This document shows, in pieces, positions 1 to 64,000 of a stretch of DNA of 64,000 bases. The notes beneath the pieces were generated by a model. That model searched no databases. It was not told the DNA's origin and saw only the letters and a program-made list of their open reading frames with translations. The translations under genes and the position numbers were made by a program. The stretch is from Moniliella sp. 'wahieum' (Eukaryota). Numbering within the stretch: the first letter of the stretch is position 1; each line of letters starts with the position of its first letter. The stretch lies in assembly GCA_003971905.1 (NCBI GenBank), contig RSEE01000008.1, positions 558,001 through 622,000 on the forward strand, given 5' to 3'.

Positions 1-422
1 AGTCGCCGCACCAGGGGTATGTCTCTCTCCTCAGGTGGGCCAAAGGGTCCGTACTCGGCTTCTCCGGACGAGGTGGAGCACCATGCTCAAGAGGGGGATA
101 CTCAAGAGGGTACGTTTGTGTTCGATGCACTTCTCTGGTCTCAGGATGCGATGGGCCATACCCGTCTGTTGGAGTCGGGCATTGCCAACTTGATCCTCGA
201 GGACACCATTTTGCCCGAAGACAAACTTGATCGATTTGTCACGCCAATCGTCAAGACACGGGATGGGCCGTTGCCAGGCCTCCTGCGCGCCGAGTTGCTT
301 GCTCGTGGCATCATTTCCGAAGGCGATGTGCGTGTTCAAGACCTTGTTCAACAGCCGGGGCGGTGGCGGATCTATTTGTGTAATGCAGTGCGGGGGTGTT
401 TGAGGTGGAATTGGCTACTTGA
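1..422 (+). CDS. 3' part of a PLP-dependent class IV aminotransferase-fold enzyme, likely 4-amino-4-deoxychorismate lyase (ABZ2/PabC-like)
   Basis: ORF 19..513 contains LLESGIANL...FVTP...GPLPGLLRAELL...IYLCNAVRG, matching the class IV E-x-N, LPG-x-R and N-x-RG motifs. A one-base shift in the G run near 392 would give RGVFEVELAT* (stop 420-422). The gene starts before the window. Confidence 0.7.
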
Positions 423-657
423 TTGTCTATTGCACCTGTCCCCTGGCTTTTGCCAGAGGGGCTTTCCTTCTCTCTTGACGCGACACGATGCATCGTGTAT
501 CATAATATTTTGATCGTTTTGATGACTCTACGTCAAGTAGAACGATGCGTTGGTCGCGTAGGAGAACATCATCAGGACAAATAAAGGCATAACACGGGGG
601 GCGAGATAATAGACAGGTATTGAAAGAAGAGGGACAGGCTGAATACGGGTGAAGCAA

Positions 658-2688
658 TCAATATTCTCCCGAGACCGTAGAGGCATCATCGCGAGTGCTG
701 CTGGCCTCGGACGAGGCCATGGCGGTCGACTCTTCGGTCGCTTCGGTTACCCGCCCCAAACTGTATGCTCGGGACCGAGGGCGAGGCTGGTTTGGACCCC
801 ATTCGGGTACCTGGACAGCGGTCGAATGCGCTTGGGCCGACCTTTCCGCTTGCCAGGGCTGGGCCAAGAGAGTTTCAGGGTAATCTTCGTCCTGGGCTTC
901 AGACTCGGTCAGGTCGTCTTCATCCTGCACTTCAAGTTGGCTCGAGGACATTTCACTTGTCCTGGTCACTGTTTCCCCATCGCTACTCGTCACCTCTTCC
1001 TCAGGTGGAGGAGACGGCGGCCGAACATGTGCGCGTGTGGACGGGGACGTCTTGCCGGTACGGGATTCACTTCGGCTGCTTCCCCCCGTCTCAATACTTG
1101 AGCTGAATCGACCTTGGCTTGAGCCAGTGCTTCTCACCACCGAATCGGAACGAGAAGATGCACTGTCTTGGGTTATGACCTTGAGCGTGTTGGATGACCA
1201 CAGCGATACAAGCGCCCACAGGAAAAGTGCCACATTCAACTCTAGTCCCATAAATAGGGAGGTAAATACCAAAAAGGACAAGATGGGGTGGTAGTACAAC
1301 AACCACCTGTCATAAAATGAAACGGAGGTAAGTATGCAACCTAGAGGAGAGACAAATGGAGGCGTGTACGTACCGAAGACCCGTAATGTGAGCGTCAAAC
1401 CGGAGCACAGCACTTTGCGTTTGTAGTTCCCCACGAGACTGGCCCGAAGTGCCCAGCAACCCATCGGAGGAAGGCTGGAGATTGATTTGGATTGATTGGC
1501 GGGTGGAATCAAAGAGGTACGCGTCCGGCCGGCCCACAGTCAGTAAGCCAGACGTGACCCGTAGCGAAGTAGGTGTTGTCCATTGAGACCGCTCTTTGCC
1601 TACATCACGGTGGCTCACAGTACCCGGGTCGAGAAATCCGAGGGGCCCATGCGAGGGTTGCAGCACCTTCCTTCGTAACAGGGGCACCGATATAATTTGT
1701 GTCGGGATGGACCACATTGAAGCTGTCACAGGCGAGGAGCCTTGGGTACTGGAGCCACCACCGGCCATCCAAGTGAGCAGACTTGACATTGAAGGCTGGT
1801 TCATGACCCGAGAGAGCTGGCCAAAGCCCGAACGGGAGCAGGTTCTTGCAAAAGGATAGACTGGATGGGTTCACCCGTTAGCTGTTGATATGCACATACG
1901 GAAAAATACGTACTGGACGCGAAGCCCGCCAAACCGTGGACCCATTTGCGTTGTACAGCTCAAGTGTTGTCATAAAGTTACCCAGACCGACATTGGAAGC
2001 AGTGACTGGGACGATGAGGTCAAGAGTCACGTCATAGGCTTGGTCCTCAAGGAAAAAGGCATGTTGGCCATTGGGAAGCTCATCGCTGTCTACAAATTGG
2101 CTGTGTCGTGGTGTAATTCCCGGAACAAAGTGGAGATGTGCAAACGGCGCCTCCCCTCGCTTGATAAGCATGCCGTTAGTAGAAGTAGGCGACCAGCAAG
2201 CGAAGATCACGTACCCGTATTGGAGCCATACCACCTTCTTGGATCCCGCGTGAGGAGCCCAGACGCTTACAAAACCAACGTAGGCCAGGATGGCCATGAA
2301 TAGGGCGGCCACATAGAGAGAGGCCAAAACAAAAAGGCGCAGCACGAAACGATGCGTGCGGCGCGAGGTGATCATCCCGCCGACAAAAGCGGCCCAGACG
2401 AACGCAAGCGGGGCCACTACCGCGGTTTGGAACACAATTCCAGGCCACATTCGAACGGGGGGGACCGAAGCGTAGAGCGTTGCGCCAGTCTGGATTGCCT
2501 CCAGTGCCCTAGCCTCAACTTCGGATGCCAACTGTGAGTAACGATCATCGCGTGCCGGCACTTGCGGTGCTCTAGGCGGCTGGACTGGACTCTGCAGCCT
2601 CCCCGGGGGGTTGGAGGCGGGAGGTGCTTCCCCATTCGGGGGGCGGTGTGGGCTCTGGCGCCACGCCTGGGCGAGAGCGATGGGACAT
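658..2688 (-). CDS. SEI1: Seipin (BSCL2/FLD1 family) lipid-droplet biogenesis protein, multi-exon
   Basis: N-terminal TM segment, then WLQYG...QAYDVTLDLIVPVTASNVGLGNFMTTLEL...RASRP, then ELQTQSAVLRFDAHITGLRY, an intron, WLLYYHPILSFLVFTSLF (second TM) and an acidic low-complexity tail. Spread over ORFs 1878..3062, 1310..1804 and 658..1512. The start at 2688 is inferred. Confidence 0.85.
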
Positions 2689-3578
2689 GGCGTGAGTGGT
2701 GTGTCAGTGCGTGGGGGGCGGGGGGCAAGTGGCGGTGGTGGTGGGCGGGGCAAGCGTGTGTGAATGGTGTGCATGTGAATGGGCAACAAGCATGAATCTG
2801 AGATCTTGGAGCTCTCCGTAACCCCCCAGGCGCCGGCCATCCGGTCTCCTTCTTTCAATGTTGTTATTGTTATTGTGCTCACAAGGAGGCCACCGGGCCC
2901 ACGGCCAGGCTTGGTTGCGGTAGGGTCACCACAGGTCCCCACCGATCGCCCATCATTGCATCGTCCACCAGCCACATCAACCACATCTCCCCACGCAGTG
3001 GCCTCTCCTTTCTTTTTCAGAGAAGCCAGCAGGCAGCAGGACGAACCCCATTTCTGCCACAATTCGGCGGCTATGCTCGTGTGGCTCTGCCCGGGGTCTG
3101 CTCTTCCGCCATGGGTGTCCTACGAACTCACGCACACCTCCCCCATTTCGCGCCTCAAGCAGGAAGCAGAGGGACAGGTCTTCCTGATCTACTACATTGC
3201 ATCGCTCCATGTTACAACAAATGATGTACATGATTGAATGGGTACTGGGACCGTCTGCAGAAGGTCTGCGCAGCCGACCCACTTCAGGATAATAGACCTG
3301 TCGCTAAAGAAGAAGAGAGCAAACAGACTACCTGAACGGATTCATTGTCGACAACGCCGACTCCGCCAACAAATCGCGCCAAGAGCAGTTTCGTTCGAGA
3401 CATTAGCACCCACCCGAGGTTCTACGCGCAACTTGCAACCCTGTTCGGTCTAGTCGGCCATTCCCATCTCCACAGCAACTGGGGACTCGATTCTCAAGGT
3501 AGTCGCGCGTTTTGGATCTCTTGGTTGTACCCTTTTTGGTACCTTGCAACAAGTAGACCTTCTTTCATGAGGCAGAGA

Positions 3579-3962
3579 CTAACCCCTTCCATGGAGTTTG
3601 TCCCACCAACGCTCTGAGGTCCACTTCTTTTTACAGATGCGACTGGGACAGAGGAAGGAAAAGGGGGGTGAGGTTAGGAGTGGACGGCTACATGCGGAGA
3701 ATGGGAAGAGCGCATACTAGTCTTCAAAGAAAATCATGCAGGCAGAGCGGTCACCTGGGTTATATTCGAGGCACGCCTTGGACGCCCGCGCGGCTAGTTC
3801 GCATGGGTCGGAGCTGGTGAACTTGCCGGCAAAGACTTCCCGGTAGTCGAGGGGGGTTTGGCGCAGCTCGCGCGACCTTGGATCCGTGCTGAGATCAGCA
3901 TGAGGCCTTCCGCGCGGAACGGGGATGGGGATGGGAGGCGCTTTGGACGGCGATTCGGTCAT
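3579..3962 (-). CDS. COX23: Cytochrome c oxidase assembly factor COX23 (twin CX9C protein)
   Basis: DPCELAARASKACLEYNPGDRSACMIFFED, a GTATGC...CTAAC...CAG intron (~3643-3717), then YRICKKKWTSER. Together these give the twin CX9C pattern. Confidence 0.85.
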
Positions 3963-4248
3963 GGCGGTGGCGGTAGATGCAGATGGGAGGGAGGGCCCAA
4001 GCGCCGGTAGGCTTCTGATTACGGCTTCCGCATTATGTGCGTTGCGCCCCAGCCAGACGCTGGCGACTGGGATTCGGTGCAAGTGTTGGAGCGGCCGGGG
4101 CGGCTGGGCCTGAAGCTTGAAGCTTGAAGCGTTGAAATGTGAAATGTGAAACGTGAACAATCACACGTCCTTTAATTTTTGCAAGCAAGAAGTTCTTCGC
4201 AGTGCCCCCACCACCGCCGTTGCTACCACGAGTGGCGTCGACGAGAAG

Positions 4249-7200
4249 ATGCTGGGCATTGCTCTCCGTGCTGCCCGAAGTCGGCGCCTCGCAGTGGCTC
4301 CTGCTGCAGTTCGCCCACAGGGAATTGCCGCGTTCCATGCATCGGCTGCGCTGGCCGAGAAGGCCCGCCTCTCCCGCCGCGGCTTCACCATCCCCGGCCG
4401 CAGCAGCAGCCTCAAGCTCAGCCGCGCTAAAATCACGCCCGATCTCAACCTGCGCGTCCCCCCGTCCCAGCGAGAGAAGCGCGAGCGTGCCAGTCTCTCG
4501 GCAGTGCGCGAGCACTACTCAATCGGCCTCGGCAAGCTGTTGGCCCCCGTTCTCGACTCGACCACTACGCAAGGCGAGCGGCAGCGGGCTATGTTCCACG
4601 CAGCTTCCTTTTTTACCAACTCGACCCCTCGTGTGATCAAATTGTCCGACCCTGCGCTGTGGAACCAGATGCTGACTGCACTGGTGGCTGTCGGAGAGCG
4701 GCGGCACCCGATGAAACTCTTTGCCGTCATGAAGCGTAACGGCATCTACCCCGACATGGCCACCTTCACTTCTGTTTTTCGGTCCATGCGCCAGGAACTG
4801 CTACGCCTCGGGCGCGCTAGCGCTCCTAGCAACCCAGAAAATGAAGATAACCTTCCGGTTCCTTCCCATTCTGCTCCCAATTGGGAAAAGACGTTGGATC
4901 AGCGAGGCCCCGATGCCCAGCAGTGGATGCCTTCGTCAATGATCATCCAACACCAGTACTTTGTCGCCGCCTTGGAAAAGTTTCGCATCGCTGTGCTAGA
5001 TTTTTATCGCATGTCTCGCGGAGAGACAGTCGCCTCGACGGGACTGCCCTCACCAGTGCATTACAAGAACCAGCGTCGCAGCACCGGAAAGCACAATGCT
5101 ATGTTCAATGCCCCTCGGTCCCAACTGCAATATACCTAACGATGACCCTTCCGATGCAGCCTATGAGGCTGCGGCTTCCCGCGTCTCACGTCAATCCCAC
5201 GAGCGCTCCCGTGCCATGGCAAGGAACAAGACGTCCTCCCTTGGCCGGAGAGAAGCCGAGGTGCCCAACTTTCTTCCTGGGAGAGGTCAGGACCGTGCTC
5301 TCCTCTCTCCCAAGAATGGTCATCTCGTTTCTGTGAACTCAGACGAGACCCCGGATGATACCGAGTTGGCGGCGATGGACCCGGAATTCGAGGAGTACTC
5401 GGAAGAAATGGCGGCGGCCCAGCGTAGGTTGGACGCAAAAAGGACGATCCAAGCACGCTCCCTGCCACATCGGTTCAAGCCCTGGTTGAGCGGCAGCACA
5501 GCGAGCTGGACGAGGAGAGCCGTGGACATTTGACGCCATGGCAACGCATGTACTTGACCAAACGAAAAGCCTTGCTCCGCGCTGCGGAGCAATGGGACGA
5601 GTTGGCGAACGCTTACTCGTTGGCCATCGGACTGGGATCGATGCTCGGGCGACCCAATCAAGCCTGGGCAATGTACAGCAACATTTCCCTTCCCGGTGCT
5701 CGACGCGGACTTCCATGGCCTAGTGGTCTCATCTTTTACACTGTCCTGCGTCACTTGACTCCTGCCCCAAACGAGGCGCGTGACCTTGCTCGAGCTGAAC
5801 GCGCGGATCTTGCCGCCAAAGAGAAGAACCAAGGTCTGCGTCCGGACGAAATCATCTCCAACTTTGATCCCTACGCTGCCCTGGGGCCCAATGCACTGGA
5901 CAAGAGCTTGACGGCCCACGATGCGGCGAGGGTCACTCTCGAAATGTTGACGGGGGGATCGGGAGCCGGGCTAACGCCTACGGGCCGACCGTTTGAGGCC
6001 GACTCGAGCGATGGGAAAGAGATGCTGCTGCAGTGGCGGCCAAAGCTTCGCGCTGTGGTGGAGGACTGGCTGACCGTCCTTTACAAAACGGCTCGCACGG
6101 TGGATCCACCCGAAAAGTTCCTCAACTCAGTTTGGATGGACGCCCATGCTTTGAACCAAGTGGTGCATACTTTGACTCTAGTACGTTTCCCCTCCTCCTT
6201 TCTGATCCAACACGAGCTAACCTATTCTATATGCAGATGAATGACGAAAAGTCGGCCACTCTCGCGCTGCGCTTAGTGGCGGGCATGTTCAAGGTGTACG
6301 GCAACCTTCCTGTGCCTGTAAAGGAAGAACCACAGCCAGCCAAGCCAGACCCCGTCTCTGTTTCAGAGCTAGCCCCTGTTCCAGAGGGGACCTGGGATGC
6401 GCTCGCGGCAGCCGGTTTGGTCGAGCCCCCTCGTTTGAGATGGATCAAGAGGAGCGTCTTTCCCCGCGCAGCAGTCAGGAAGAAAAAGCGGACAACCCTT
6501 GGCTCACACCAACGGATATGGCAGAACAACGCAAGGCGGACCTGATGACCGAGGAGAGTGACTTTCCTGATGAGGTAGTGCGGGACCAAGACGCCAAGAA
6601 GTCGATTTGCCATGACAAGTGGCATGGAGCAACCGCCTTCACTGGCACAGAAGAGTTCGTCACCTCCATGTGATGCGCCCGACCCAGATGAGGATAAGCT
6701 GTGGAAAAAGGGCCGCGGCAGGTACCAAAAGGGGTTCAAGTCGGGTGGGAAGCACCGCTCTTTGGACCCATTCAAGCGGCGCGGCTACGTGCCCGAGGGA
6801 CAGGAGCTTGATCGCTTCCTTACGGGACCTCTCTTTGCTGAAAAGGGGGATGCGTTACCTGTGTACACGCGGCGGAGTGAGTTGCGGATGGAGCTGCGGA
6901 ACCCCAAGAACAAAGCTATGCTTCACCAGTTGCACACCAACATTATGGTCTGCAGCCACATTGTGGGTCGACCTGAGTTGTACTCCTGGTTGGCTGACCA
7001 CATGGGTGCTGCCGCTCCTAAGACACCGGAGGTGGATCTGCCGTCGATGACGCGCGGTATGTCGTCGGCACGGAGAAGGAAGGTGGCGGCCAAGCTGCAC
7101 AAGTACCCCTTCGGTCGGCCACCTACAATTCTTCCGTTCGACATGCGTCCATCACCCTTTGGACGGACACGGCACTGCGTACCCCTCCTGCTCGCGATGG

Positions 7201-7532
7201 TCAATTGGTTGCCCCAGGCTGGAACGAGTCGGGCGGGGAAAAGTCTCGGAACCGGCACAGGACCTTGGCCAAGGCCAACAGGGGTAAACTCCAGGGACGC
7301 TCTCTCGGCAACGGCAGGCTGGGTCACACAAGTGGGGAGGACGAGCTCAAGTCGGAATTTGCTCGGTTCAGTCAAACCCAGGAGGGAGAACCAGAGGTAT
7401 CGCCCGAGGACACGGCCTGGTCCACGCAACGCACCTGGGGTTGACTCTTCTTCGCAGTCTTCGCGAAACTCGTTCCCTGGCCCAGCCAAGTTTGCCCCGT
7501 CCAAGTTTGCCCCGCCCAGGGGTCGTTCTTGA
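4249..7532 (+). CDS. Large probable mitochondrial protein with a pentatricopeptide-like motif (frameshifted in this assembly)
   Basis: Arg/Ala-rich N-terminus (MLGIALRAARSRRLAV...AFHASA) and a PPR-like WNQMLTALVAVGERRHPMKLFAVMKRNGIYPDMATFTSVF. Consecutive + ORFs overlap in different frames, and there is a canonical intron at ~6181-6236. Confidence 0.6.
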
Positions 7533-7854
7533 TCTGGACTGGAGTACCTACCTGCCACCACTCGTGTGTCTTCTCATGTACGCCACTCATCGCACTTTCG
7601 GCATCATAAGACGATGGTTTCTTCACATTCATCTACACCACTATGGTTAGTTTAAATGGTGGCGGAGAGGACGATGCAGCCAGTTAACAAATGAAGCAAG
7701 ACAGTAGAAGGTAGAGGGCCAAGGTAGATGACATGGGGGCTGCACTTCATCAGGAACGATGGGCTAGGCGCCGAGAAAGCGACAATAGCATGCGCCCATC
7801 AAGTGTCATTCGACAAGGACGAGGGGGGCATGGAAGGTAACAGATCTTGACCTT

Positions 7855-8335
7855 TTAGTTGGAGCAGTCGCATCCCTGGCCCGTGGGGCAGTCACCAGAG
7901 ATGGTCGCGAAGGCCGAGTTCGTAGTGCAACCGCAGCCCTGGCCGGTAGGGCAGTCACCAGGTACGAAGGAAGGCCGAGAGAAGGAGGCAATGCCACGCG
8001 CATACAGCGCCGACGAAACAGGGGCCTTGACACTGGGACGAGAGGCAAACAGCCCCGTCTGGCGACCCAAAGAGAAAGACCGACCGTTGGAGCAGCCGCA
8101 GCCCGAGCCCGTGGGGCAGTCGCCCGGCACGGTCGAAGGCCGTGCCGAGTTGCTCGAAGAGCAATCACAGCCCTGGCCCGTGGGGCAGTCGCCCGCCTTG
8201 GCGAAAGCGCGTGCAGAGGCACTAAAGGTGCGCACCGTGGTCATTGCCATGGTACGGGACGTGCAGGAGCAGCCGCTGCCAGTGGGGCACTGTGAGTGCA
8301 GTGCGGAGCGCAGGTCGGAGCGTGGCAAGCATCAT
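7855..8335 (-). CDS. Small Cys-repeat protein with five (GD)CPTG(S/Q)GCxC modules and presequence-like spacers; metallothionein-like
   Basis: ORF 7855..8328 has five near-identical CX5CXC modules with third-position codon variation, which argues for coding. The ATG at 8335 (MMLATLRPALRTAL) needs a frameshift; an in-frame ATG lies at 8250 (MAMTTVRTFSASARAFA). Confidence 0.7.
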
Positions 8336-9271
8336 GATGTCGGCGTGGGTGAAGCAGGAAAGTAGAGGAGTGGTGGGTTGGGGGTAGTGTGGTGGGAGAA
8401 AGCGAGACTTGGGAGGCGAAGCGCAGAAAAGGGGAGAAATACGGGTGGCGACACTCGGTGGCCCACCGGGGTCCAAGATCCAATCGATGGTGTGCCGCTG
8501 ATATCAGATGTCGATGTCAGCGATGCTGAAGATACGATCACACTGCCCCCGTGCCAGCATAAAATGAAATTGCATGGGACAAGCAATAGTTGCAGATGGT
8601 GTGATGCCGACTTGGGGTTTTTTATCCAGGTGCCGGCCTAGCCACCCCGCCAACCAAAATCCTACGGTCCAGGCCCTGCGCCCGCGAGCGCGAACGTTAA
8701 CGTGTGACGTGAACGCCGGGAGCAAAGAGCCCGACTGGCAATAGAAGCCCGAGTTGGCCACCGCAACTCCAATCACCGGCCGGCGGTCCTATTCTGAACA
8801 AGGGGGGAAGCGGGGGAGTATGCAGCTAGTTCGCCACCCCGGGCCCAAGGTCACACAGATTTGTGACTCATTTCTGTCGAAAAAAGCTGCAAAACGATAT
8901 GGCCTCGATGGATTGTGTGTGTTGTGATTTCCACCCACCATATCAGGGGAAAGAAGAACACAGTCGTCGGGATGGGACAAATAGAGTCAAAAGTGAATGC
9001 AGATGAAGAAGAGATCTTGTGTCCATCTCAAGAGGAAAAGTATACAACAGGAACAAAAAAGGAACGACAAGGCGGGAAAGAGATGAAGCTCACCAAACCT
9101 TGATATGACGGTATGGCGCCTACCTCCACGCGAAAGGCGGTGTGCGCGCGGTACGAATGATAGTGGAAAAATGCAGCGCGAGACCAGATAATACCAGCAG
9201 CGAAGAGACTCTTGACAGAGAGACCTTTACCCCCCCCCCCCTGCTTATTGTCGAAAACACGTATGACACCG

Positions 9272-10420
9272 TTAAGCCGAAGGTTTAGCTTGGGGACTCA
9301 ATGTGGGACTGAGGGCAAACCAATCGCTCTCTGAAGAAAGAGCGCCTGAACGCGGAGTGAACCGGCCCGAAACAAGTTCAGCTTCATCCGCAGACTCTAG
9401 GGCCTCTGATGCGGGCAAATTCAATGCCGTGGGGGACTGAGGTGGGGTCATGTCGCTCCATGCAACCGAATCCGCCATGCCGACGGAGGGGGACACATTC
9501 TGGGAAGGCGTACTCAAACGGCGGGATGCATGATCATACCCGTCATCCGAGGAGTTCACCGTCACCTCGTTGCGGCTTTGAGTCAGGATTGGGTGCTGAG
9601 CACTTGCTCCCTCCAAGGGTGCAGCAGACACCAAGCTGGCGTCTGAGAAAACCGATTCGGAGCCCAGAAAGGTTACCGCGTTGTCCGACGAAGACAGGAT
9701 CGGATCCGTCAATGAGTGGCGAGGGGACGAACCCGATTCCGCAGCAGCCACAATGGGCACCTCCGCCCCTGCACTGGCCGAAAATTCTTGATCAACAGCA
9801 TCTAGTTCCGCATGCATAGCAGACATCCAAGCGTCAGCGCCATTGCCATCGCCTGTACCGTTCCCATGGCGGCGACGTGGTGCAGTTCCCAGAAGCAAAT
9901 TGACGCCCGAAGCATGAGCAGTCGTGCGCGAGGCCATACTTGTGGCTCCTTCAGCCGGGGACAGGTCGGACGCAGGAATGATAAACGGATTGCGGGGAAG
10001 AGGCGGGGGTGGAGGTCCGCGAACATGAGGTGGAAGAGGAGGAGGGGGAGGACCACGATCCCACAAAGCATTCGGAGAAGAGGGCAAGGGAGGCGATCCG
10101 TGAGCTTTCATTGGCAGCGGTGGGGGAGCAGGTTCGTCCTTGTCATGTTCCGAGTCTGTGTCGTCGGCGTCAAATAGGGTGCGTCCAGCGTCCCCATAGA
10201 CGTCCGTGGGCACATCCCATGGCTGGGGTGGAGGAGGGGGCCGGCGCTGGCGCATTTCGTATCCCGCAGAAACACCAGATTCGTAGGCCATCTGCAGCGC
10301 TCGTTCGCGGGCGCGGCGTTCGCGCTCAGGGCGAAGGATAAAGATGTCCACGGCAATCGCAGCCGCTGCGCCACCGGCCACACCAGCGAGGATCGCGAGG
10401 GAGATGGGGACAGGAAGCAT
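9272..10420 (-). CDS. Hypothetical protein with an N-terminal membrane anchor and Pro/Ser-rich disordered body
   Basis: Uninterrupted ORF; MLPVPISLAILAGVAGGAAAAIAVDIFIL is followed by a charged RPERERRARE segment, poly-Pro tracts and a Ser-rich tail. Confidence 0.6.
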   Translation of the reverse strand: MLPVPISLAILAGVAGGAAAAIAVDIFILRPERERRARERALQMAYESGVSAGYEMRQRRPPPPPQPWDVPTDVYGDAGRTLFDADDTDSEHDKDEPAPPPLPMKAHGSPPLPSSPNALWDRGPPPPPLPPHVRGPPPPPLPRNPFIIPASDLSPAEGATSMASRTTAHASGVNLLLGTAPRRRHGNGTGDGNGADAWMSAMHAELDAVDQEFSASAGAEVPIVAAAESGSSPRHSLTDPILSSSDNAVTFLGSESVFSDASLVSAAPLEGASAQHPILTQSRNEVTVNSSDDGYDHASRRLSTPSQNVSPSVGMADSVAWSDMTPPQSPTALNLPASEALESADEAELVSGRFTPRSGALSSESDWFALSPTLSPQAKPSA

Positions 10421-10925
10421 CCGGTTGAAAGGAGCGGGAGGAGGGACGGGGAGGTGGGGGGCAGATGAAGGGGCTGTGAAGAGGCGGGCTGAGTGGACAG
10501 TGGCAAATGGGGGTGGCTGGGCCACTGAGTTATTACCACTTTTTACGCTGCTGCGGAGCCTGAGCGCACAGCCGGGTCCTCAGAGGCTGAGTACTTGCGT
10601 CGCCAATCGATAACTGATCATCGATCTCGATAACAGGCTCTTTCAACTTTCAAACCGCAAGCCAGTGCAGCCAGGAGGCGCCCCCGGCACCGCAGCACTG
10701 CACCGCATGCACCTTGCCCCTGCAGCCGAGCGCGGAACCAGGGCCTGCATCCGCGCCTCCCAGCAGCGCATGGTACTCGCCTGTGACTAGCGCTGAGGTA
10801 AGCGGGCGGTCACATGATGTGATGCATGCACCCCCGTCCCGACCCCCCCGCGGCACGCGTCGTGTCCACGCCAAGCATCCCCAGCGCGTCGGCACAGACC
10901 CACGCCCGACTCGTCATCCCCCCCG

Positions 10926-12198
10926 ATGGACGTGCCGCTACATCTCGCGCCCGGCGTGGCTGCACGCGTACGCGCTGCCGCCGAGAAGCAGGCCGCCACC
11001 CGCTTTGCCCGTGCCTCTGCCGCCGCCACACCCCCAGCCGGCACGGTGGTCAAAGACGAGCCTGCCTCGCCCCCCGCCTCTGCCCCCGCCGACACGACAG
11101 CCGCCGCCGATGCCACCGCCAACATCCTTGCCCGCGAGGCAGCCAGGCCCGAGCGACCATCTGATCTGGACGACCAATCCCTCGTCCGTCTCCTGCGCGA
11201 GGTGCGAGAACTAAATGACCTGGAAGAGACTCAGGTGCACAAGGTGAGTACCGTGTCCCGTCCGCCTTGGCTCTTGCTTTTCTCTTGCTGCCGCCCTTAT
11301 ACTCACCCGCTCTGTGTCGGGCAGGCCTATGCCCAAATTCAATCCGAAATCCAAGCCGCCACCTCCTGGCTCCCGGCCTCGGGCCCCGAACGCGACCTAG
11401 TCCTGGCTTTGCTCGAGGCGGCCGAGGCGGAAGCGACGGTGGAGCAGCTGAACCAACGCGCTACCCAAGCCGGTGATCCTGAACCAACCTCTACCAAGGA
11501 CGACCTGAAAGGAACGGCGATTGGAGGTGGATGGGGCACGGCAGGTGCGCGCCATGTTCTGGCCCTGGACAGGCTGGGCAACGTGGTGCAGTCCTTGCGC
11601 GATGCGTCGAGCAGAGCTAACGCAGCAAGTCAAGGTCGCTGAGCAACGCTTGAGTCGCGCCCAAGAGCTGCATGTTGGACTAATCCAAGTAGCTGAAGGG
11701 CTGCAACAACGGCAGACTTTCTTGGCCCGCAAGCAAGCTCCACCTCTGGACGCCAAAGCGCAACGAGCGTATGTATCAAATTCCCACTACTGCACTTCTT
11801 CCTTGGGGGACCATGACTGACTCGGTTTTCCCTCGGCACAGGAGGCTCAAGAAACTCATTGCGTCCGCCGAGAGGAGAATGGAATGTTGGTTCAAGGCGT
11901 GATGACGGTGACCAAGGTCATGTTTGCTAAAAATGAAGCACGTTTACGGGTACAACTGCAAACGTTGCTGGAGGTACGTCGGGTCTGTTGATTTACGTCT
12001 GGGGTTAGTGTACTGACACCTAGGTAGTTCCTGATGAACCTGGCTTTTGAGCGTCCCACCGATCCTTACCTCACAGTGGGAGGGACTCGACAAGTCGAAG
12101 AGCATTTCCCCAAACCCTTAGTCTTCTTGCTCCGCGCCGGCATCGCCGTCCCTCATCCTCGCGATGCGCGTCGCATTCGTCTTGCTAGATTTGTCTAG
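10926..12198 (+). CDS. Inner kinetochore protein CENP-K/Sim4/Mcm22-like
   Basis: The final exon reads LMNLAFERPTDPYL...FLLRAGIAVPHPRDARRIRLARFV*, matching the CENP-K C-terminal LLRxGIAxxHPxDxxRIRL motif. There is a coiled-coil middle region and canonical introns at ~11244-11324, ~11769-11841 and ~11974-12025. Confidence 0.7.
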
Positions 12199-12317
12199 TT
12201 TCATTCAGATACTAATCGATCGTATTGGAATCTGAGTCGGCTAGGCTATGACAAGGGTGGTGCGGCAGTGCCTGGAATGTGAAGTTCAGAAAGATATGCA
12301 TAGTGGGCAAGTTCATC

Positions 12318-14154
12318 TCAAGCCCATGGGCTGGGCTCATCCGGTGGCCACACGCTTGATGGTATCGGTGCAGGCACAATCGGGGTAGGTTGCGTAGGCT
12401 GCTCATCGATTGGGGCATCTAGATCAACCAACGAGGCGTCGCCAGCAATGCCAGTCCCTGATCTGGGGATCGAAGGTGTCGGAACCGAGGAAGGGGCGGT
12501 TGCCGCCTCGGTTGCGGCGGCCGTCTGTTCAGCTTGCTTTGGGCGCTGCTGCCTCGCCCGCCACCTTGGTTGCGGCTGCAGCAAACTCTTCTTTTGAGCC
12601 TCTTGCTCGGCTGTGATTTCGGCCGAGCCATAGCGCGAACTAAGAGGCACAGAGGGAACCACATTCTGCTTGAGTCCCGAGGCCGCTGGCGAGCTAAATC
12701 CAGTGCTGGGACGCGATGGAGAAGCGGTCGCCGTAGGGCAAGGCGGTGTGGGGGTGGATGTAGGATGTGCCGTAGCAGAAGGTCGAGCGGTTGCTGTTGG
12801 CGTGGGAGTGGGTCCTGGGGCTTGGGTGGGACGAGGAGGGGCGGCAGTGGCAGTGTGGGATTGGTCGCGGTGCCTCAGATCAGCGGCAAAGGCTGCCGAA
12901 ACAGTGCGGGCCACATCGGCCCAAAGCATAGTACCCATCATTCTCTCCAGGCGAAAACATACCCCTGTGCGCCGAAATCTCGTCTGTCGCGCGGGTGTGA
13001 CAGCCGGGACAAAGGCATGATCCAGCGTGGTGTTGGCGGGCGGGAGAATGACAAACGTGCGTGACTCTTGGTCTTGGGACGAAGACGTAGGGGGGATCAG
13101 GGTATACCAGCAGCGGAAAAACACATTGTGGGTGCGTACCAGGCGTTCAGTTGCCTCATTCGCTCGGCATGCCCCGCAGAATCCCACAATGTTCCTACAA
13201 ATGCCATGTGCTCCGCCACCCAGGTATAGCTCTCCTCCAACGTCTGGGGTCGCGCACTCCAAGCGCCAGCGGCCAAGCCAAACCCGGCTACCGCCACCGC
13301 CGCTGCACCAGCTGCAGCCCACAAATATCCTCCTCCGGTGGAGGGGGAAGCTACCTCGAGAACTGCTAGAGCCTCCCCAACCAAACGCATCCCCAATGGC
13401 GGAGCTGACATCCCGTGCCGTTGACACATACTGGTTGGCTGTGTTGAAGGTGGAACCGATTGCGTTGCGAAAGACGTGTGGGTGAACGCCAAAATAAGGG
13501 GTATCAAACGCAAGTACTGCAAGGACACGGGGCCAAAGGTCGGGTAGAGAGTGGGTGGGAAGAGCGGATGCAGCAGCATCTTCGAGCAGCATACGAGCAG
13601 CATCCGTGATCACCAATCCGCCCATGGAGTGGCCGCAGAGGATGATGCGCACCGAGCCTTTTCCGCCTCCCCCGGGATGGGACTCGCGCCGGAGAACCAA
13701 GCGAGTCAGCCACTCGGAAAATGCCTGCACCGCATCCGCCAGCTGTCCCCTGGTGTCGTACGTGGGGTAGACGACACTCTCTACACGGGACAAGTGGGGA
13801 TAGGTAGCCCGGAGAACAGACTCGATCCGTGTAGGGAAGGGCCCAAAGGTACGCTCCGCACTGCCGCGAAACCCATGAACAAAGACAATGAGAAGCTCGA
13901 CCTTGTTTCCAGATTGCTTCACCCCTTCCCCCTGCAGCGGCTGCGGCAGCGGCTGCTTGAGCTGCTTCGGGAGCGGCAAAAGTGTCAAACTTCTCTTGCG
14001 CGTCTTCAAATTCAACGTCACTGTCCGCAGAGTCGTCAGAATCGGACGAAGGTGACTCGGGGGCAAATCGGGCGGGCTGCGAGGGACTGGAAGGTCCACC
14101 TCCAAAAGCTGCGGCAGCGGCGCGTGCCTCGGCCTCGGGATCCTCAGCACTCAT
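12318..14154 (-). CDS. Alpha/beta-hydrolase, DUF676/putative lipase family, with a Pro/Thr-rich tail
   Basis: LLIVFVHGFRG...YPTYDTRG...IILCGHSMGGLV (nucleophile elbow)...VLAFDTPYFG. Several frameshifts. Confidence 0.8.
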
Positions 14155-14627
14155 GTAATCCAAGGGTGCTGAGAAGGATGGCTTAGAGTTGGATGGAGGA
14201 CGGGATGCTACAGAGATAGCCGACGTTACCAGGTGGCAGTGGCGGGCCAGGCACTAGGTGTACTTAGGCGCTGCATGCGCTACGTGGCGCACAAGCGGAG
14301 CGCAGTTTCACTGGCTGCTTTTTTCTTTTTCTTTTTCGCATTTTCGTTTTTTACCCCAGGTCTGCCGCATATCCTCCTCTGAAGTGTACAAATGAGCCTA
14401 TCACGACGTCGATCGCGAAGGCCTATTTCAGGCTAGACAGATCCAATCCTTCCGCATCACTCCCAGCCACATACTTCTGGCATGCTCAACATTACCCATT
14501 GTGCAACGCAAGCCCGTATTAGCCCCTAAATACTTGCATTAATGGACGTCCTATACGGGAATACACGGCAGATAGAGCAGAGGAAAGAACATTTTGGTGT
14601 CATCTCTCGCTCGAGAGACATTAAGCT

Positions 14628-15443
14628 TTAAGCCTCCACTTCAGGAATCTTAGGGCCCTCTTGCTGTTCCCGCCATTCGCGCAAGGCTTCAATTGTGATG
14701 GCGTGCAGTCCATGCTCCTTGGCAAACGCAAGGCATGCGTCTCGGGCAGCAATACCGCCATCCTCGTTGGTGGGATCGACCAGTTCACACAACAGACCTG
14801 CGGGGGGCTGGCCTGTAGCAAAGCACAGATCTGTCGCAAACAGGGTAAGTATCCGACTCCCAGCGCGGAAACAACGATAGAAGGGAAGCAGGTAATAAGG
14901 AGCCGACAGAAATGGGTACTTACCAATGGCAGCTTCAGTGTGTCCCTGGCGCACCCGAGTGCCTCCGGGGCGGTAGCAGAGAGGGACGAGATGGCCAGGG
15001 CGGGTAAAGGACTCGGGGGTGGGCTTCTCCGGTGCCGGGGCCAACGAAGCCTGCGCGCCCTGAGCAAATCGTTTGGGGGGCGAAGGACGGACATGGGATG
15101 CGGTGGCGGCGAGCATGCGTGCGGTCAAAGCACGATCATGGGCCGAGATACCGGTAGTTGTGCCCTTGGCATAGTCAACGGTAACTGCATACGCAGTTCG
15201 GTTGCGGTCAGTGTTGGTGGTAACCATGGGAGGGATGTCGAGTGCATCAAGGACGGTGGGGTGGCAGGGGGCGCAAATGTAGCCAGAGGTGTGTTTGACG
15301 AAAAAGGCCATTTGGGCTTGGGTGATGGTCGAGCCCGAGATGATGAGGTCCCCTTCATTCTCCCGGTCTTCGCGGTCGAGCACGACGAGAAACTCGCCGC
15401 GGGCAAATGCCTCAAGGGCGTCGGGGATGGAGCTGAAGGACAT
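14628..15443 (-). CDS. RIB3: 3,4-dihydroxy-2-butanone 4-phosphate synthase (riboflavin biosynthesis)
   Basis: VVLDREDRENEGDLI, TSGYIC, TTTGISAHDRALT, FTRPGHLVPL, RQGHTEAA, LCELV; one intron (GTAAGT...ACAG) at ~14831-14923. Confidence 0.95.
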   Translation of the reverse strand: MSFSSIPDALEAFARGEFLVVLDREDRENEGDLIISGSTITQAQMAFFVKHTSGYICAPCHPTVLDALDIPPMVTTNTDRNRTAYAVTVDYAKGTTTGISAHDRALTARMLAATASHVRPSPPKRFAQGAQASLAPAPEKPTPESFTRPGHLVPLCYRPGGTRVRQGHTEAAIGKYPFLSAPYYLLPFYRCFRAGSRILTLFATDLCFATGQPPAGLLCELVDPTNEDGGIAARDACLAFAKEHGLHAITIEALREWREQQEGPKIPEVEA

Positions 15444-16081
15444 GGAGGAGGGCGGGGTGAAGGGCAGAGGAGGGATGGCCAGACGGGGGGGGTATAGGGA
15501 GACGGTGGAAGAAGGGCAGGTGTGAGGCGTGAGGCTCCGGTCAGGTGGCGGGAGCGCGGACATGCGCAGCCAGAAGCGTGGCGTGCGGTTTCGGACCTTC
15601 GTTTTCACACCCGGTCTCATTCCCTGGTCGGGTTGGCTCAATTCGGGCGTACCACGCCGGGGACAAGGCCTAAGGGTGACCGGTGATTAGCGCTGTGACA
15701 TGTGACATGTGATGAGGTGGTTTGCATTAGGTCAGCAGCAAGGCATCACCGGTCCCTAAGCTGGATGACATCATCGATCATCCTGGGGCATCGTAGGCCA
15801 TGGTCACAGCCTGGGACAGCTTGCCTGTTGCATGCATTACACCGGCTGTCGGAGCGGAGCGGCCGGACCGGTGTGACGATGATCACCGACCAGCCAGCCG
15901 GGCTTAAAGCCGGATGCATGACGCCGCAAGGATGGTTGGGGCAAGCTAGTCGCTATCCATGTCCATCAGCGTTTGTGGGGCAGCTGCTCCACTTTAATAC
16001 CCTCAGTGTTGCGCCTCATTCATGCACACACACCACCAGCCTCTCGCATCCTCCCACCACCACTCTCCGGTCTCCTTTGCC

Positions 16082-17464
16082 ATGCCGCCGCCCCTGACCG
16101 GACTCAAGGTGGTTGAGTTCGCGGGCCTAGCGCCAGGCCCCTTTGCCGGCATGGTCTTGGCCGACTTTGGTGCAGACGTTGTGCGTGTCGATGTTCCGCT
16201 GGCACCAAACCATGCCCCCAACAACGTCAACCTCGACACGCTGACCCGCCGGAAGCGCAGCGTCGCCCTTTCTCCCAAAACGCCGCAAGGGCTCCAAACT
16301 CTCAAACGCCTCATCTCCCAGGCCGACGTCCTTATCGATCCCTTCCGCCCGGGGGTAATGGAGCGTCTCGGTTTGGGTCCTGACGTCTTCCTGGCTCTCG
16401 ACGGTGGCTTGAACCAAGGGTTGATCTACGCCCGCATCACTGGGTTCCAGCGGCAAGGGCCCTACGCCAAGATGGCCGGACACGACATCAACTACCTTGC
16501 TCTGTCGGGGTTGTCCATGCTGGGAACACGGCAGTACCGACAAATTACCTCTGATGGACAGACAACCTGGAGGGCAGAGACGCCCCCGCCCTCACCTCCA
16601 AACTTTCTCATGGCCGACTTTGGGGGCGGTGCTATGATGTGTGTCATGGGCATCTTGATGGCCTTGTTGGCTCGCTCCAGTCGTCAGCAAGGTGGGCAAG
16701 TGGTGGAGGCCGACATGGTTTCGGGAGTGCGGTATCTCTCCACTTTCTTCCTTCAAAGTAGCTATCGCATGAACGACATTTCCTCCAACGGAGGATCGAT
16801 TTTTGGTGACGGTTCTGATGACCCAGTCGGTGAAGGAAGGGGCTCTGGATTTTTGGAGGGAGAGGCCCCCTGGTACGCGGTGTACAGAGCCAAGGACGGG
16901 TTCATGTCAGTAGGAGCGCTCGAGCCCAAGTTTTTTGCTACGATGCTAGCATTGGCTGCCCAATCTGAACCTGATCTAGTACAAAAACACGCTGGACCTG
17001 CGTTGGACCCCAAGAACCAGCGCAACCGCCTATATTGGCCTCAACTGAGAGCCTATCTCGCGGAAGTGTTTGCGCGGAGAACCAGGGCCGGGTGGACGAA
17101 GGTCTTTCTTGGCTCGGACGCCTGTGTTGCCGCCGTCCTTACAAGGGACGAAGCCAACGGGGGTGTCTATCGTTCCGGGAACCACCTCTGACTCATTTAC
17201 TCAAGGTGTCCTGCCCCCCGTTCCTCAGGACAGTAGAGCCCAACTCAAGGAAGATGACCAGCCAGTGCCACCCGGTGTGAGTCCACGTTTGAGCCGTACC
17301 CCTGCATTGACGCCTCCGGGATCTGCGGGTCTCTGGCCGAGACTCAAGAGCTGCCTCAGTTGCTCTTGACTGCGGGACAGGACACCGAAGAAGTTCTTCA
17401 TGATTGGCTCGGGTTTAACTCTCACGAAGCCAGACTCATCGTGGCTGCCCAGGCCAAACTCTGA
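16082..17464 (+). CDS. CoA-transferase family III (CaiB/BaiF), alpha-methylacyl-CoA racemase-like, peroxisomal
   Basis: LTGLKVVEFAGLAPGPFAGMVLADFGADVVRVD, ADVLIDPFRPGVMERLGLG, AGHDINYLA, ADFGGG. After frameshifts the last segment ends ...AQAKL* (PTS1) at 17462-17464. Confidence 0.9.
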
Positions 17465-17863
17465 GTTTCGGCAGTGACCCTTGAATCATGAATTTCGTTG
17501 GGTTTTGCTGATGCCCATCATCATCGGGCAAGCGCATGTTGAAGACGGTGAGAAACGTGACATGCATGGCCGGGGACAAGTGACAACACCTTTCGGATGT
17601 CTCAGCTTTCTTCTAACGTGCTCTAGGTTTTGCAGACCTACTATGAAGACCTGAATGGGGCACTGTAGAGGATAGGTGTAGTCTTATTAGAGTTAAATAT
17701 TCCAACTACGCCAAACAGAACCCTCATGAGGGAGGCCAGGGGCCCTTTCTCAGTCTAGTTCATCTGGAATGGAATCATGGAAAGCTGTAGAACAAGAACA
17801 AAATTGCCGTCGACCTGTTTACTGTGGTGCGCTGGGAAGCTTGCAGCATGCGGTGAAGATGGT

Positions 17864-20124
17864 TTACTGGTTGTCTTCCAAGATTAGATCCGCCAACCTC
17901 GGCGATGCCATATGTGATGGTCATGAGGTGTTGGGACATGGACAGGGGCGGGACAGAGGAGTCCACGACTCGGAGTCCATCCGTGTTGTACACCCGCAGT
18001 CGCTCGTCCACCACCCACCGTACTTGAGAGGCAATTGAGAGCACGAACTGCTAGGATGGTATTCAGTCCCAAAATGTTGTTGAATGAACGTGTTCCAATC
18101 ATCTTCAGATTGAACATTGGTCCCCGGCGATGTCTCTGTCCCCGTAAACTCATTCAAGGGGGCCGAATTGCCAAGCTGGCGAGCCAACTGGCACCCATGC
18201 CGAAGAATTTGCAGGTCGATCGCGTTACGCACATAGGACGCATCAACCACGGGGTGATCAAACGCATTGGTCGAATTAATCTTGACCGATCCTTGCGACG
18301 TGGGGTGCTGCAGACCGCACTGGATATTCATGTTCCCCCACGAGATTGACCACAAGATCTCCACCGCCGGCGCATCCGCCGCAAAAACCGTATGAGCAAT
18401 CTCTTGCAGTGCCGCCTTGTACCCAGCCTTCACCGTAGACGGAGCATCATACTCGTCTACAAACTGGTCAATGTTCGAGGAAATGTTGTTGATTGCCCAA
18501 TCGAGCTGGAGCAATTTGGAAAGAGGAGTGTACAGCACCGCCGAGTTAACATAGCTGTTGTTCACCGCGCTGGACGTCACCTCATCGGGTGGCATGGCGA
18601 TGGAGCTGTTCTTGGGCCGGAAGGTCACCCCCCCACTAAGGTGGTCTTGCAGGTGATAGCCCACGCCGGGCACATCCGCAACTTGAGTGATATTGAGAGG
18701 ATCAAGAATTGATTTGTCTGCCACGCCAGAGAGCTGCAACAGCTGAGGCGATCCAATCACGCCAGCAGCCAAGATGACTTCTTTGGCGGCATGGACTGTG
18801 TGTGTTTTGGCGTCGGGCTGCTGAGCAAGTTGGACACCAGTTGCCCGCGGCGTGGATCCGGACGTGTCAAACACAATCTTAGTGGCTTGATGGGAGGTGA
18901 GGACGTGCAGGTTCGACCGCTGCAGAGGCTCGAGGAAGGCTGTGCGAGAGAAAGAGCGGGTCCAATTGGAAGGGTTGATGCTGCTCAAGGCGAGGAAGGG
19001 CCCCGAATTGTTTCCACCATAAGGGTCTTGGTTGATGGGGATGCCCGACTGATTCTCGGCAGATTGTAGGAAGGCACCTACTGAAGGATACTCGATTCCA
19101 GGCCATGTGTGGTGGATGCCCACGGAATTGGTCCCATGGGAGCTCATGTTGTAAGGAATAAGAGTAGAGTTGTGACCGGACACACCCTTGTGCATCTCAC
19201 TTTCGATTCCGCTTTGGGGAGGAGAAAAGTTTTCGCTCTTCTTCATCGCGTTATGCACCTTATCCCACCCCCACAGCTGCTGGGCATCATCTCCCAGTGA
19301 CGAGAGCATATTTGCCCAGGCCTCTTGCTCCACCTCCGCTTGGCGTACGAGATACATGCCGTTAATTGCGCTCGACCCCCCCAACGTCTTGCCCCTGGGC
19401 CAGGGTACCGTGCGGCCTTGTAGACCACTTTGCTTGGTAGTGACATATTGCCAATCTTTCGAGGTGCCCACGGATGAGTTGTACAACTTCAAACAGATGT
19501 TGAGGTTAGCTTTCGAGTATAGAAATCCGAGAACACATGGCTCTCGGGAGAGAGAGGCAGCAGGAGAGAGGGCGTACCAAAGCATTGGGGGTGGTGAGCG
19601 TCGTGTCATGCAAGTTGGCATTGCCAGCCTCCAGGACAACTACGGTGTTGGACGGGTCGGCCGATAGACGATTTGCCAGCGTCAGTCCAGCAGTACCGCC
19701 ACCGACAATGACTGTAGGTAGTACAAAAAAGGCATACACATATGAAATACGTTAGCGTACCAAGTCATATATTGCATACACATGTGCGCACACGGTCTGT
19801 TGATCTCGTGCGTTCTCAATGATCAGGACGGAGGGAAGGAGATGGAAGAAGCGATTACGCACCATAGTCAAAGGTTTGACCATCAAAGGGGATGGCATTG
19901 TTGGATATTCCGGCAGGTGGGGTGGCGCGGGCGCCTGCATGACGATTGATCCGTCGCTCAAAGCGGGACGAGAATGAAGAGGGGTAATGATAATGGTTGT
20001 CCGCAGCTTGAACCGGCGTGCTTGCCACAGCAAAGAGGGTGGCGATGGCAGTGATGGCGAGAGTAAGGTGACGAGCGAGACGCGGCGACGCGTGTCTGCG
20101 TTCTGCTGCTTGGATACGTGCCAT
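17864..20124 (-). CDS. GMC (glucose-methanol-choline) oxidoreductase, probably secreted
   Basis: VIVGGGTAGLTLANRLS...VVVLEAG (FAD-binding), WPRGKTLGGSSAINGM, EVILAAGVIGSPQLLQLSG, GYHLQDH, TEYHPSSSC, VVDERLRVY. Hydrophobic N-terminal segment and two introns near the 5' end. Confidence 0.93.
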
Positions 20125-21239
20125 GATACAGATATATGGGACGCGGTGTCGGTGGTTGTACAGTTGAAAAAGAAGGGAGGAGAGAAGGCGGGGAGGGGGG
20201 GGGGTAGAAGCGGCGGCGGTGGATAGCAGCCCGAGTGGTAGCAGCAATCGTCGTCACAGAAGGTACGGACGACCCACTGTGCAAGAAAGAGATGGGATGG
20301 AGAGAGGACACCGGATGGATTCCATCATCTTATACCATCCACACAACACGACGTACCACCACTACTGCGCCACATCCCTCCATGCATCGACCCTGGTCAT
20401 CCGTGTGTGATAGCGCCCATTCACCAGCTCGTTGATTGTAAAGGTGCAGTGGCACTGCCGTGGCGCTTTCGGTGGCGCTGGTGGGGTCTTCGCACCCGGC
20501 GGGTGGGGCTCCAACCGCACGGGGGCAGTGCTCAGCCCTGTCTCCGCGGAACAGGATTTATATTTTGTAGCCGAGTTCCTCAGACGTGTCAATCATACTC
20601 TTCCGTTTGTGGAGCTAAGCGCTAAGCACTGCGAAGCCCGATGCAAATAGTATGTGCTGCGGCCTGCTGTGGCAGAGGCTGTGGCTGCTCCACCACACGT
20701 CTCCGCCTTTAAGCCCAGGGGCGATCCTCAGGCCTACGGCCTCAAGCTGAGGCCTCACCGGCACCGGGCCATAGCCGCACAGACGACCTGATTGTGGACG
20801 AGAGGAACGAAGGACAGTGCTGTATTGCTGGCGCTTATTTCTTGGCGCTTTTTTGTGATGTGCATCAACGTATCAACGTTGTTGAACGTTGAGCGCGTTG
20901 AGCCATGATCAAGTGGGTTACTGCTAAGCGTTAACATCAACAGTATATATAACTGCTGTTACATCATTCGGACAACCCTAGCCTCTGTTCTCCGCGCTAT
21001 GAAGACCTAAGGGCCTAAGATCTAATAACTTCTCGCGGGCGCAGTTCGATGTCATGATCGACATGATCAGCGGAGTGACGCCCACTTTTAAAACGTTGGG
21101 CTCTTATTGGGCTTACGCGCTTACGCGTTACGCGTATTCTACGCGCTATATCAATAGCCTCTGTTGCTGTAGCCAGACGCATCCTATTGCACACAGCTTT
21201 TTTATGAATTTCGGAACAGCAGCGGATATGAGAGAATCG

Positions 21240-21673
21240 GAGACCTGAAGTCCGGATGGTCATCGAGGGTGATGCAATCACACGGATGGTGGTGGTGGTC
21301 TATGTCATAGTTTGGCTGATCTCGCCCCCATTTTCAATTTCTTCGTCTCGAGCGTCTCGCTCCTTCCCTGTTTCTTCCACTTCGCACCATGTCAACTGTT
21401 CTTGCTTTTCCCCACGAACGATTGCTACACCCCTTGGCCTAGTCCGATCCTGGTCTCCCTCGCCTTAGCCCCGACTGTGACAGTCTAAGCCAGCCAGCAA
21501 CCCCTTACAGAGGAACATCAAGCTTCAAGTCGCGAGTCGCTACCACGGTCTAGTTTAAACTGCGACGGAACAATAAGGAAAAACAGGAGAAAGAAGACAA
21601 CGGAACTCCTATAGGCATGAGTGCATGAGGAGGAACCGAAGGGACGTTGGACAAAGCGTGAACCACCCGGTGG
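21240..21673 (+). repeat. Dispersed repeat family A, copy 1 (interrupted by a solo LTR)
   Basis: Shares GAGACCTG-AGTCC-GATGGTC-GAGGGTGATGCAATC and ACAGAGGAACATCAAGC...GAAGGGAC-TTGG-CAAAGC with 23951-24177 (reverse) and 33755-33977. Confidence 0.8.
21303..21482. mobile_element. Solo LTR (180 bp), copy 1
   Basis: Begins TGTCATAG and ends CTGTGACA (TG...CA with short inverted termini). Flanked by a perfect 5-bp duplication GTCTA (21298-21302 and 21483-21487). Other family A copies show the empty site with one GTCTA. Confidence 0.85.
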
Positions 21674-22009
21674 GTCATCAACATATACCCCAATCAGTAC
21701 AATCGGTACTCAGTACTTGGTACTCAATCTCTCGTACCCCCTCGGGGTTGCTAAAACCCACCACATTCGCTCGGAATAGGATGAATGTTTTGCAGTAGAG
21801 CGTTACGCCTTGGGCTTCACCGGTCATCCCTTTTCACTTTTAACTAGTTACTGGTCATGATGTATGGCCAGCCGAGACGAACAAATAGCCTGTCTCTTTC
21901 TTGGGCGAGCTCAAGGTGTGGATGGATGTACGGATAGAAGAGGACAAGCATCTTGCTGTGGTACGGTTTACTCTTGCTGTTATGTTTTTCATTTTGGCGA
22001 AAATATCAA

Positions 22010-22107
22010 GTTCCATTAGCTCAGTTGGCTAGAGCGTCCGACTGTTACACAGACGGCCTGTGCCCTATGGCATCGGGAGGTCGTTGGTTCGAGCCCAACA
22101 TGGAACG
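22010..22107 (+). tRNA. tRNA-Asn(GTT) with a ~24-nt intron
   Basis: Acceptor GTTCCAT/ATGGAAC, A-box TAGCTCAGTTGG, anticodon arm TCCGA-CTGTTA[intron 22048-22071]A-TCGGG, T-arm GTTGG-TTCGAGC-CCAAC and a downstream T run. Confidence 0.93.
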
Positions 22108-22654
22108 TTCTTTTTGCTCCTTAACCAATTTTTCTTCGCTCCTTTTTCACTGCACACTCTTCGCTACGAGAATGGGTCGCTCAGCGGGTTGAGGCTCAAC
22201 AAGCATTTTGCGAACGCCTTGTTGACACCATTCATCATCGCATCATCAGGGTAATCCTGAACCTATTCGATCTAACATCGATCAAGCTAACGATATGTAT
22301 AGGGTAGAGGTTCACCATGATCAGGAGCTATGTAGGAAGGAGCTATGTATAACGGCGTGGCCTCCCGAGCGATGACAACCTTGATTGACGGGGCGGAGAG
22401 GGGGCCAGTCCTCTGGCTCGTTGGAATAGGGCTAGAGGCGTAGGCCCGAAGCGAGAGCTTCGTACCTTGGACGCATTCACTATGGGGGGCCCTACACTTT
22501 CCGGATCCCCTTCTCACCAAACTAAACGGCATCCATCATCGCCATTTCTGAATTTCGATCCACTTGAAGGCACTGGGCTGGCGCCTCGCATAGGCCTTCA
22601 CTACAAGGTGGTGAAACGAAGTTGAGAAGTGGGATGGACCATAACAAGCGGAAT

Positions 22655-23193
22655 TTAGACCGTGCCCGCCTTGTCAATCACGATCTTTCCCTTGGTCGCA
22701 CCGCTTTGAGAGCCAAGCTTCTCGATCTCCTTGACCACATCAAAGCCCTCGACTACCTCGCCAAAGACGACGTGCTTGCCGTCCAGCCAGGGAGTGGTGA
22801 CAGTGGTGATGAAGAACTGGCTGCCGTTCGTGTTGGGGCCAGCGTTGGCCATCGAGAGAAGGCCAGGGCGGTCGTGGCGGATGCGGAAGTTCTCATCGGG
22901 AAGGTGCGGCCGTAGATGGACTTGCCTCCAGTGCCGTTGAAGTTGGTAAAGTCACCGCCTTGGAGCATAAAGTGAGGAATGACACGGTGGAAGATCGAGC
23001 CCTCGTAGCCAAAGCCATGCTTCTTGGTGGCCAACTCACGGAAGTTCTGCGCCGTCTTAGGCACCTGCTGGTCGTACAACTTGAACACAATCCGACCCAG
23101 CGGCGAGCCGTTGACCGAGGTGTCAAAGAAGACGTTCGAGTCCTTGAGGATCCGGGCCGTCGAAGCAAACTGCCGCACAAAGGAGGGACGCAT
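22655..23193 (-). CDS. Cyclophilin A-type peptidyl-prolyl isomerase with a short mitochondrial presequence
   Basis: [69 protein letters not shown]-terminus [16 protein letters not shown]. One-base deletion in a C run near 22899. Confidence 0.95.
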
Positions 23194-23615
23194 CTCTGGC
23201 GGGCGTAAATGTCAGCATTCATAGTGCAACGCGATAGAGTACGCGTGTTGGCTGCAAGTGTAGCTAGGTGTAGCTGCCTTATTCCCCTGTACACGAGAGA
23301 GACATACTTTACCAGCAAGAGGTCGGAGTGGTGGTGAAGAGATGAGCCGGGTCGGCTTCTTGTAGAAGGAAATGGGACCGGGACAAACCTAACCCCTAGC
23401 CCACCCTTCTCAACCCTAGGGGAAGCTTGGTAAGCAACCCAACCCTACTCCTCAACGCCCGTGCACCAGCCACTCCTGCGTCACGTAGTGACGTGTGACA
23501 TGTGACATGCGACAGTCACTGGAGCCACTAGTCACTAGTCACGTGAAGCTTGAAGAGCTTGAAGCTTGACTAGTTTTGCGCGCCTGGTCTTGCGGCATTA
23601 TCAAAAACCGCCTCT

Positions 23616-23799
23616 TGTCACAGTCGGGGCTAAGGCGAGGGAGACCAGAATCGGACTAGGCCAAGCAGTGTAGCAATCGTTCGTGGGGAAGAAGCAAGAA
23701 CAGTTGACATGGTGCGAAGTGGAAGAAACAGGGAAGGAGCGAGACGCTCGAGACGAAGAAATTGAAAATGGGGGCGAGATCAGTTAAACTATTACGACA
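23616..23799. mobile_element. Solo LTR, copy 2 (inverted relative to 21303-21482)
   Basis: Near-identical reverse complement of copy 1 (TGTCACAGTCGGGGCTAAGGCGAGG...GGGGCGAGATCAG...GACA), flanked by CCTCT/CCTCC (4/5 TSD match). Confidence 0.8.
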
Positions 23800-23950
23800 C
23801 CTCCTGAAGAGCGGCGATAGGAAAGAGCTTCATCTGCGTTCCAGAGAGGGTGGAGGTATATTTGCAGCGTCTCCGAGTTTTCGGAACCCATATCCATGAC
23901 ATAGTGGCTGCAATATGCTTGTTCTCTCGCGATTCCATCAAGTTCTTGTG

Positions 23951-24177
23951 TGTTGAGCCACCAGGTGGCTCGTGCTTTGGCCAATGTCCCTTCAGTTCTC
24001 CTCAGGCCTGGGAGTTCCCTTGTTTTCTATCCTGTTTTTCCTTGTTCCGCAGCTTAGCCCCTGGTGGCGACTCGCTGCTTGATGTTCCTCTGTGGGCGTT
24101 GCTGGTTGGCTTAGACCACCACCATTACCAGTGCGATTGCATCACCCTCGAGGACCATCTGGACTCCAGGTCTCATC
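23951..24177 (-). repeat. Dispersed repeat family A, copy 2 (empty site for the solo LTR)
   Basis: The reverse complement aligns by eye with 21240-21673 minus the LTR and with 33755-33977. Confidence 0.8.
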
Positions 24178-24654
24178 ATTGTGCGTGCTTCAATTACCTC
24201 TGTTTTCCAATACATACCACCTGTGTATTACGTCTATTAGCAAACTCCCTCGATCCAATATCGTCAGGTATTCCGTACGCTTTGGGGGTTCCTCCCCCAC
24301 CTCGTTTCTGTCGCCTTCCTCCCCAGCAGAGGAGGGATTGAACTTTATGCCAGGAATGGAATGCATATGAGCTTTTGACGACCGGCTAATTCTGCCCTGA
24401 CTCTCTGATCGTGAGGAGTGTACCCCGTACTCATTTGAGTAATGCTACACCAATGGCACTAGGCTTTTTTTGCGACAACAGATGGTGAGGTGGAACGAGG
24501 TTCCAAAGGAGCATCCGAAATAAATACATGTCGGTGTTTGCTGAGCTAGTGAAGGTGTTTGGGACATAGTGTGGTGCAGGGGAGTACCGACGACCCTCGT
24601 GCTGCAAAGATCCTTTGATAGTGTTTATCCTATGCCCATCTATATAGATATCGC

Positions 24655-24988
24655 TCTCAAGAGCCGTTTTTCCCCCTGGTTTTGACGACGCGAGGATACT
24701 ACGGCACCAAGACGGCGGGCAAGTTGTTCGCGCATTGGAAGGAGTTGGCTACTAAGTCTCAGTGGAAATGGTTCCTCGCTCGGATGTCAACCACGTTCCT
24801 CCGTGTCCACACGCGCTTCCTAGGGTACGGGACCGGATGGCGTGAGCCGGAGGGTCCTGATATCCTGGCGATCCCCCTGGTCCCTTGACCCTGGTGGCGC
24901 CCCCAAGTAACCCCCGCAAGATGAACGGTTAGGTTTAGACGTAGCGTTCCCCCTGTCCCAGCCTTAAGCTCTGTCAATGAAATGGACG
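24655..24988 (+). mobile_element. 5'-truncated 3'-end fragment of the CRE-like non-LTR retroelement
   Basis: Highly similar to the reverse complement of 34044-34355; encodes ...LVLTTRGYYGTK...HWKELATKSQWKWFLARMSTTF.RV.TRF. Confidence 0.75.
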
Positions 24989-26814
24989 TGGTCGATATCG
25001 CTTGAATGCATTTTTTGGCTTGTGTCCGCACCCAATCCAAAAGTTGGGCCCGTTTTGCACGAGGCTGTGCGAGAACCAGAGCTGACCTGCTGTGGTGACT
25101 CCACACTGGCCTTTTGGTCTGTCGGAGCAAATAAGCACAGCACACGCCGGATGAGCTCGATGATCGATGACCGCCGAGACGCAGCTCGAGAGCAAGCCGG
25201 GTATATAGGCGCAGCGCTTTCTTTTTGTCCCTTAATCTTGAGCACTCTCTCTGAGTAAAAGAGGATATAATGACGCGGGGTTTTGGCGCTGGTAAGTAAA
25301 AAGTGCTTTAGTTGAGCGCTATATAGTGGGGATGAGTTCGATGAGTCCAGCGTGAGGATGTGCATAGCATTGCCGCCCCCACGCGCCCAATCCAATCAAG
25401 AAGTTGCTCGCCCAACAGATGATACTCGCCATCAGACCAGAGCCCCTCAGGGCCTCAGGCCTCACCCTCACCCGGGGAAGAGAGATATGACGTCATACTT
25501 CTGAATACATATGCCGCTCGTGCGCTGAGCGTAATTTATAGTGGGTGCAGTTCTGATGGAGCCCTTTTCTTAGTGTGACCAGGTGCTTCCGACGGTTCGG
25601 GGCGGGCGGAAGCGCCAAACGTGTGTTGTACGATAGGCGATAGGCATAGGCCATGCTGGGGCGGGCCCACCAGTTATAAAACGGTGTGACTTGGCCAAAC
25701 CAGATGGAAGGTGATGCAGACGATGATGCCTGTGATGCACTTGATGCTGCGGATGATTCCGATGATTAGGATGATTTGATAGGCAAAACACGTTACAGCC
25801 TGGCCCCGATGGGGCCATCGCGGGCCCGGCCATCCGCCGCCAGACTATCGTCGTGCCGAGAGGGCGCAAGGATGAGAAGCTCTTCAACCGATAGCAATAT
25901 CAATTGGCGAGGCTGTTCAGCGGTTGAGAGTTGAGATGCACCGTCGAACTTTATGGCCTGAGGCCCAGGGCTATCGGCGCGGGAGGGAGTGGCGGGAGTT
26001 TAGATTTGGGGATCGAATTGGGCTGGGCTGCACACTCGCTGCGCCGAGACAAGTCTTCTTCCGGGCGCCGTCGAGAGGATGGGGAAGACCAGCACCCCAC
26101 ATTAACCTGCCACCCTGCTGACGCGTGACGGCGCTACCCAGTCCATCTCAGATCTCACAACCAGACGTCGGGGCAGCGGGGATGCGTGATGGGGGGGTGC
26201 TGAGCCCAGGCACGGGGCGAGTGGCTTGGCTGTGGGTGTGGTTGTGCCCTGTGCCCTCCAGCAGCAGGCCGCGTACATCACGCGTCAAATGTCGCGTTGA
26301 ACGTTGAGATTGGGATCTGAGATCTTACACTGCCGCCCGCCCTTGCAGCTGCGTGCGCTTGTCGGCGCAGGCGGGCAGTGTACAGTGGCCCCACGCTGGT
26401 TGTGCGCTCGCCTGCGCACGGGCAGAGGGCGGCACCACAGCGCAGACCGAGCAAGACGGAGCAGCACACAGCACGGCGCCTGCCACGGCCAGACGCGGCC
26501 GCTTCCGCGGGCGGCGTGAGCGTGACGCGTGACGCGTGACACTGTCAGGTGACGCTCATGCGTCGGCGTGTTCCTTGGGCGTGGCGGCGGATTTGGTTGC
26601 TGCGGCGGTTGGTATTTGTGGTTAGTATGTTCGTCCTCGCCGCCGCCGCTGCACCACCCCCGTGCGCTTTTTTTTTGCCGCCGCCACCGCCAGCGCTGAG
26701 CGGGAGGCTGTCCTCGCCACCACCGCCCCGCCTGCCGCCTGCCCCCCCTCCGCCTCGCCATGACAGCCGTGTCCCGCTGCGCCTAGCCCTCCAGCCGTGC
26801 CCGCCGCCCACAAC

Positions 26815-29615
26815 ATGAACCCCGCCTCTCTCTTCCGCCGCCGCCCACCACCATCGCCCGCACCGCCCTCAGCGGCGCACCCCCCCGCGCCCCGACTCCG
26901 AATCCCCCTGTCGTCTCTCGCCGACGGCGGCTCCGTCCACCGCGTTTCAAGCATCTCCCAGCGCCTGCGCAGCGTCCAGGCCGGCATGGCCAACTCCGGT
27001 CCCATGCCCATCCACACCGCAAACGACCGTCGCCCCAGTACATCCACCGCACGCCGCCTGGTCGCCACCAGCCCCAACCGGTTGGCTCCAACCCAGACCT
27101 CGCCCTTATTGGCAGGCACCTCTCCAGATGCCGTGTCCTCGCTCCCGCCCCGCCGCCTGACGGAGGCACATCGCCCTCGACGTTGGGTTCTGGCTTGTTC
27201 CGAAGTCGCTTTTCCTTTTTCCCCTCCCACCGTCGTCGCTCCTCCTACGGCCCAGGAAAGGTCAAACCTGGTTCACTGCGTCACTCCTACTCGACCACCG
27301 CAATGGCCCCCCCCCACCGCCCCGACCCGCCCCCTGAAACTGTGCCGATTTCCCCGCGCAAGACAAGCAATGCTTCTTCGCGCATGAACGGCAGTGGCGT
27401 ACTGGCGCCTGCACAAGCACAAGCACAAGTACAAACACAAGCCGACCCGCTACTCCCTTCCTTGTCCAGCTCGGCCCCTGCCCCCCCGATGCACCGCCAG
27501 CACACACTACCCGCCACCATTCCCTCTCCCGCAGTGCCATATCCGACTCGCATGCGCTTCAACTTGTACCCAACCAGTCCAACGCGTTTATGCCGTCGTC
27601 GCGGCGCCACGTCTCGCTCAGCCCGGATCAGGTGCGGCGGATCAGCCAGGATGGACTGAGCGCACAGCAATTCCCCTCCCCTCCCCGGCGTCGTGCGTCG
27701 GTGGCCTTGGCCGCCTCGGTGCCCTCGGTGTCCCGCACCCGCACCAAAACCCTTCTGTCTCGGGGCGTGCCCGCACGTTCGTCGTCCATGCAGGTTGACC
27801 CCTCGACCGGGCCCTCTCTCTCCTCGGTCTCACCAGAGCCCGCTGTGGTGCCCTTGGACACGTTTGACAACAAGGCGACATTTGACTTTGTCCGTCCGGA
27901 TGAGTTGAAGCGGGTGTACATGATCGAAAGCCAATCGCGGGCACCGGACGAAGTGGTGCCGTTCCCACTGTTCCAATACCGTCTTAGCCGTGCTCCGTTT
28001 CTATTTGTGGGCGCCTACATGCATTCCACTTTGGGTCGGCGGCCGTTGTTGCGCGAGAAGGATAATGGGTCCGGAGAAGAAGCGTCGGTGGGCGCGGGAT
28101 CGGCTCGCACGACCGCATCCAAACCAACGTTTGCCTCCACAGCTTCAATGCCCACTAAACGCATCTTGGTCGGATACGTGTGTGCTACCCCCCCCCGTTT
28201 ACGGTGAACGCAATCAAGGTACATGACGATGGGCCTGACGCTCGCACAATGTGCATTCATTCGGTTGTAGTTCAAGATGCCTTTCGTGGCCGCGGCATTG
28301 GCAAGGGGATGGTGGAAACCCTGATGGCCTGGGTACGGGACGCTGAACTGGGCCAAGGCCAGACCGTCGTTCGTGCCACTGAACGCGGCACGACCCAAGT
28401 GGCCGGAACGAGTCTTTCAAACGACGTGATCATCCGACATCGTGGGTTGGAAGAAGCGGCGGTCCTGTCCCATTCGGATACGATCCCCTTCTTTCTCAAG
28501 TGTGGTTTCCATCTGGTCGGAATGAGTTACGTGCAAACGGGTACCGAGCAAGAGTGGTACGAGCTCCGGCGCGACATTGTACCGCCCGACACTATGGCCC
28601 CGTGGGACCCACACTGGGCGGATGAAGATGCCAAAGTACTCGAGCCGCAGTTCCTACGTTCCCTCCAAGTATCTGCTGCTCGTCGGACCGAGCGGCAGCT
28701 TCAGCAGCTGTCCATCTCCACTGCCACCGATGGCTCGAACGCTGAGCCAGCGGATATGTACCTTTCTCCTCTGAGTGATGTATTTGCCATCTCGCCCACC
28801 TCTTCGCCCATCCCGGTCTCCAGCAAAGGCACTCTCCCGCCCTCTGGTACGTGTCCGCCTTTACCATCCATTTTTGGATTACTGATTCCTCTGCTTTACA
28901 GGCTGCGATGCTGTTGGCTCGTCGGACAACTCGGAGGGTGGGACAACTGCGCTGCCCTCCCGCAAGTCCCCTGGTGGACAGGCCTCGTCCCGCGTGGAGT
29001 CCCGTGTAGAGTCCCGTGTGGGGTCCCGCGCTGCCTCCACCTCCTTCCCGGGTCCCATCCCTCTCGCCCAGCCCAGCACCCAGAGCTGGGCTGCTGTGTA
29101 CGGCAATGCGTTGGCAAGCAAAACGTTTGCCGAGGATGTCAAGCGCTCGAGGCACGCCTGGTCGACCGCACGCTCGGCACCAACGTACCGGAGATCTACT
29201 GCCCTCGGCCCGAATGCGGCGCGTTGCTAATGCGCCCAGATCGGGTGCTGTACAACAGCCGCGAATGTGGGCCGCTCGCCGCCCCCGAGGCCGGCTTGGT
29301 TAGCACCATGCCGCTTCCGCAAGCCCCCTCGATGCCGGCGGGACTGCAATCGACCAATGCGCCTGCCCTGACTTTGCTGGCGTTTTGGACGACCCCGACC
29401 TCTCGTTCTGTGGTATTGCGCTGACCGAAGAGGTGGCGTGGAAATGGGGAGGGAGCGAGCGGACCGAAAGCGAGGTCCGGTTGCCAATCCGGTTCTTGAC
29501 CTGCGCGTCCTGTGGCTGTGGACCCCTGGGCTACACCTTACTTCCGCTCGACCCATCCGACGAGCAGGAGTACCTCGTCGCGGCCGATCGGGTGCGGTAC
29601 AATTTTGGCGGATGA
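26815..29615 (+). CDS. GNAT acetyltransferase (PAA1/AANAT-like) fused to a C-terminal Mss4/RABIF-like zinc domain; long Pro/Ser-rich N-terminus
   Basis: ILVGYVCAT, TMCIHSVVVQDAFRGRGIG (acetyl-CoA motif A), IPFFLKCGFHLVG...WYEL, then IYCPRPECGALLM...FW...RFLTCASCGCGPLGY...YLVAADRVRY. The start codon is uncertain and there are several frameshifts. Confidence 0.75.
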
Positions 29616-31088
29616 TCCGAGGAGCCGTCGTGGCCACCGCCTGAACCTGCGGTAGGCGTTTTGGTGGTCTCGCTCCATGTTGTCGGGTTCACTCTTTGTT
29701 TTTGTCTCCTTTCGGGGACTGAGTGTCGATCCCTCTGTTTCCCCACCACCTACCCTCGCTACCTTCTCTCTGGCCGCACGACCCCCCCCCCTTTAATATA
29801 TATCGCCTCTGAGCCAACCGCTCGGCCAACGTTCCTTTGCGTTGACTTCGCTCTGATGTTTTCTGTTCTGTTCTATTCGTTTTCTACGATGGGCTGCGGC
29901 CGCCAAGCGAGCCAAAAGGTCGCGCTACCACCCTGTTTTCTGGCATTATCTAGGTCGGATTCCATTTCCCTGCCTATCCGTTGCAGCTCTTTCGTCCGCC
30001 TCTTTTGCGTCGTGCCTGCGCCGGCGCCGGGGCTGGGGACAGTATCCATACTCCGCGTCGTGGACAGGTTCTGTTTTTCTGTGTCTCCGTGGTGGGTTCA
30101 GCTTTAATCTATATCGTGTGCCTCCCCCTGCCATACTAGCTGGGCAGATGGGCAGACTGGTCGGGTTGAGTCGGATGAGTACTGAGTAACAGTGAGTCGG
30201 CGGGGGGAATTGCTTAGGGTGCCGACACAACCTCGCTAAAGGTAATGACCATGGCAAGTAAGCTGGCACGTTACCCCGCAGTTCGGGGACCCGCCCTTCA
30301 ACGGATCTGGAACCTACACACGCTGCTCCGCCCTCAGAGGGTTTGAGCTGGGGCCCTAGCACGCAGGCGGCCACCCAAACCACATAGAGGGTATCTCCTC
30401 GTCTCTACTGCAGCTCGGTTCAACCAGGATCTGATCTGAGACCAGACATATCGTGCGTGGCTCGGTTGACCGTCCAACAAGGGTATGTACACTGGCTAAA
30501 CTACTACAGTAGCGGCTCCGGTCTCGGGGCCCTTCCCATGACAGCGATTGGGATACAGAGACGACATCAAGGGAAGCAGAGAGGGTGAGTTCATATATAT
30601 CATCGTCAGCCTTCCACCTACTCTGGCAGTCATCCTGACGCACCAGAGGCAAAAAGTGAAGAAACTATACTCGCTGGACAGCCGCTGGTTGTCTATATGT
30701 TTTCCCAGTGCACCCTCACGGGCATATACATCTTCAGTGGTGCCGGAGTCTAACGTTCCCATGGCCACTAAGGTCTTCCTCTGTTGAGCCTTCTTCAGTA
30801 TAGTGGACAACACCCCCCTACACCGACAGACACAGCAGTTCCAAAAAAGCTGCCGCCGCGACAGTGGCTCTTCCCATCTGACGGCAGAGCAGCTTCTGCT
30901 GTCTATCCAGGGGGCCTCCCTAGGTAGGGATTCAGCGCCCTTCCCCCTCTCATACCCCTTCCCGATCCAACAGCAAGGAAGAATCCTTTGCCTATCCCCT
31001 CGGTCGTGCCCATAGCTACTTCGACGAGAGCAGGAATGCTGGGTGAGGTTATATGAGGTGAGCCTATTAGTGAGACAAGCGTGCATAT

Positions 31089-31184
31089 GGCATCGTGGTG
31101 TAGTTGGTTTATCACGTATCCTTAACAAGGGCATAGCGTACTTGATAACGGATAAGGTCCCCGGTTCGAGCCCGGGCGAAGTCA
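31089..31184 (+). tRNA. tRNA-Val(AAC) with a 21-nt intron
   Basis: A-box TGGTGTAGTTGG, anticodon arm TATCC-TTAACA[intron 31128-31148]C-GGATA, T-arm CCCGG-TTCGAGC-CCGGG and a downstream TTTTTT. There is one A-A mismatch in the acceptor stem. Confidence 0.88.
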
Positions 31185-31380
31185 TGATTTTTTGTATCCA
31201 ATATCCATTTCACTCCCGATCATGAGCAGGTGATCCCCCCCCTCGTCTCTCTACGATGTCATGTGGCACCCTGCAGAGCATCTTTTTGTGAGTTGACTCC
31301 ATACTACAGGGACAATCGGCCTGGCGACGACCTTAGTCAGGCATTTGCACATTTCAACTCCCCTTTCCCCATGGGGATGC

Positions 31381-31510
31381 GTCACATGTCACATGCATGT
31401 CACAGCTCATGTCACAGCTCATGTCACAGCTCATGTCACAGCCGGTGTGACATGTGGTCGCACGTGGCTCATGTCACAGCCCATGTCACATGTGATCGCA
31501 CGTGTCACGT
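31381..31510. repeat. Minisatellite of (CATGTCACAGCT)x~4 within a TGTCACA/TGTGACA-rich cluster
   Basis: Read directly: gtcacatgtcacatgcatgtcacagctcatgtcacagctcatgtcacagctcatgtcacagc... Confidence 0.9.
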
Positions 31511-31833
31511 CGCACTCCTAGTAAGTGGGTGCGTCCCCCTCGCATCAAGAGATCCAGTCGAGGATGATATTCAATGCCTCCTCTCTCACCCCCCACAGCG
31601 GGGACATACCACGCAGCTTCATCCCCACGGGCATTCCTAGATCCCTACTCTCCAGCGTGCAACGGCGCCTTGGGTCAAACACTTGCCTGGCCGACTCCAA
31701 TCCAGTTAAATATACCGCTGCCCCCTCCACTTCCAGCCCTCCTCCTCACCACTACCATCCACCCATCCATCCCCTCGCCTACCCGCTACCCGGTCACATT
31801 ACGCCCTGCCCGCTCCCCCGTCTCTTCACGACC

Positions 31834-33367
31834 ATGATACCTGCATCAAGCAACGCGGCCCATGTCAGCGACAGTACGCCGCTCCATTCCAGCGCCACGC
31901 GCACCCTTCCGATATGGAGAGGTCGATGACATCTTCCAATCTGACGTCTTTGACCGGCCGGCAAAGCGAGTATATATCCTTCTTCCTTTCGCTCACACTG
32001 GGAGACACAACCATACAACACGAAAGAACAGCTTCCGACGGTCCGTCCAACGTTCACTCCGAGTTACCAGCTCCCCCGCCGCGGCTGCTTCACCCAGCCC
32101 AACAAGGGCCAAGCGCCCGTTGTTTCGTTCCTGCGGGACGAGGATGAGGGAGAGGGAGAGGACACGGAGACTCGTTCCCCCCGTCCTACCAAGGAGCTGC
32201 GCTCAAAACCTCCCCCCAAACCGGAGCCCAAGTGGAAGTCAAAGGTCAAGGCTACCTTGCGCCGCGAGCGGGTGGAGGTACCCGCGGCGAACGATTTCTC
32301 TTTCGGCCACGTACCCAACAGAATCATGATCAGAGGCGCAGGCGCAACGGAAGCGTACCGCCATGTTCAATGCAGACCTTGAGGCGATCCTAGATCGGTT
32401 TGAACAAAATCTCCAACACTTTGGTGCCAAAGCTTGTGGGACGACAATAACACAACCTCCTTATCCGAATCTTCAGAAGATGAGTGGGACGGGGAGGTGA
32501 GCGAGGAATACTCTGAGCCCGATGAGTGCTCGGTGCAGGAGCTGATCTTCATGGGGGCACCATGCCTGTTTGGTCTGAACGACGATTTCTTCTGTCCCAC
32601 CTAGTCCGAGAAAGAGGACGAGACGGACACAACCAACAGTGGACCACCAAGCCCACACCTTGAGTGCCCTTTGATTATCCCACCCTTCTCCGCATTGGCG
32701 GAGGAGGAGGTGAATAAAGTTGCCTCGGCAAGCAACGATGACCCTCCGAGTCCTACACTTCCGCTTTTGGCCCCCGACGAGACTGATTCGTGTGAAGAAA
32801 ACGAAAGTGATGGGCGCCTCTTCCCTCACCCTGATCCCCTTCGCCCCGTCGTCCCAGGTTGTGCACAGACGAACGGCGACAGGTTCCGCCCCTTCGGGCA
32901 TGGTACCCTTCTTTCTTCCCAATACACACTGCAGGAGTTTGCAGCGCAGCAAGTGGGAGGCCCATCGCTCCACCATCTGTCCAAGAAGCAGCAAAGCAAG
33001 CTTTTCAACGGCCCGGAACCACCAAGAGTTGTAACCGAAGAGCAGCGCCCTTGGAGAAGGACCAGCGGAGCCTGGTGGTGTGGCGCATGGAGGCAGGCTG
33101 CTCAAATGGCCATGCGAGCCAGCTCACCTTGACGAGGCCAAGATGCTGACTGAGTTTGACTGCAGTGTTACATTGCCAATGCCCCATAACCGGCAAGCCG
33201 GGTGCTTGGGCATCGAGCTGGTCCCGCTGGATAACACGGGGCGGTACTGGTCCCCTTGTTTGACCAAGAAAATGGAGGTGGATGCACACTACTTGGCCCA
33301 ACCTGGAGCCTGGCCTCCACCTCTTTGTCGTGGCCTTGATCGACGTGACTACTTTTTTCTCACCTGA
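31834..33367 (+). CDS. Possible orphan or degenerate gene of unknown function
   Basis: A chain of + strand ORF fragments (31862..32329, 32671..33132, 33080..33367) with acidic and Pro-rich protein-like composition. No family recognised and boundaries are uncertain. Confidence 0.3.
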
Positions 33368-33754
33368 GCAAAAAAGGCGGAAGAGCACTCAATGTATGTA
33401 GTGCATATGCATTGCTCTACTTTTCCCCTTTCGGTGACCTCTCGATGACTTCAATGTCAACTACCCTCCGTCTCCCCAAGTGTGGTTGAGACCCCCCCAT
33501 CCCCTCCCATCGTATGGGTGTACACCGCCCTTCCGTGTCTCGTTCTAGAATCGTATGATGGTTTGCCTGGTCCAATTCGTCCACGACTCTAAAGATATAT
33601 AGAGAGTAGAAATAGGAGACCGATGAACTCGCCGTCAGCAGAAAAAGGTATCTCGTCTCCATCCCCATCTCCATGGGTTAACGTGCTGTCGTCCCCGACG
33701 CATCCCACTTGAAGAGCATACCGATTAACACATCCTTTGGGGTGCATGGCCAAG

Positions 33755-33977
33755 GATGAGACCTGGAGTCCTGATGGTCCTTGAGGGTGATGCAATCGCA
33801 CTTGTGGTGGCGGTGTGGCAACCAGCAATGACTACAGAGGAACATCAAGCAAAGACTAGCCCTCAAGGGCTAAGCTGCAGGACAAGGAGGAAAACAAGAG
33901 AGAGAAAACAGCGGAACTCATAGGCCTGAGGAGGAACTGAAGGGACATTGGCCAAAGCACGAGCCCCTAGCTCAACA
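33755..33977 (+). repeat. Dispersed repeat family A, copy 3
   Basis: Aligns with copies 1 and 2 and lies just downstream of the 3' end of the minus-strand retroelement. Confidence 0.8.
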
Positions 33978-34043
33978 GCCAACACCTTATCGCTCACACC
34001 CTCCTGAACCAATGGCATCCGGCGACCTTTTATCTCTGGATTG

Positions 34044-35300
34044 CGTCCATATCATTGACAGGGGAATCGCTACGTCTAAACCGAACCGTTCATCTTGCGG
34101 GGGTTACTTGGAAGCGCCACCAAGGTTAAGGAACCAGGGGGATCGCCAGGATATCAGGACCCTCTGGTTCTCGCCATCCGGTCCGTACCCTAGGAAGCGC
34201 GTGTGGACACGGATGAACGTGGTTGACATCTGAGCGAGGAACCATTTCCACTGAGACTTAGTAGCCAAATCCTTCCAATGCGCAAACATTTGCCCGCCTT
34301 CTTGGTGCCATAGTATCCTCGTGTCGTCAAAACCAGGGGGGAAAACGGCTCTTGAGTGCGTCCCTGGTACTTGGCGTTCTTGTCGCATTCTGCTTGTTCA
34401 AGCAGCCGAAACAGCTCCTTCTCCCGTTCCAAGGGCGTCGCGGTGCTCTCATGCACCACCCTCCGGTACGCGCTCTGCGCCTCCTGCATTTCCGTGTCGC
34501 GCAGCGTGTGGTCTACCTCTATTCCGGATCCTCCGATTGCTCCAGGCCCAATCACACGGTAGTCAGTGCGCTGTGCGTAGACCTCCCCCGGTCAACCATC
34601 TCGACTCATCACTTCATTCTTTCCACCGCCAAGACATCTTGCTCGCCATATTGGCGACATAGTATCATCGTGTCGTCATAACCAGAGAGGAGAAGCGTTC
34701 TTGGATGCGCCCCTGGCCCTTGACATGCTTTCTTTGTTCCAACAGTCAAAGTAGTTCATTCTCCCGCCGTTCCAAAGATGTTGCAGTTCGCTCATGCACC
34801 TCCCTCTACGCTCGTTGTCGAGGTGGGACCTGGGGAGGGAGCGCACGAGCTGCAAGATGGGCTCCCACACCGACTCGTAATGCACCACACTTGGACTGGG
34901 TGCGAGGGCAGGCCATGACATGCTCAAGGGAGGGCATGTCTCCACACTTGCACATGCGGCGCGTGAAACGGCTCAAGATGCGAAGCTGGAGACCAATCTG
35001 AACTGTGGAGCGTCTTGAGCAGCTCCTGTCGGCTCTTCTCCCACACCTAATGCGCCCCGCCCACGCAAGTACCCAGGACCACCAGCCCATCCTCCCGGAT
35101 TTGGGCCCGATCCCGTCCGACGCACGTGCAAAGGTTGAGTGCGAGGCCTGGCGATCCTGATCACTCGAACAATGCCGGTGGCATACCGCCATCGGTAGTT
35201 CATCCCCCCACAGGCGATGAGGCGGATCACAACCGGAAGCAGGGCCGTGGCAGATGCACTTGGTGGGCAGGCCCACCCCAACGTCTTGTCTGAATGTGCG
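34044..35300 (-). mobile_element. Decayed non-LTR retrotransposon 3' region with CCHC knuckle and restriction-like endonuclease (CRE clade, Cnl1/MoTeR-like)
   Basis: VQIGLQLRIL...MCKCGDMPSLEHVMAC (C-x-C-x7-H-x3-C), RTDYRVIGPG...IEVD, EQAECDKNAKY, PFSPLVLTTRG. It is frameshifted, with an internal diverged duplication (34662-34811 vs 34313-34471). No RT domain recognised in the window; the upstream boundary is approximate. Confidence 0.7.
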
Positions 35301-36964
35301 GATCAAACGGACAAGTCACGTTGGTCCAAATCCAACGGAGACTGTCCGGCGCGTCGGCCAGGGCGGTGCCTGGCGGAGCGACACGCACTCCATGGGTGGT
35401 AGGATGAGTGCGGCAGATGGTGGTGCCAAAGGCTGTGGCCCAACGGAGCTTCAACCCGTTCGCCTCTCCAAGTCTAACCCTACTCTTCGTATCTATGACC
35501 AACCCTCCTCTCCAGTGTGGAACGGCCTCTTTGCACTTGGTATATACTCTCCAGCATTGACGCAACGCCTGGTTATTATTATGGTACCCACAGTCTTCGC
35601 AATCCTTCCGAATAGCTCCACCACCAAGCAGACACAGTCAGCCGGCGTGATGGCAAGGTTTCTGGGCAGGGGAACCACGATGGGCGCCTCACCACAGCCG
35701 ACTCTCGGGCCGGCCCAAGACTGATTCAAAGGGGGTCAACATGCAACACCCCACGGAAGAGGGAGAGATAGCGGGCCAATCCATCACTGGTAGCCCAAAC
35801 TTGGTCGCCACGCACTGCGATCATGATCAGGAGTGCTCTGCATCTATCAGGAGATTGAGATGGGGGAAAGGATGAGGATCATCTTCATCGAATGGAAAGG
35901 GGATGAGAGGAATATATGCCTTGGAGAAGAAGAGAACATGCGAGCTAACTAAGTCACACGGAGAAAGAAAGGGGAGCACAACAGGCGAAGGGGGAAAACA
36001 GGGTCTAGAACAAATCAGGAACCAGTCAACCTGGTGACTAGAAGAGGTGCGTCTGATCCCGACAGCATCCGTCACCCTCATCCCCCCTCGTGCGCCGAAG
36101 TGGGGTTTGGGACGGACAAAACAGTCGCCTGTGGCACAGCAACTAAGTAAAAGATGTACATGAGATGGCGTACCTATACTTCAGCTACCCACAGTTCCAT
36201 CTCCCATACCCCTTGGATTCTCAACGTGCTACCCAACTATATCTATGAGGTACAAACACAACAGCGAAACGATGACGGAGGCGGAGCATGGGCAGGAGCG
36301 GAGGGAAGGGAGGATGGAATTGCGCACTGACATGTCACGAACTGTAATTACGCCGACAGATCAATTCCGAGCTCAGCTAATACTCCCCTCCTTGCACCCC
36401 ATGTAGGCACGGATTAGTAGGATCAGCCTTAATTGTCCAGGCAACAGGTCTCATGGGCTTCACGACTTCATTTGGGACTCAGGTGAGAGAGTGAGTGGTG
36501 CAAGGCAATGGGTAGAAGATCCGTCCCATAGCCTGGCGACATAGGAGCCAGAGGATCGGATTGACGCCAGGGGTGTGATCCGGTCCGAAGTGTAGTGGAG
36601 GTGTAGTGTATAATCGAGGGCGGAGAACGGGGCCAACACTGACATCTCCTATGAAGATAAGGCCCAAGACCCTAAGACAAGCAGAACGGCAAGATGCGAG
36701 AAGACCGTAGTAGAGAGCTAAGGGGGGGGGACAAAAGGTATACATCCAGATGGGAGCAAATAGCAGCAGGGGGAGAGCGAAAGAAAAAGAAAAAAGAGGA
36801 GAGGAAAAGACGTGAAGCATCGCGAGGACATTAGGTACGTGGTTGACCCAGGGCCCGTGCCACGGCATGCACGTGAGGTGAACGTTCAACGTGCAGTGCA
36901 GCGCAAGGCCCTGCGATCGCCCCTCCCCCCACAGCAGTAGGCAGCAAGAGGGGTAAGGGGTAGA

Positions 36965-37027
36965 GGACAAGGGACAAGGGACAAGGGACAAGGGACAAGG
37001 GACAAGGGACAAGGGACAAGGGACAAG
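36965..37027. repeat. Microsatellite (GGACAAG)x9
   Basis: Perfect heptamer tandem read directly; lies downstream of the cyclin gene. Confidence 0.95.
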
Positions 37028-37389
37028 GCAAGAAGAGAGAAGACACAGTTCCCGCCCGTCGGGAGGGGTGGACAAGAGGGCGCACGAGGGAGAGGAAGAG
37101 CAAGTTCTTGGCGAGAGACGAAGAATCAACAGGGAACAAGGCAGAAAAAAAGGAGAAAAGAAAACGCGGCAATGAAAATGGAACGGGGCGAAAACTGTGG
37201 TATCAGGCGCGGATGAGAAACGAGGGCGAGGGGCGAGGGCGCGAGAGGACGGGGGGGGGGGGGAGATGGTGGGATAAGAGCCACGAATGCGCCACAGGAT
37301 AGGAGCCACGAATGCGTTACACCTCACGAAGGGACCCAAGCTCACCACACGCGATGGGGGATGAGAAGCGCTTTCATCGGTGCGGTGCA

Positions 37390-39089
37390 TCACGCCCACT
37401 TGGCTGCGGCCGAGATGGAGGGTTGCAGGGGAGACTTGAGCAGCCCATGCGGATGAGAAAGTTGAGACTGTTGTCCGGGGAGAAAGATGGAGGGGGCGGG
37501 GGTGAAGGCGCTAGGGGAGAGAATGTCCATAGAAGTGCAGGCCGATGTGGAGCTGGCAGAAGAGTAGGAGAGACGCGGGACCTCGCCTACGCTAGGCCCG
37601 GTGCTACACCGCGAGGCGGAGGGGGGAAAACTGTGAAACCCCCCCGCCGAGGAGGAGCTAGGCGTGTACCCGGTCCCATTGGACGGTCGGGCGGGGGAGA
37701 TGGAAGCACGGTGGCTGGAGGTGCGGGACGTGCGCGTGGCAGCCGTCACGGGCGGGCCACCAATCGTCGACGCGCGAGACGAACGCGGGGGAACCAAGAG
37801 GGGATCCCTGAACTCGGCCGAGCAGCCCGTTCACTGTACGTCCGCGCCGGTTGCACCATATGCGCTCGGGGCGAAGTGCTACTGCTGGCAGCACTCAAGC
37901 TGTGCCGTCCGGGTTGCTGCTGCGGCGAGGGAAAGGTACCACTGATGGGAGCCGACAAGCGCCAACTGGCCCGAGACCGAGGCGGGGCACCTTCGTCGTA
38001 CAGTGGTGCCACTGCCGCCGTGCCGACGGCCGAGGAAGTGGCCCGAGGCGAGCGCGGTGCAACGCAGGCGAGATAAAGGTAATGTTCCAAGTTGGTAGTG
38101 GGGTCGTTGAGCGACTTGGTAAACGCGGCCAGCTCCGTCGGGTCGACATTGACCTTGTAGTTGAGGAAGCCAAACAGTTCCCGCTCCATGTGGTTGATCT
38201 CCTCGAGCGAAAAGAGGCCCTGGCCAACGATGGTCCAGCTCTTGTTGCTGTACGTGTCGTCACAGATGGACTTGCTGGAGAGCATCATGGCGCTAATGAA
38301 GAGGGGGTGACCACTGCTGCCCCGAGCGGCGGGGAAGTGCTGCTTGAGACGCTTGAGGAGATAGAGGGTATGGTACGTCACCTCCTCGGGAAGGCGGGTG
38401 CGGTACAGCGCATAGGCGACAAATTGGGCCAGTTGGGGCGCCGGCTTTTGCGAAGCACCCACCCTGGGAGCCGATCCGTCACGGCTCGTGCTGGGGCAGC
38501 CAAACAGGAGATTGACAAACCGTTCGCACAAGAGCGAAATATCTGCCGGGGGGGAGCGGAAGAAGAAAGACAGGGGGATCACCCGGTCAGCGCTGCTGAG
38601 CACTTTTTTTTTTTTTTTCTCACAAGCCCCGACAGGGTAAAAGAAAGGGGTGCGGTGACAGCCACAGGCGTGGCTGTCACATGTCACACCAAGTCATACC
38701 CGATGAAGGCGGGGAAGCGGAGGAAAGAACGTACCCCTGAATCCGTAATAGGGATCATAGTCACGCTTGCGCTCGGACTTGGTCGTCGACGATGCCTGGG
38801 CAGAGGCAGATGAGGACGACGGGCGCGTGGCTGGCGGGGCTCGAGACGTCTTTTCGGGGACGGTGGACGCAGGCGGGAGATGGCCGAGGCGGAGGCAGCG
38901 GATGGGTCGCGGCGATGGAAGAAGGTGCGAGCGGTTGTCGGGGGTGGCGGCAGCTGGCGCGGCGGAGGCGTTAGCGGACGCGATGGCAACCGCTGCTCCG
39001 GCACTGGAGCGGGCCGAGGTGCTGGCATGGCGCACACGGCGGGCGGAGGAGGAGCGGGTGGCCCAGGCCGGTACAGACACAGCAGCCAT
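37390..39089 (-). CDS. PHO85-type cyclin (PCL/PHO80 family)
   Basis: Exon 1 ends DYDPYYGFR, followed by intron 38543-38734. Exon 2 reads DISLLCERFVNLLFGCP...FVAYALYRTRL...LYLLKRLK...LFISAMMLSSKSICDDTYSNKSW...EINHMERELFGFLNY. A Ser/Pro-rich tail follows a frameshift. Confidence 0.88.
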
Positions 39090-39440
39090 GACGGATGGAT
39101 GCACGAGGAGGGAGCGCCGGAGGGTGTGGGTGGTGCTGGTGCTGGTGGCGGTGGTGGTGCTGGGGGGGATGGGAAAGAGGAGGAAGGAGAGGGTCGGACC
39201 GACAGGAGGCGGGACGGAGAGGAGTTAGTTATAGGCGCGTGGGTGCGGCGTGCGCCGAGGCAGAGCGCAGGGCAGCCCGGGGGCCGCAGGCAGGCGCAGG
39301 CGCACCCTGGGCCGGCCACACCCCACACTGACCCCGCCCGGCACGGCACCACAGCTCCTGGGTCTCAGTGTGCAATGCAATCTCCCCTCCGAAGCTTCTG
39401 CCAGGCACTCTGCCCGGGCCCTGGCCAGCGCGGCCACACG

Positions 39441-39532
39441 CCTGCCTGCGCTGCCCTGCGCCCGCCTGCGCCCGCCTGCGCCCTCCTGCGCCCCCTGCGC
39501 CTGCCTGCGCCTGCCTGCGCCTGCCTGCGCCC
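39441..39532. repeat. GC-rich ~10-bp tandem repeat (CCTGCGCCYG)x~9 upstream of the cyclin
   Basis: Read directly. Confidence 0.85.
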
Positions 39533-39659
39533 TGTGCTGGGGTGCCACACCCACACCTTGCCCCGTGCGTTGCCTCCGGCGCGCGTCATCCATCACCCGC
39601 TCAGCGCTCGACCTCAGCGCCAACCCCCTGCCGACCCCCTGCAGATTGCATCGCCTGAA

Positions 39660-42600
39660 TCAGCGATCGACAATCGCCGATCATCGATCATCGACCATCA
39701 TCCATCCATCATCGATCATCCTCATGCATCCTCGATCACCCATCGTGCATCAGCGGCAGGCGCCCCGGCCAGTGCACTGGTGCAGTTGCCACCCGCCAGA
39801 GAATGCACCGGGTACGCCACACCACGCCACGCCCCTCCACGCCACGCCACACCCCCCACCCATCGCACACCGCCGGTCGCACACCCACCGTCCCAGCGTG
39901 TACCCTGGCGCACCACGGGTGGGCCGCGTGCGCTGGCCTACCCTGGCCAACCCACGCCTACCCACCCCTACCCTGCTAACTGGAACGCCACGTAGGCCCT
40001 CTTCTTGCAGCTTGCAGGCGGCCTAGCATAGATCATCCATGCTCCGCCGCGCGTCCGTGTCAGCCGTTCCTTGCCTGCCCTGTGGGACGAAGCGCGAGGG
40101 CGCTCCTGCAGGTTCCTGCCTCTTTTACTGCCTGGGGTGCAGTTTGAACGCTCCTCATGCATCGATTGTCGATCATCCATCATCGCACAGTTTGTGAGCC
40201 GCATTTCCGGGCGCATGGTGGCTTGCAGCTGGCAGGACTTGGGCCATGGCGTCAGTCTTCCAGCTTGAGCCGTCTGGGTTGCATCCTGGTAAGTATGCCG
40301 ATCAGCATGCCGTGGATACAGTCAGCGTCGTGCGGAGGCACCCAGCAAGCGCCAAAAGCGCGTAGGCTAACCGCTAAGCGCCTGAGCCTCAGGCCTCGCA
40401 CACCATGCCGGACTAGGCCCTACTACCTACTAGGCATCCAGCTCATTCACACGCCGCCAGAGATCTGATATCTGAGGACGAGCGTGGAGGAGCGCGGAGC
40501 CTGGAGGAGGCTTCAACTACCTTAAACCCTGCCGCTGCCTGCCCTCGACACGTCCAACATAACTTTTGAAAACATCCAATATCCAGAGCTTCCGCCTTCC
40601 ACGTCTTCCCCTCCCAGGCCCCAAAACTCACACTCATGTCACACTCACCGCCACATATCATGTATCACATGATACGCCACATGTCACACGCCAATCACCG
40701 TGTATCACGCTTTGGTTACCCTACTCGCAGCTTCTCGCGGTTGCCAGGTATTGCACAATGCTCTCACAATTCGCGCAGTTCGTTGTTGTGCACACTCTCC
40801 AGGACGATGATGTTCGGCCGTTCTTTGTTATCTTGGCATCGGCCTATCTCGCGCCTGTCTCTTCCCTCAGGGCATCAGCGCCTGCAGTGCGCCAGCGGCT
40901 CTTTTCTCCGGCGTCGCTTTTTTCGGACGGCGCTTTCATCCGCCGCGCGTCTATATCCCCCCGTAGACCATGCGTCCCAAACAGCGTCACAGTCTCTCTC
41001 AACTGGCCGCCATGCAATCTTCCCACAGCTGCGGGAATCCTTTCAACAGCTCGCGGGTCCACGTGATGACGAGTTACCTAGTTACTAATTACTAGTTTAC
41101 TACTAACCAACTCAGCCGCGCACTCACGGTACTCACGTGTCACATGTCACGCCCTGTCACAACTACCACGCTCTCCTGGTCTGGCGTGGTTTCTCTCCCG
41201 CTCGACGCGTTACGCGTTGCGCGTTAGGCGTTATTGGACCCTAGGTGTTAAGCGTTTTTACCACATAACCCGTTTCCTTTTTTCAATGTTCCTGGGCACT
41301 ATCGTATAGTGTTGGATCTTCTGGCAGGCGTCCATCGCTATTGCGTGTCGCCACACCTCAGACCTCACGCCAGTCACGCAGTACTAGTGCAGATAGTTTT
41401 TACTGATACCGAGTATCGAGTGAAGTCTGAGGTCTGTGGCAAGATCCAATCTTCGTCTCGCGCACTAGGCCTTTTCAGACAGCGCCGCAACAAAGCAACC
41501 ATATACCCTAGGCTCCGCCGTCTTGGTCGCTGGGCCAGTGCTCAGCGCTCAACCGCTGCCGCGGTGCCGGGCCCACGTAGCCTGGCAAAATTTGACTTGT
41601 CGAATGGGCGGGTGGGTCGCGTGGCGGTGGCGGACTGTGGGGTGTGGCTACGGTGTGCGCGGCGCCCAGGTGCGCTATAGTAGGTGCACTCTGGTGGTGC
41701 GCTTCGTGGCCGGTGGCCCCCAATTCAACATGGCTCCACGGCCCCCGTTGAAGGCTACCGTACACGTACGCACATGGGCGAAGTGCTAACGCGTTGCACG
41801 TTACACGCTAAGTACGTTAATCGTTAAACCCGCGTCTACTACACGGTATGCATGGTATGCACAGTGCATCATGTGCATCATGCATCATGCATCATGCATC
41901 AGGTCCCGGGCTGAGACCTGAGCCTCAGGTGCCACACAACATACATCAGATAGGACTGGTGACATCACAGGTGGCCATGCGATTGCATACCGTAGAATCG
42001 GGCCGACCGGAGCATTAGGCCGCGGTGGGCCACCGAGTCGTGGTGTTGTAGCGTACTGGGGCGTGGCGTCGCCCGGTGCGTGGCAGAGCAGGGGCTGCGC
42101 GAGAGGGCGGAGCGTGACGCACGGAGGGAGTGTGGCCTATCACGCAGGGCCGTCGGGACTGATCAACTTGACAGATCTGTGGCTGCCGGGTGCGCTTTTT
42201 TGCTCCGCACCGGAGTATAGGATGCGTGCTACAGCGAGTGACGAGCTAGTGACTACTGACGTGGAATGTCACATGTCACATGTCACATGTCACATATCAC
42301 AAGCCACATGCCACCTGTCACGTCTCAGGAGATTCGCGTCACGGAGACATGTTGAATTGGAGCCACATCTGTGATGCCTGTGACATATGAATTCCAGAGC
42401 CACATGTGATGGTGGTAGGTATATAGCAGCCCCTAGTTACTAGTTCGGCCGCATCTTCGTGTCAAGGATGGTGTGGGATGGCGGATGGCGAGGCAGGTAG
42501 GGTGTAGCATATCCAGCAAATGCTGCGAGCCCTCGCCTGTCGTCGCTCCCCGCAGTGCGGAGTGCTCGTGGTGGGTGCAGGTACTGCACCCCCCTTTTCA

Positions 42601-45055
42601 TCCTGTCCTACACAATTTTCTCTGGGAGCTCAGGCTGAGCAGCGCTCCGCCTGAGCGCCGCGCATCACGTGCCACAATGAATCGCACGCGTCATCGTCGG
42701 CATAATTGATCCTTCTTTGCTCTCCAAGAAACCCATTCTCGATTCTCCATTCTTCCAACCTCCGTCTTTCTGCGCGGAGCACGCAGGCACCGCGGCAAGA
42801 AGGCGGGCAGTGTGCGAGGCATTGCATGCTCCCCCACGTCCGAGCCATAATAGCTGGTCACCGGTCACTAGGATCTGTATCCGCGCATCCGACATCATGT
42901 TGCATCATGCATCAGGCCTCAGGCCTCAGCTGAGGCCTCATGTGCATCGGGCCCAGGTCGATCCCAACATCAGGCCATCAGGCCTATCAGGCCCTGCCCA
43001 GGCTAGGCCTGAGGCCCCTGAGGCCCGAGGCCGGATGCAGGCCTGATGCGCCTGATGCACCTGGTGCCTGGGTCTGAGGGGCCTGAGTGAGGGATGCATG
43101 ATGGAGGGTCGTTAATCGATAATCACTCAATTGCTGACTGTACCGTCGAGTATTGTAGTGGCGTCCTGGTCCATCCGGCTATGGACACCGCATGGATGCT
43201 AAAGCGTTTAGAACAGCAGCGCAGGCGATCGATTGCGGGTGAGATGGGCATTGATGGTAGGAAGTAGGACGAGGGCTACAGGAGAAGGTTTGGCTTATGC
43301 GGGTACGCGCGCCGGAGCCCGCGGAGCCTCGGGGCTAGTGAGGCCAGGCTGGAAGTGCACCGCGATCGGTGAGGCTAGTCACCGTGGCAACAGTATACCA
43401 AGTACTGAGATACTCAGACTGAGTTGCCATTAATGGACTGAGCGAGTACTGGGTGCCTGAGATATGTCAGCCGGAGGTGCGAGGACAGGACACATACCGC
43501 ATGGGCGCGCTGCCCTGACTCATACACTCTTGATTAATCGTAACGCGTGTAGCGCGTAATCGACGTAAGATTGGTGTTGATCGAGTTGATCGGTTGAGCG
43601 GTGAGCGGTGAGCGCGTGAGCGACAGATGATCGATCGGTGGAATTAGCGATCCCGCCTTCTTGGGCGATCATATGGATCCGGCCTCTGAAGAGCTGGAAG
43701 CTTCAAAGCCCAGAGGCCCCCACGCCCCCAGTCCCTCAAGGGCATCAGGCCCTCAGGGGTCTCAGGGTGCTCACGCGCTACGAGCGATCCTCGTCAGCTT
43801 AACCACGGCGAAAACCGTACTCTACCCTACTCTATCGGCCAGCCCCCGCACAAGAGAGCCCATACTACATACATACTCATCCATATCTCAGATCTCACAT
43901 CTCGCAACCCCGATAGGTACCTTTTAATAGAGCGCGTCACGCCTCATCAGGGCCTCAGGGCCTTTTAGCTGCTAAGGCCCTAAAGGCCTAGGGGGCTTAA
44001 TTCAGACGTAACGCGTAACGCATACTAAGGGCCGTAAGGCGTAAGGCATAAGGGATTCTCAGCACGCTCAGCGCTGCTCGCAACGCTCACAGGGTCACAT
44101 GTCACTTGTCAGGAGGCCACAGGAGAGGACGTCTCTTGGCCTTCGTCGGTTGCCGGGCCTCTGGCCCTCAGGGCCTCAGGTCCTTCTCGATTGTTCGACG
44201 GCCCTCCATGTCAGGGCTTCCTGTTGTCAGGGCCTTCGGGTATGCCAGGTATCCCCTCGGGCGCGTTAGGAGGGGGCGTTAGGGAGGCCTCGCGCGCCTC
44301 AGGGCCTCAAAAAGTGGGAGCGTCAGACTTGAGTACGTTGAGTCCCTTAGGCCTCGGGGGCTGCCGGGACGGTGGGACCTGTCCATATATGTCAGCGCGT
44401 CAGCCCATGGCCAGGGAGGGCATATTGGAAGGAATGAACCGGCAGGACCCGGGCTTGAGCTATTACCAGCGCCACTCCGCCAGTGTGGGCGACAGGGGAG
44501 GGAAGGGTAGAGCTGGCAGACGATGGAATATGGAGGGCAAAAGGGAGAAGGAAAAAGACCGAGTGTCGCGGCGGCCTCAGTCAGTGGTGTCTGTCTCGCT
44601 TTTGTCCATTCTGTGGCGCAGCTCTAGCAAAGTTTTTAGTGCTGAGAGCGTGCGCTCTAAGATTTAACGCAAGGCTTAGCGCTTAGCAAGCTCAAGTGGC
44701 GCCGAGTAGCACTTGCGCCTTAAAGCTTAGTATGTGATGTTTAGCCTTGGTACTTATTGTACGATGAAGCTTATTGGAGCTTGACTAGCTCGACGCTTGA
44801 GAGCGCAAAGCCTATGGGACTGGGGCCTCAGGCCCTTGAAGCCATAGAAGCTTGAAGCTCGAAGCTTGCTTTTGGGGTCTGAGGTTCTGAGTTCTGTGGC
44901 GGATGCATGATGTATACATGGCGCAGGTGAGATCGACGGCAAAACTGGCTGGCGTCGGTACTTGAAGCTCCAAGCTCCAAGCTCCAAAAGCTCGAAGCTC
45001 CAAGCTCCAAGCCTGCTGTTCACAAGCGCAAAGCTCTAATCTACAAAGCTCCAAC
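39660..45055. repeat. Gene-free region dense in 7-bp-period palindromic micro-arrays
   Basis: (TGCATCA)4 at 41874-41901, (ATGTCAC)4 at 42266-42293, TCAGGCCTCAGGCCTCA at 42912-42928, ACGCGTTACGCGTT at 41205-41218, ATCATCGATCATCGA at 39680-39694, AAGCTCC/AAGCTTG runs at 44847-45012. Confidence 0.8.
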
Positions 45056-45677
45056 CTCCGTGTGGCTGGCACGAGCGGGCCCTGTCTCTGATGGACGCCT
45101 GGCTCCTCTGTGCGTGGCGCTCTGATGTTTATTCGTCTCACACACCCGCGGCTGAATCAGCCGTACAGAGTATAACCGGCCGTGGTTATAACATCCGCGC
45201 CCCCCATAGGCCTCGGGGCCTCAGGCTCTCCGGACCAATATGATGCAAACGATGACAGGAGGCGGGGGAGAGGAGCGAGGAGGGCTTGGGTATACTTGGG
45301 TCGCTGCCTGTCACTGCTCTCTGGTACCCTGGATGTGGGACACGGACATGCCATTGCACGTTGCAGCGTCACCTTCATGCTCCAAAGGTTGACCAGCCAA
45401 CCAAGACCAAAATGCAAGAAGCAGACTCAACGCGTATGATGCGGACCATCTCTCACCTCCTCCCTCCCACTCACCTCACCAGTTCACTAGTGAGCCTGCC
45501 CACTAAGCCTCCCTCCTCACTTTTTGCATATTGGCGTTGTAACATGGGAGTTGCGGGGACTAGAATGATATCGATTAGCTCGCGTAGCCCCATAGCAAGC
45601 TCCTGGACGAGGCAGGCCGGTCTAATCTGGGCGGTCTACCTCGTACCGTACACGCATCGTGCCTGCTGAATCCGTAC

Positions 45678-48042
45678 TCATCGAGCCAGCCGATCATCCT
45701 CCATGTCCTGCAGCGCGATCTGCTCCCATGGGGGGTGAGGGTCATGCCGATGTTCGCGCGCATAGTGAGCACGCGCATACTCCTCTCGCATCCGATGGTC
45801 CGCACGCGCATCGCTCGCCGCGACGGTTGCCCCGCTTGCGCCGGGAGGCTCTAGGCCTGTGCTCCCCGCGGCCAGCGGGGACAGCGGCAGGAAGCCCACT
45901 CCGGGGAGGGCGGACGAGAGGGAATGGGGGTGCAGGTGCCGGAGCGCAACACGGCGCCAGCAAGGGCAGGACGACTGGTGCTGGTCGCCTCGGTGTCTTC
46001 GGGGGTAGGCGGACGGGTGGGCACCCAGCTGGTGGAAAAGGGGACAGCACTTGCGCCCGTCAGTGGGGTCGTGGCCAGGCGCGGACTGCCACGGTTGCGC
46101 GACAGACTACTGCCCCCCTTGCGACGCAGCAGGCCTCCCAGCGCACCCAAGGGCGGAGGAAGCGAATAGATCAAGCGCGCACGCAATTGCCGTCGCGCCG
46201 ACGGCCGCATCCGCCCAACTCTCCACACGAGCAGGACCAGCAGCAACAGCGCCAGCAAAATAAAGATCACGACGTGACTGCTGTACAATATTGGGAGCGC
46301 GCGCACTAGTTCGGGAGCAGGCGCAGGTGCAGGCGCAGGCGCGGAAACTGTGATGGTCGTCTGTACGTCCTGGGTGAATGTGGTAATAGGGGTGGGAACA
46401 ATGACTTGGGTGGTTCGTGCAAGGTCGGGGGATGCTGATGAGGATGGTGGAGAGACGGGGGACGGGGAAGCTGGATGAGGTTCGATGGACGTTTTGGGTC
46501 GCCGGTGTTTGGTGAGCCAGTTCCAGAGCGGGATCCAGTTGCCCAAGCCAGGAGCATTGTCGCCCACTTGTCCCGCCACGTCCACCGGTACGTCTGCCAG
46601 CGATCCAGGTGCGGGCGGTATGGACCCAGCCGCCTCGAGCACGGCCTTACCCAGTGTCCACGACACGGAAAGTCCATGCACATCGTTGACACTCTGGAAC
46701 AAGAGGTTTTTGTCCTCGGCCTTATCTTGAGCGGCGGTTGCGTGGACAATGTGGGACGTATTCCCTGTCCCGGTTAGATGGCGCGGCAGGCCAATCCCTT
46801 CGTGGAGGACGGTCGTCATCCATGCCGCTTTGAAGCACTGCATTTTCACGCGTCCTTCGTCCACCGTGGACGCATATTTTCCTTGCTCATAGTTGGACTT
46901 GAGGCGGGACCAAGGGGAGGCGCAATAGTCCACTGCAGCTTGCTGGAAGCCCGCCCAGTCGTATACGCCCCCGAGTCGGAAAATGTCATGGGAGGAATAC
47001 CAGTACTCGCTGCGCCGATAAAGTGATTGACACTAAAGTCGATCGTGGGAACGTGCACGCCATAGAAAAGGCAGGGCGGGCGAGCACATTCGGCTTCCTT
47101 GCGCAACAGAGGTTTGAGCACTTCCAGACACTTTTCAAACGACCCACTGCCCCGTAGGACGCCAGTGCCGTGCGCCACATCCAACCCGCGTGGCAGACAG
47201 GGATCCTCCCTGTCCCCGCTTCCACCGATCGCCTCCGTGTACCGTTCTCGTGCTTGGTTCGTCCCAAAGCCAAGAAATGTGGTGACAAACACATTGGGGT
47301 GAGCGTCGGTGCCATCGAGAAGGCGGAGATTGATCGTTGTCAGCTCGTCCTCCTGACGAGCCTCCTCGCCCCCGCCCGACAGGGCGAGTGCTGCCGGTGA
47401 AGGCTCAAACGCAATCTGTGTGCTGGCGCCACCCATATCGAGGAAGCCATATTTGGATTGGGGCTGGGCCGCGGCCACCGGATCGTTGGCGTTGGTGGGG
47501 AAGCGGAAGCCGTCCATGAGATAGTTGGTTGTAATCCAGCCCAGCAGGCCCTCCTGCTCCCCGGTGATGACCTGGACGTGCTGCCGGCAAGCGGCTTGGG
47601 ACGAGCCGACATCAAAGGGGGTGCGGTTGATGAGGTAGGTGCAGGTGCGGCCCAGCAGCGCTTCGCGCTGCCAGTCGGGCAGGAGACGCAGGCCGGCGGT
47701 GGCCAAGACGTAGACGGGGGTCTGGGCCAGCTGGGCGCGGGGCACGACCGAGCGCGCATGGGTAAAGAGCGGATCCAAGTACGCGTCGACCTTGTCGGGC
47801 GTCTCGGCCAGCGCGCTGAGGCCGGGCTCGACCTTGAGCTGCCACGCCTGGGCGCTGCCGGGGGGGGTGCCCTTCTCGACGGCGGGCAGGACGCGGGGGG
47901 AGTGGCGGGAGCGGATGCGGTCGGCGCGCTGGAGACGCACGTCGCGCCACGAGTACACCTGCACGCGCGAGCCGCTGCTGCCGGCATCGACGACGACGAC
48001 GTAGCGCCGGTCCCGCGTCCAGGGCGAGGCGGCCGGCGGCAT
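45678..48042 (-). CDS. YND1: Golgi apyrase / nucleoside phosphatase, GDA1/CD39 family
   Basis: ACR motifs VVVDAGSSGSRV, VLATAGLRLL, VITGEQEGLLGW, GFLDMGGASTQIAF and SWTLG; QCFKAAW; C-terminal TM segment and cytosolic tail. Frameshifts present. Confidence 0.92.
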
Positions 48043-48483
48043 GCGGGCGTGGCGGTGTGGGAGCCGGAATTAGGCTGGGCGCGGGCGGGCTTGGCGCCGA
48101 GGCGGCGCTGCGCTGCAGGGGGCTGGGCATAAGTGCATAAGTGCATAGGCTAGCGGCGGGAGCGGAACGGCGCGCAGCGGAACGGCGTGCGCGGCGAGGG
48201 GCGAGGCGCAGCAGGGGGCAGTGGTGCGGTCGCCGCGTGCCGCGTGCCGCGGGGCAGGAGGCGTGTGTGGCGGGGCGAGCGGCAGGGCCGGGGCGCTGGG
48301 CTGGGCTGCGCTGTGTGGGCTGGGCGGCGCTGTGCTGGGCTGCTGCCGCGCCTGCTCTGCTCGGCCTGGCTGCCCTCGCGCCTCGGCCCGCGACGATCCT
48401 CGAGCCCAGGGCAGGCCAGCCAGTAAGCAGCACGCCCCTCCAGTGCTCCCCCCCACCATTCCCTCCCCCCCCCCTCACTCACC

Positions 48484-49223
48484 ATGTCTGGCGTCATGCC
48501 CGCCCAGTTCTTGCGCGAGTACAAGTTGGTCGTCGTCGGCGGGGGCGGCGTCGGCAAGAGCGCGCTCACCATCCAGTTCATCCAGTCCCACTTTGTCGAC
48601 GAGTACGACCCCACCATTGAGGACTCGTACCGCAAGCAGTGTGTCATCGACGACGAGGTCCCCTCCTCGACGTCCTCGACACCGCCGGCCAGGAAGAGTA
48701 TTCGGCCATGCGCGAACAGTACATGCGCACCGGCGAGGGCTTCCTGCTGGTCTACTCGATCACCAGCCGCAACTCGTTCGACGAGATCTCCCTCTTCCAC
48801 CAGCAGATCCTCCGAGTCAAGGACAAGGACCGTTTCCCGGTCGTTGTCGTTGCCAACAAGTGCGACCTGGAGTACGAGCGGCAGGTCGGCTCCCACGAGG
48901 GCCGCGAGCTGGCCAAGATGTTTGGCTGCCGCTTCACCGAAACCAGCGCCAAGCAGCGCATCAATGTCGACGAGGCCTTCTATAACCTGGTCCGCGAGAT
49001 CCGCCGCTTCAACCGTGAGCAAGGCGCCGGGCATAGCGGATTGGGCGGCGCCGCGGGCTCCGGGTACGGTGCAGGCGCGGGTGTTGGCGCGGGTGCCGGG
49101 GCCGGGGCAGGCGCGGGCGGGCCGACCCAGTCCGGCGCCGGGATCGCTGGAGGGATGCAGCACATGCACACGGACGATGGCCACCAAAATGCTGGCTGCT
49201 GTGGCGGATGCATCATCCTCTAA
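48484..49223 (+). CDS. RAS1: Ras small GTPase (Ras1 type)
   Basis: [23 protein letters not shown]...[27 protein letters not shown]-terminal GCCGGCIIL (CAAX). One-base deletion at ~48660. Confidence 0.96.
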
Positions 49224-49916
49224 TCCATGCAATGGGTCCTGTGCCTGAATCCGCGCCCTTTGCCTTCCCTCGCCTTCCACTCCTCGATCTTCCCATCGCC
49301 CCGCTCCGCGTGTTGCCCAGCTCGCCCAAAAGACTATTCTGCTTCGTCGGGGAGCTTCTCACCCCGCCTCAGCGCATGGTCCCAGCCCCCTCCCCCCTTC
49401 TCGAAGGGATGGTTGGCTCTGGTGCTCCGCCTGTATACCACTCCCCTCTTTTCGCTCCTTTTGGCCCGGCTCCTTGACTTCTCTTTTCTTCATGGCGCTC
49501 CCAGTCTGGAGGCTAGCTTATTCGTCTGCTGGTTCTCTCGACCGTCCTGTCGTTTCTCTTTTTTTGTCCATCTTTTTTCCTGCCCCGGAATGGAGTCCCC
49601 TCCCAGCCGTTGGTTTTGGGGTCTTGTTATTAGCTTTGAGTTATCTGCACACCGCCATAGAGGGCACGCCTTTCTTGTCTCTTTCTCGCCTTGGTGCTTG
49701 AAGGTGGTTTGGTGCTGCGTATTGAATTCAACAACCCAACACCCAACGAGGGGGGAGCTCTGCACATAGGTTGTGCAAGCCAATCGCCCAACGCCCATCA
49801 GGGGTGCTTACCTAACATCCTCCGCGCCCTCCACGCCGACGCTTGGTACTTCGTCCCGCTTAGTTCTAGCCAGCGGACCACCACCACGGCACCCGCCCCT
49901 GTTCCCATCCTTTAGC

Positions 49917-50872
49917 ATGGCTCGCTCGCCTTCCTCCATGGGTGTACGCGAGCAGGACTTGTTCCTTGACTCGTCCATTCGGGATTGGGTTTTGATCCCG
50001 ATTACCATTGTCATGGTTCTGGTGGGTGTGCTACGGAGCAATGTGCTGCAGCTGCTGCAGAGTGCGCCCAAGCGCGGCCAGCTGGCCAAGATCCGGGAGC
50101 AACGTGTTTTGATTCGCTCTCAGGCACTACAATCCAACCTCTTCTACCTCCCTCCTGACGTCTTTCTCGCTCGCCGTCAGGCTCTCATCGACGCCTTTAC
50201 CAATGGCGACTACGTCGCTTCCTCCGACGAGGGCAAGACGGACGAGCCCAAGAACCCCATGGACGCTGCCAACATGGACGGCATGATGGGCATGCTGAAG
50301 AATAACATGGTCATGATGGTGCCTCAGACGGTCATCATGGGCTGGATCAACTTTTTCTTTAATGGCTTTGTCTTGAGTACGTCCGCCCCTTCCCCCCCCC
50401 CCTTTCGGCATCCCGCCTTGAGGCACGGCTGACCCTTCATCGAAGCACGACTGCCCTTTCCGCTCACGTTGCGCTTCAAGCCGATGATGCAGCGGGGAAT
50501 TGATACGCCCGATATGGACGTGGCATGGGTGTCGAGTTTGTCGTGGTACTTTCTCAACCTGTTTGGGCTGACTGCGGTGTACCGCCTGGTGCTTGGGGAC
50601 GATGCGGCGATGGCCGAGGGAGCGCGGGACATGGCTTCCATGGGCGCCATGTCGGCCGGAGCAGGTGGCATGCCCGCCATGCCTGGCGCGCCAGGCCCGG
50701 ACGCTGCCAAGCTCCAAGCGGGGGAGAAGGACAATCTGTCGATTGCGGCCGCTCCCACGCTCGCGGCGTTGGGCGCGATGGCGCGTGCACCTTCGCTCGG
50801 TGAGCCGCGCGCGCGCGCGCATGGGCAGGCGATGGAATCGAGGACCGCGTGCTGGCGCTGTATGAAGACTAA
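49917..50872 (+). CDS. EMC3: ER membrane protein complex subunit 3
   Basis: [46 protein letters not shown], an intron, [40 protein letters not shown], ending [12 protein letters not shown]. Confidence 0.95.
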
Positions 50873-51008
50873 GGCCAAGGGTACCCAGAGCGGGTCCAAT
50901 GTCACGTGTGCTACTCGTTGTTGAACTATGTGGTGGCTCATATCATGCACAGGGGGAGGCGTAGAACAGATAAAAGCAGCTTGCATTTTGGGACAAGAGG
51001 GAGCCGAT

Positions 51009-51610
51009 TCAGACCAGGTGCTTGCCGCTGGTCTCGGGCGTGGTAGCCTTTTGCGCGCGAGCCAAGAGATCGTTGGCCGAGTCCTTAGCAAAGGAGGCTT
51101 GGGTAGCCGCCTGCGCCGCTTCCTTTTCAACATCTTGCGCCGCGTCCACTGCCTTGACAGCGCCCGTCGTCGTTGCCTGGGCAACCGCGGGAAAGGCGGC
51201 ATCGACAACCGGCTTGGCGATCGGCGCTGCACCCGGCGTGCTCCCCTCTGGGGTGGCCACAATTGGAACCGACGGCACCACACGCACCCCGGGCAGCGCA
51301 GTCGGGTTGAAGCTCCGCTCGCAATCGGTCCAGCTCTGGCCAATGCCAAAGCCCGTGCCGATCCAGACGGGCCATGCACGGCCTGGCCAGCGAGCAGGTT
51401 AGCGTCCGGCCTGCTTAGCTGGGAAGGGGGAGGAGGGGGAGGAGGGGGAGAGGCGGCGGGGGACGTACGCTTGAAGAGCACCACCGAGGCCAGCACACCC
51501 GCCGAGAAGGAGAGGCCGGTGGTGACGAGCGCATTGCTCAGACAGACATCCGCCTTGTAGCGCACAATGTCCTCGGACGGGACAGTCGGGGGGACTTGGA
51601 CGCCAGACAT
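51009..51610 (-). CDS. MIC10: MICOS complex subunit Mic10
   Basis: SEDIVRYKADVCLSNALVTTGLSFSAGVLASVVLFK, an intron, RAWPVWIGTGFGIGQSWTDCERSFNP, then an Ala-rich extension. Confidence 0.92.
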
Positions 51611-51860
51611 GCTTGGGCAGCGGTGGTGGTTCGCTAGCCTTGGCCCGCCGCGGCCGCGAGCTTGGGCTGTGCACCGGCAGCGGCAGGCCAGCGGCCGGTC
51701 GCAGCTGTTCCCGATGACCTAAGCTCCTGCTCCTGCGGACTGACGGCGGCACGTGCTGGCACCGCGCAACTGGACGCTTTGAAACGCGCCCGATTAATAA
51801 CCCTCTGCCTCCCACCCGGGCACATCCGGAGGGCCCCCAGGTCAAACAATCAAAAAAGGA

Positions 51861-51951
51861 TGACGAGAGTGGGATTCGAACCCACGCCCCGGAGGACTGC
51901 GGTTAGGGGAGCTCCTTAACACAGCGCGTTAGACCACTTCGCTATCTCGCC
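51861..51951 (-). tRNA. tRNA-Leu(AAG) with a short (~11 nt) intron
   Basis: Minus strand GGCGAGA-TAGCGAAGTGGTCTAACGC-G-CTGTG-TTAAGG[AGCTCCCCTAA]C-CGCAG, long variable arm, GTGGG-TTCGAAT-CCCAC-TCTCGTC-A, followed by T6. Confidence 0.9.
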
Positions 51952-52204
51952 TTGACTGCGTTGTCGAACAGCAACGCAAATATGCCACTCTTCGTAAGGC
52001 CTTTGGCCCTCGGATCGGCTTGAGCGGATATTTCTCAGCGGAAGAATTCCCCGCTCAGTTCCAGTGACTTCGCTCGGACGTGACGGCGTGGACGATAGAT
52101 CAAACTCCGTGTACCTCCCTATATGATAACGCTTCTGCCGGTTATGGACATCTTACAGGGTCCTCCGCCTGCCACCACCATCCCGCGTGCACCACTTGCT
52201 CACC

Positions 52205-53048
52205 ATGTCAGCCTATGGAACCGTCGCCCGTCCCACGTCGACCAAGTACCCACTCCCATTGCCCTCCCTTGCGTTCCCGCTCAAGGCACCGCAGGGGGCG
52301 TACAATGCGCTTGTCTTTCTCCACTTTCACCATCCCTCTGCTCTTTTCTCAGGGGCGATGCCTGCTAGTGAAGAAGGCAAAAAGGCGGTAGAGGCGCATC
52401 GTCTGCCTGCCGGCTGGAGGGAAAAGCTGTACCAGACCTTCCAGGGTGTCCTCAAGGAGGGAAAGACTTACCCGCAGTACGGCCCCTTGAGTGCGGATGA
52501 GTTTGACCGCTACTATCTCGACTACGACTTGATCGTCGGCGTCTTGGCTTCCGACTCGTCTGTCACAGCGGAGGACCAGAGCGGCAAGGTGTACGATGAA
52601 AGCAAACTGGGGCCCTTGGCACAGATTGACCCCGAGCGCATTGCAGTATTCTACTACGTCAAGGTAAGAAGCTCTTTTCCGCCTCCCCTGTTTTGACAAG
52701 GACGCTGACCCCCTCCGTTAGCCCAACTACCCTGGCCGCTCCTCCCACCTTTGCAATGGTGGATTTGTTGTGGCTCCTCATGTCCAGGGGGGCGGTGTGG
52801 GCTCAACGGCCGGCCGTTCGTTCCTCTACTTTGCCCCGCGTCTGGGCTACCGGGGCAGTGTGTTTAACCTGGTGTATGCCACCAACGAGGCTTCTTCGCG
52901 CATCTGGGACCGTCTCGGCTTTACGCGTGTTGGCAAGATCCCTGAGGCTGGCAAGCTTGTGACCAAGGACGGCTCGGAACAGTATGTCGATGCCTGGGTC
53001 ATTCACGGCGACTTTAAAAAGCTTGCCCCCGAGGTGGCGCAGGACTGA
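52205..53048 (+). CDS. GNAT N-acetyltransferase, Mpr1 (L-azetidine-2-carboxylate acetyltransferase)-like
   Basis: EGKTYPQ, FYYVK, intron 52664-52721, PNYPGRSSHLCNGGFVV...LGYRGSVFNLVYATNEASSRIWDRLGFTRVGKIPEAG. Confidence 0.88.
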
Positions 53049-54261
53049 GCGCATGCAATGTCGGTTTTTGCCCTGCCTGAGGCGCTGTTTCGGTCTTCGC
53101 ATATACTAGCATTGCATGCCAGTTCGTCACAGGTATGTCCCCGTGGTGGAAACCGGGGGCCGAAAGGTGAACCCTTGTCATGCGTAGACGTGCCTGACGT
53201 GCGGGCCGGACGGCCCGATTGGGGGATTAGGCCGTAGGCCTTAGTTTGGGCCAGGAGTGGAATGGTTGATTTCCATATGGCAGTAACAGCATCTGGACAG
53301 TATCTGGGTGGGGTTGGTGTAGAGGGATGAAGATTGGGCTCAGCAGTGGGTAGTAGAAGCTTGGCAGCTTCGGTATGTGGCGGGTTTTTTGCGGAGTCGA
53401 GACGTCAGCCTGAGACCAGAGGGAAGCGGGAATGCTCTTTCTGAACGGATTGCAGAGTGACTACTAGTGATGCGTTTGGTCGGCGAATAGATATGAGACG
53501 TGGCTAGGGGTGGTGCAGTGGGGTGTGCGCAGTTGAGATCATTAGTAGCGAGACAATCAAGCTCAAGTTGGCGTGCACGATGCCCAGCCTAGTCGTGGAT
53601 GCTGGAGGGTGCAGGAATGAAATTTGAAGGCCATCCCAGCGACCACGCGGGTTGGGGTGCTGGCTGGTGCCGCGCAGCCGGTGGGACTGCACGGGGCTGG
53701 TGGGAACGTCTGGAAAATCGCCGAGTACTCCATCGCCGAACGGCCCACCATGCTGGCCGGCGACCAGCTGGGATGGTTGCACCGGGGGTGCTCGCCTGCA
53801 GCGGCCCTTGCAGGAGGGAGGTGCGTAGGTCGGCCAAGCGATGCAAGGCGCGCTGGAAACTGGGGCGACGGACGACAGCAGGCAGCTGCCCAGCCAGAGC
53901 AGCGCGCGCCGGCAGCACTGAGACGCAGCACTCAGACTGAGTCGACAGTAATCAAGCGCTCCCGCTCAGCACACAGCCAGAGCTGCCGGGTCTGAGACGT
54001 CCGTGCTCCCTCTGCGTTCCTGCAGCCGCGGCCAGCGTGGCGCGTCCCGACACCCCCCGCACCAGCCCAGCCTCCCGCCACACACCGCCCCCCTGCCGCC
54101 CGCACTCCCCGTCGCCGGCAGCAGCCCAGCACCCGCCGCCGCCGCCCCACTGCCCCGCTGCGGCCCCCCCGGCCACACTCAGCCCGTGCCCGCAGCGTGT
54201 GGCGCGCTCGCCAGCTTCTTCCAGCCGGCCCCGCCACCTCTGCCCCCCCACCCCCACCACC

Positions 54262-57200
54262 ATGGATCGGCCCGAGTCCGATTCGCCCCTCGCCGCCGAG
54301 ATGGCCGGCAGCACGGCCGGCCATCCGTCCGGCGCCCTCGGCGTGCCCTCTGCCGGCGCCATGGCCCGTCCCACCGCCCCCTCCATCGCCTCCACCACCG
54401 CCAACTCTCTCGCCGCCCACCCCGGCCTGGCCGACCAGCTCGCCTCCTCCTACGCCCCCTCTTCCACCCGCGTCGACGATGCGTCTTCCATCGCCAAGAC
54501 CGCGCTCGCCTCCAAGCCTGCCCGTCGCGCCTCCCTCGACGCACTGCCCACGGCCATCGCCGACCCCTCCGCGCCCGGCGCTGCTCTGGTGCGCGCCATC
54601 TTTACCCGCATTTCCGACCGCGTACGTGGCATTCGATCGTGCTCCCATGCCTCTCTCTCCGTTGCTGACCGTTTCTCCCGTAGCTTCCTGCCAAGTCTGG
54701 CTGGCGGCTTACTACGCTCGAGTGCGACCCGATGGTGCGCAAGCAAGTTGCCAACTTGGTCGAGCTAGCCCCGCACGCGCTGCCTCTCATCCTCCACGAA
54801 CTCCTCCAGCAGCTTGATGCGCTGAACCGTGCTCTTCACACCGTTGCTGAGGACTCGATTGCTGGATTGGATCTGCTGGCGTCCCAGCTGTTTCTCGTCA
54901 AGATCCTAGTAGCCTGTCTCTTCAGCCACTGGCGCACCACCAACGACTCTCTCCGCCCTAACCAGGGCATCGACCCCTCAACCTCGACCGGTGCCCCCGC
55001 CACCGGCGAGGGTTGGGACGATCCTCTCCCTCTTGATGATGCCTTGGCCCGCCGCGCGGTGGCCCTCATGGCAGCCTACCTTCGCCATGCTGCTGCCCGG
55101 GAAGATTCGGGCCTGTTCATCGACCCTGCTATGCTCGATGCGCCTAAGCCTCAGGCCGCTAGCAAGGGCGCCTCTTCCCGTGGCCGGGATGCACTGCAGC
55201 GTCTCGGAGGCCGTGGAGGGCGCAAGGAGGACGATGCGGACGCAAAGGAAGCCGAGAAGGAGGATCGTCTTTTGGACGGCCCTCACCTACTCCTCTACGG
55301 TGGAGGTGCACCTCTCTTCTCCCTTCTTCCTTCCTTCCCCCCCTCGCTAACGCCTTTGGTTCCGGCGTTCCACGCCTGCCCAACGACGGCACCTCCCCCC
55401 CGAGTTTAACCGCGCTTGGATGGAGGCTACACCCTCGCTCGGCGATACGCCCAGCGAGGCGGCTGCTGCACGTGGTGACCTCGACACTCTCCCCACCGTT
55501 GTGGCCGATCTAAGCAAGCATGCCGCCATGGTTCTCTTCTACTTATCTTCGTCCAACTGGGGTGTTGTCTTTAACCGTCTGCGGCAGCGCTTCACCATCC
55601 TCGCCGCGCAAGGACGCAACCCCGCTACGGCCGTGCACCCGGATGACCTCGCTGCCGCCTTGGGTGATTTGCGGATCCTGGAAGCGATCAACGCGACCAA
55701 ACCGCGCCTGGGCGTTGTCCTGGCCGAACTCAACAATGTCTTTCTCCACTTCCGCCGGCCGGCGCAAGTGGCCACAGCAATTACGCTGCGGAGGATGATC
55801 TGGTCTTTATCCTCTATCGTCCGAGCGAGTTTGCTGCCCTGTACCAGTCCAACCGTCGCTTGGATGGTGGGCCTGACGCGCTTTTCGACCAAATCGCCAC
55901 TGCATCCGAGTCCCATGTAGGCGGCAAGCGGCGTGCTGTTTTCTGGCCCGTCATGTCTTCCCTGTTGGCCTTGTGCCCCGACCTGGTTGCGCGCCTGGTT
56001 GCTGGCGAAGGCCGGAAGCTGGTTGTCGCCAGCGCAGGCAAAAAGCATGCGTTTTACGATGCTCTGCGCAAGCAACTGCGCCAAGGCGCCAAGCCCGCTT
56101 CGCCCCCTGACGCCCCGGCTCATGCCGGGGTGGATCTGGTTGTGGCGGCGGCCTATACCCGTTCCTCGGATGCGGCCTTGCGCCTGGTTGTGCCGGATCT
56201 CGAGCCGGAGCTGCGGGACCGGGTGTTTACTCCTCTTCGTCTGGCCGCGGGGGCAGGGGGAGCACGCGCGGACGAGGTTGCGCTTGCGTCGGAACTGCTT
56301 GCTGCTCTCTACGCCCTCGACCCTGCGCGTACCGCCGCTGAGATCATTCCCGGCTGTCTGGCCGACAAGGCCACGACAAGCGCCAAGATCATGCTGACCA
56401 AAGCAGCCTTGCGCTTATCCGCCGGGCCCGGCCGAGTCTCGTGGCGCCCCTCGCTGTCGAGCCTTTATGGATTGATTGCGCTTCCTCTCCGGCACATGTT
56501 CAAGGAGACTGCGCATGCGATCACCCGCCAAGCTGGTGGACTTCCCAGCAGCAATGGCTCGGGCGCCTTGTCGCCTTCGCAGTCTGCCGCCTCGTTGTCC
56601 ACCTCGGGCAAACTTTCCTTTACGCGCGGCTCGGTCGCAGGCCAGCCGGGGCTCTCGCCTGCCGCGGTGGCCGCAGCCAATGCGGCCGACCCGCCGGCGC
56701 GCCGGCGGGAACTGCTGATCTACATCCTGCACTTGTGGCAAGCCGAGTTTACACTTTGCACCCATGGGATGGGCAAAGACCATCGTCCGCGGCCTCCGCC
56801 CGAGGTTCGTGCACCTTGGTCCCACGATTCGTTCTGGGCCGATGTACGCAACGTGGACACGCCGCTCAGCTTGGCTTGGGCCGTCGGCTTCACGGCCCAA
56901 GCGCATGGGTGGGAAAAAGTTGCTCCAGCCGCGTTGGGCGTGCTGATGATTCCGATCTGGCGGCCGGGCAAGGAATTGCAACCGTACCTGCTGGCTGCAC
57001 GGGAGAGCGTGACGCCTTATTTGCTTTTGGCATTTTACGAGCGGATCATGTGGGCCGACTCGCCGTACACGCGTCGCCTTTACCTTCACCTGACGCACAA
57101 TGTCTTGCTCGCCCGCCTCACCCACCCAGGGAAGGATGCGACGCTTGGTCCAGCTGGCGGTGGAGCAATTGGCCCCACGGCCGCCGCTGCGGCCCAAAGT

Positions 57201-60200
57201 GCGCGGGAAGCCATCCTGGCAGCCGAAGCGGTTGAAGCCGAGGTGGCGGTCTTGCTCACGCTCTGCTCGGCGGAGACCGACATTTCGCATGGCGCGGCGC
57301 AGCTGGCGCGGCTCATGGTGGACATTCACGATGCGCACGGAACGCCGCTGCCGGCAGCGTGGCGGTCGTTTTATCTCCATGCCGAAAAAGTTTCGTCGCC
57401 CTTCGCTGGCCGGGTGGCGCAGCAGCGCACGCTCCGTCAAGCCTTGGCCGAGGTCTCTGAGGTGGGCGGCCTGGGACCGACGCAAGGTGCTCGGGGCGCC
57501 TGGACCGAGGCGTACCGTCGTTGGGGTACCCTAACCCAAATTGTTGCCCGGCCCATGGCAGCCGACATGAGCGACACGGCGCAGGACAAGGCTGCGTACT
57601 GGCACAACCTCACTGCGTTCTTGGCCAGCTTGGGCGGCGCCGTGTCGTTGCCGCACCCGGAAGAGAAGGCGCTCGCGCTTGTCTCGCCTAAATTGCCCGG
57701 CGTCGGAGACGAGGCTGACGCGGCCACGCTCGTCGACACGTATGTGCAGGAAATGGTCGACTTGCTTGTCAGCGACTCGCTCTGGGTGCGCGACAAGGTC
57801 AAGTCGACACTAGGCCAGGACTTGGGCGTAAAGCTAGCGGCGCTGCTGCTTAAGCAGGTGCATATTGTGCTCTCCGAGTTCTTTGATAAGCACACGGGTC
57901 TTCCACGTCCGTCGGACATGTTTACGGTGTTCATTGAACAGTCCATTGCCGTGGTGGAGGCCATGTTGGCGCGGATGCCACTGCGGGTCGCGCCGCAGGA
58001 AGAAGGCGAGGAAGCTGAAGAAGGCGAAGGTCCGCTGCGGGTCGACATTGGGTCGCTGATGGTATTGTATGTCGAGTACGCCAATGCGTTGGGCAAAAAG
58101 GAGCAGCCGCTGCGGATCAAGTTGGCAGTGGCGCAGTTGTGCGCTACGCTGCTGAAGCACAAGGCATCGTTTGCCTTTAGCAACGAGCTGCCGGTGCGCA
58201 ACCGCTTGTTCCAGGCGCTGGTCACCTGGACGTCCGAGTCGGTACGTTTTTCCCCCGGGATCGATGTGTGCGTGGACGTGTGACTGACCCAAGGAACGAA
58301 GATGGACGAGGGCGGCACGGGTAAGCTGCCCAGCCGGAGCATTCAGCGCGAGCTCGATGTGGCCTGCTTGCGGACCGTGTCAATGCTGCTAGAGAACCTG
58401 CCTTTGATTCTGGCCGACGACGCACTGGTGCTGGACGACAAAGTCGAGTGGGCCAAGTCGCGCCAGTTCAGCATGTACTTCAACTACTTCCTCAAGGTGT
58501 TCAATCGTGCCAAGGACGCCGAGGCGAGCGCGGCTGCGCGCGCGATCGCCGCCAGTGGCGTGTCGGGCCCCGTTGCCGAAGCGCGGCGCGCGCAAGGCGC
58601 GGTGTTGGTCAACGAGAGAGGTACTGCAAGAGTCGGCGATCCAGGCCCTGAGTAACTTGTTGGCGGCCAACATCGATTCGGGCTTGCAACACTCTCTCCC
58701 GCTCGCCTACAAGGACGATCTGCGGATCCGGACTGTCTTTATGCAGATCATGACCAATGTCTTGCGCCAGGGAGCCCAGTTTGACGACCTGGACCGCCTC
58801 AACTCGACGCGGCAACAGCAAAACCAACTCGCCGAGCTGATCGCTGACCCGGGCATGCAGCTCGCCCTCTCCATCTGCCAGATTTGCCGCGGATTTGAGG
58901 CGGAGAGCTTGGACTGTGTCCTGCTCTCTCTTTTCGATTCACGTGGGGAGGTGCTTCGCTTCCTGGGATTGGCGTTGCGGGAAGAGATTGAGCGCACGCC
59001 GTCTGAGGAGATGGTGTTCCGGACCAACTCCTTCCGCACACGCTTGCTTAGCGTGTATGCGCGCATGCACGGTTACGAGTATCTCCGCGCCACCGTTGGC
59101 CCTCTGATCATCGACTTTGCTGCGCGGGCTCAGGGCGTGTCGTTTGAGATTGACCCTGCCAAGATCGACGCATCCGAGGTCGGCGGGCAAGCGGCGGCCG
59201 AGGCCATCTTGGCCGCGAACCAGGCGCGCTTGGAGGAGATGACGCAGGCGTTCATTGACGCCATCTGCTCGTCGGCGGCCAAGTTACCGCCGGTGCTGGG
59301 CGAGTTGTGCCGGCAGATTCGTGGTCTGATGGACAACAAGTTCCCCGAGGCGCGGTACCAAGGTGTGGGAGGCTTCATGTTCCTCCGCTTCATTTCGCCT
59401 GCCATTGTGGCTCCGCAGCTTATCGACCTTAACTTGGCACCGGGAGCGCGGGAGATGCGGCGCGGGGGCTGTTGCTCGTGTCAAAGATCTTGCAGACGCT
59501 GGCGTCCAACACGGTGCTCGCAACCCACAAGGAGGGCTTCATGACTCGCATGAACGATTTCCTCAAACGCAATGTGTGGAAGGTGACACGTTTCCTGGAC
59601 CAGGTGAGCGACGTGAAACCACTCGAACAGACTTTGACGACGGTGCCCGACGGTGCCGCCTCCAGTGGCGCTGCCACGGCCGCCGGCGCAACGGCCGCAG
59701 CCGGGGCGCAGAACTCCATCTTTGCGGTGGGCTACCAGGTTACCGAGTCGGATGAGCATACGTTGCACAAGTTCCTGTTTGACAATGTGGACAAGCTAGG
59801 CAAGGACTTGCTGGCACGCTCGGCTGCTGCGCGCGCCGAGGGGAACACTGCCGTCGCCGACGACGCAAAGCGAGCGTACGATGGATGTGTGTGGTGCTCG
59901 CCGAGATGGGCGACTACGAGTTGGACATCAATGCGCTTGGCCTCGGCACGGGCCCGGGCGGCAGACCGGACGGAGCGGCGTACCGTGAGTTTATGCGGCG
60001 CAATGCGGGCGTCATGTCGACACCTCGGCGTTTACCAACATCCTGCGTGTTGGCCCGCCAGGAGCGAGTGGGCGGCCGGTGCTGTATTACTCTGTGGCGG
60101 CGGTGCGTGCAGCGACGGTGGACTTTGAGGCTCTGATCGTGTATGCGATGCAGTTGCTCCAGCACTTCCTCCACCGCGAGTTTGACCTGTTGGTCGATAT

Positions 60201-63200
60201 GACGTGCATGACAGCCGAGAACTGGATCCCGCACCAATGGATGCTCTTTTGGAGCACGCTCATGCCCTCTGACATTCGCGAGAATCTGCGCACCGTGATT
60301 GTGCTCAACGCCAACATTGCTGCCCGCGAGTGCATCTACCCCTACTTCCAGCATGATCCCGAGAAGGCTGGTCCGGCCCCTCCCGACAGCATCTTTGCCT
60401 TCCTCAGCGGCAAGAGCGTCAACTTTGTCCACACCCTCGACGAGCTCCAGCGGTTCATCCCCCGTCGTGACATTGCTCTCGCTCCGGCCACGAGCGCCAT
60501 CCTCCACTCCCCTGTCGAGACGTCCATTGCGACTGCCCCTGATTGCGCACTACCGTGCCCTCGTGCCCGTGGCGTTCAAGACGAGTGGCGAGTATCTGCA
60601 GATCACTTCCCTCAAACCGCAGGAGATGTGGGTTGGTATGGCGGCCGCGACGAATGAGGTGATCCACTTTGCCGACATTGACGACATTTGCCCTGCTTCG
60701 GCCCGTGGGGAGGAGACCACTTTCCTGATCACCTGCAAAGCAGGCCAGACCGTCTTCCTCTTCCACTCCCAGGACCGCACGGAGATTGTGCAGGCGCTTC
60801 GTCAGGCCAAGGCCCGCATTACCCGCGTCGCCCCAGCCCCTGGCGCTGCCACGGCAGAGCGGACACTGATGCCCAGCGACGTGCCGGGCACACTGCTCAA
60901 TATGGCCCTGCTCAACCTCGGCAGCGGAGACTATGCGCTGCGGGTGAGCGCGTACAACCTCCTCTTCGCCTTGTCTACCTCGTTCAGCTTCACTGCTTCC
61001 CACGCACGCCGCCGGCTGCTCTCAGTCCGTGGTCTGGGGCTGCCTGCCACCACTGCCAGCTTTGCTGCCGAACTCAGCCGCGACTTTGCCACCTCGGCAC
61101 CCACCGTCACGCTCGAGTTCCTCGTGTCCTTCTTTGAGGGCTTTGATGTCTCGACCGCAGACCAGAAGGCCGCGGCACTGCAGTACATGGTGCCCTGGTT
61201 GACCAACCTCGCTCTCTTCACTCACTCGAGTCGCGCCCAGCAAGCTGAATACACTAAGCGTATCAAGGTGATCCTCTCCCACCTGGTCAAGATCACGGTT
61301 CAAGAGCCCGATGTGTACTCGCTGATGCAGCGTTTGGTCTGGGCACATGTCACCAAGTTGGATCCCCTCCTGCCCATATTACTGGACGTGTTTGTCGAGG
61401 CGGCGATTGATGCTGGCATCGAGACTGCCGCGTTTGAGGCGGTGGCTGAGACGCTGGCCTCCTTTGCATCCTTCAACATGCGTGGCAAGCTGCTTGCCCG
61501 TCTACGGCGGACAATCGCCAAGACAAGTAAGGCGCTTGGTGCCAACCCCTATGCCGATGCCCAGGTGTGGCTGGAGCTCGCCACGCTGGTCCGCTTCAAT
61601 GTGGTGCTCTCTTTCACCTCGCGGGCTGAGCTGATGCTATTCTTGCCCGAATCGATCCACGTTCTTCTTCTCCTGGCCGGGACCGGACCAGACGTGATGC
61701 GCCGTGGGACGCGCACTGCATTGGTCAACCTGGCTCACTCGCTGTGTACTGACGACTCTCGGCATGCACGTGGGGGCGAGAGCGGGCTGGGTGCTGGGCC
61801 GACGGACCCGGTAGGCGGTGCACCGGTCCCGCTGACGGCCAGCAAACTGCGCAGTGCTCTGCTCTTCTTTGCCAGCAACGACACGTCCCCTCTTTGGCCT
61901 GCCCAAGGAGGAAGGCGACGATTGCCCCGACCCCTTTACCGGGACCATGGTGGTGGATACCTCGGAGCCAACGATTGAGCAGATTGAGCAGCTTTCGTCT
62001 CGCGTCTTGCCCTTGTTGGACCTTGCTGCGCCCAGCACCGACACGGCCAACGCGTGGCGCGCTCGCCTGGTGAGCCTCGTGACCAGTACCGCGTTCCAGT
62101 ACAACCCGCACGTTCAGTCTCGCGCCTTTGTCTTGCTCGGTGCCCTGGCCCAGGGCGAGATCGACGACGATCTCATGTACCAGATCTTGGTTTCGCTCCG
62201 TGGCGCCATGCTCGAATGGGGTGCCAATGCCAACCCGGGACCTCTGGCTTCGATTGTGACCTGTCTGGCTAAGGTTGTCCGCGCCCTCCCACCCCAGAGC
62301 AAGTACCTGCCTCAGATGGCCTGGGTGGCCATTGCGATGCTCGAGACGAGTGTGCCTGAGATCTTCAGTGCGGCTGCGCAGCTGCTCAATGCAGCGCTGT
62401 CCACCCTGGCGGCCGTGCAATTGCCCCTCGCGGCTGGCCTGGACCCGCTCACGTTCCTCCTCGAGGCCCGCAACGAGTTCCGCGATGCCTCGTGCCGTCT
62501 CGACGATGAAGCCGGGGTGGACTTTGAGATTGACTTTGGCTTTGCGCTGGCGGCACTGCTCGTGCGTGGTCTGCGGGACAGCACAACACGGGCAACGACG
62601 GTGGGTGGAGGTGCTTCTGTGCCTACTCCGCGTCTCCTCGACTAATGAGAAGGAGAACGGTGAGGCCGGGCGAGGCAGCAAAGTGTCACCGGCCGCGGTG
62701 GGCTTGTTCGTCGCTTTACTGCCCTCAGCTACCAGTGAGAGCGGACTGGCATCACTCTCCTCGACTGGGATTGCCAGTAATGTGGTGGAGGCAGCGGTCA
62801 AGGCGCGCAGGGAAGGGGAATGGTCTCTCGCCTCTTTGCTCTTGCCAGTCGACAATAAGCAAGCGCTCCTGGTCACTGCACTGCTGGCAGCATTGCTTGA
62901 CCACGCTCAGGACGAGGATGAAAAGGTGCTGCTTTACACGCTGCTGCGCGACATGGCGGTGGCCAAGCCCGCCATCTTGTCTATCATGTACGTTTGTCTT
63001 CCCGTCTGCGTTACATTTTTTTTCGCTCAGCTTTTACTGACTGTCCGGACTGAACGGGTACGAGTGGGTTGCTGCTGGAATGCAGACCGAAATTGAGTCG
63101 TCGACGAACGAACTGATTTTGGACGCAGTGCAGGCCATTACGTCGGTGGCGGTGTGCGAGCCGGTGGTGGCCGCCCAGGCGGCGGAGACGGCACGGCGCG

Positions 63201-63361
63201 GTGGTCTCGGTGCTTACCTCGATGAAGCTGGGTTTGCCTCCTTCCTTGAGTGTGGTGCGTTCAGCGCGGCGCCAGAGTTGGACGAGACTCAGCGTGTGCT
63301 GGTCGCTCGGTTGGCTGCCGCGTTGCTAGCGGGCGCCATCGATGCGGGGGCGCATGATTAA
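54262..63361 (+). CDS. Neurofibromin / Ira1-Ira2-like Ras GTPase-activating protein
   Basis: LFYLSSSNWGVVFNRL, ALSNLLAANIDSGL, RasGAP VFRTNS...GGFMFLRFISPAIVAP...LVSKILQTLAS, a Sec14/PH-like region, SDVPGTLLNMALLNL..D.ALRVSAYNLL, AFQYNPHVQSRAFVLLG. Introns at ~54622-54683, ~58242-58301 and ~62988-63085; multiple frameshifts. Confidence 0.92.
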
Positions 63362-64000
63362 GTCATTTTTTGCATGGCAACGCTCCCTCTCTCAAACCTC
63401 TCACCAAGTGACTCCTTGCCTGGGCTCGATCCATCATTATCCACATGATATCCCCCTCTCACGCTACAGCTGGGCTGGGCCTACTTTGCCACTGCTCCGA
63501 GTGCTGCAGCTGGTTGGCCCGCCTCTGTGCCTTTGTTCCCTAGTTCGCCCGCGTATGTTTTTACCTACGATGGCACCCTGGTTTCGCGACATGTTTCCTC
63601 TTCTTTGCTCTATCTTTCCTGATTTTTTGGCTCTTTGAATGGATTGAATGTTCCGTGGGTTTGGAGTAGTTGAACAGATCGCACGTTCAACGTTCAACCA
63701 ACGAATGTAATAACAGCGTATAACCGGTAGCCCGTTCAACTGGCACCATGTGGGCATGTTGTGACGTGGAGATGTGAGCTTCGGAACAAGACAGCAGTTG
63801 TGTGCTGCATCGACACTACTAGGCCACTGCTTTATTCTGGCTCCTGCGCCTTCCCTTCGTAACGTTCTGGTCTTCCCTTAACCAATCTTCACGTCATGAA
63901 CCGGCACCGCTGCCACACTCGATACTTTGTCGGGGTTACCGACCAGATCCCTAGCTCTTTCAGTGGGTCGGGGGTCGGATCTCTGATTGCGAACAGGTGC

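Follow-up and report, generated by a model that had tools for sequence, protein, structure and literature searches.

What process fills the intergenic DNA of Moniliella sp. 'wahieum' with short arrays whose geometry is constant while their sequence is not? In the window, by which we mean the whole 64,000-nt stretch analyzed here, TNA trinucleotides alternate with palindromic 4-mers. The original prediction offered three origins for this pattern: footprints of DNA transposons with a 3-bp TNA duplication that leave two terminal bases per end, iterative template switching, or a protein reading the TNA-N4-TNA spacing at promoters or origins. It also guessed at a smut fungus, which is correct at the subphylum level (Ustilaginomycotina).

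Heptamer arrays in the window and beyond

The array motifs are present as quoted in 14 of 15 cases, and TCAGTACT is found at 21710, within the run quoted for 21694-21726. They exceed a Markov background, peak at one spacing, and avoid coding DNA. The window holds 49 motifs made of a TNA, a palindromic 4-mer, and the same TNA, grouped into 41 runs, versus simulated means of 1.7 to 4.1 and a maximum of 8 (30 simulations per order, orders 1, 2, 3, and 5). Among spacers of 0 to 12 nt, TNA..TNA pairs were most numerous at 4 nt (103 versus 27 to 67 elsewhere), and 49 of these 103 pairs had a palindromic spacer. None of the 49 motifs overlapped the 21,054 bases of long ORFs marked as coding, where 633 of the 2,364 TNA sites of the window are located. 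Inverted-center forms made up 8 of 57 window motifs.

Beyond the window, one array 17-mer had 670 genome-wide matches and its reversed control had 0. Across 414 kb we counted 294 array runs, ca. 0.7 per kb, which extrapolates to roughly 49,000 in the whole genome. Neighboring motifs are clustered, with 41 of 154 distances being 100 bp or less. No arrays of the four pure-AT palindromes had been seen at first, but all four occur among the 294 runs (TTAA 10, AATT 4, TATA 2, and ATAT 1), and an AATT motif is present in the window at 53618.

Indels between homeologs and the structure of the products

A second copy of the region, ca. 3% diverged (3.0% between subgenomes), exists in this genome, and indels between the two homeologs follow a rule: a site ab-TNA-cd in one copy corresponds to ab-TNA-b'a'-ab-TNA-cd, or to its mirror form, in the other, with siblings of 8 to 10 bp. 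We found 150 indels of 7 to 11 bp, of which 125 passed the flank filter; purely tandem duplications accounted for 22 of these, 12 lying at TNA sites and likewise consistent with the model, and 103 were non-tandem. Exact fits to the rule, read as presence or absence between the two homeologs, amounted to 16 of the 103 (nine of 7 bp, four of 8 bp, two of 9 bp, and one of 10 bp), whereas the control centers ANT, CNG, and GNC gave 0 of 103 each. Some homeolog indels are short inverted duplications. The window contains the following features, in which C23 denotes the homeologous contig.

4111..4130, no strand: TGA/AGCT array, then a decayed continuation to 4157
15675..15686, plus strand: GG.TGA.CC.GG.TGA, a 7-bp product; the C23 homeolog is without it (single GG.TGA.TT)
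15694..15712, no strand: TGA/CATG array with three TNA
20614..21135, no strand: product cluster, with 7-bp products at 20614, 20881, 21015, and 21121, 8-bp siblings at 20863, 21006, and 21111, and 9-bp siblings at 20888 and 21053
21518..21826, no strand: 7-bp products at 21518 and 21817, 8-bp sibling at 21616, and decayed TCA/GTAC run at 21691-21725
23494..23569, no strand: compound cluster upstream of a cyclophilin-like gene (named by eye), built of CATG, CTAG, and AGCT units; the 9-bp unit at ca. 23546 is not alike in both homeologs
25157..26540, no strand: products at 25157, 25451, 26119, 26145, 26278, 26295, and 26520, and 9-bp sibling at 25331; at 25157 the homeologs appear by eye to bear different products of one GA.TGA.CC site
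39678..39738, no strand: TCA/TCGA array plus decayed copies
41874..41901, no strand: (TGCATCA)4 array; immediately upstream there is a 16-bp indel versus the homeolog
42266..42321, no strand: longest array of the window, TCA/CATG, ca. 8 units, decaying
42856..43124, no strand: dense compound cluster of CCGG, TGCA, GGCC, and TCGA units, with an inverted-center form at 42931
43760..43766, plus strand: empty site TC.TCA.GG; exact 9-bp product in the C23 homeolog
43885..43897, plus strand: TC.TCA.GA.TC.TCA, a 7-bp product; missing from C23
45309..45315, plus strand: empty site TG.TCA.CT; exact 7-bp product in the C23 homeolog
63683..63698, no strand: TCA/ACGT array, with one more 9-bp unit in C23

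Standing products were counted over 414 kb. The two mirror forms of the 7-bp product numbered 93 and 106 at TNA versus 2 to 5 at control centers, with 17 and 17 siblings of 9 bp and 14 and 23 of 8 bp, in classes that partly overlap. The pattern is wider than the 7-bp period reported for the arrays, with 8- and 9-bp siblings accompanying the 7-bp units. The palindrome derives from 2 nt in 199 products, versus 20, 2, 3, and 0 for 1, 3, 4, and 5 nt. A plain 7-bp duplication at TNA (22 cases) was no commoner than at control centers (43 to 94). Retroelements provide polarity: one LINE-like copy among 57 aligned pieces has an exact 9-bp product (its homeolog has one change), and one LTR copy carries an exact 7-bp product that is missing from its reference copy. 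Several other copy-specific retroelement indels fit the rule only with 1 to 2 mismatches and were left out of the counts.

In 207 of the 249 two-TNA runs the repeat continues into one flank for 2 bases or more, whereas in 12 it extends into neither flank at all. The palindromic 4-mer is therefore copied from the flank and not from transposon ends, which rules out an element-terminus footprint with a 3-bp duplication; the idea of a transposon footprint holds in kind, whereas its geometry gives way to a 7-bp nnTNAnn duplication. Tc1/mariner scars retain element termini, and PIF/Harbinger elements target TNA and duplicate 3 bp. Both resemble the present case in leaving a cut-and-paste scar between duplicated target bases. 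However, here the insert follows the flank, unlike in Tc1/mariner, and the duplication is of 7 bp, unlike in PIF/Harbinger, whose domain PF13359 (DDE_Tnp_4) had 0 matches in the genome (the control was found in 1 of 14).

A family of elements with TNA-centered duplications

We scanned 899 kb for inverted repeats with duplications, leaving TNA unspecified. A single 7-bp case emerged, a 4,968-bp element bordered by GA.TCA.TG. The corresponding TIR family, with ends CTCACTGA and an EnSpm/CMC-like transposase remnant, is flanked by nnTNAnn in 12 of 12 independent sites (TNA background, 0.037 per site), and the five intact elements with matching flanks all have an exact 7-bp target duplication. Five full-length copies of ca. 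5 kb are 99.7 to 99.9% alike (4 to 14 substitutions in about 4.3 kb), versus the 3.0% divergence between subgenomes, and two older element ends are common to homeologous contigs. A short copy of 378 bp with its 7-bp duplication is located on C20 at 546811-547188. Of 31 one-mismatch TIR hits, 19 were fetched, of which 3 proved to be real ends and 16 matched by chance. Element ends numbered ca. 17, versus the roughly 49,000 extrapolated runs. Two element flanks already bear a scar beside the insertion, exact in one case and with a single mismatch in the other. At the one donor site examined, the C8 homeolog of the C23 element copy is without 5.5 kb, including both flanks. Also on C8, an extra CT between flank and TIR looks like a P-nucleotide, but was not counted because of dinucleotide assembly errors. 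The high-copy insertions of the window were rejected as scar sources: one, of 180 bp, terminates in TG..CA within a 5-bp duplication, and another, of 340 bp, resembles a LINE end.

All copies have CT..AG termini, with CACTG starting at base 3. A match between terminal dinucleotides and 4-mers, as originally proposed, is contradicted by this family, since an element starting with CT in every copy cannot yield 16 palindromes. By hand counts, CA lies next to TNA on one strand in 9 of 12 element sites versus 4 of 16 polymorphic events, and the middle base is C or G in 12 of 12 element sites, versus a TAA or TTA center in 47 of the 294 runs. The family thus favors a narrower set of flanks than the scars show and is probably not their sole source.

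The remnant, which had no Pfam match, matches protein P0121 (E 7e-10 to 7e-9), and P0121 in turn has a match (E 6e-14) to a gene on C34 that carries the Tnp2 domain (PF02992); the direct match between remnant and C34 gene has an E of 8e-5. An H-x3-H, corresponding to the H(3-4)H motif of the CMCT clade, is aligned across the three. The C(2)C motif and a complete DDE triad were not located in the remnant, whose reading frames are interrupted by small indels in all five copies. The assembly carries many 1- to 2-bp indel errors, and since the copies show 17 to 34 small gaps beside their few substitutions, many of these frameshifts probably reflect faulty assembly. Atlas neighbors of P0121 are mostly unnamed clusters, the Pfam-bearing ones being DUF4218 (20%), Transposase_21 (12%), and Plavaka (11%). 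A word-index search with the remnant among longer proteins retrieved none, and a full search one unnamed protein. Within the genome itself, PF02992 identified two genes, on C17 and C34, each found once and not once per subgenome; no TIR with duplication was detected in the 10 kb around each, nor in 3 kb more on C34. PF13960 and PF18759 had no match in the genome, and neither had the hAT transposase domain PF05699, a weak result as no control matched.

In the sections of Kojima 2025 (PMC12730594) that treat them, CMCT elements (EnSpm/CACTA, Mirage, Chapaev, Transib, Plavaka, ESTA, as well as Lanisha) mostly have CA..TG termini and 2- to 5-bp duplications. The family here is like them in its remnant apparently related to Tnp2-type transposases, its H(3)H motif, its subterminal repeats, and CACTG at TIR positions 3 to 7, but unlike them in terminating with CT..AG and in duplicating 7 bp centered on TNA. 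For the latter reasons we file it as CMC-like and not as a member of CMCT or EnSpm/CACTA. The same source describes hAT7 of rust fungi, fungal TIR elements with 7-bp duplications and a hAT transposase (PMC12730594); the duplication length is shared, whereas the remnant resembles CMC-type proteins, and one hAT7 consensus begins with CAACG.

Probable excision scars and competing explanations

We consider it quite probable that the arrays have built up from scars left on excision by DNA transposons of the cut-and-paste type, which duplicate a 7-bp TNA-centered target (ab-TNA-cd). The family with ends CTCACTGA would be one source of the scars, and the others were probably made by related or extinct families of broader flank preference. 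With somewhat less assurance, we favor an undescribed CMC/EnSpm-like lineage (CT..AG ends, 7-bp nnTNAnn target) that would excise through RAG-like flank hairpins and would have left tens of thousands of stereotyped P-nucleotide scars, making excision, and not slippage, the main birth route of heptamer microsatellites.

In sequence, the products equal a duplicated 7-bp nnTNAnn target to which an opened hairpin would have added 2-nt P-nucleotides. Insertion would duplicate the 7-mer, as seen for the family in this genome, and excision would turn both flanks into hairpins closed where the element had begun, a chemistry documented for hAT, Transib, RAG, and Muta1 (PMC5499845). A host nuclease would then cut these hairpins at a distance of 2 nt from the tip, so that the palindromes b'a'ab and cdd'c' would remain as 4-nt overhangs. 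The length of the scar palindrome matches the cut position of Pso2/SNM1, which in the S. cerevisiae experiments described with a 3-nt-loop hairpin prefers to cut two nucleotides from the apex (PMC3299998). End joining would mostly keep one overhang and lose the other, giving the observed ab-TNA-b'a'ab-TNA-cd, or retain 1 to 3 bases of the other, giving the observed 8- to 10-bp products; an 11-bp product keeping both was found 0 times in 414 kb. Re-insertion at the same site and slippage, suggested by footprints beside insertions and by tandem indels, would lengthen arrays and mix palindromes, while selection would purge scars from coding DNA. Several points count against this model: end joining is usually less uniform in outcome than the scars here, the one donor site examined is lost in a larger deletion, element ends are far fewer than array runs, and the family has narrower flanks than the scars.

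P-nucleotide footprints are left by hAT Ac/Ds, Hermes, Transib, the MULE Muta1, and RAG coding joints, systems in which, as far as the cited account goes, a host nuclease opens the hairpin and end joining seals the break (PMC5499845), and a similar division of labor is proposed here. The scars are like those footprints in joining the target duplication to the reverse complement of the flank, but differ in their one dominant product, even 2-nt palindrome, reused sites, and density of ca. 0.7 runs per kb. Our literature searches found no paper on excision footprints building genome-wide heptamer arrays and none on flank-hairpin chemistry for CACTA-type enzymes. If the excision model is right, tandem repeats can be born without a slippage seed, through repeated landing and leaving of transposons, and every scar is a new and more symmetric target, so that the process feeds itself. 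It would also provide indirect evidence for RAG/Transib-type flank hairpins in an EnSpm/CMC-like enzyme, widen the known duplication lengths of the clade from 2 to 5 bp to 7 bp, and make past transposon activity mappable where elements have vanished. The genome would then be a dense natural record of fungal hairpin opening and end joining, with thousands of repair outcomes to read.

The same products could come from the transposase, or a domesticated relative, making 7-nt staggered cuts at nnTNAnn in abortive target reactions that are repaired by hairpin or fold-back fill-in with no full cycle, and acting as a genome-wide site-preferring mutator. Scars exceeding surviving element ends more than a thousandfold, their clustering, their broader flanks than those of surviving copies, and the two Tnp2 genes lacking detected ends (C17 and C34) speak for such an enzyme. 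We nevertheless regard it as unlikely, because a hairpin formed by the flank at the border of an element would be the one natural origin of an even palindrome placed precisely where a complete 7-bp duplication ends, and because one match per Tnp2 gene, and not per subgenome, is unlike domestication. Moreover, the 215 kb with the 16 new scars show retroelement insertion differences in numbers of a similar order (at least 6 of 13 junctions, by eye), and transposition at ordinary rates may therefore be enough. Polymerase fold-back or template switching, in which the nascent strand loops on TNA, copies two bases back, and resumes five upstream, would need no transposon; on paper it delivers a 7-bp product, and inverted-center forms and short inverted duplications among homeolog indels agree with it. 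We find it less likely again, as it leaves unexplained the palindrome of exactly 2 nt, the 8- to 10-bp siblings that keep the b'a'ab end, and a TIR family whose duplication equals the 7-mer deduced from the arrays.

Set against these, the slightest chance of all belongs to ordinary slippage starting at chance seeds, or to an artifact of the assembly. Pure tandem indels, over half of them at model-fitting TNA sites, and the many small indel errors of the assembly can be cited for it, but the two inverted bases of the 16 non-tandem events and the choice of TNA are beyond slippage, and assembly errors would also hit coding DNA and would not recur in both homeologous contigs, in which 94 of 179 motif sites are intact. 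The non-tandem indels thus refute slippage as the origin, and we retain it as a secondary lengthening step under the excision model. Scarcely more credible is a DNA-binding protein reading TNA-N4-TNA at promoters or origins, with selection maintaining the lattice. The motifs are indeed clustered and non-coding. However, dependence of the 4-mer on its flank is not expected from binding. Across 179 sites the homeologs differ in the motif bases at 0.168 per base, roughly double the 0.075 of nearby flanks, and 112 of 177 motifs fall within the fifth of the alignment where divergence is highest. The protein-read lattice of the original prediction is not borne out by these values, and, if the arrays are scars, motif finders will call them promoter motifs.

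Heptamer arrays across the intergenic DNA

The original prediction described short intergenic arrays with a 7-bp period, built from TNA and varied palindromic 4-mers, and 14 of the 15 motifs quoted for it were found at exactly the positions given. We counted 49 motifs (TNA, a palindromic 4-mer and the same TNA) in the window, against 1.7 to 4.1 in sequence simulated from a Markov background, and none of the 49 fell within 21 kb of ORFs that contain 27% of the window's TNA sites; this absence of the arrays from coding DNA was observed directly. The pattern occurs throughout the genome: one 17-mer had 670 matches (control, 0), and a 414-kb sample contained 294 runs of heptamer units. This sample joins the window with 16 stretches near it and with 19 of the 20 taken from contigs C1 to C3, the twentieth having been dropped because it was picked near a motif match. 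All 16 palindromes occur in this sample, so the lack of AT-only cores noted at first is a local effect. The proposal that a protein reads the motifs as a lattice is unlikely, since they are less conserved between homeologs than their flanks.

Homeologous copies and the product rule

The best named protein matches were to Ustilaginomycotina (52-56% identity). In the 69.5-Mb assembly the window region has a collinear second copy on contig C23, which differs from the window's contig, C8, by 6,422 substitutions in 214,843 aligned columns (subgenomes ca. 3% apart). The assembly also has many 1- to 2-bp indel errors that frameshift genes. The length distribution of indels between C8 and C23 declines smoothly apart from an excess of 7-bp events (63, against 35 of 6 bp and 29 of 8 bp).

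At polymorphic sites one copy carries a single ab-TNA-cd, while the other has ab-TNA-b'a'-ab-TNA-cd or its mirror (primes denote complements). In the model tested, the 7-mer ab-TNA-cd stands at both ends, palindromic overhangs of 4 nt (cdd'c' or b'a'ab) are optional at each, and one overhang must be kept whole. Among the 150 C8/C23 indels of 7 to 11 bp, 125 were well flanked and 22 of these were pure tandem duplications; the model was matched exactly at TNA by 16 of the 103 others, and by none at ANT, CNG or GNC centres. Four of the 16 lie inside the window, including the site at 15677 quoted in the original prediction. In the standing sequence of the 414-kb sample, asymmetric products with a 2-nt palindrome numbered 199 at TNA versus 6 to 9 at control centres, and products with 3- or 4-nt palindromes numbered 2 or 3. 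The 8- and 9-bp sibling products were enriched, the 11-bp form was not found there, and the plain 7-bp duplication at TNA was not enriched over control centres. Of 249 two-unit runs, 207 have a repeat that continues two or more bases into a flank, so it is the flank, rather than the ends of an element, that supplies the 4-mer. Of the suggested transposon footprints, scars of the excision kind are supported, but not a 4-mer left by the element termini. Although the homeolog events lack an outgroup, insertion is indicated as the polarity by two exact events, each specific to one copy of a multi-copy repeat.

A TIR transposon family with a TNA-centred duplication

If the product model is right, there should be a transposon that duplicates a 7-bp nnTNAnn target. 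Fetched DNA totalling 899 kb was scanned for inverted repeats with direct repeats on either side, with no TNA condition; the single 7-bp case was a 4,968-bp element (C23:154552-159519) with TIRs of ca. 78 bp starting CTCACTGA, subterminal repeats and the duplication GA.TCA.TG. The family comprises five copies of ca. 5 kb, a derivative of 378 bp and several further ends, single or older; none of these lies within the window. All 12 independent flanks are nnTNAnn, exact 7-bp duplications were observed at five elements (C20, C23, C29, C34 and C35), the two flanks of the C11 copy are different nnTNAnn sequences, and an older scar adjoins two of the insertions. The long copies differ by 4 to 14 substitutions in 4.3 kb, yet by 17 to 34 small gaps, and hence they are young, and errors of assembly probably account for many of their frameshifts. 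Since homeologous contigs have two older ends in common, the family predates the subgenome split. A solo-LTR-like piece inside one 5-kb element (positions 6295-6556 of the fetched sequence L034) has an extra 7 bp that most other copies of this LTR lack and that fits the rule with two mismatches.

The remnant protein of the element had no Pfam match. A full protein search with it found one unnamed 462-aa protein (P0121), which matched all five 5-kb copies at E 7e-10 to 7e-9 and, at E 6e-14, a PF02992-bearing gene on C34; an H-x3-H motif is common to P0121, the remnant and that gene. Few clusters among the Atlas neighbours of P0121 bear a Pfam, and in these only a minority of members have DUF4218, Transposase_21 or Plavaka. 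In the available text of Kojima 2025 (PMC12730594), the CMCT clade, to which Transib belongs, is defined by motifs such as H-x3-H, with CA..TG termini in most cases and duplications of 2 to 5 bp. The family has the H-x3-H motif but differs in termini and duplication length from that description, and we therefore term it CMC-like rather than a CMCT member. Two Tnp2 (PF02992) genes, each matched once, lie at C17:557095-557541 and C34:514908-515195, the latter ca. 9 kb from a 5-kb copy; no ends were found near either.

Probable origin of the scars, and other features

Excision would leave hairpins on the flanks, as the available text of PMC5499845 describes for hAT, Transib, RAG and Muta1. These may be opened two nucleotides from the apex, as by Pso2, which yeast requires for repair of Ac/Ds excision (available text of PMC3299998), and end joining would retain one overhang, giving the products seen directly. 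A symmetric product would create fresh TNA sites for further rounds from the left or right flank, and thus compound arrays with different palindromes, of which C8:648020 is an example; site reuse and slippage at palindromic sites were both observed.

No excision of the 5-kb family was caught at the C8 homeolog of the C23 copy. CA adjoins TNA at 9 of 12 family sites versus 4 of 16 new scars, and the middle base of TNA at family sites is always C or G; given this narrower preference, other or extinct families are needed, and none was found in ca. 1 Mb searched and six profile or protein queries. Furthermore, there are ca. 17 family ends versus ca. 49,000 runs genome-wide (by extrapolation), the scar outcome is unusual in its uniformity, and plain duplications do not exceed controls. 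All this keeps two alternatives alive. A transposase might cut unoccupied nnTNAnn targets with no insert-and-leave cycle, which we consider improbable, or a polymerase might switch template by folding back at TNA with no transposon involved, which seems slightly less probable still. Set against this shortage of elements, however, the count of 16 new scars in 215 kb is similar in magnitude to that of retroelement insertion differences in the same stretch. In the literature searched, mostly outside subscription papers, we found no description of heptamer scar arrays; P-nucleotide footprints as such are known. What appears to be new is their accumulation across the genome as arrays of heptamers, and likewise a CMC-like family that duplicates 7 bp centred on TNA.

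Other features of the window are as follows.
21303-21482: solo-LTR-like insertion, 180 bp, with 5-bp duplication GTCTA
ca. 22012-22110: intron-containing tRNA-like gene with GTT anticodon, recognized by eye, with no ARAGORN report
ca. 23617-23799: second, independent 180-bp insertion, in opposite orientation
24652-24993: 340-bp insertion with at least 40 copies at 94-100%, lacking in C23; probably the terminal part of a LINE-like element
31088-31185: tRNA-Val gene, within a stretch of ca. 320 bp missing from C23
36965-37028: perfect array of (GGACAAG)9, to which the TNA rule does not apply; shorter by 35 bp in the homeolog
44965-45012: heptamer array with CCA replacing TCA
55953-63096: long RasGAP-domain gene, presumably neurofibromin/Ira-like, split by introns or frameshifts

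Other CCA-centred runs were also seen (10 palindromic cases in the window), and such arrays probably arose from scars by a T-to-C change that slippage then spread. Both 180-bp insertions have TG..CA ends and are absent from C23; the genome has at least 40 copies of the element, some of them in pairs 5.5 kb apart. In L072 (C190:507-810), and also at C145:104380-104681, a solo LTR is fused with 120 bp of its own sequence in inverted orientation, which gives a fold-back of 304 bp with a 5-bp duplication.

Follow-up and report, generated by a model that had tools for sequence, protein, structure and literature searches.

The window analysed here, 64,000 nucleotides of the genome of Moniliella sp. 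'wahieum' (contig RSEE01000008.1, positions 558,001 to 622,000), carries on its minus strand a small gene which, judged from its sequence, is real, old and lineage-restricted. Its predicted product is a chain of cysteine-rich modules joined by linkers with the look of mitochondrial presequences. We give close to an even chance to the view that this product is targeted to the mitochondrial matrix and binds metal, with or without a cut inside the chain; the more specific proposal of a matrix-targeted, metallothionein-like precursor, which the mitochondrial processing peptidase (MPP) would cut into six-Cys peptides of ~35-45 aa, is put forward tentatively. The case is built on the sequence of one lineage in one error-rich assembly.

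Gene organization

The minus-strand frame at 7855-8331 contains five CX5CXC modules with 15 Cys in total, as the initial annotation had stated (Table 1). A six-frame translation of the window gives 16 occurrences of this motif, of which five are in the candidate gene. The codon pattern of the module has 10 matches in the 69.5 Mb genome, all in the candidate gene and its copy on contig C23, and the reversed pattern, used as the control, has none. A relaxed module pattern revealed no paralogues in the genome, 8/8 matches lying in the two known copies.

The four spacers between the modules are 25, 14, 46 and 12 aa long and hold 3, 1, 5 and 0 Arg, respectively; spacer 2 thus has a single Arg, and spacer 4 has neither Arg nor Lys. 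They had been described as free of acidic residues, and D and E are indeed absent except for the Asp of the GD preceding modules 2-5. The reported sequences RTFSASARA, RSFS and RGIAS are all found in the frame. Both of the proposed starts exist, at 8335 and 8250, the former being out of frame in the window. The product from Met at 8250 is 131 aa long with four modules, and would reach ~160 aa if the upstream start were in frame.

Di-module B, with the end of the linker before it, is a duplicate of di-module A and the corresponding linker end; the two halves align at 55% identity over 49 aa, with the linker Arg in register. From this alignment we read the protein as module 1, a linker, di-module A, a second linker and di-module B, the di-modules having arisen by internal duplication. 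AlphaFold2, run on the single sequence without an alignment and therefore weak, gave a mean pLDDT of 47 and no helix. As for RNA features, there is no Rfam match, and the RNA structure at the frame break is ordinary (z -0.33).

Table 1. Features of the candidate gene and its relics (window coordinates unless a contig is named)
Feature	Position	Strand	Remarks
93-nt upstream block	8466..8558	minus	Identical in both close copies; longest identical upstream run
Pyrimidine-rich 5' leader	8336..8435	minus	77% C+T
Upstream start + 15 acid-free codons	8291..8335	minus	Presequence-like; out of frame in window
Frame break	8290..8297	minus	Window short by 2 nt near 8291
Module 1 (CX5CXC)	8263-8289	minus	Single; 5' of second Met
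Spacer 1	8188..8262	minus	25 aa; presequence-like; contains second start (8250)
Spacer 1 motifs	8232; 8211		R-x-F-x-x-S at 8232 (MPP then MIP type); second R-x-F at 8211
Di-module A	8086..8193	minus	Modules 2 + 3, 14-aa spacer; 36 aa, 6 Cys, net charge -2
Module 2 (CX5CXC)	8161-8187	minus	
Module 3 (CX5CXC)	8092-8118	minus	
Spacer 3	7954..8091	minus	46 aa; internal presequence-like linker
Spacer 3 motifs	8082; 7998		R-x-F-x-x-G at 8082; R-x-I at 7998
Di-module B	7858..7959	minus	Modules 4 + 5, 12-aa spacer; 34 aa, 6 Cys, net charge -3
Module 4 (CX5CXC)	7927-7953	minus	
Module 5 (CX5CXC)	7864-7890	minus	
Stop codon	7855..7857	minus	Identical in C23 copy
Relic on C2	248390-248554	minus	Pseudogene relic of gene's 5' third
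Relic on C94	212414-212579	minus	Pseudogene relic of gene's 5' third

Elsewhere, gene-poor stretches of the window at 31385-44300 hold many short 7-nt tandem repeats (GTGACAT/ATGTCAC-like units) and other microsatellites. A very long, nearly intronless gene lies on the plus strand at 55668-62645, 7 kb from a Ras-like gene at 48621-49248, and may encode a RasGAP of the neurofibromin/Ira type.

Coding strand

The plus strand is also open across this region, with a 168-aa frame of Q/P-rich repeats at 7859-8365 that has its third codon positions in common with the minus frame and begins directly after an AG with a branch-like motif. Were this frame to code, perhaps as the last exon of the upstream PPR gene, the Cys modules would be its antisense shadow. 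There is a precedent for this. Our metagenome pattern scan yielded three loci, all rejected, two being isolated chance matches; in the third, the same Cys motif arises only because a bacterial Q/P-rich repeat gene is read on its antisense strand. The bacterial protein (464 aa, with 15-residue Q/P/W-rich repeats) has an antisense that reads as a metallothionein-like Cys repeat (metagenome locus 657-2051, minus), and the antisense of such repeat genes is a general trap for Cys-repeat ORFs.

For the present locus we nevertheless hold this explanation to be very improbable. When synonymous codon use was scored after training on 3538 codons (12 long frames of the window), the minus frame received +28.1 bits and the plus frame -19.1; in leave-one-gene-out calibration 17/17 chunks were assigned rightly, with means of 26.5 for sense and -33.9 for antisense. 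Six of the 11 Gly codons in the plus frame are GGG, whereas the training genes mostly use GGC, and all 15 Cys codons of the minus frame stay TGY. The pyrimidine-rich leader sits on the minus strand, and its 77% C+T in the 100 nt before the ATG at 8335 is reached by 0.35% of 2556 100-nt windows. Finally, the relics of the gene described below follow an unrelated upstream gene, and no PPR match was found at the relic sites. Because the codon score favours the minus frame and the leader lies on the same strand, we take the minus strand as the coding one and judge the plus frame to be non-coding.

Second copy and frame break

A second copy of the gene is located on contig C23 (243863-244340) and is 95.7% identical over 10 kb to the window copy, which corresponds to 565855-566335 of contig C8. 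Near the break in the window (Table 1) the C23 copy is short by 1 nt, close to 8297 and six bases from the window's gap; it is also short by two single bases in spacer 3, which brings its frame breaks in the assembly to three. At the window's gap, both relics (C2 and C94) support the C23 reading. We also considered an intron with its end at 8290; it is unlikely, since C23 has no YAG there and no donor was seen with the upstream start.

The two close copies are broken at sites no more than 6 nt apart, the C23 copy has two further breaks, and the other subgenome carries a pseudogene, all of which might be expected of a once-functional gene now decaying, in which at least one break is real and the full product is not made. 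We regard such decay as quite unlikely. Essential genes are similarly broken in the same assembly, 3/4 of the citrate-synthase-family loci with long matches being in pieces and 3/3 of the SQR-mL58 loci examined showing frame shifts; the two close copies differ by 36 indels in about 3.26 kb; and the break positions differ between copies. For these reasons the 5' break is most likely a long-read sequencing error. Moreover, the frame from Met at 8250 is intact in the window, so that the argument for a gene is independent of this break. The ORF is also better conserved between the close copies than its flanks (7 substitutions in 481 nt versus 98 in 2776 nt, p 0.017), and no Cys codon is changed. 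Four of the seven ORF substitutions alter residues (3 codons), so that dN/dS carries no clear signal and selection at the protein level is not proven.

Age of the gene and subgenomes

Two subgenomes, ~70-80% identical to each other, seem to be present in the assembly, and each is represented twice, by copies ~96% identical. The gene upstream of the candidate (window 9272-10420) has two further copies, 70-72% identical, on C2 and C94, and its copies pair as C8/C23 and C2/C94. The neighbouring PPR-repeat gene (window 4150-7532, plus strand), found only on C8 and C23, is convergent with the candidate, has a presequence-like N-terminus and is broken by indels into several frames.

Both further copies of the upstream gene are followed on their 3' side by a relic in the same orientation, which covers module 1, spacer 1 and module 2. 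These relics have local alignment scores of 77 and 76; the highest values from 200 shuffles were 54 and 52, and the highest from 60 unrelated stretches was 59. The first, second and third codon positions are identical at 30, 29 and 22 of 42 sites, the third being the most diverged; the corresponding values for the neighbour gene are 0.77, 0.86 and 0.60. In the C94 relic the stretch F-S-A-S-x-R of spacer 1 has survived three synonymous changes, and in the C2 relic it has one replacement; both relics have lost the Arg that precedes it and both starts. Since insertions and a stop are common to the two, we consider them a real pseudogene. Neither the promoter nor the 3' UTR of the relics aligns with that of the candidate gene. 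A decayed relic at the syntenic position in a diverged subgenome argues that the gene is old; it is judged to predate the subgenome split and to have been lost in one subgenome.

Homologue searches

None of the 341 candidates drawn from 5.8 billion proteins of 79-254 aa stood at E<=0.01. The sole match by phmmer among 1.84 billion representatives was an unrelated acidic repeat protein of 24% identity, and was rejected. The ESM Atlas, searched with the whole protein and one di-module, gave no usable match, the PDB sequences gave 0 matches, and in Pfam and NCBIfam nothing lay above the cut-off, including any redox or Fe-S fold. GTDB contributed 0/599 candidates; in IMG/VR 1/15 was retained and then dismissed as a single chance module. 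The initial annotation had recognised no described family, and this holds: no homologue was found in these collections, and the Cys patterns of described fungal metallothionein (MT) units do not occur in the protein.

The host's own relatives are thinly represented. Its citrate synthase has its best matches, among the matches listed, in Ustilaginomycotina, with 63-72% identity. Trees made with 29 and 14 of the 120 listed matches place the host on a long branch, its order not being resolved; a clade with Tilletia indica was rejected (p-AU 0.027) and one with Pseudozyma flocculosa was not (0.31). With no close host relative in the collection (nearest citrate synthase 72%), the lack of homologues reflects poor sampling rather than uniqueness.

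Possible mitochondrial targeting signals

The R-2-type MPP motif is described as R-x-aromatic (PMC8734313), and the combined MPP+MIP motif as R-x-[FLI]-x-x-[STG] (PMC8835746). With the patterns fixed from this literature and not fitted to the observed spacers, the 97 spacer residues contain three R-x-aromatic sites, where the rate in 3298 background residues predicts 0.35, and two MPP+MIP sites, where it predicts 0.21, or ~9-fold above background coding sequence. All such motifs are confined to spacers 1 and 3. Shuffling within the spacers reached the observed counts in 477 and 973 of 20000 trials (p 0.024-0.049). The exact spacer-1 motif has eight matches in the genome, two in the candidate gene and six not presequence-like, and is unusable as a control.

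We also scored composition, taking 120 N-termini of fungal citrate synthases as the training set. Relative to 3045 background windows, the highest-scoring 23-mer of spacer 1 ranks in the top 0.4% and that of spacer 3 in the top 0.7%. The two short spacers, 2 and 4, score as high (0.64, 0.56), so that composition cannot single out cleavable linkers. The N-terminus from the upstream start scores 0.27, the 95th percentile of the background being 0.21, which is weak when taken alone. Hydrophobic moments of 0.64 and 0.66 compare with 0.54-0.81 for three presequences of the same genome, and are not above those of shuffled sequences (652 and 1194 of 5000).

The earlier proposal that the starts and spacers are presequence-like thus has some support from motifs and composition for the N-terminal region and spacer 3, and none from amphipathicity. 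Spacers 1 and 3 have the motifs of MPP-cleavable sequences, and spacers 2 and 4 are short and motif-free. The release of single small modules, also proposed, is not supported: because 2/4 spacers are without cleavage-type motifs, the released unit would be the six-Cys di-module. Overall, the evidence for mitochondrial signals is consistent but moderate.

There is a parallel within the genome. A stretch resembling SQR (E 6e-12 to human SQR) lies upstream of a match to PF12824 (mL58) on contigs C57, C32 and C4, and in 3/3 copies examined, of 4 matches, the junction is an acid-free linker with R-x-F-x-x-S. Internal presequences thus appear to be in use in this lineage, and the linker of the candidate looks to be of the same type.

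The internal duplication copied the end of the linker along with the di-module, and the internal presequence look may be a by-product of this event. The precursor might then be imported, bind metal and be cut only at its N-terminus, leaving one mature four-module chain whose spacer 3 was copied from the presequence. The linker Arg kept in register fits such an origin, as does the second half of spacer 3, which has R-x-I and not the aromatic residue of the R-2 motif (PMC8734313), and Tremella MT is reported to work as a single long modular chain (PMC4755600). Yet spacer 3 is far more diverged than the modules and still acid-free over 44 residues, the full MPP+MIP motif is in its first half, outside the duplicated stretch, and MPP has been proposed to scan unfolded precursors for internal sites (PMC8734313). 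We look upon an uncut chain as unlikely.

Cysteine modules and copper

Cys accounts for 10.4% of the whole frame, which has 8 aromatic residues, and for 17-18% of the di-modules. For comparison, TmMT has 23% Cys, and a fragment of it is without aromatic residues (PMC4755600). The CxC pairs of the modules stand among G/S/T/P residues. Given this context and the growth by internal duplication, both as in fungal MTs, we infer by analogy that the candidate product binds metal. The Pfam MT profiles do not match the candidate; they are equally blank for a 28-aa Cys-rich piece of the conventional MT-like gene of this genome. The latter has ~11 Cys and two copies 80% identical (C2 near 1075300, C9 near 212160), and its acidic P/S/E/D spacer contrasts with the acid-free spacers of the candidate.

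A mitochondrial Cys peptide need not be a Cu/Zn buffer, and could instead be a thiol redox or persulfide buffer or bind Fe-S. Three Cys per CX5CXC module match neither the Tremellomycete nor the Agaricomycete MT unit as these are described, and matrix copper chelation harms cytochrome oxidase in engineered strains. Such a role is nonetheless improbable, for there is no match to a redox or Fe-S family, CxC in a G/S/P context is MT-like, and the twin CX3C/CX9C spacing, which is that of Mia40 substrates, is absent.

The genome has six copper-fist matches. Within the upstream 93-nt block there are three GCTGA cores at 8501-8529; the test is post hoc, and 17/637 300-nt windows hold three or more. 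We take GCTGA to be the Ace1-type core, and the cores in the block to be possible, if weak, sites for a copper-fist factor. Stricter Ace1-type and Mac1-type promoter patterns are at or below chance, and the k-mers common to the promoters of the candidate and the MT-like gene are mostly C-rich leader words.

These cores and copper-fist matches would suit a cytosolic modular MT-like protein with S/A/T/R-rich low-complexity spacers that resemble presequences by chance. The four spacers are indeed alike in composition score, the within-spacer statistics are marginal, and spacer-bearing modular MTs are known in basidiomycetes (PMC4755600, PMC12508003). Chance resemblance, however, has to account for two possible N-termini that are both acid-free and contain Arg, and for the excess of the literature-defined motifs over background. 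In addition, a conventional MT-like gene, its spacers acidic, is already present in the genome, and aromatic residues are atypical of MTs. A cytosolic protein seems to us, on balance, a poor prospect.

Proposed processing and its significance

In the mechanism that we propose, the nuclear gene would give a small unfolded Cys-repeat precursor whose N-terminal region would serve as a matrix presequence. MPP and then MIP/Oct1 would remove this presequence at the spacer-1 motif, and a second cut, in spacer 3, would set free a pair of acidic six-Cys peptides, each about 35-45 aa long. Both would bind Cu(I) or Zn by their thiolates, in the style of a minimal metallothionein, and buffer matrix metal. 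Expression, import, cleavage and metal binding are all steps that we infer from the nucleotide sequence. Taken as a whole, that is, as a natural matrix metallothionein made as a repeat polyprotein, with one import and several six-Cys peptides released by MPP/MIP, the scheme is possible but doubtful.

Among the points against it, engineered matrix MTs lower cytochrome oxidase activity, and a natural matrix MT would by analogy carry a cost; furthermore, the copy of the gene in the other subgenome is dead and has also lost the Arg of the motif. If the proposal is true, a dedicated peptide manages the matrix copper pool in some fungi as a proteinaceous buffer; in yeast the ligand that binds this pool is described as unidentified and not a protein (PMC9813906). 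Composite mitochondrial precursors would also be extended from two-enzyme fusions to multicopy peptide delivery, and among MPP-cut precursors in the literature searched this would be the first whose cargo consists of homologous repeats.

Comparison with known systems

Kex2-processed repeat precursors of fungi have an ER signal peptide and KR/RR sites between the repeats. The initial annotation saw neither in the candidate, and inspection of the frame agrees, there being no hydrophobic N-terminal core and no dibasic pair.

The modular Cu-thioneins TmMT of Tremella mesenterica and CnMT1/CnMT2 of Cryptococcus neoformans have the 7-Cys unit CXCX3CSCPPGXCXCAXCP (PMC4755600). As they are described there, they have in common with the candidate that Cys clusters are multiplied by internal duplication into units of 6-7 Cys, that an N-terminal segment carries 3 Cys, and that CxC pairs occur, with small residues between the Cys. 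The candidate differs in having CX5CXC, 6 Cys per pair, its lower overall Cys content and aromatic, Arg-rich linkers; the 7-Cys unit does not occur in it, and there is no sequence match. The available part of PMC4755600 does not mention a targeting signal. Agaricomycete MTs have the heptaCys motif C-x4-C-x-C-x2,3-C-x-C-x4-C-x-C, with extension by internal duplication (PMC12508003). Such duplication is common to both, the heptaCys motif is absent from the candidate, and only its start (C-x4/5-C-x-C) resembles one module.

MPP is known to cut composite precursors internally, namely yeast Arg5,6 and Atp25, S. pombe Rsm22-Cox11 and Etp1, and rice RPS14 (PMC8734313). The likeness here would be in the N-terminal presequence and in an internal MTS-like linker, spacer 3, which fits the R-2 motif by pattern. 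Those precursors, as described, join two different folded proteins and their cleavage is demonstrated, whereas the cargo of the candidate would be near-identical, repeated, unfolded Cys peptides and its cleavage is predicted.

Thiolate metal binders inside mitochondria are the remaining parallel. Yeast Cup1 is found in the intermembrane space (PMC9813906), and mammalian MT is imported into mitochondria for degradation by LONP1 (10.64898/2026.06.09.731205). Presequence fusions of the engineered matrix MTs Crs5 and PaMT1 are imported and draw matrix copper, cytochrome oxidase activity is lowered, and in Podospora with a matrix MT respiration shifts to the alternative oxidase (PMC2654708, PMC9813906). 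In the accounts cited, no MT among these both occurs naturally and has a cleavable presequence of its own or internal MPP sites, and the openly accessible literature searched yielded neither a natural presequence-bearing MT nor a description of a protein like the candidate. If our reading holds, the candidate would be processed in the manner of Arg5,6 and Atp25, and its cargo would resemble a modular Cu-thionein.
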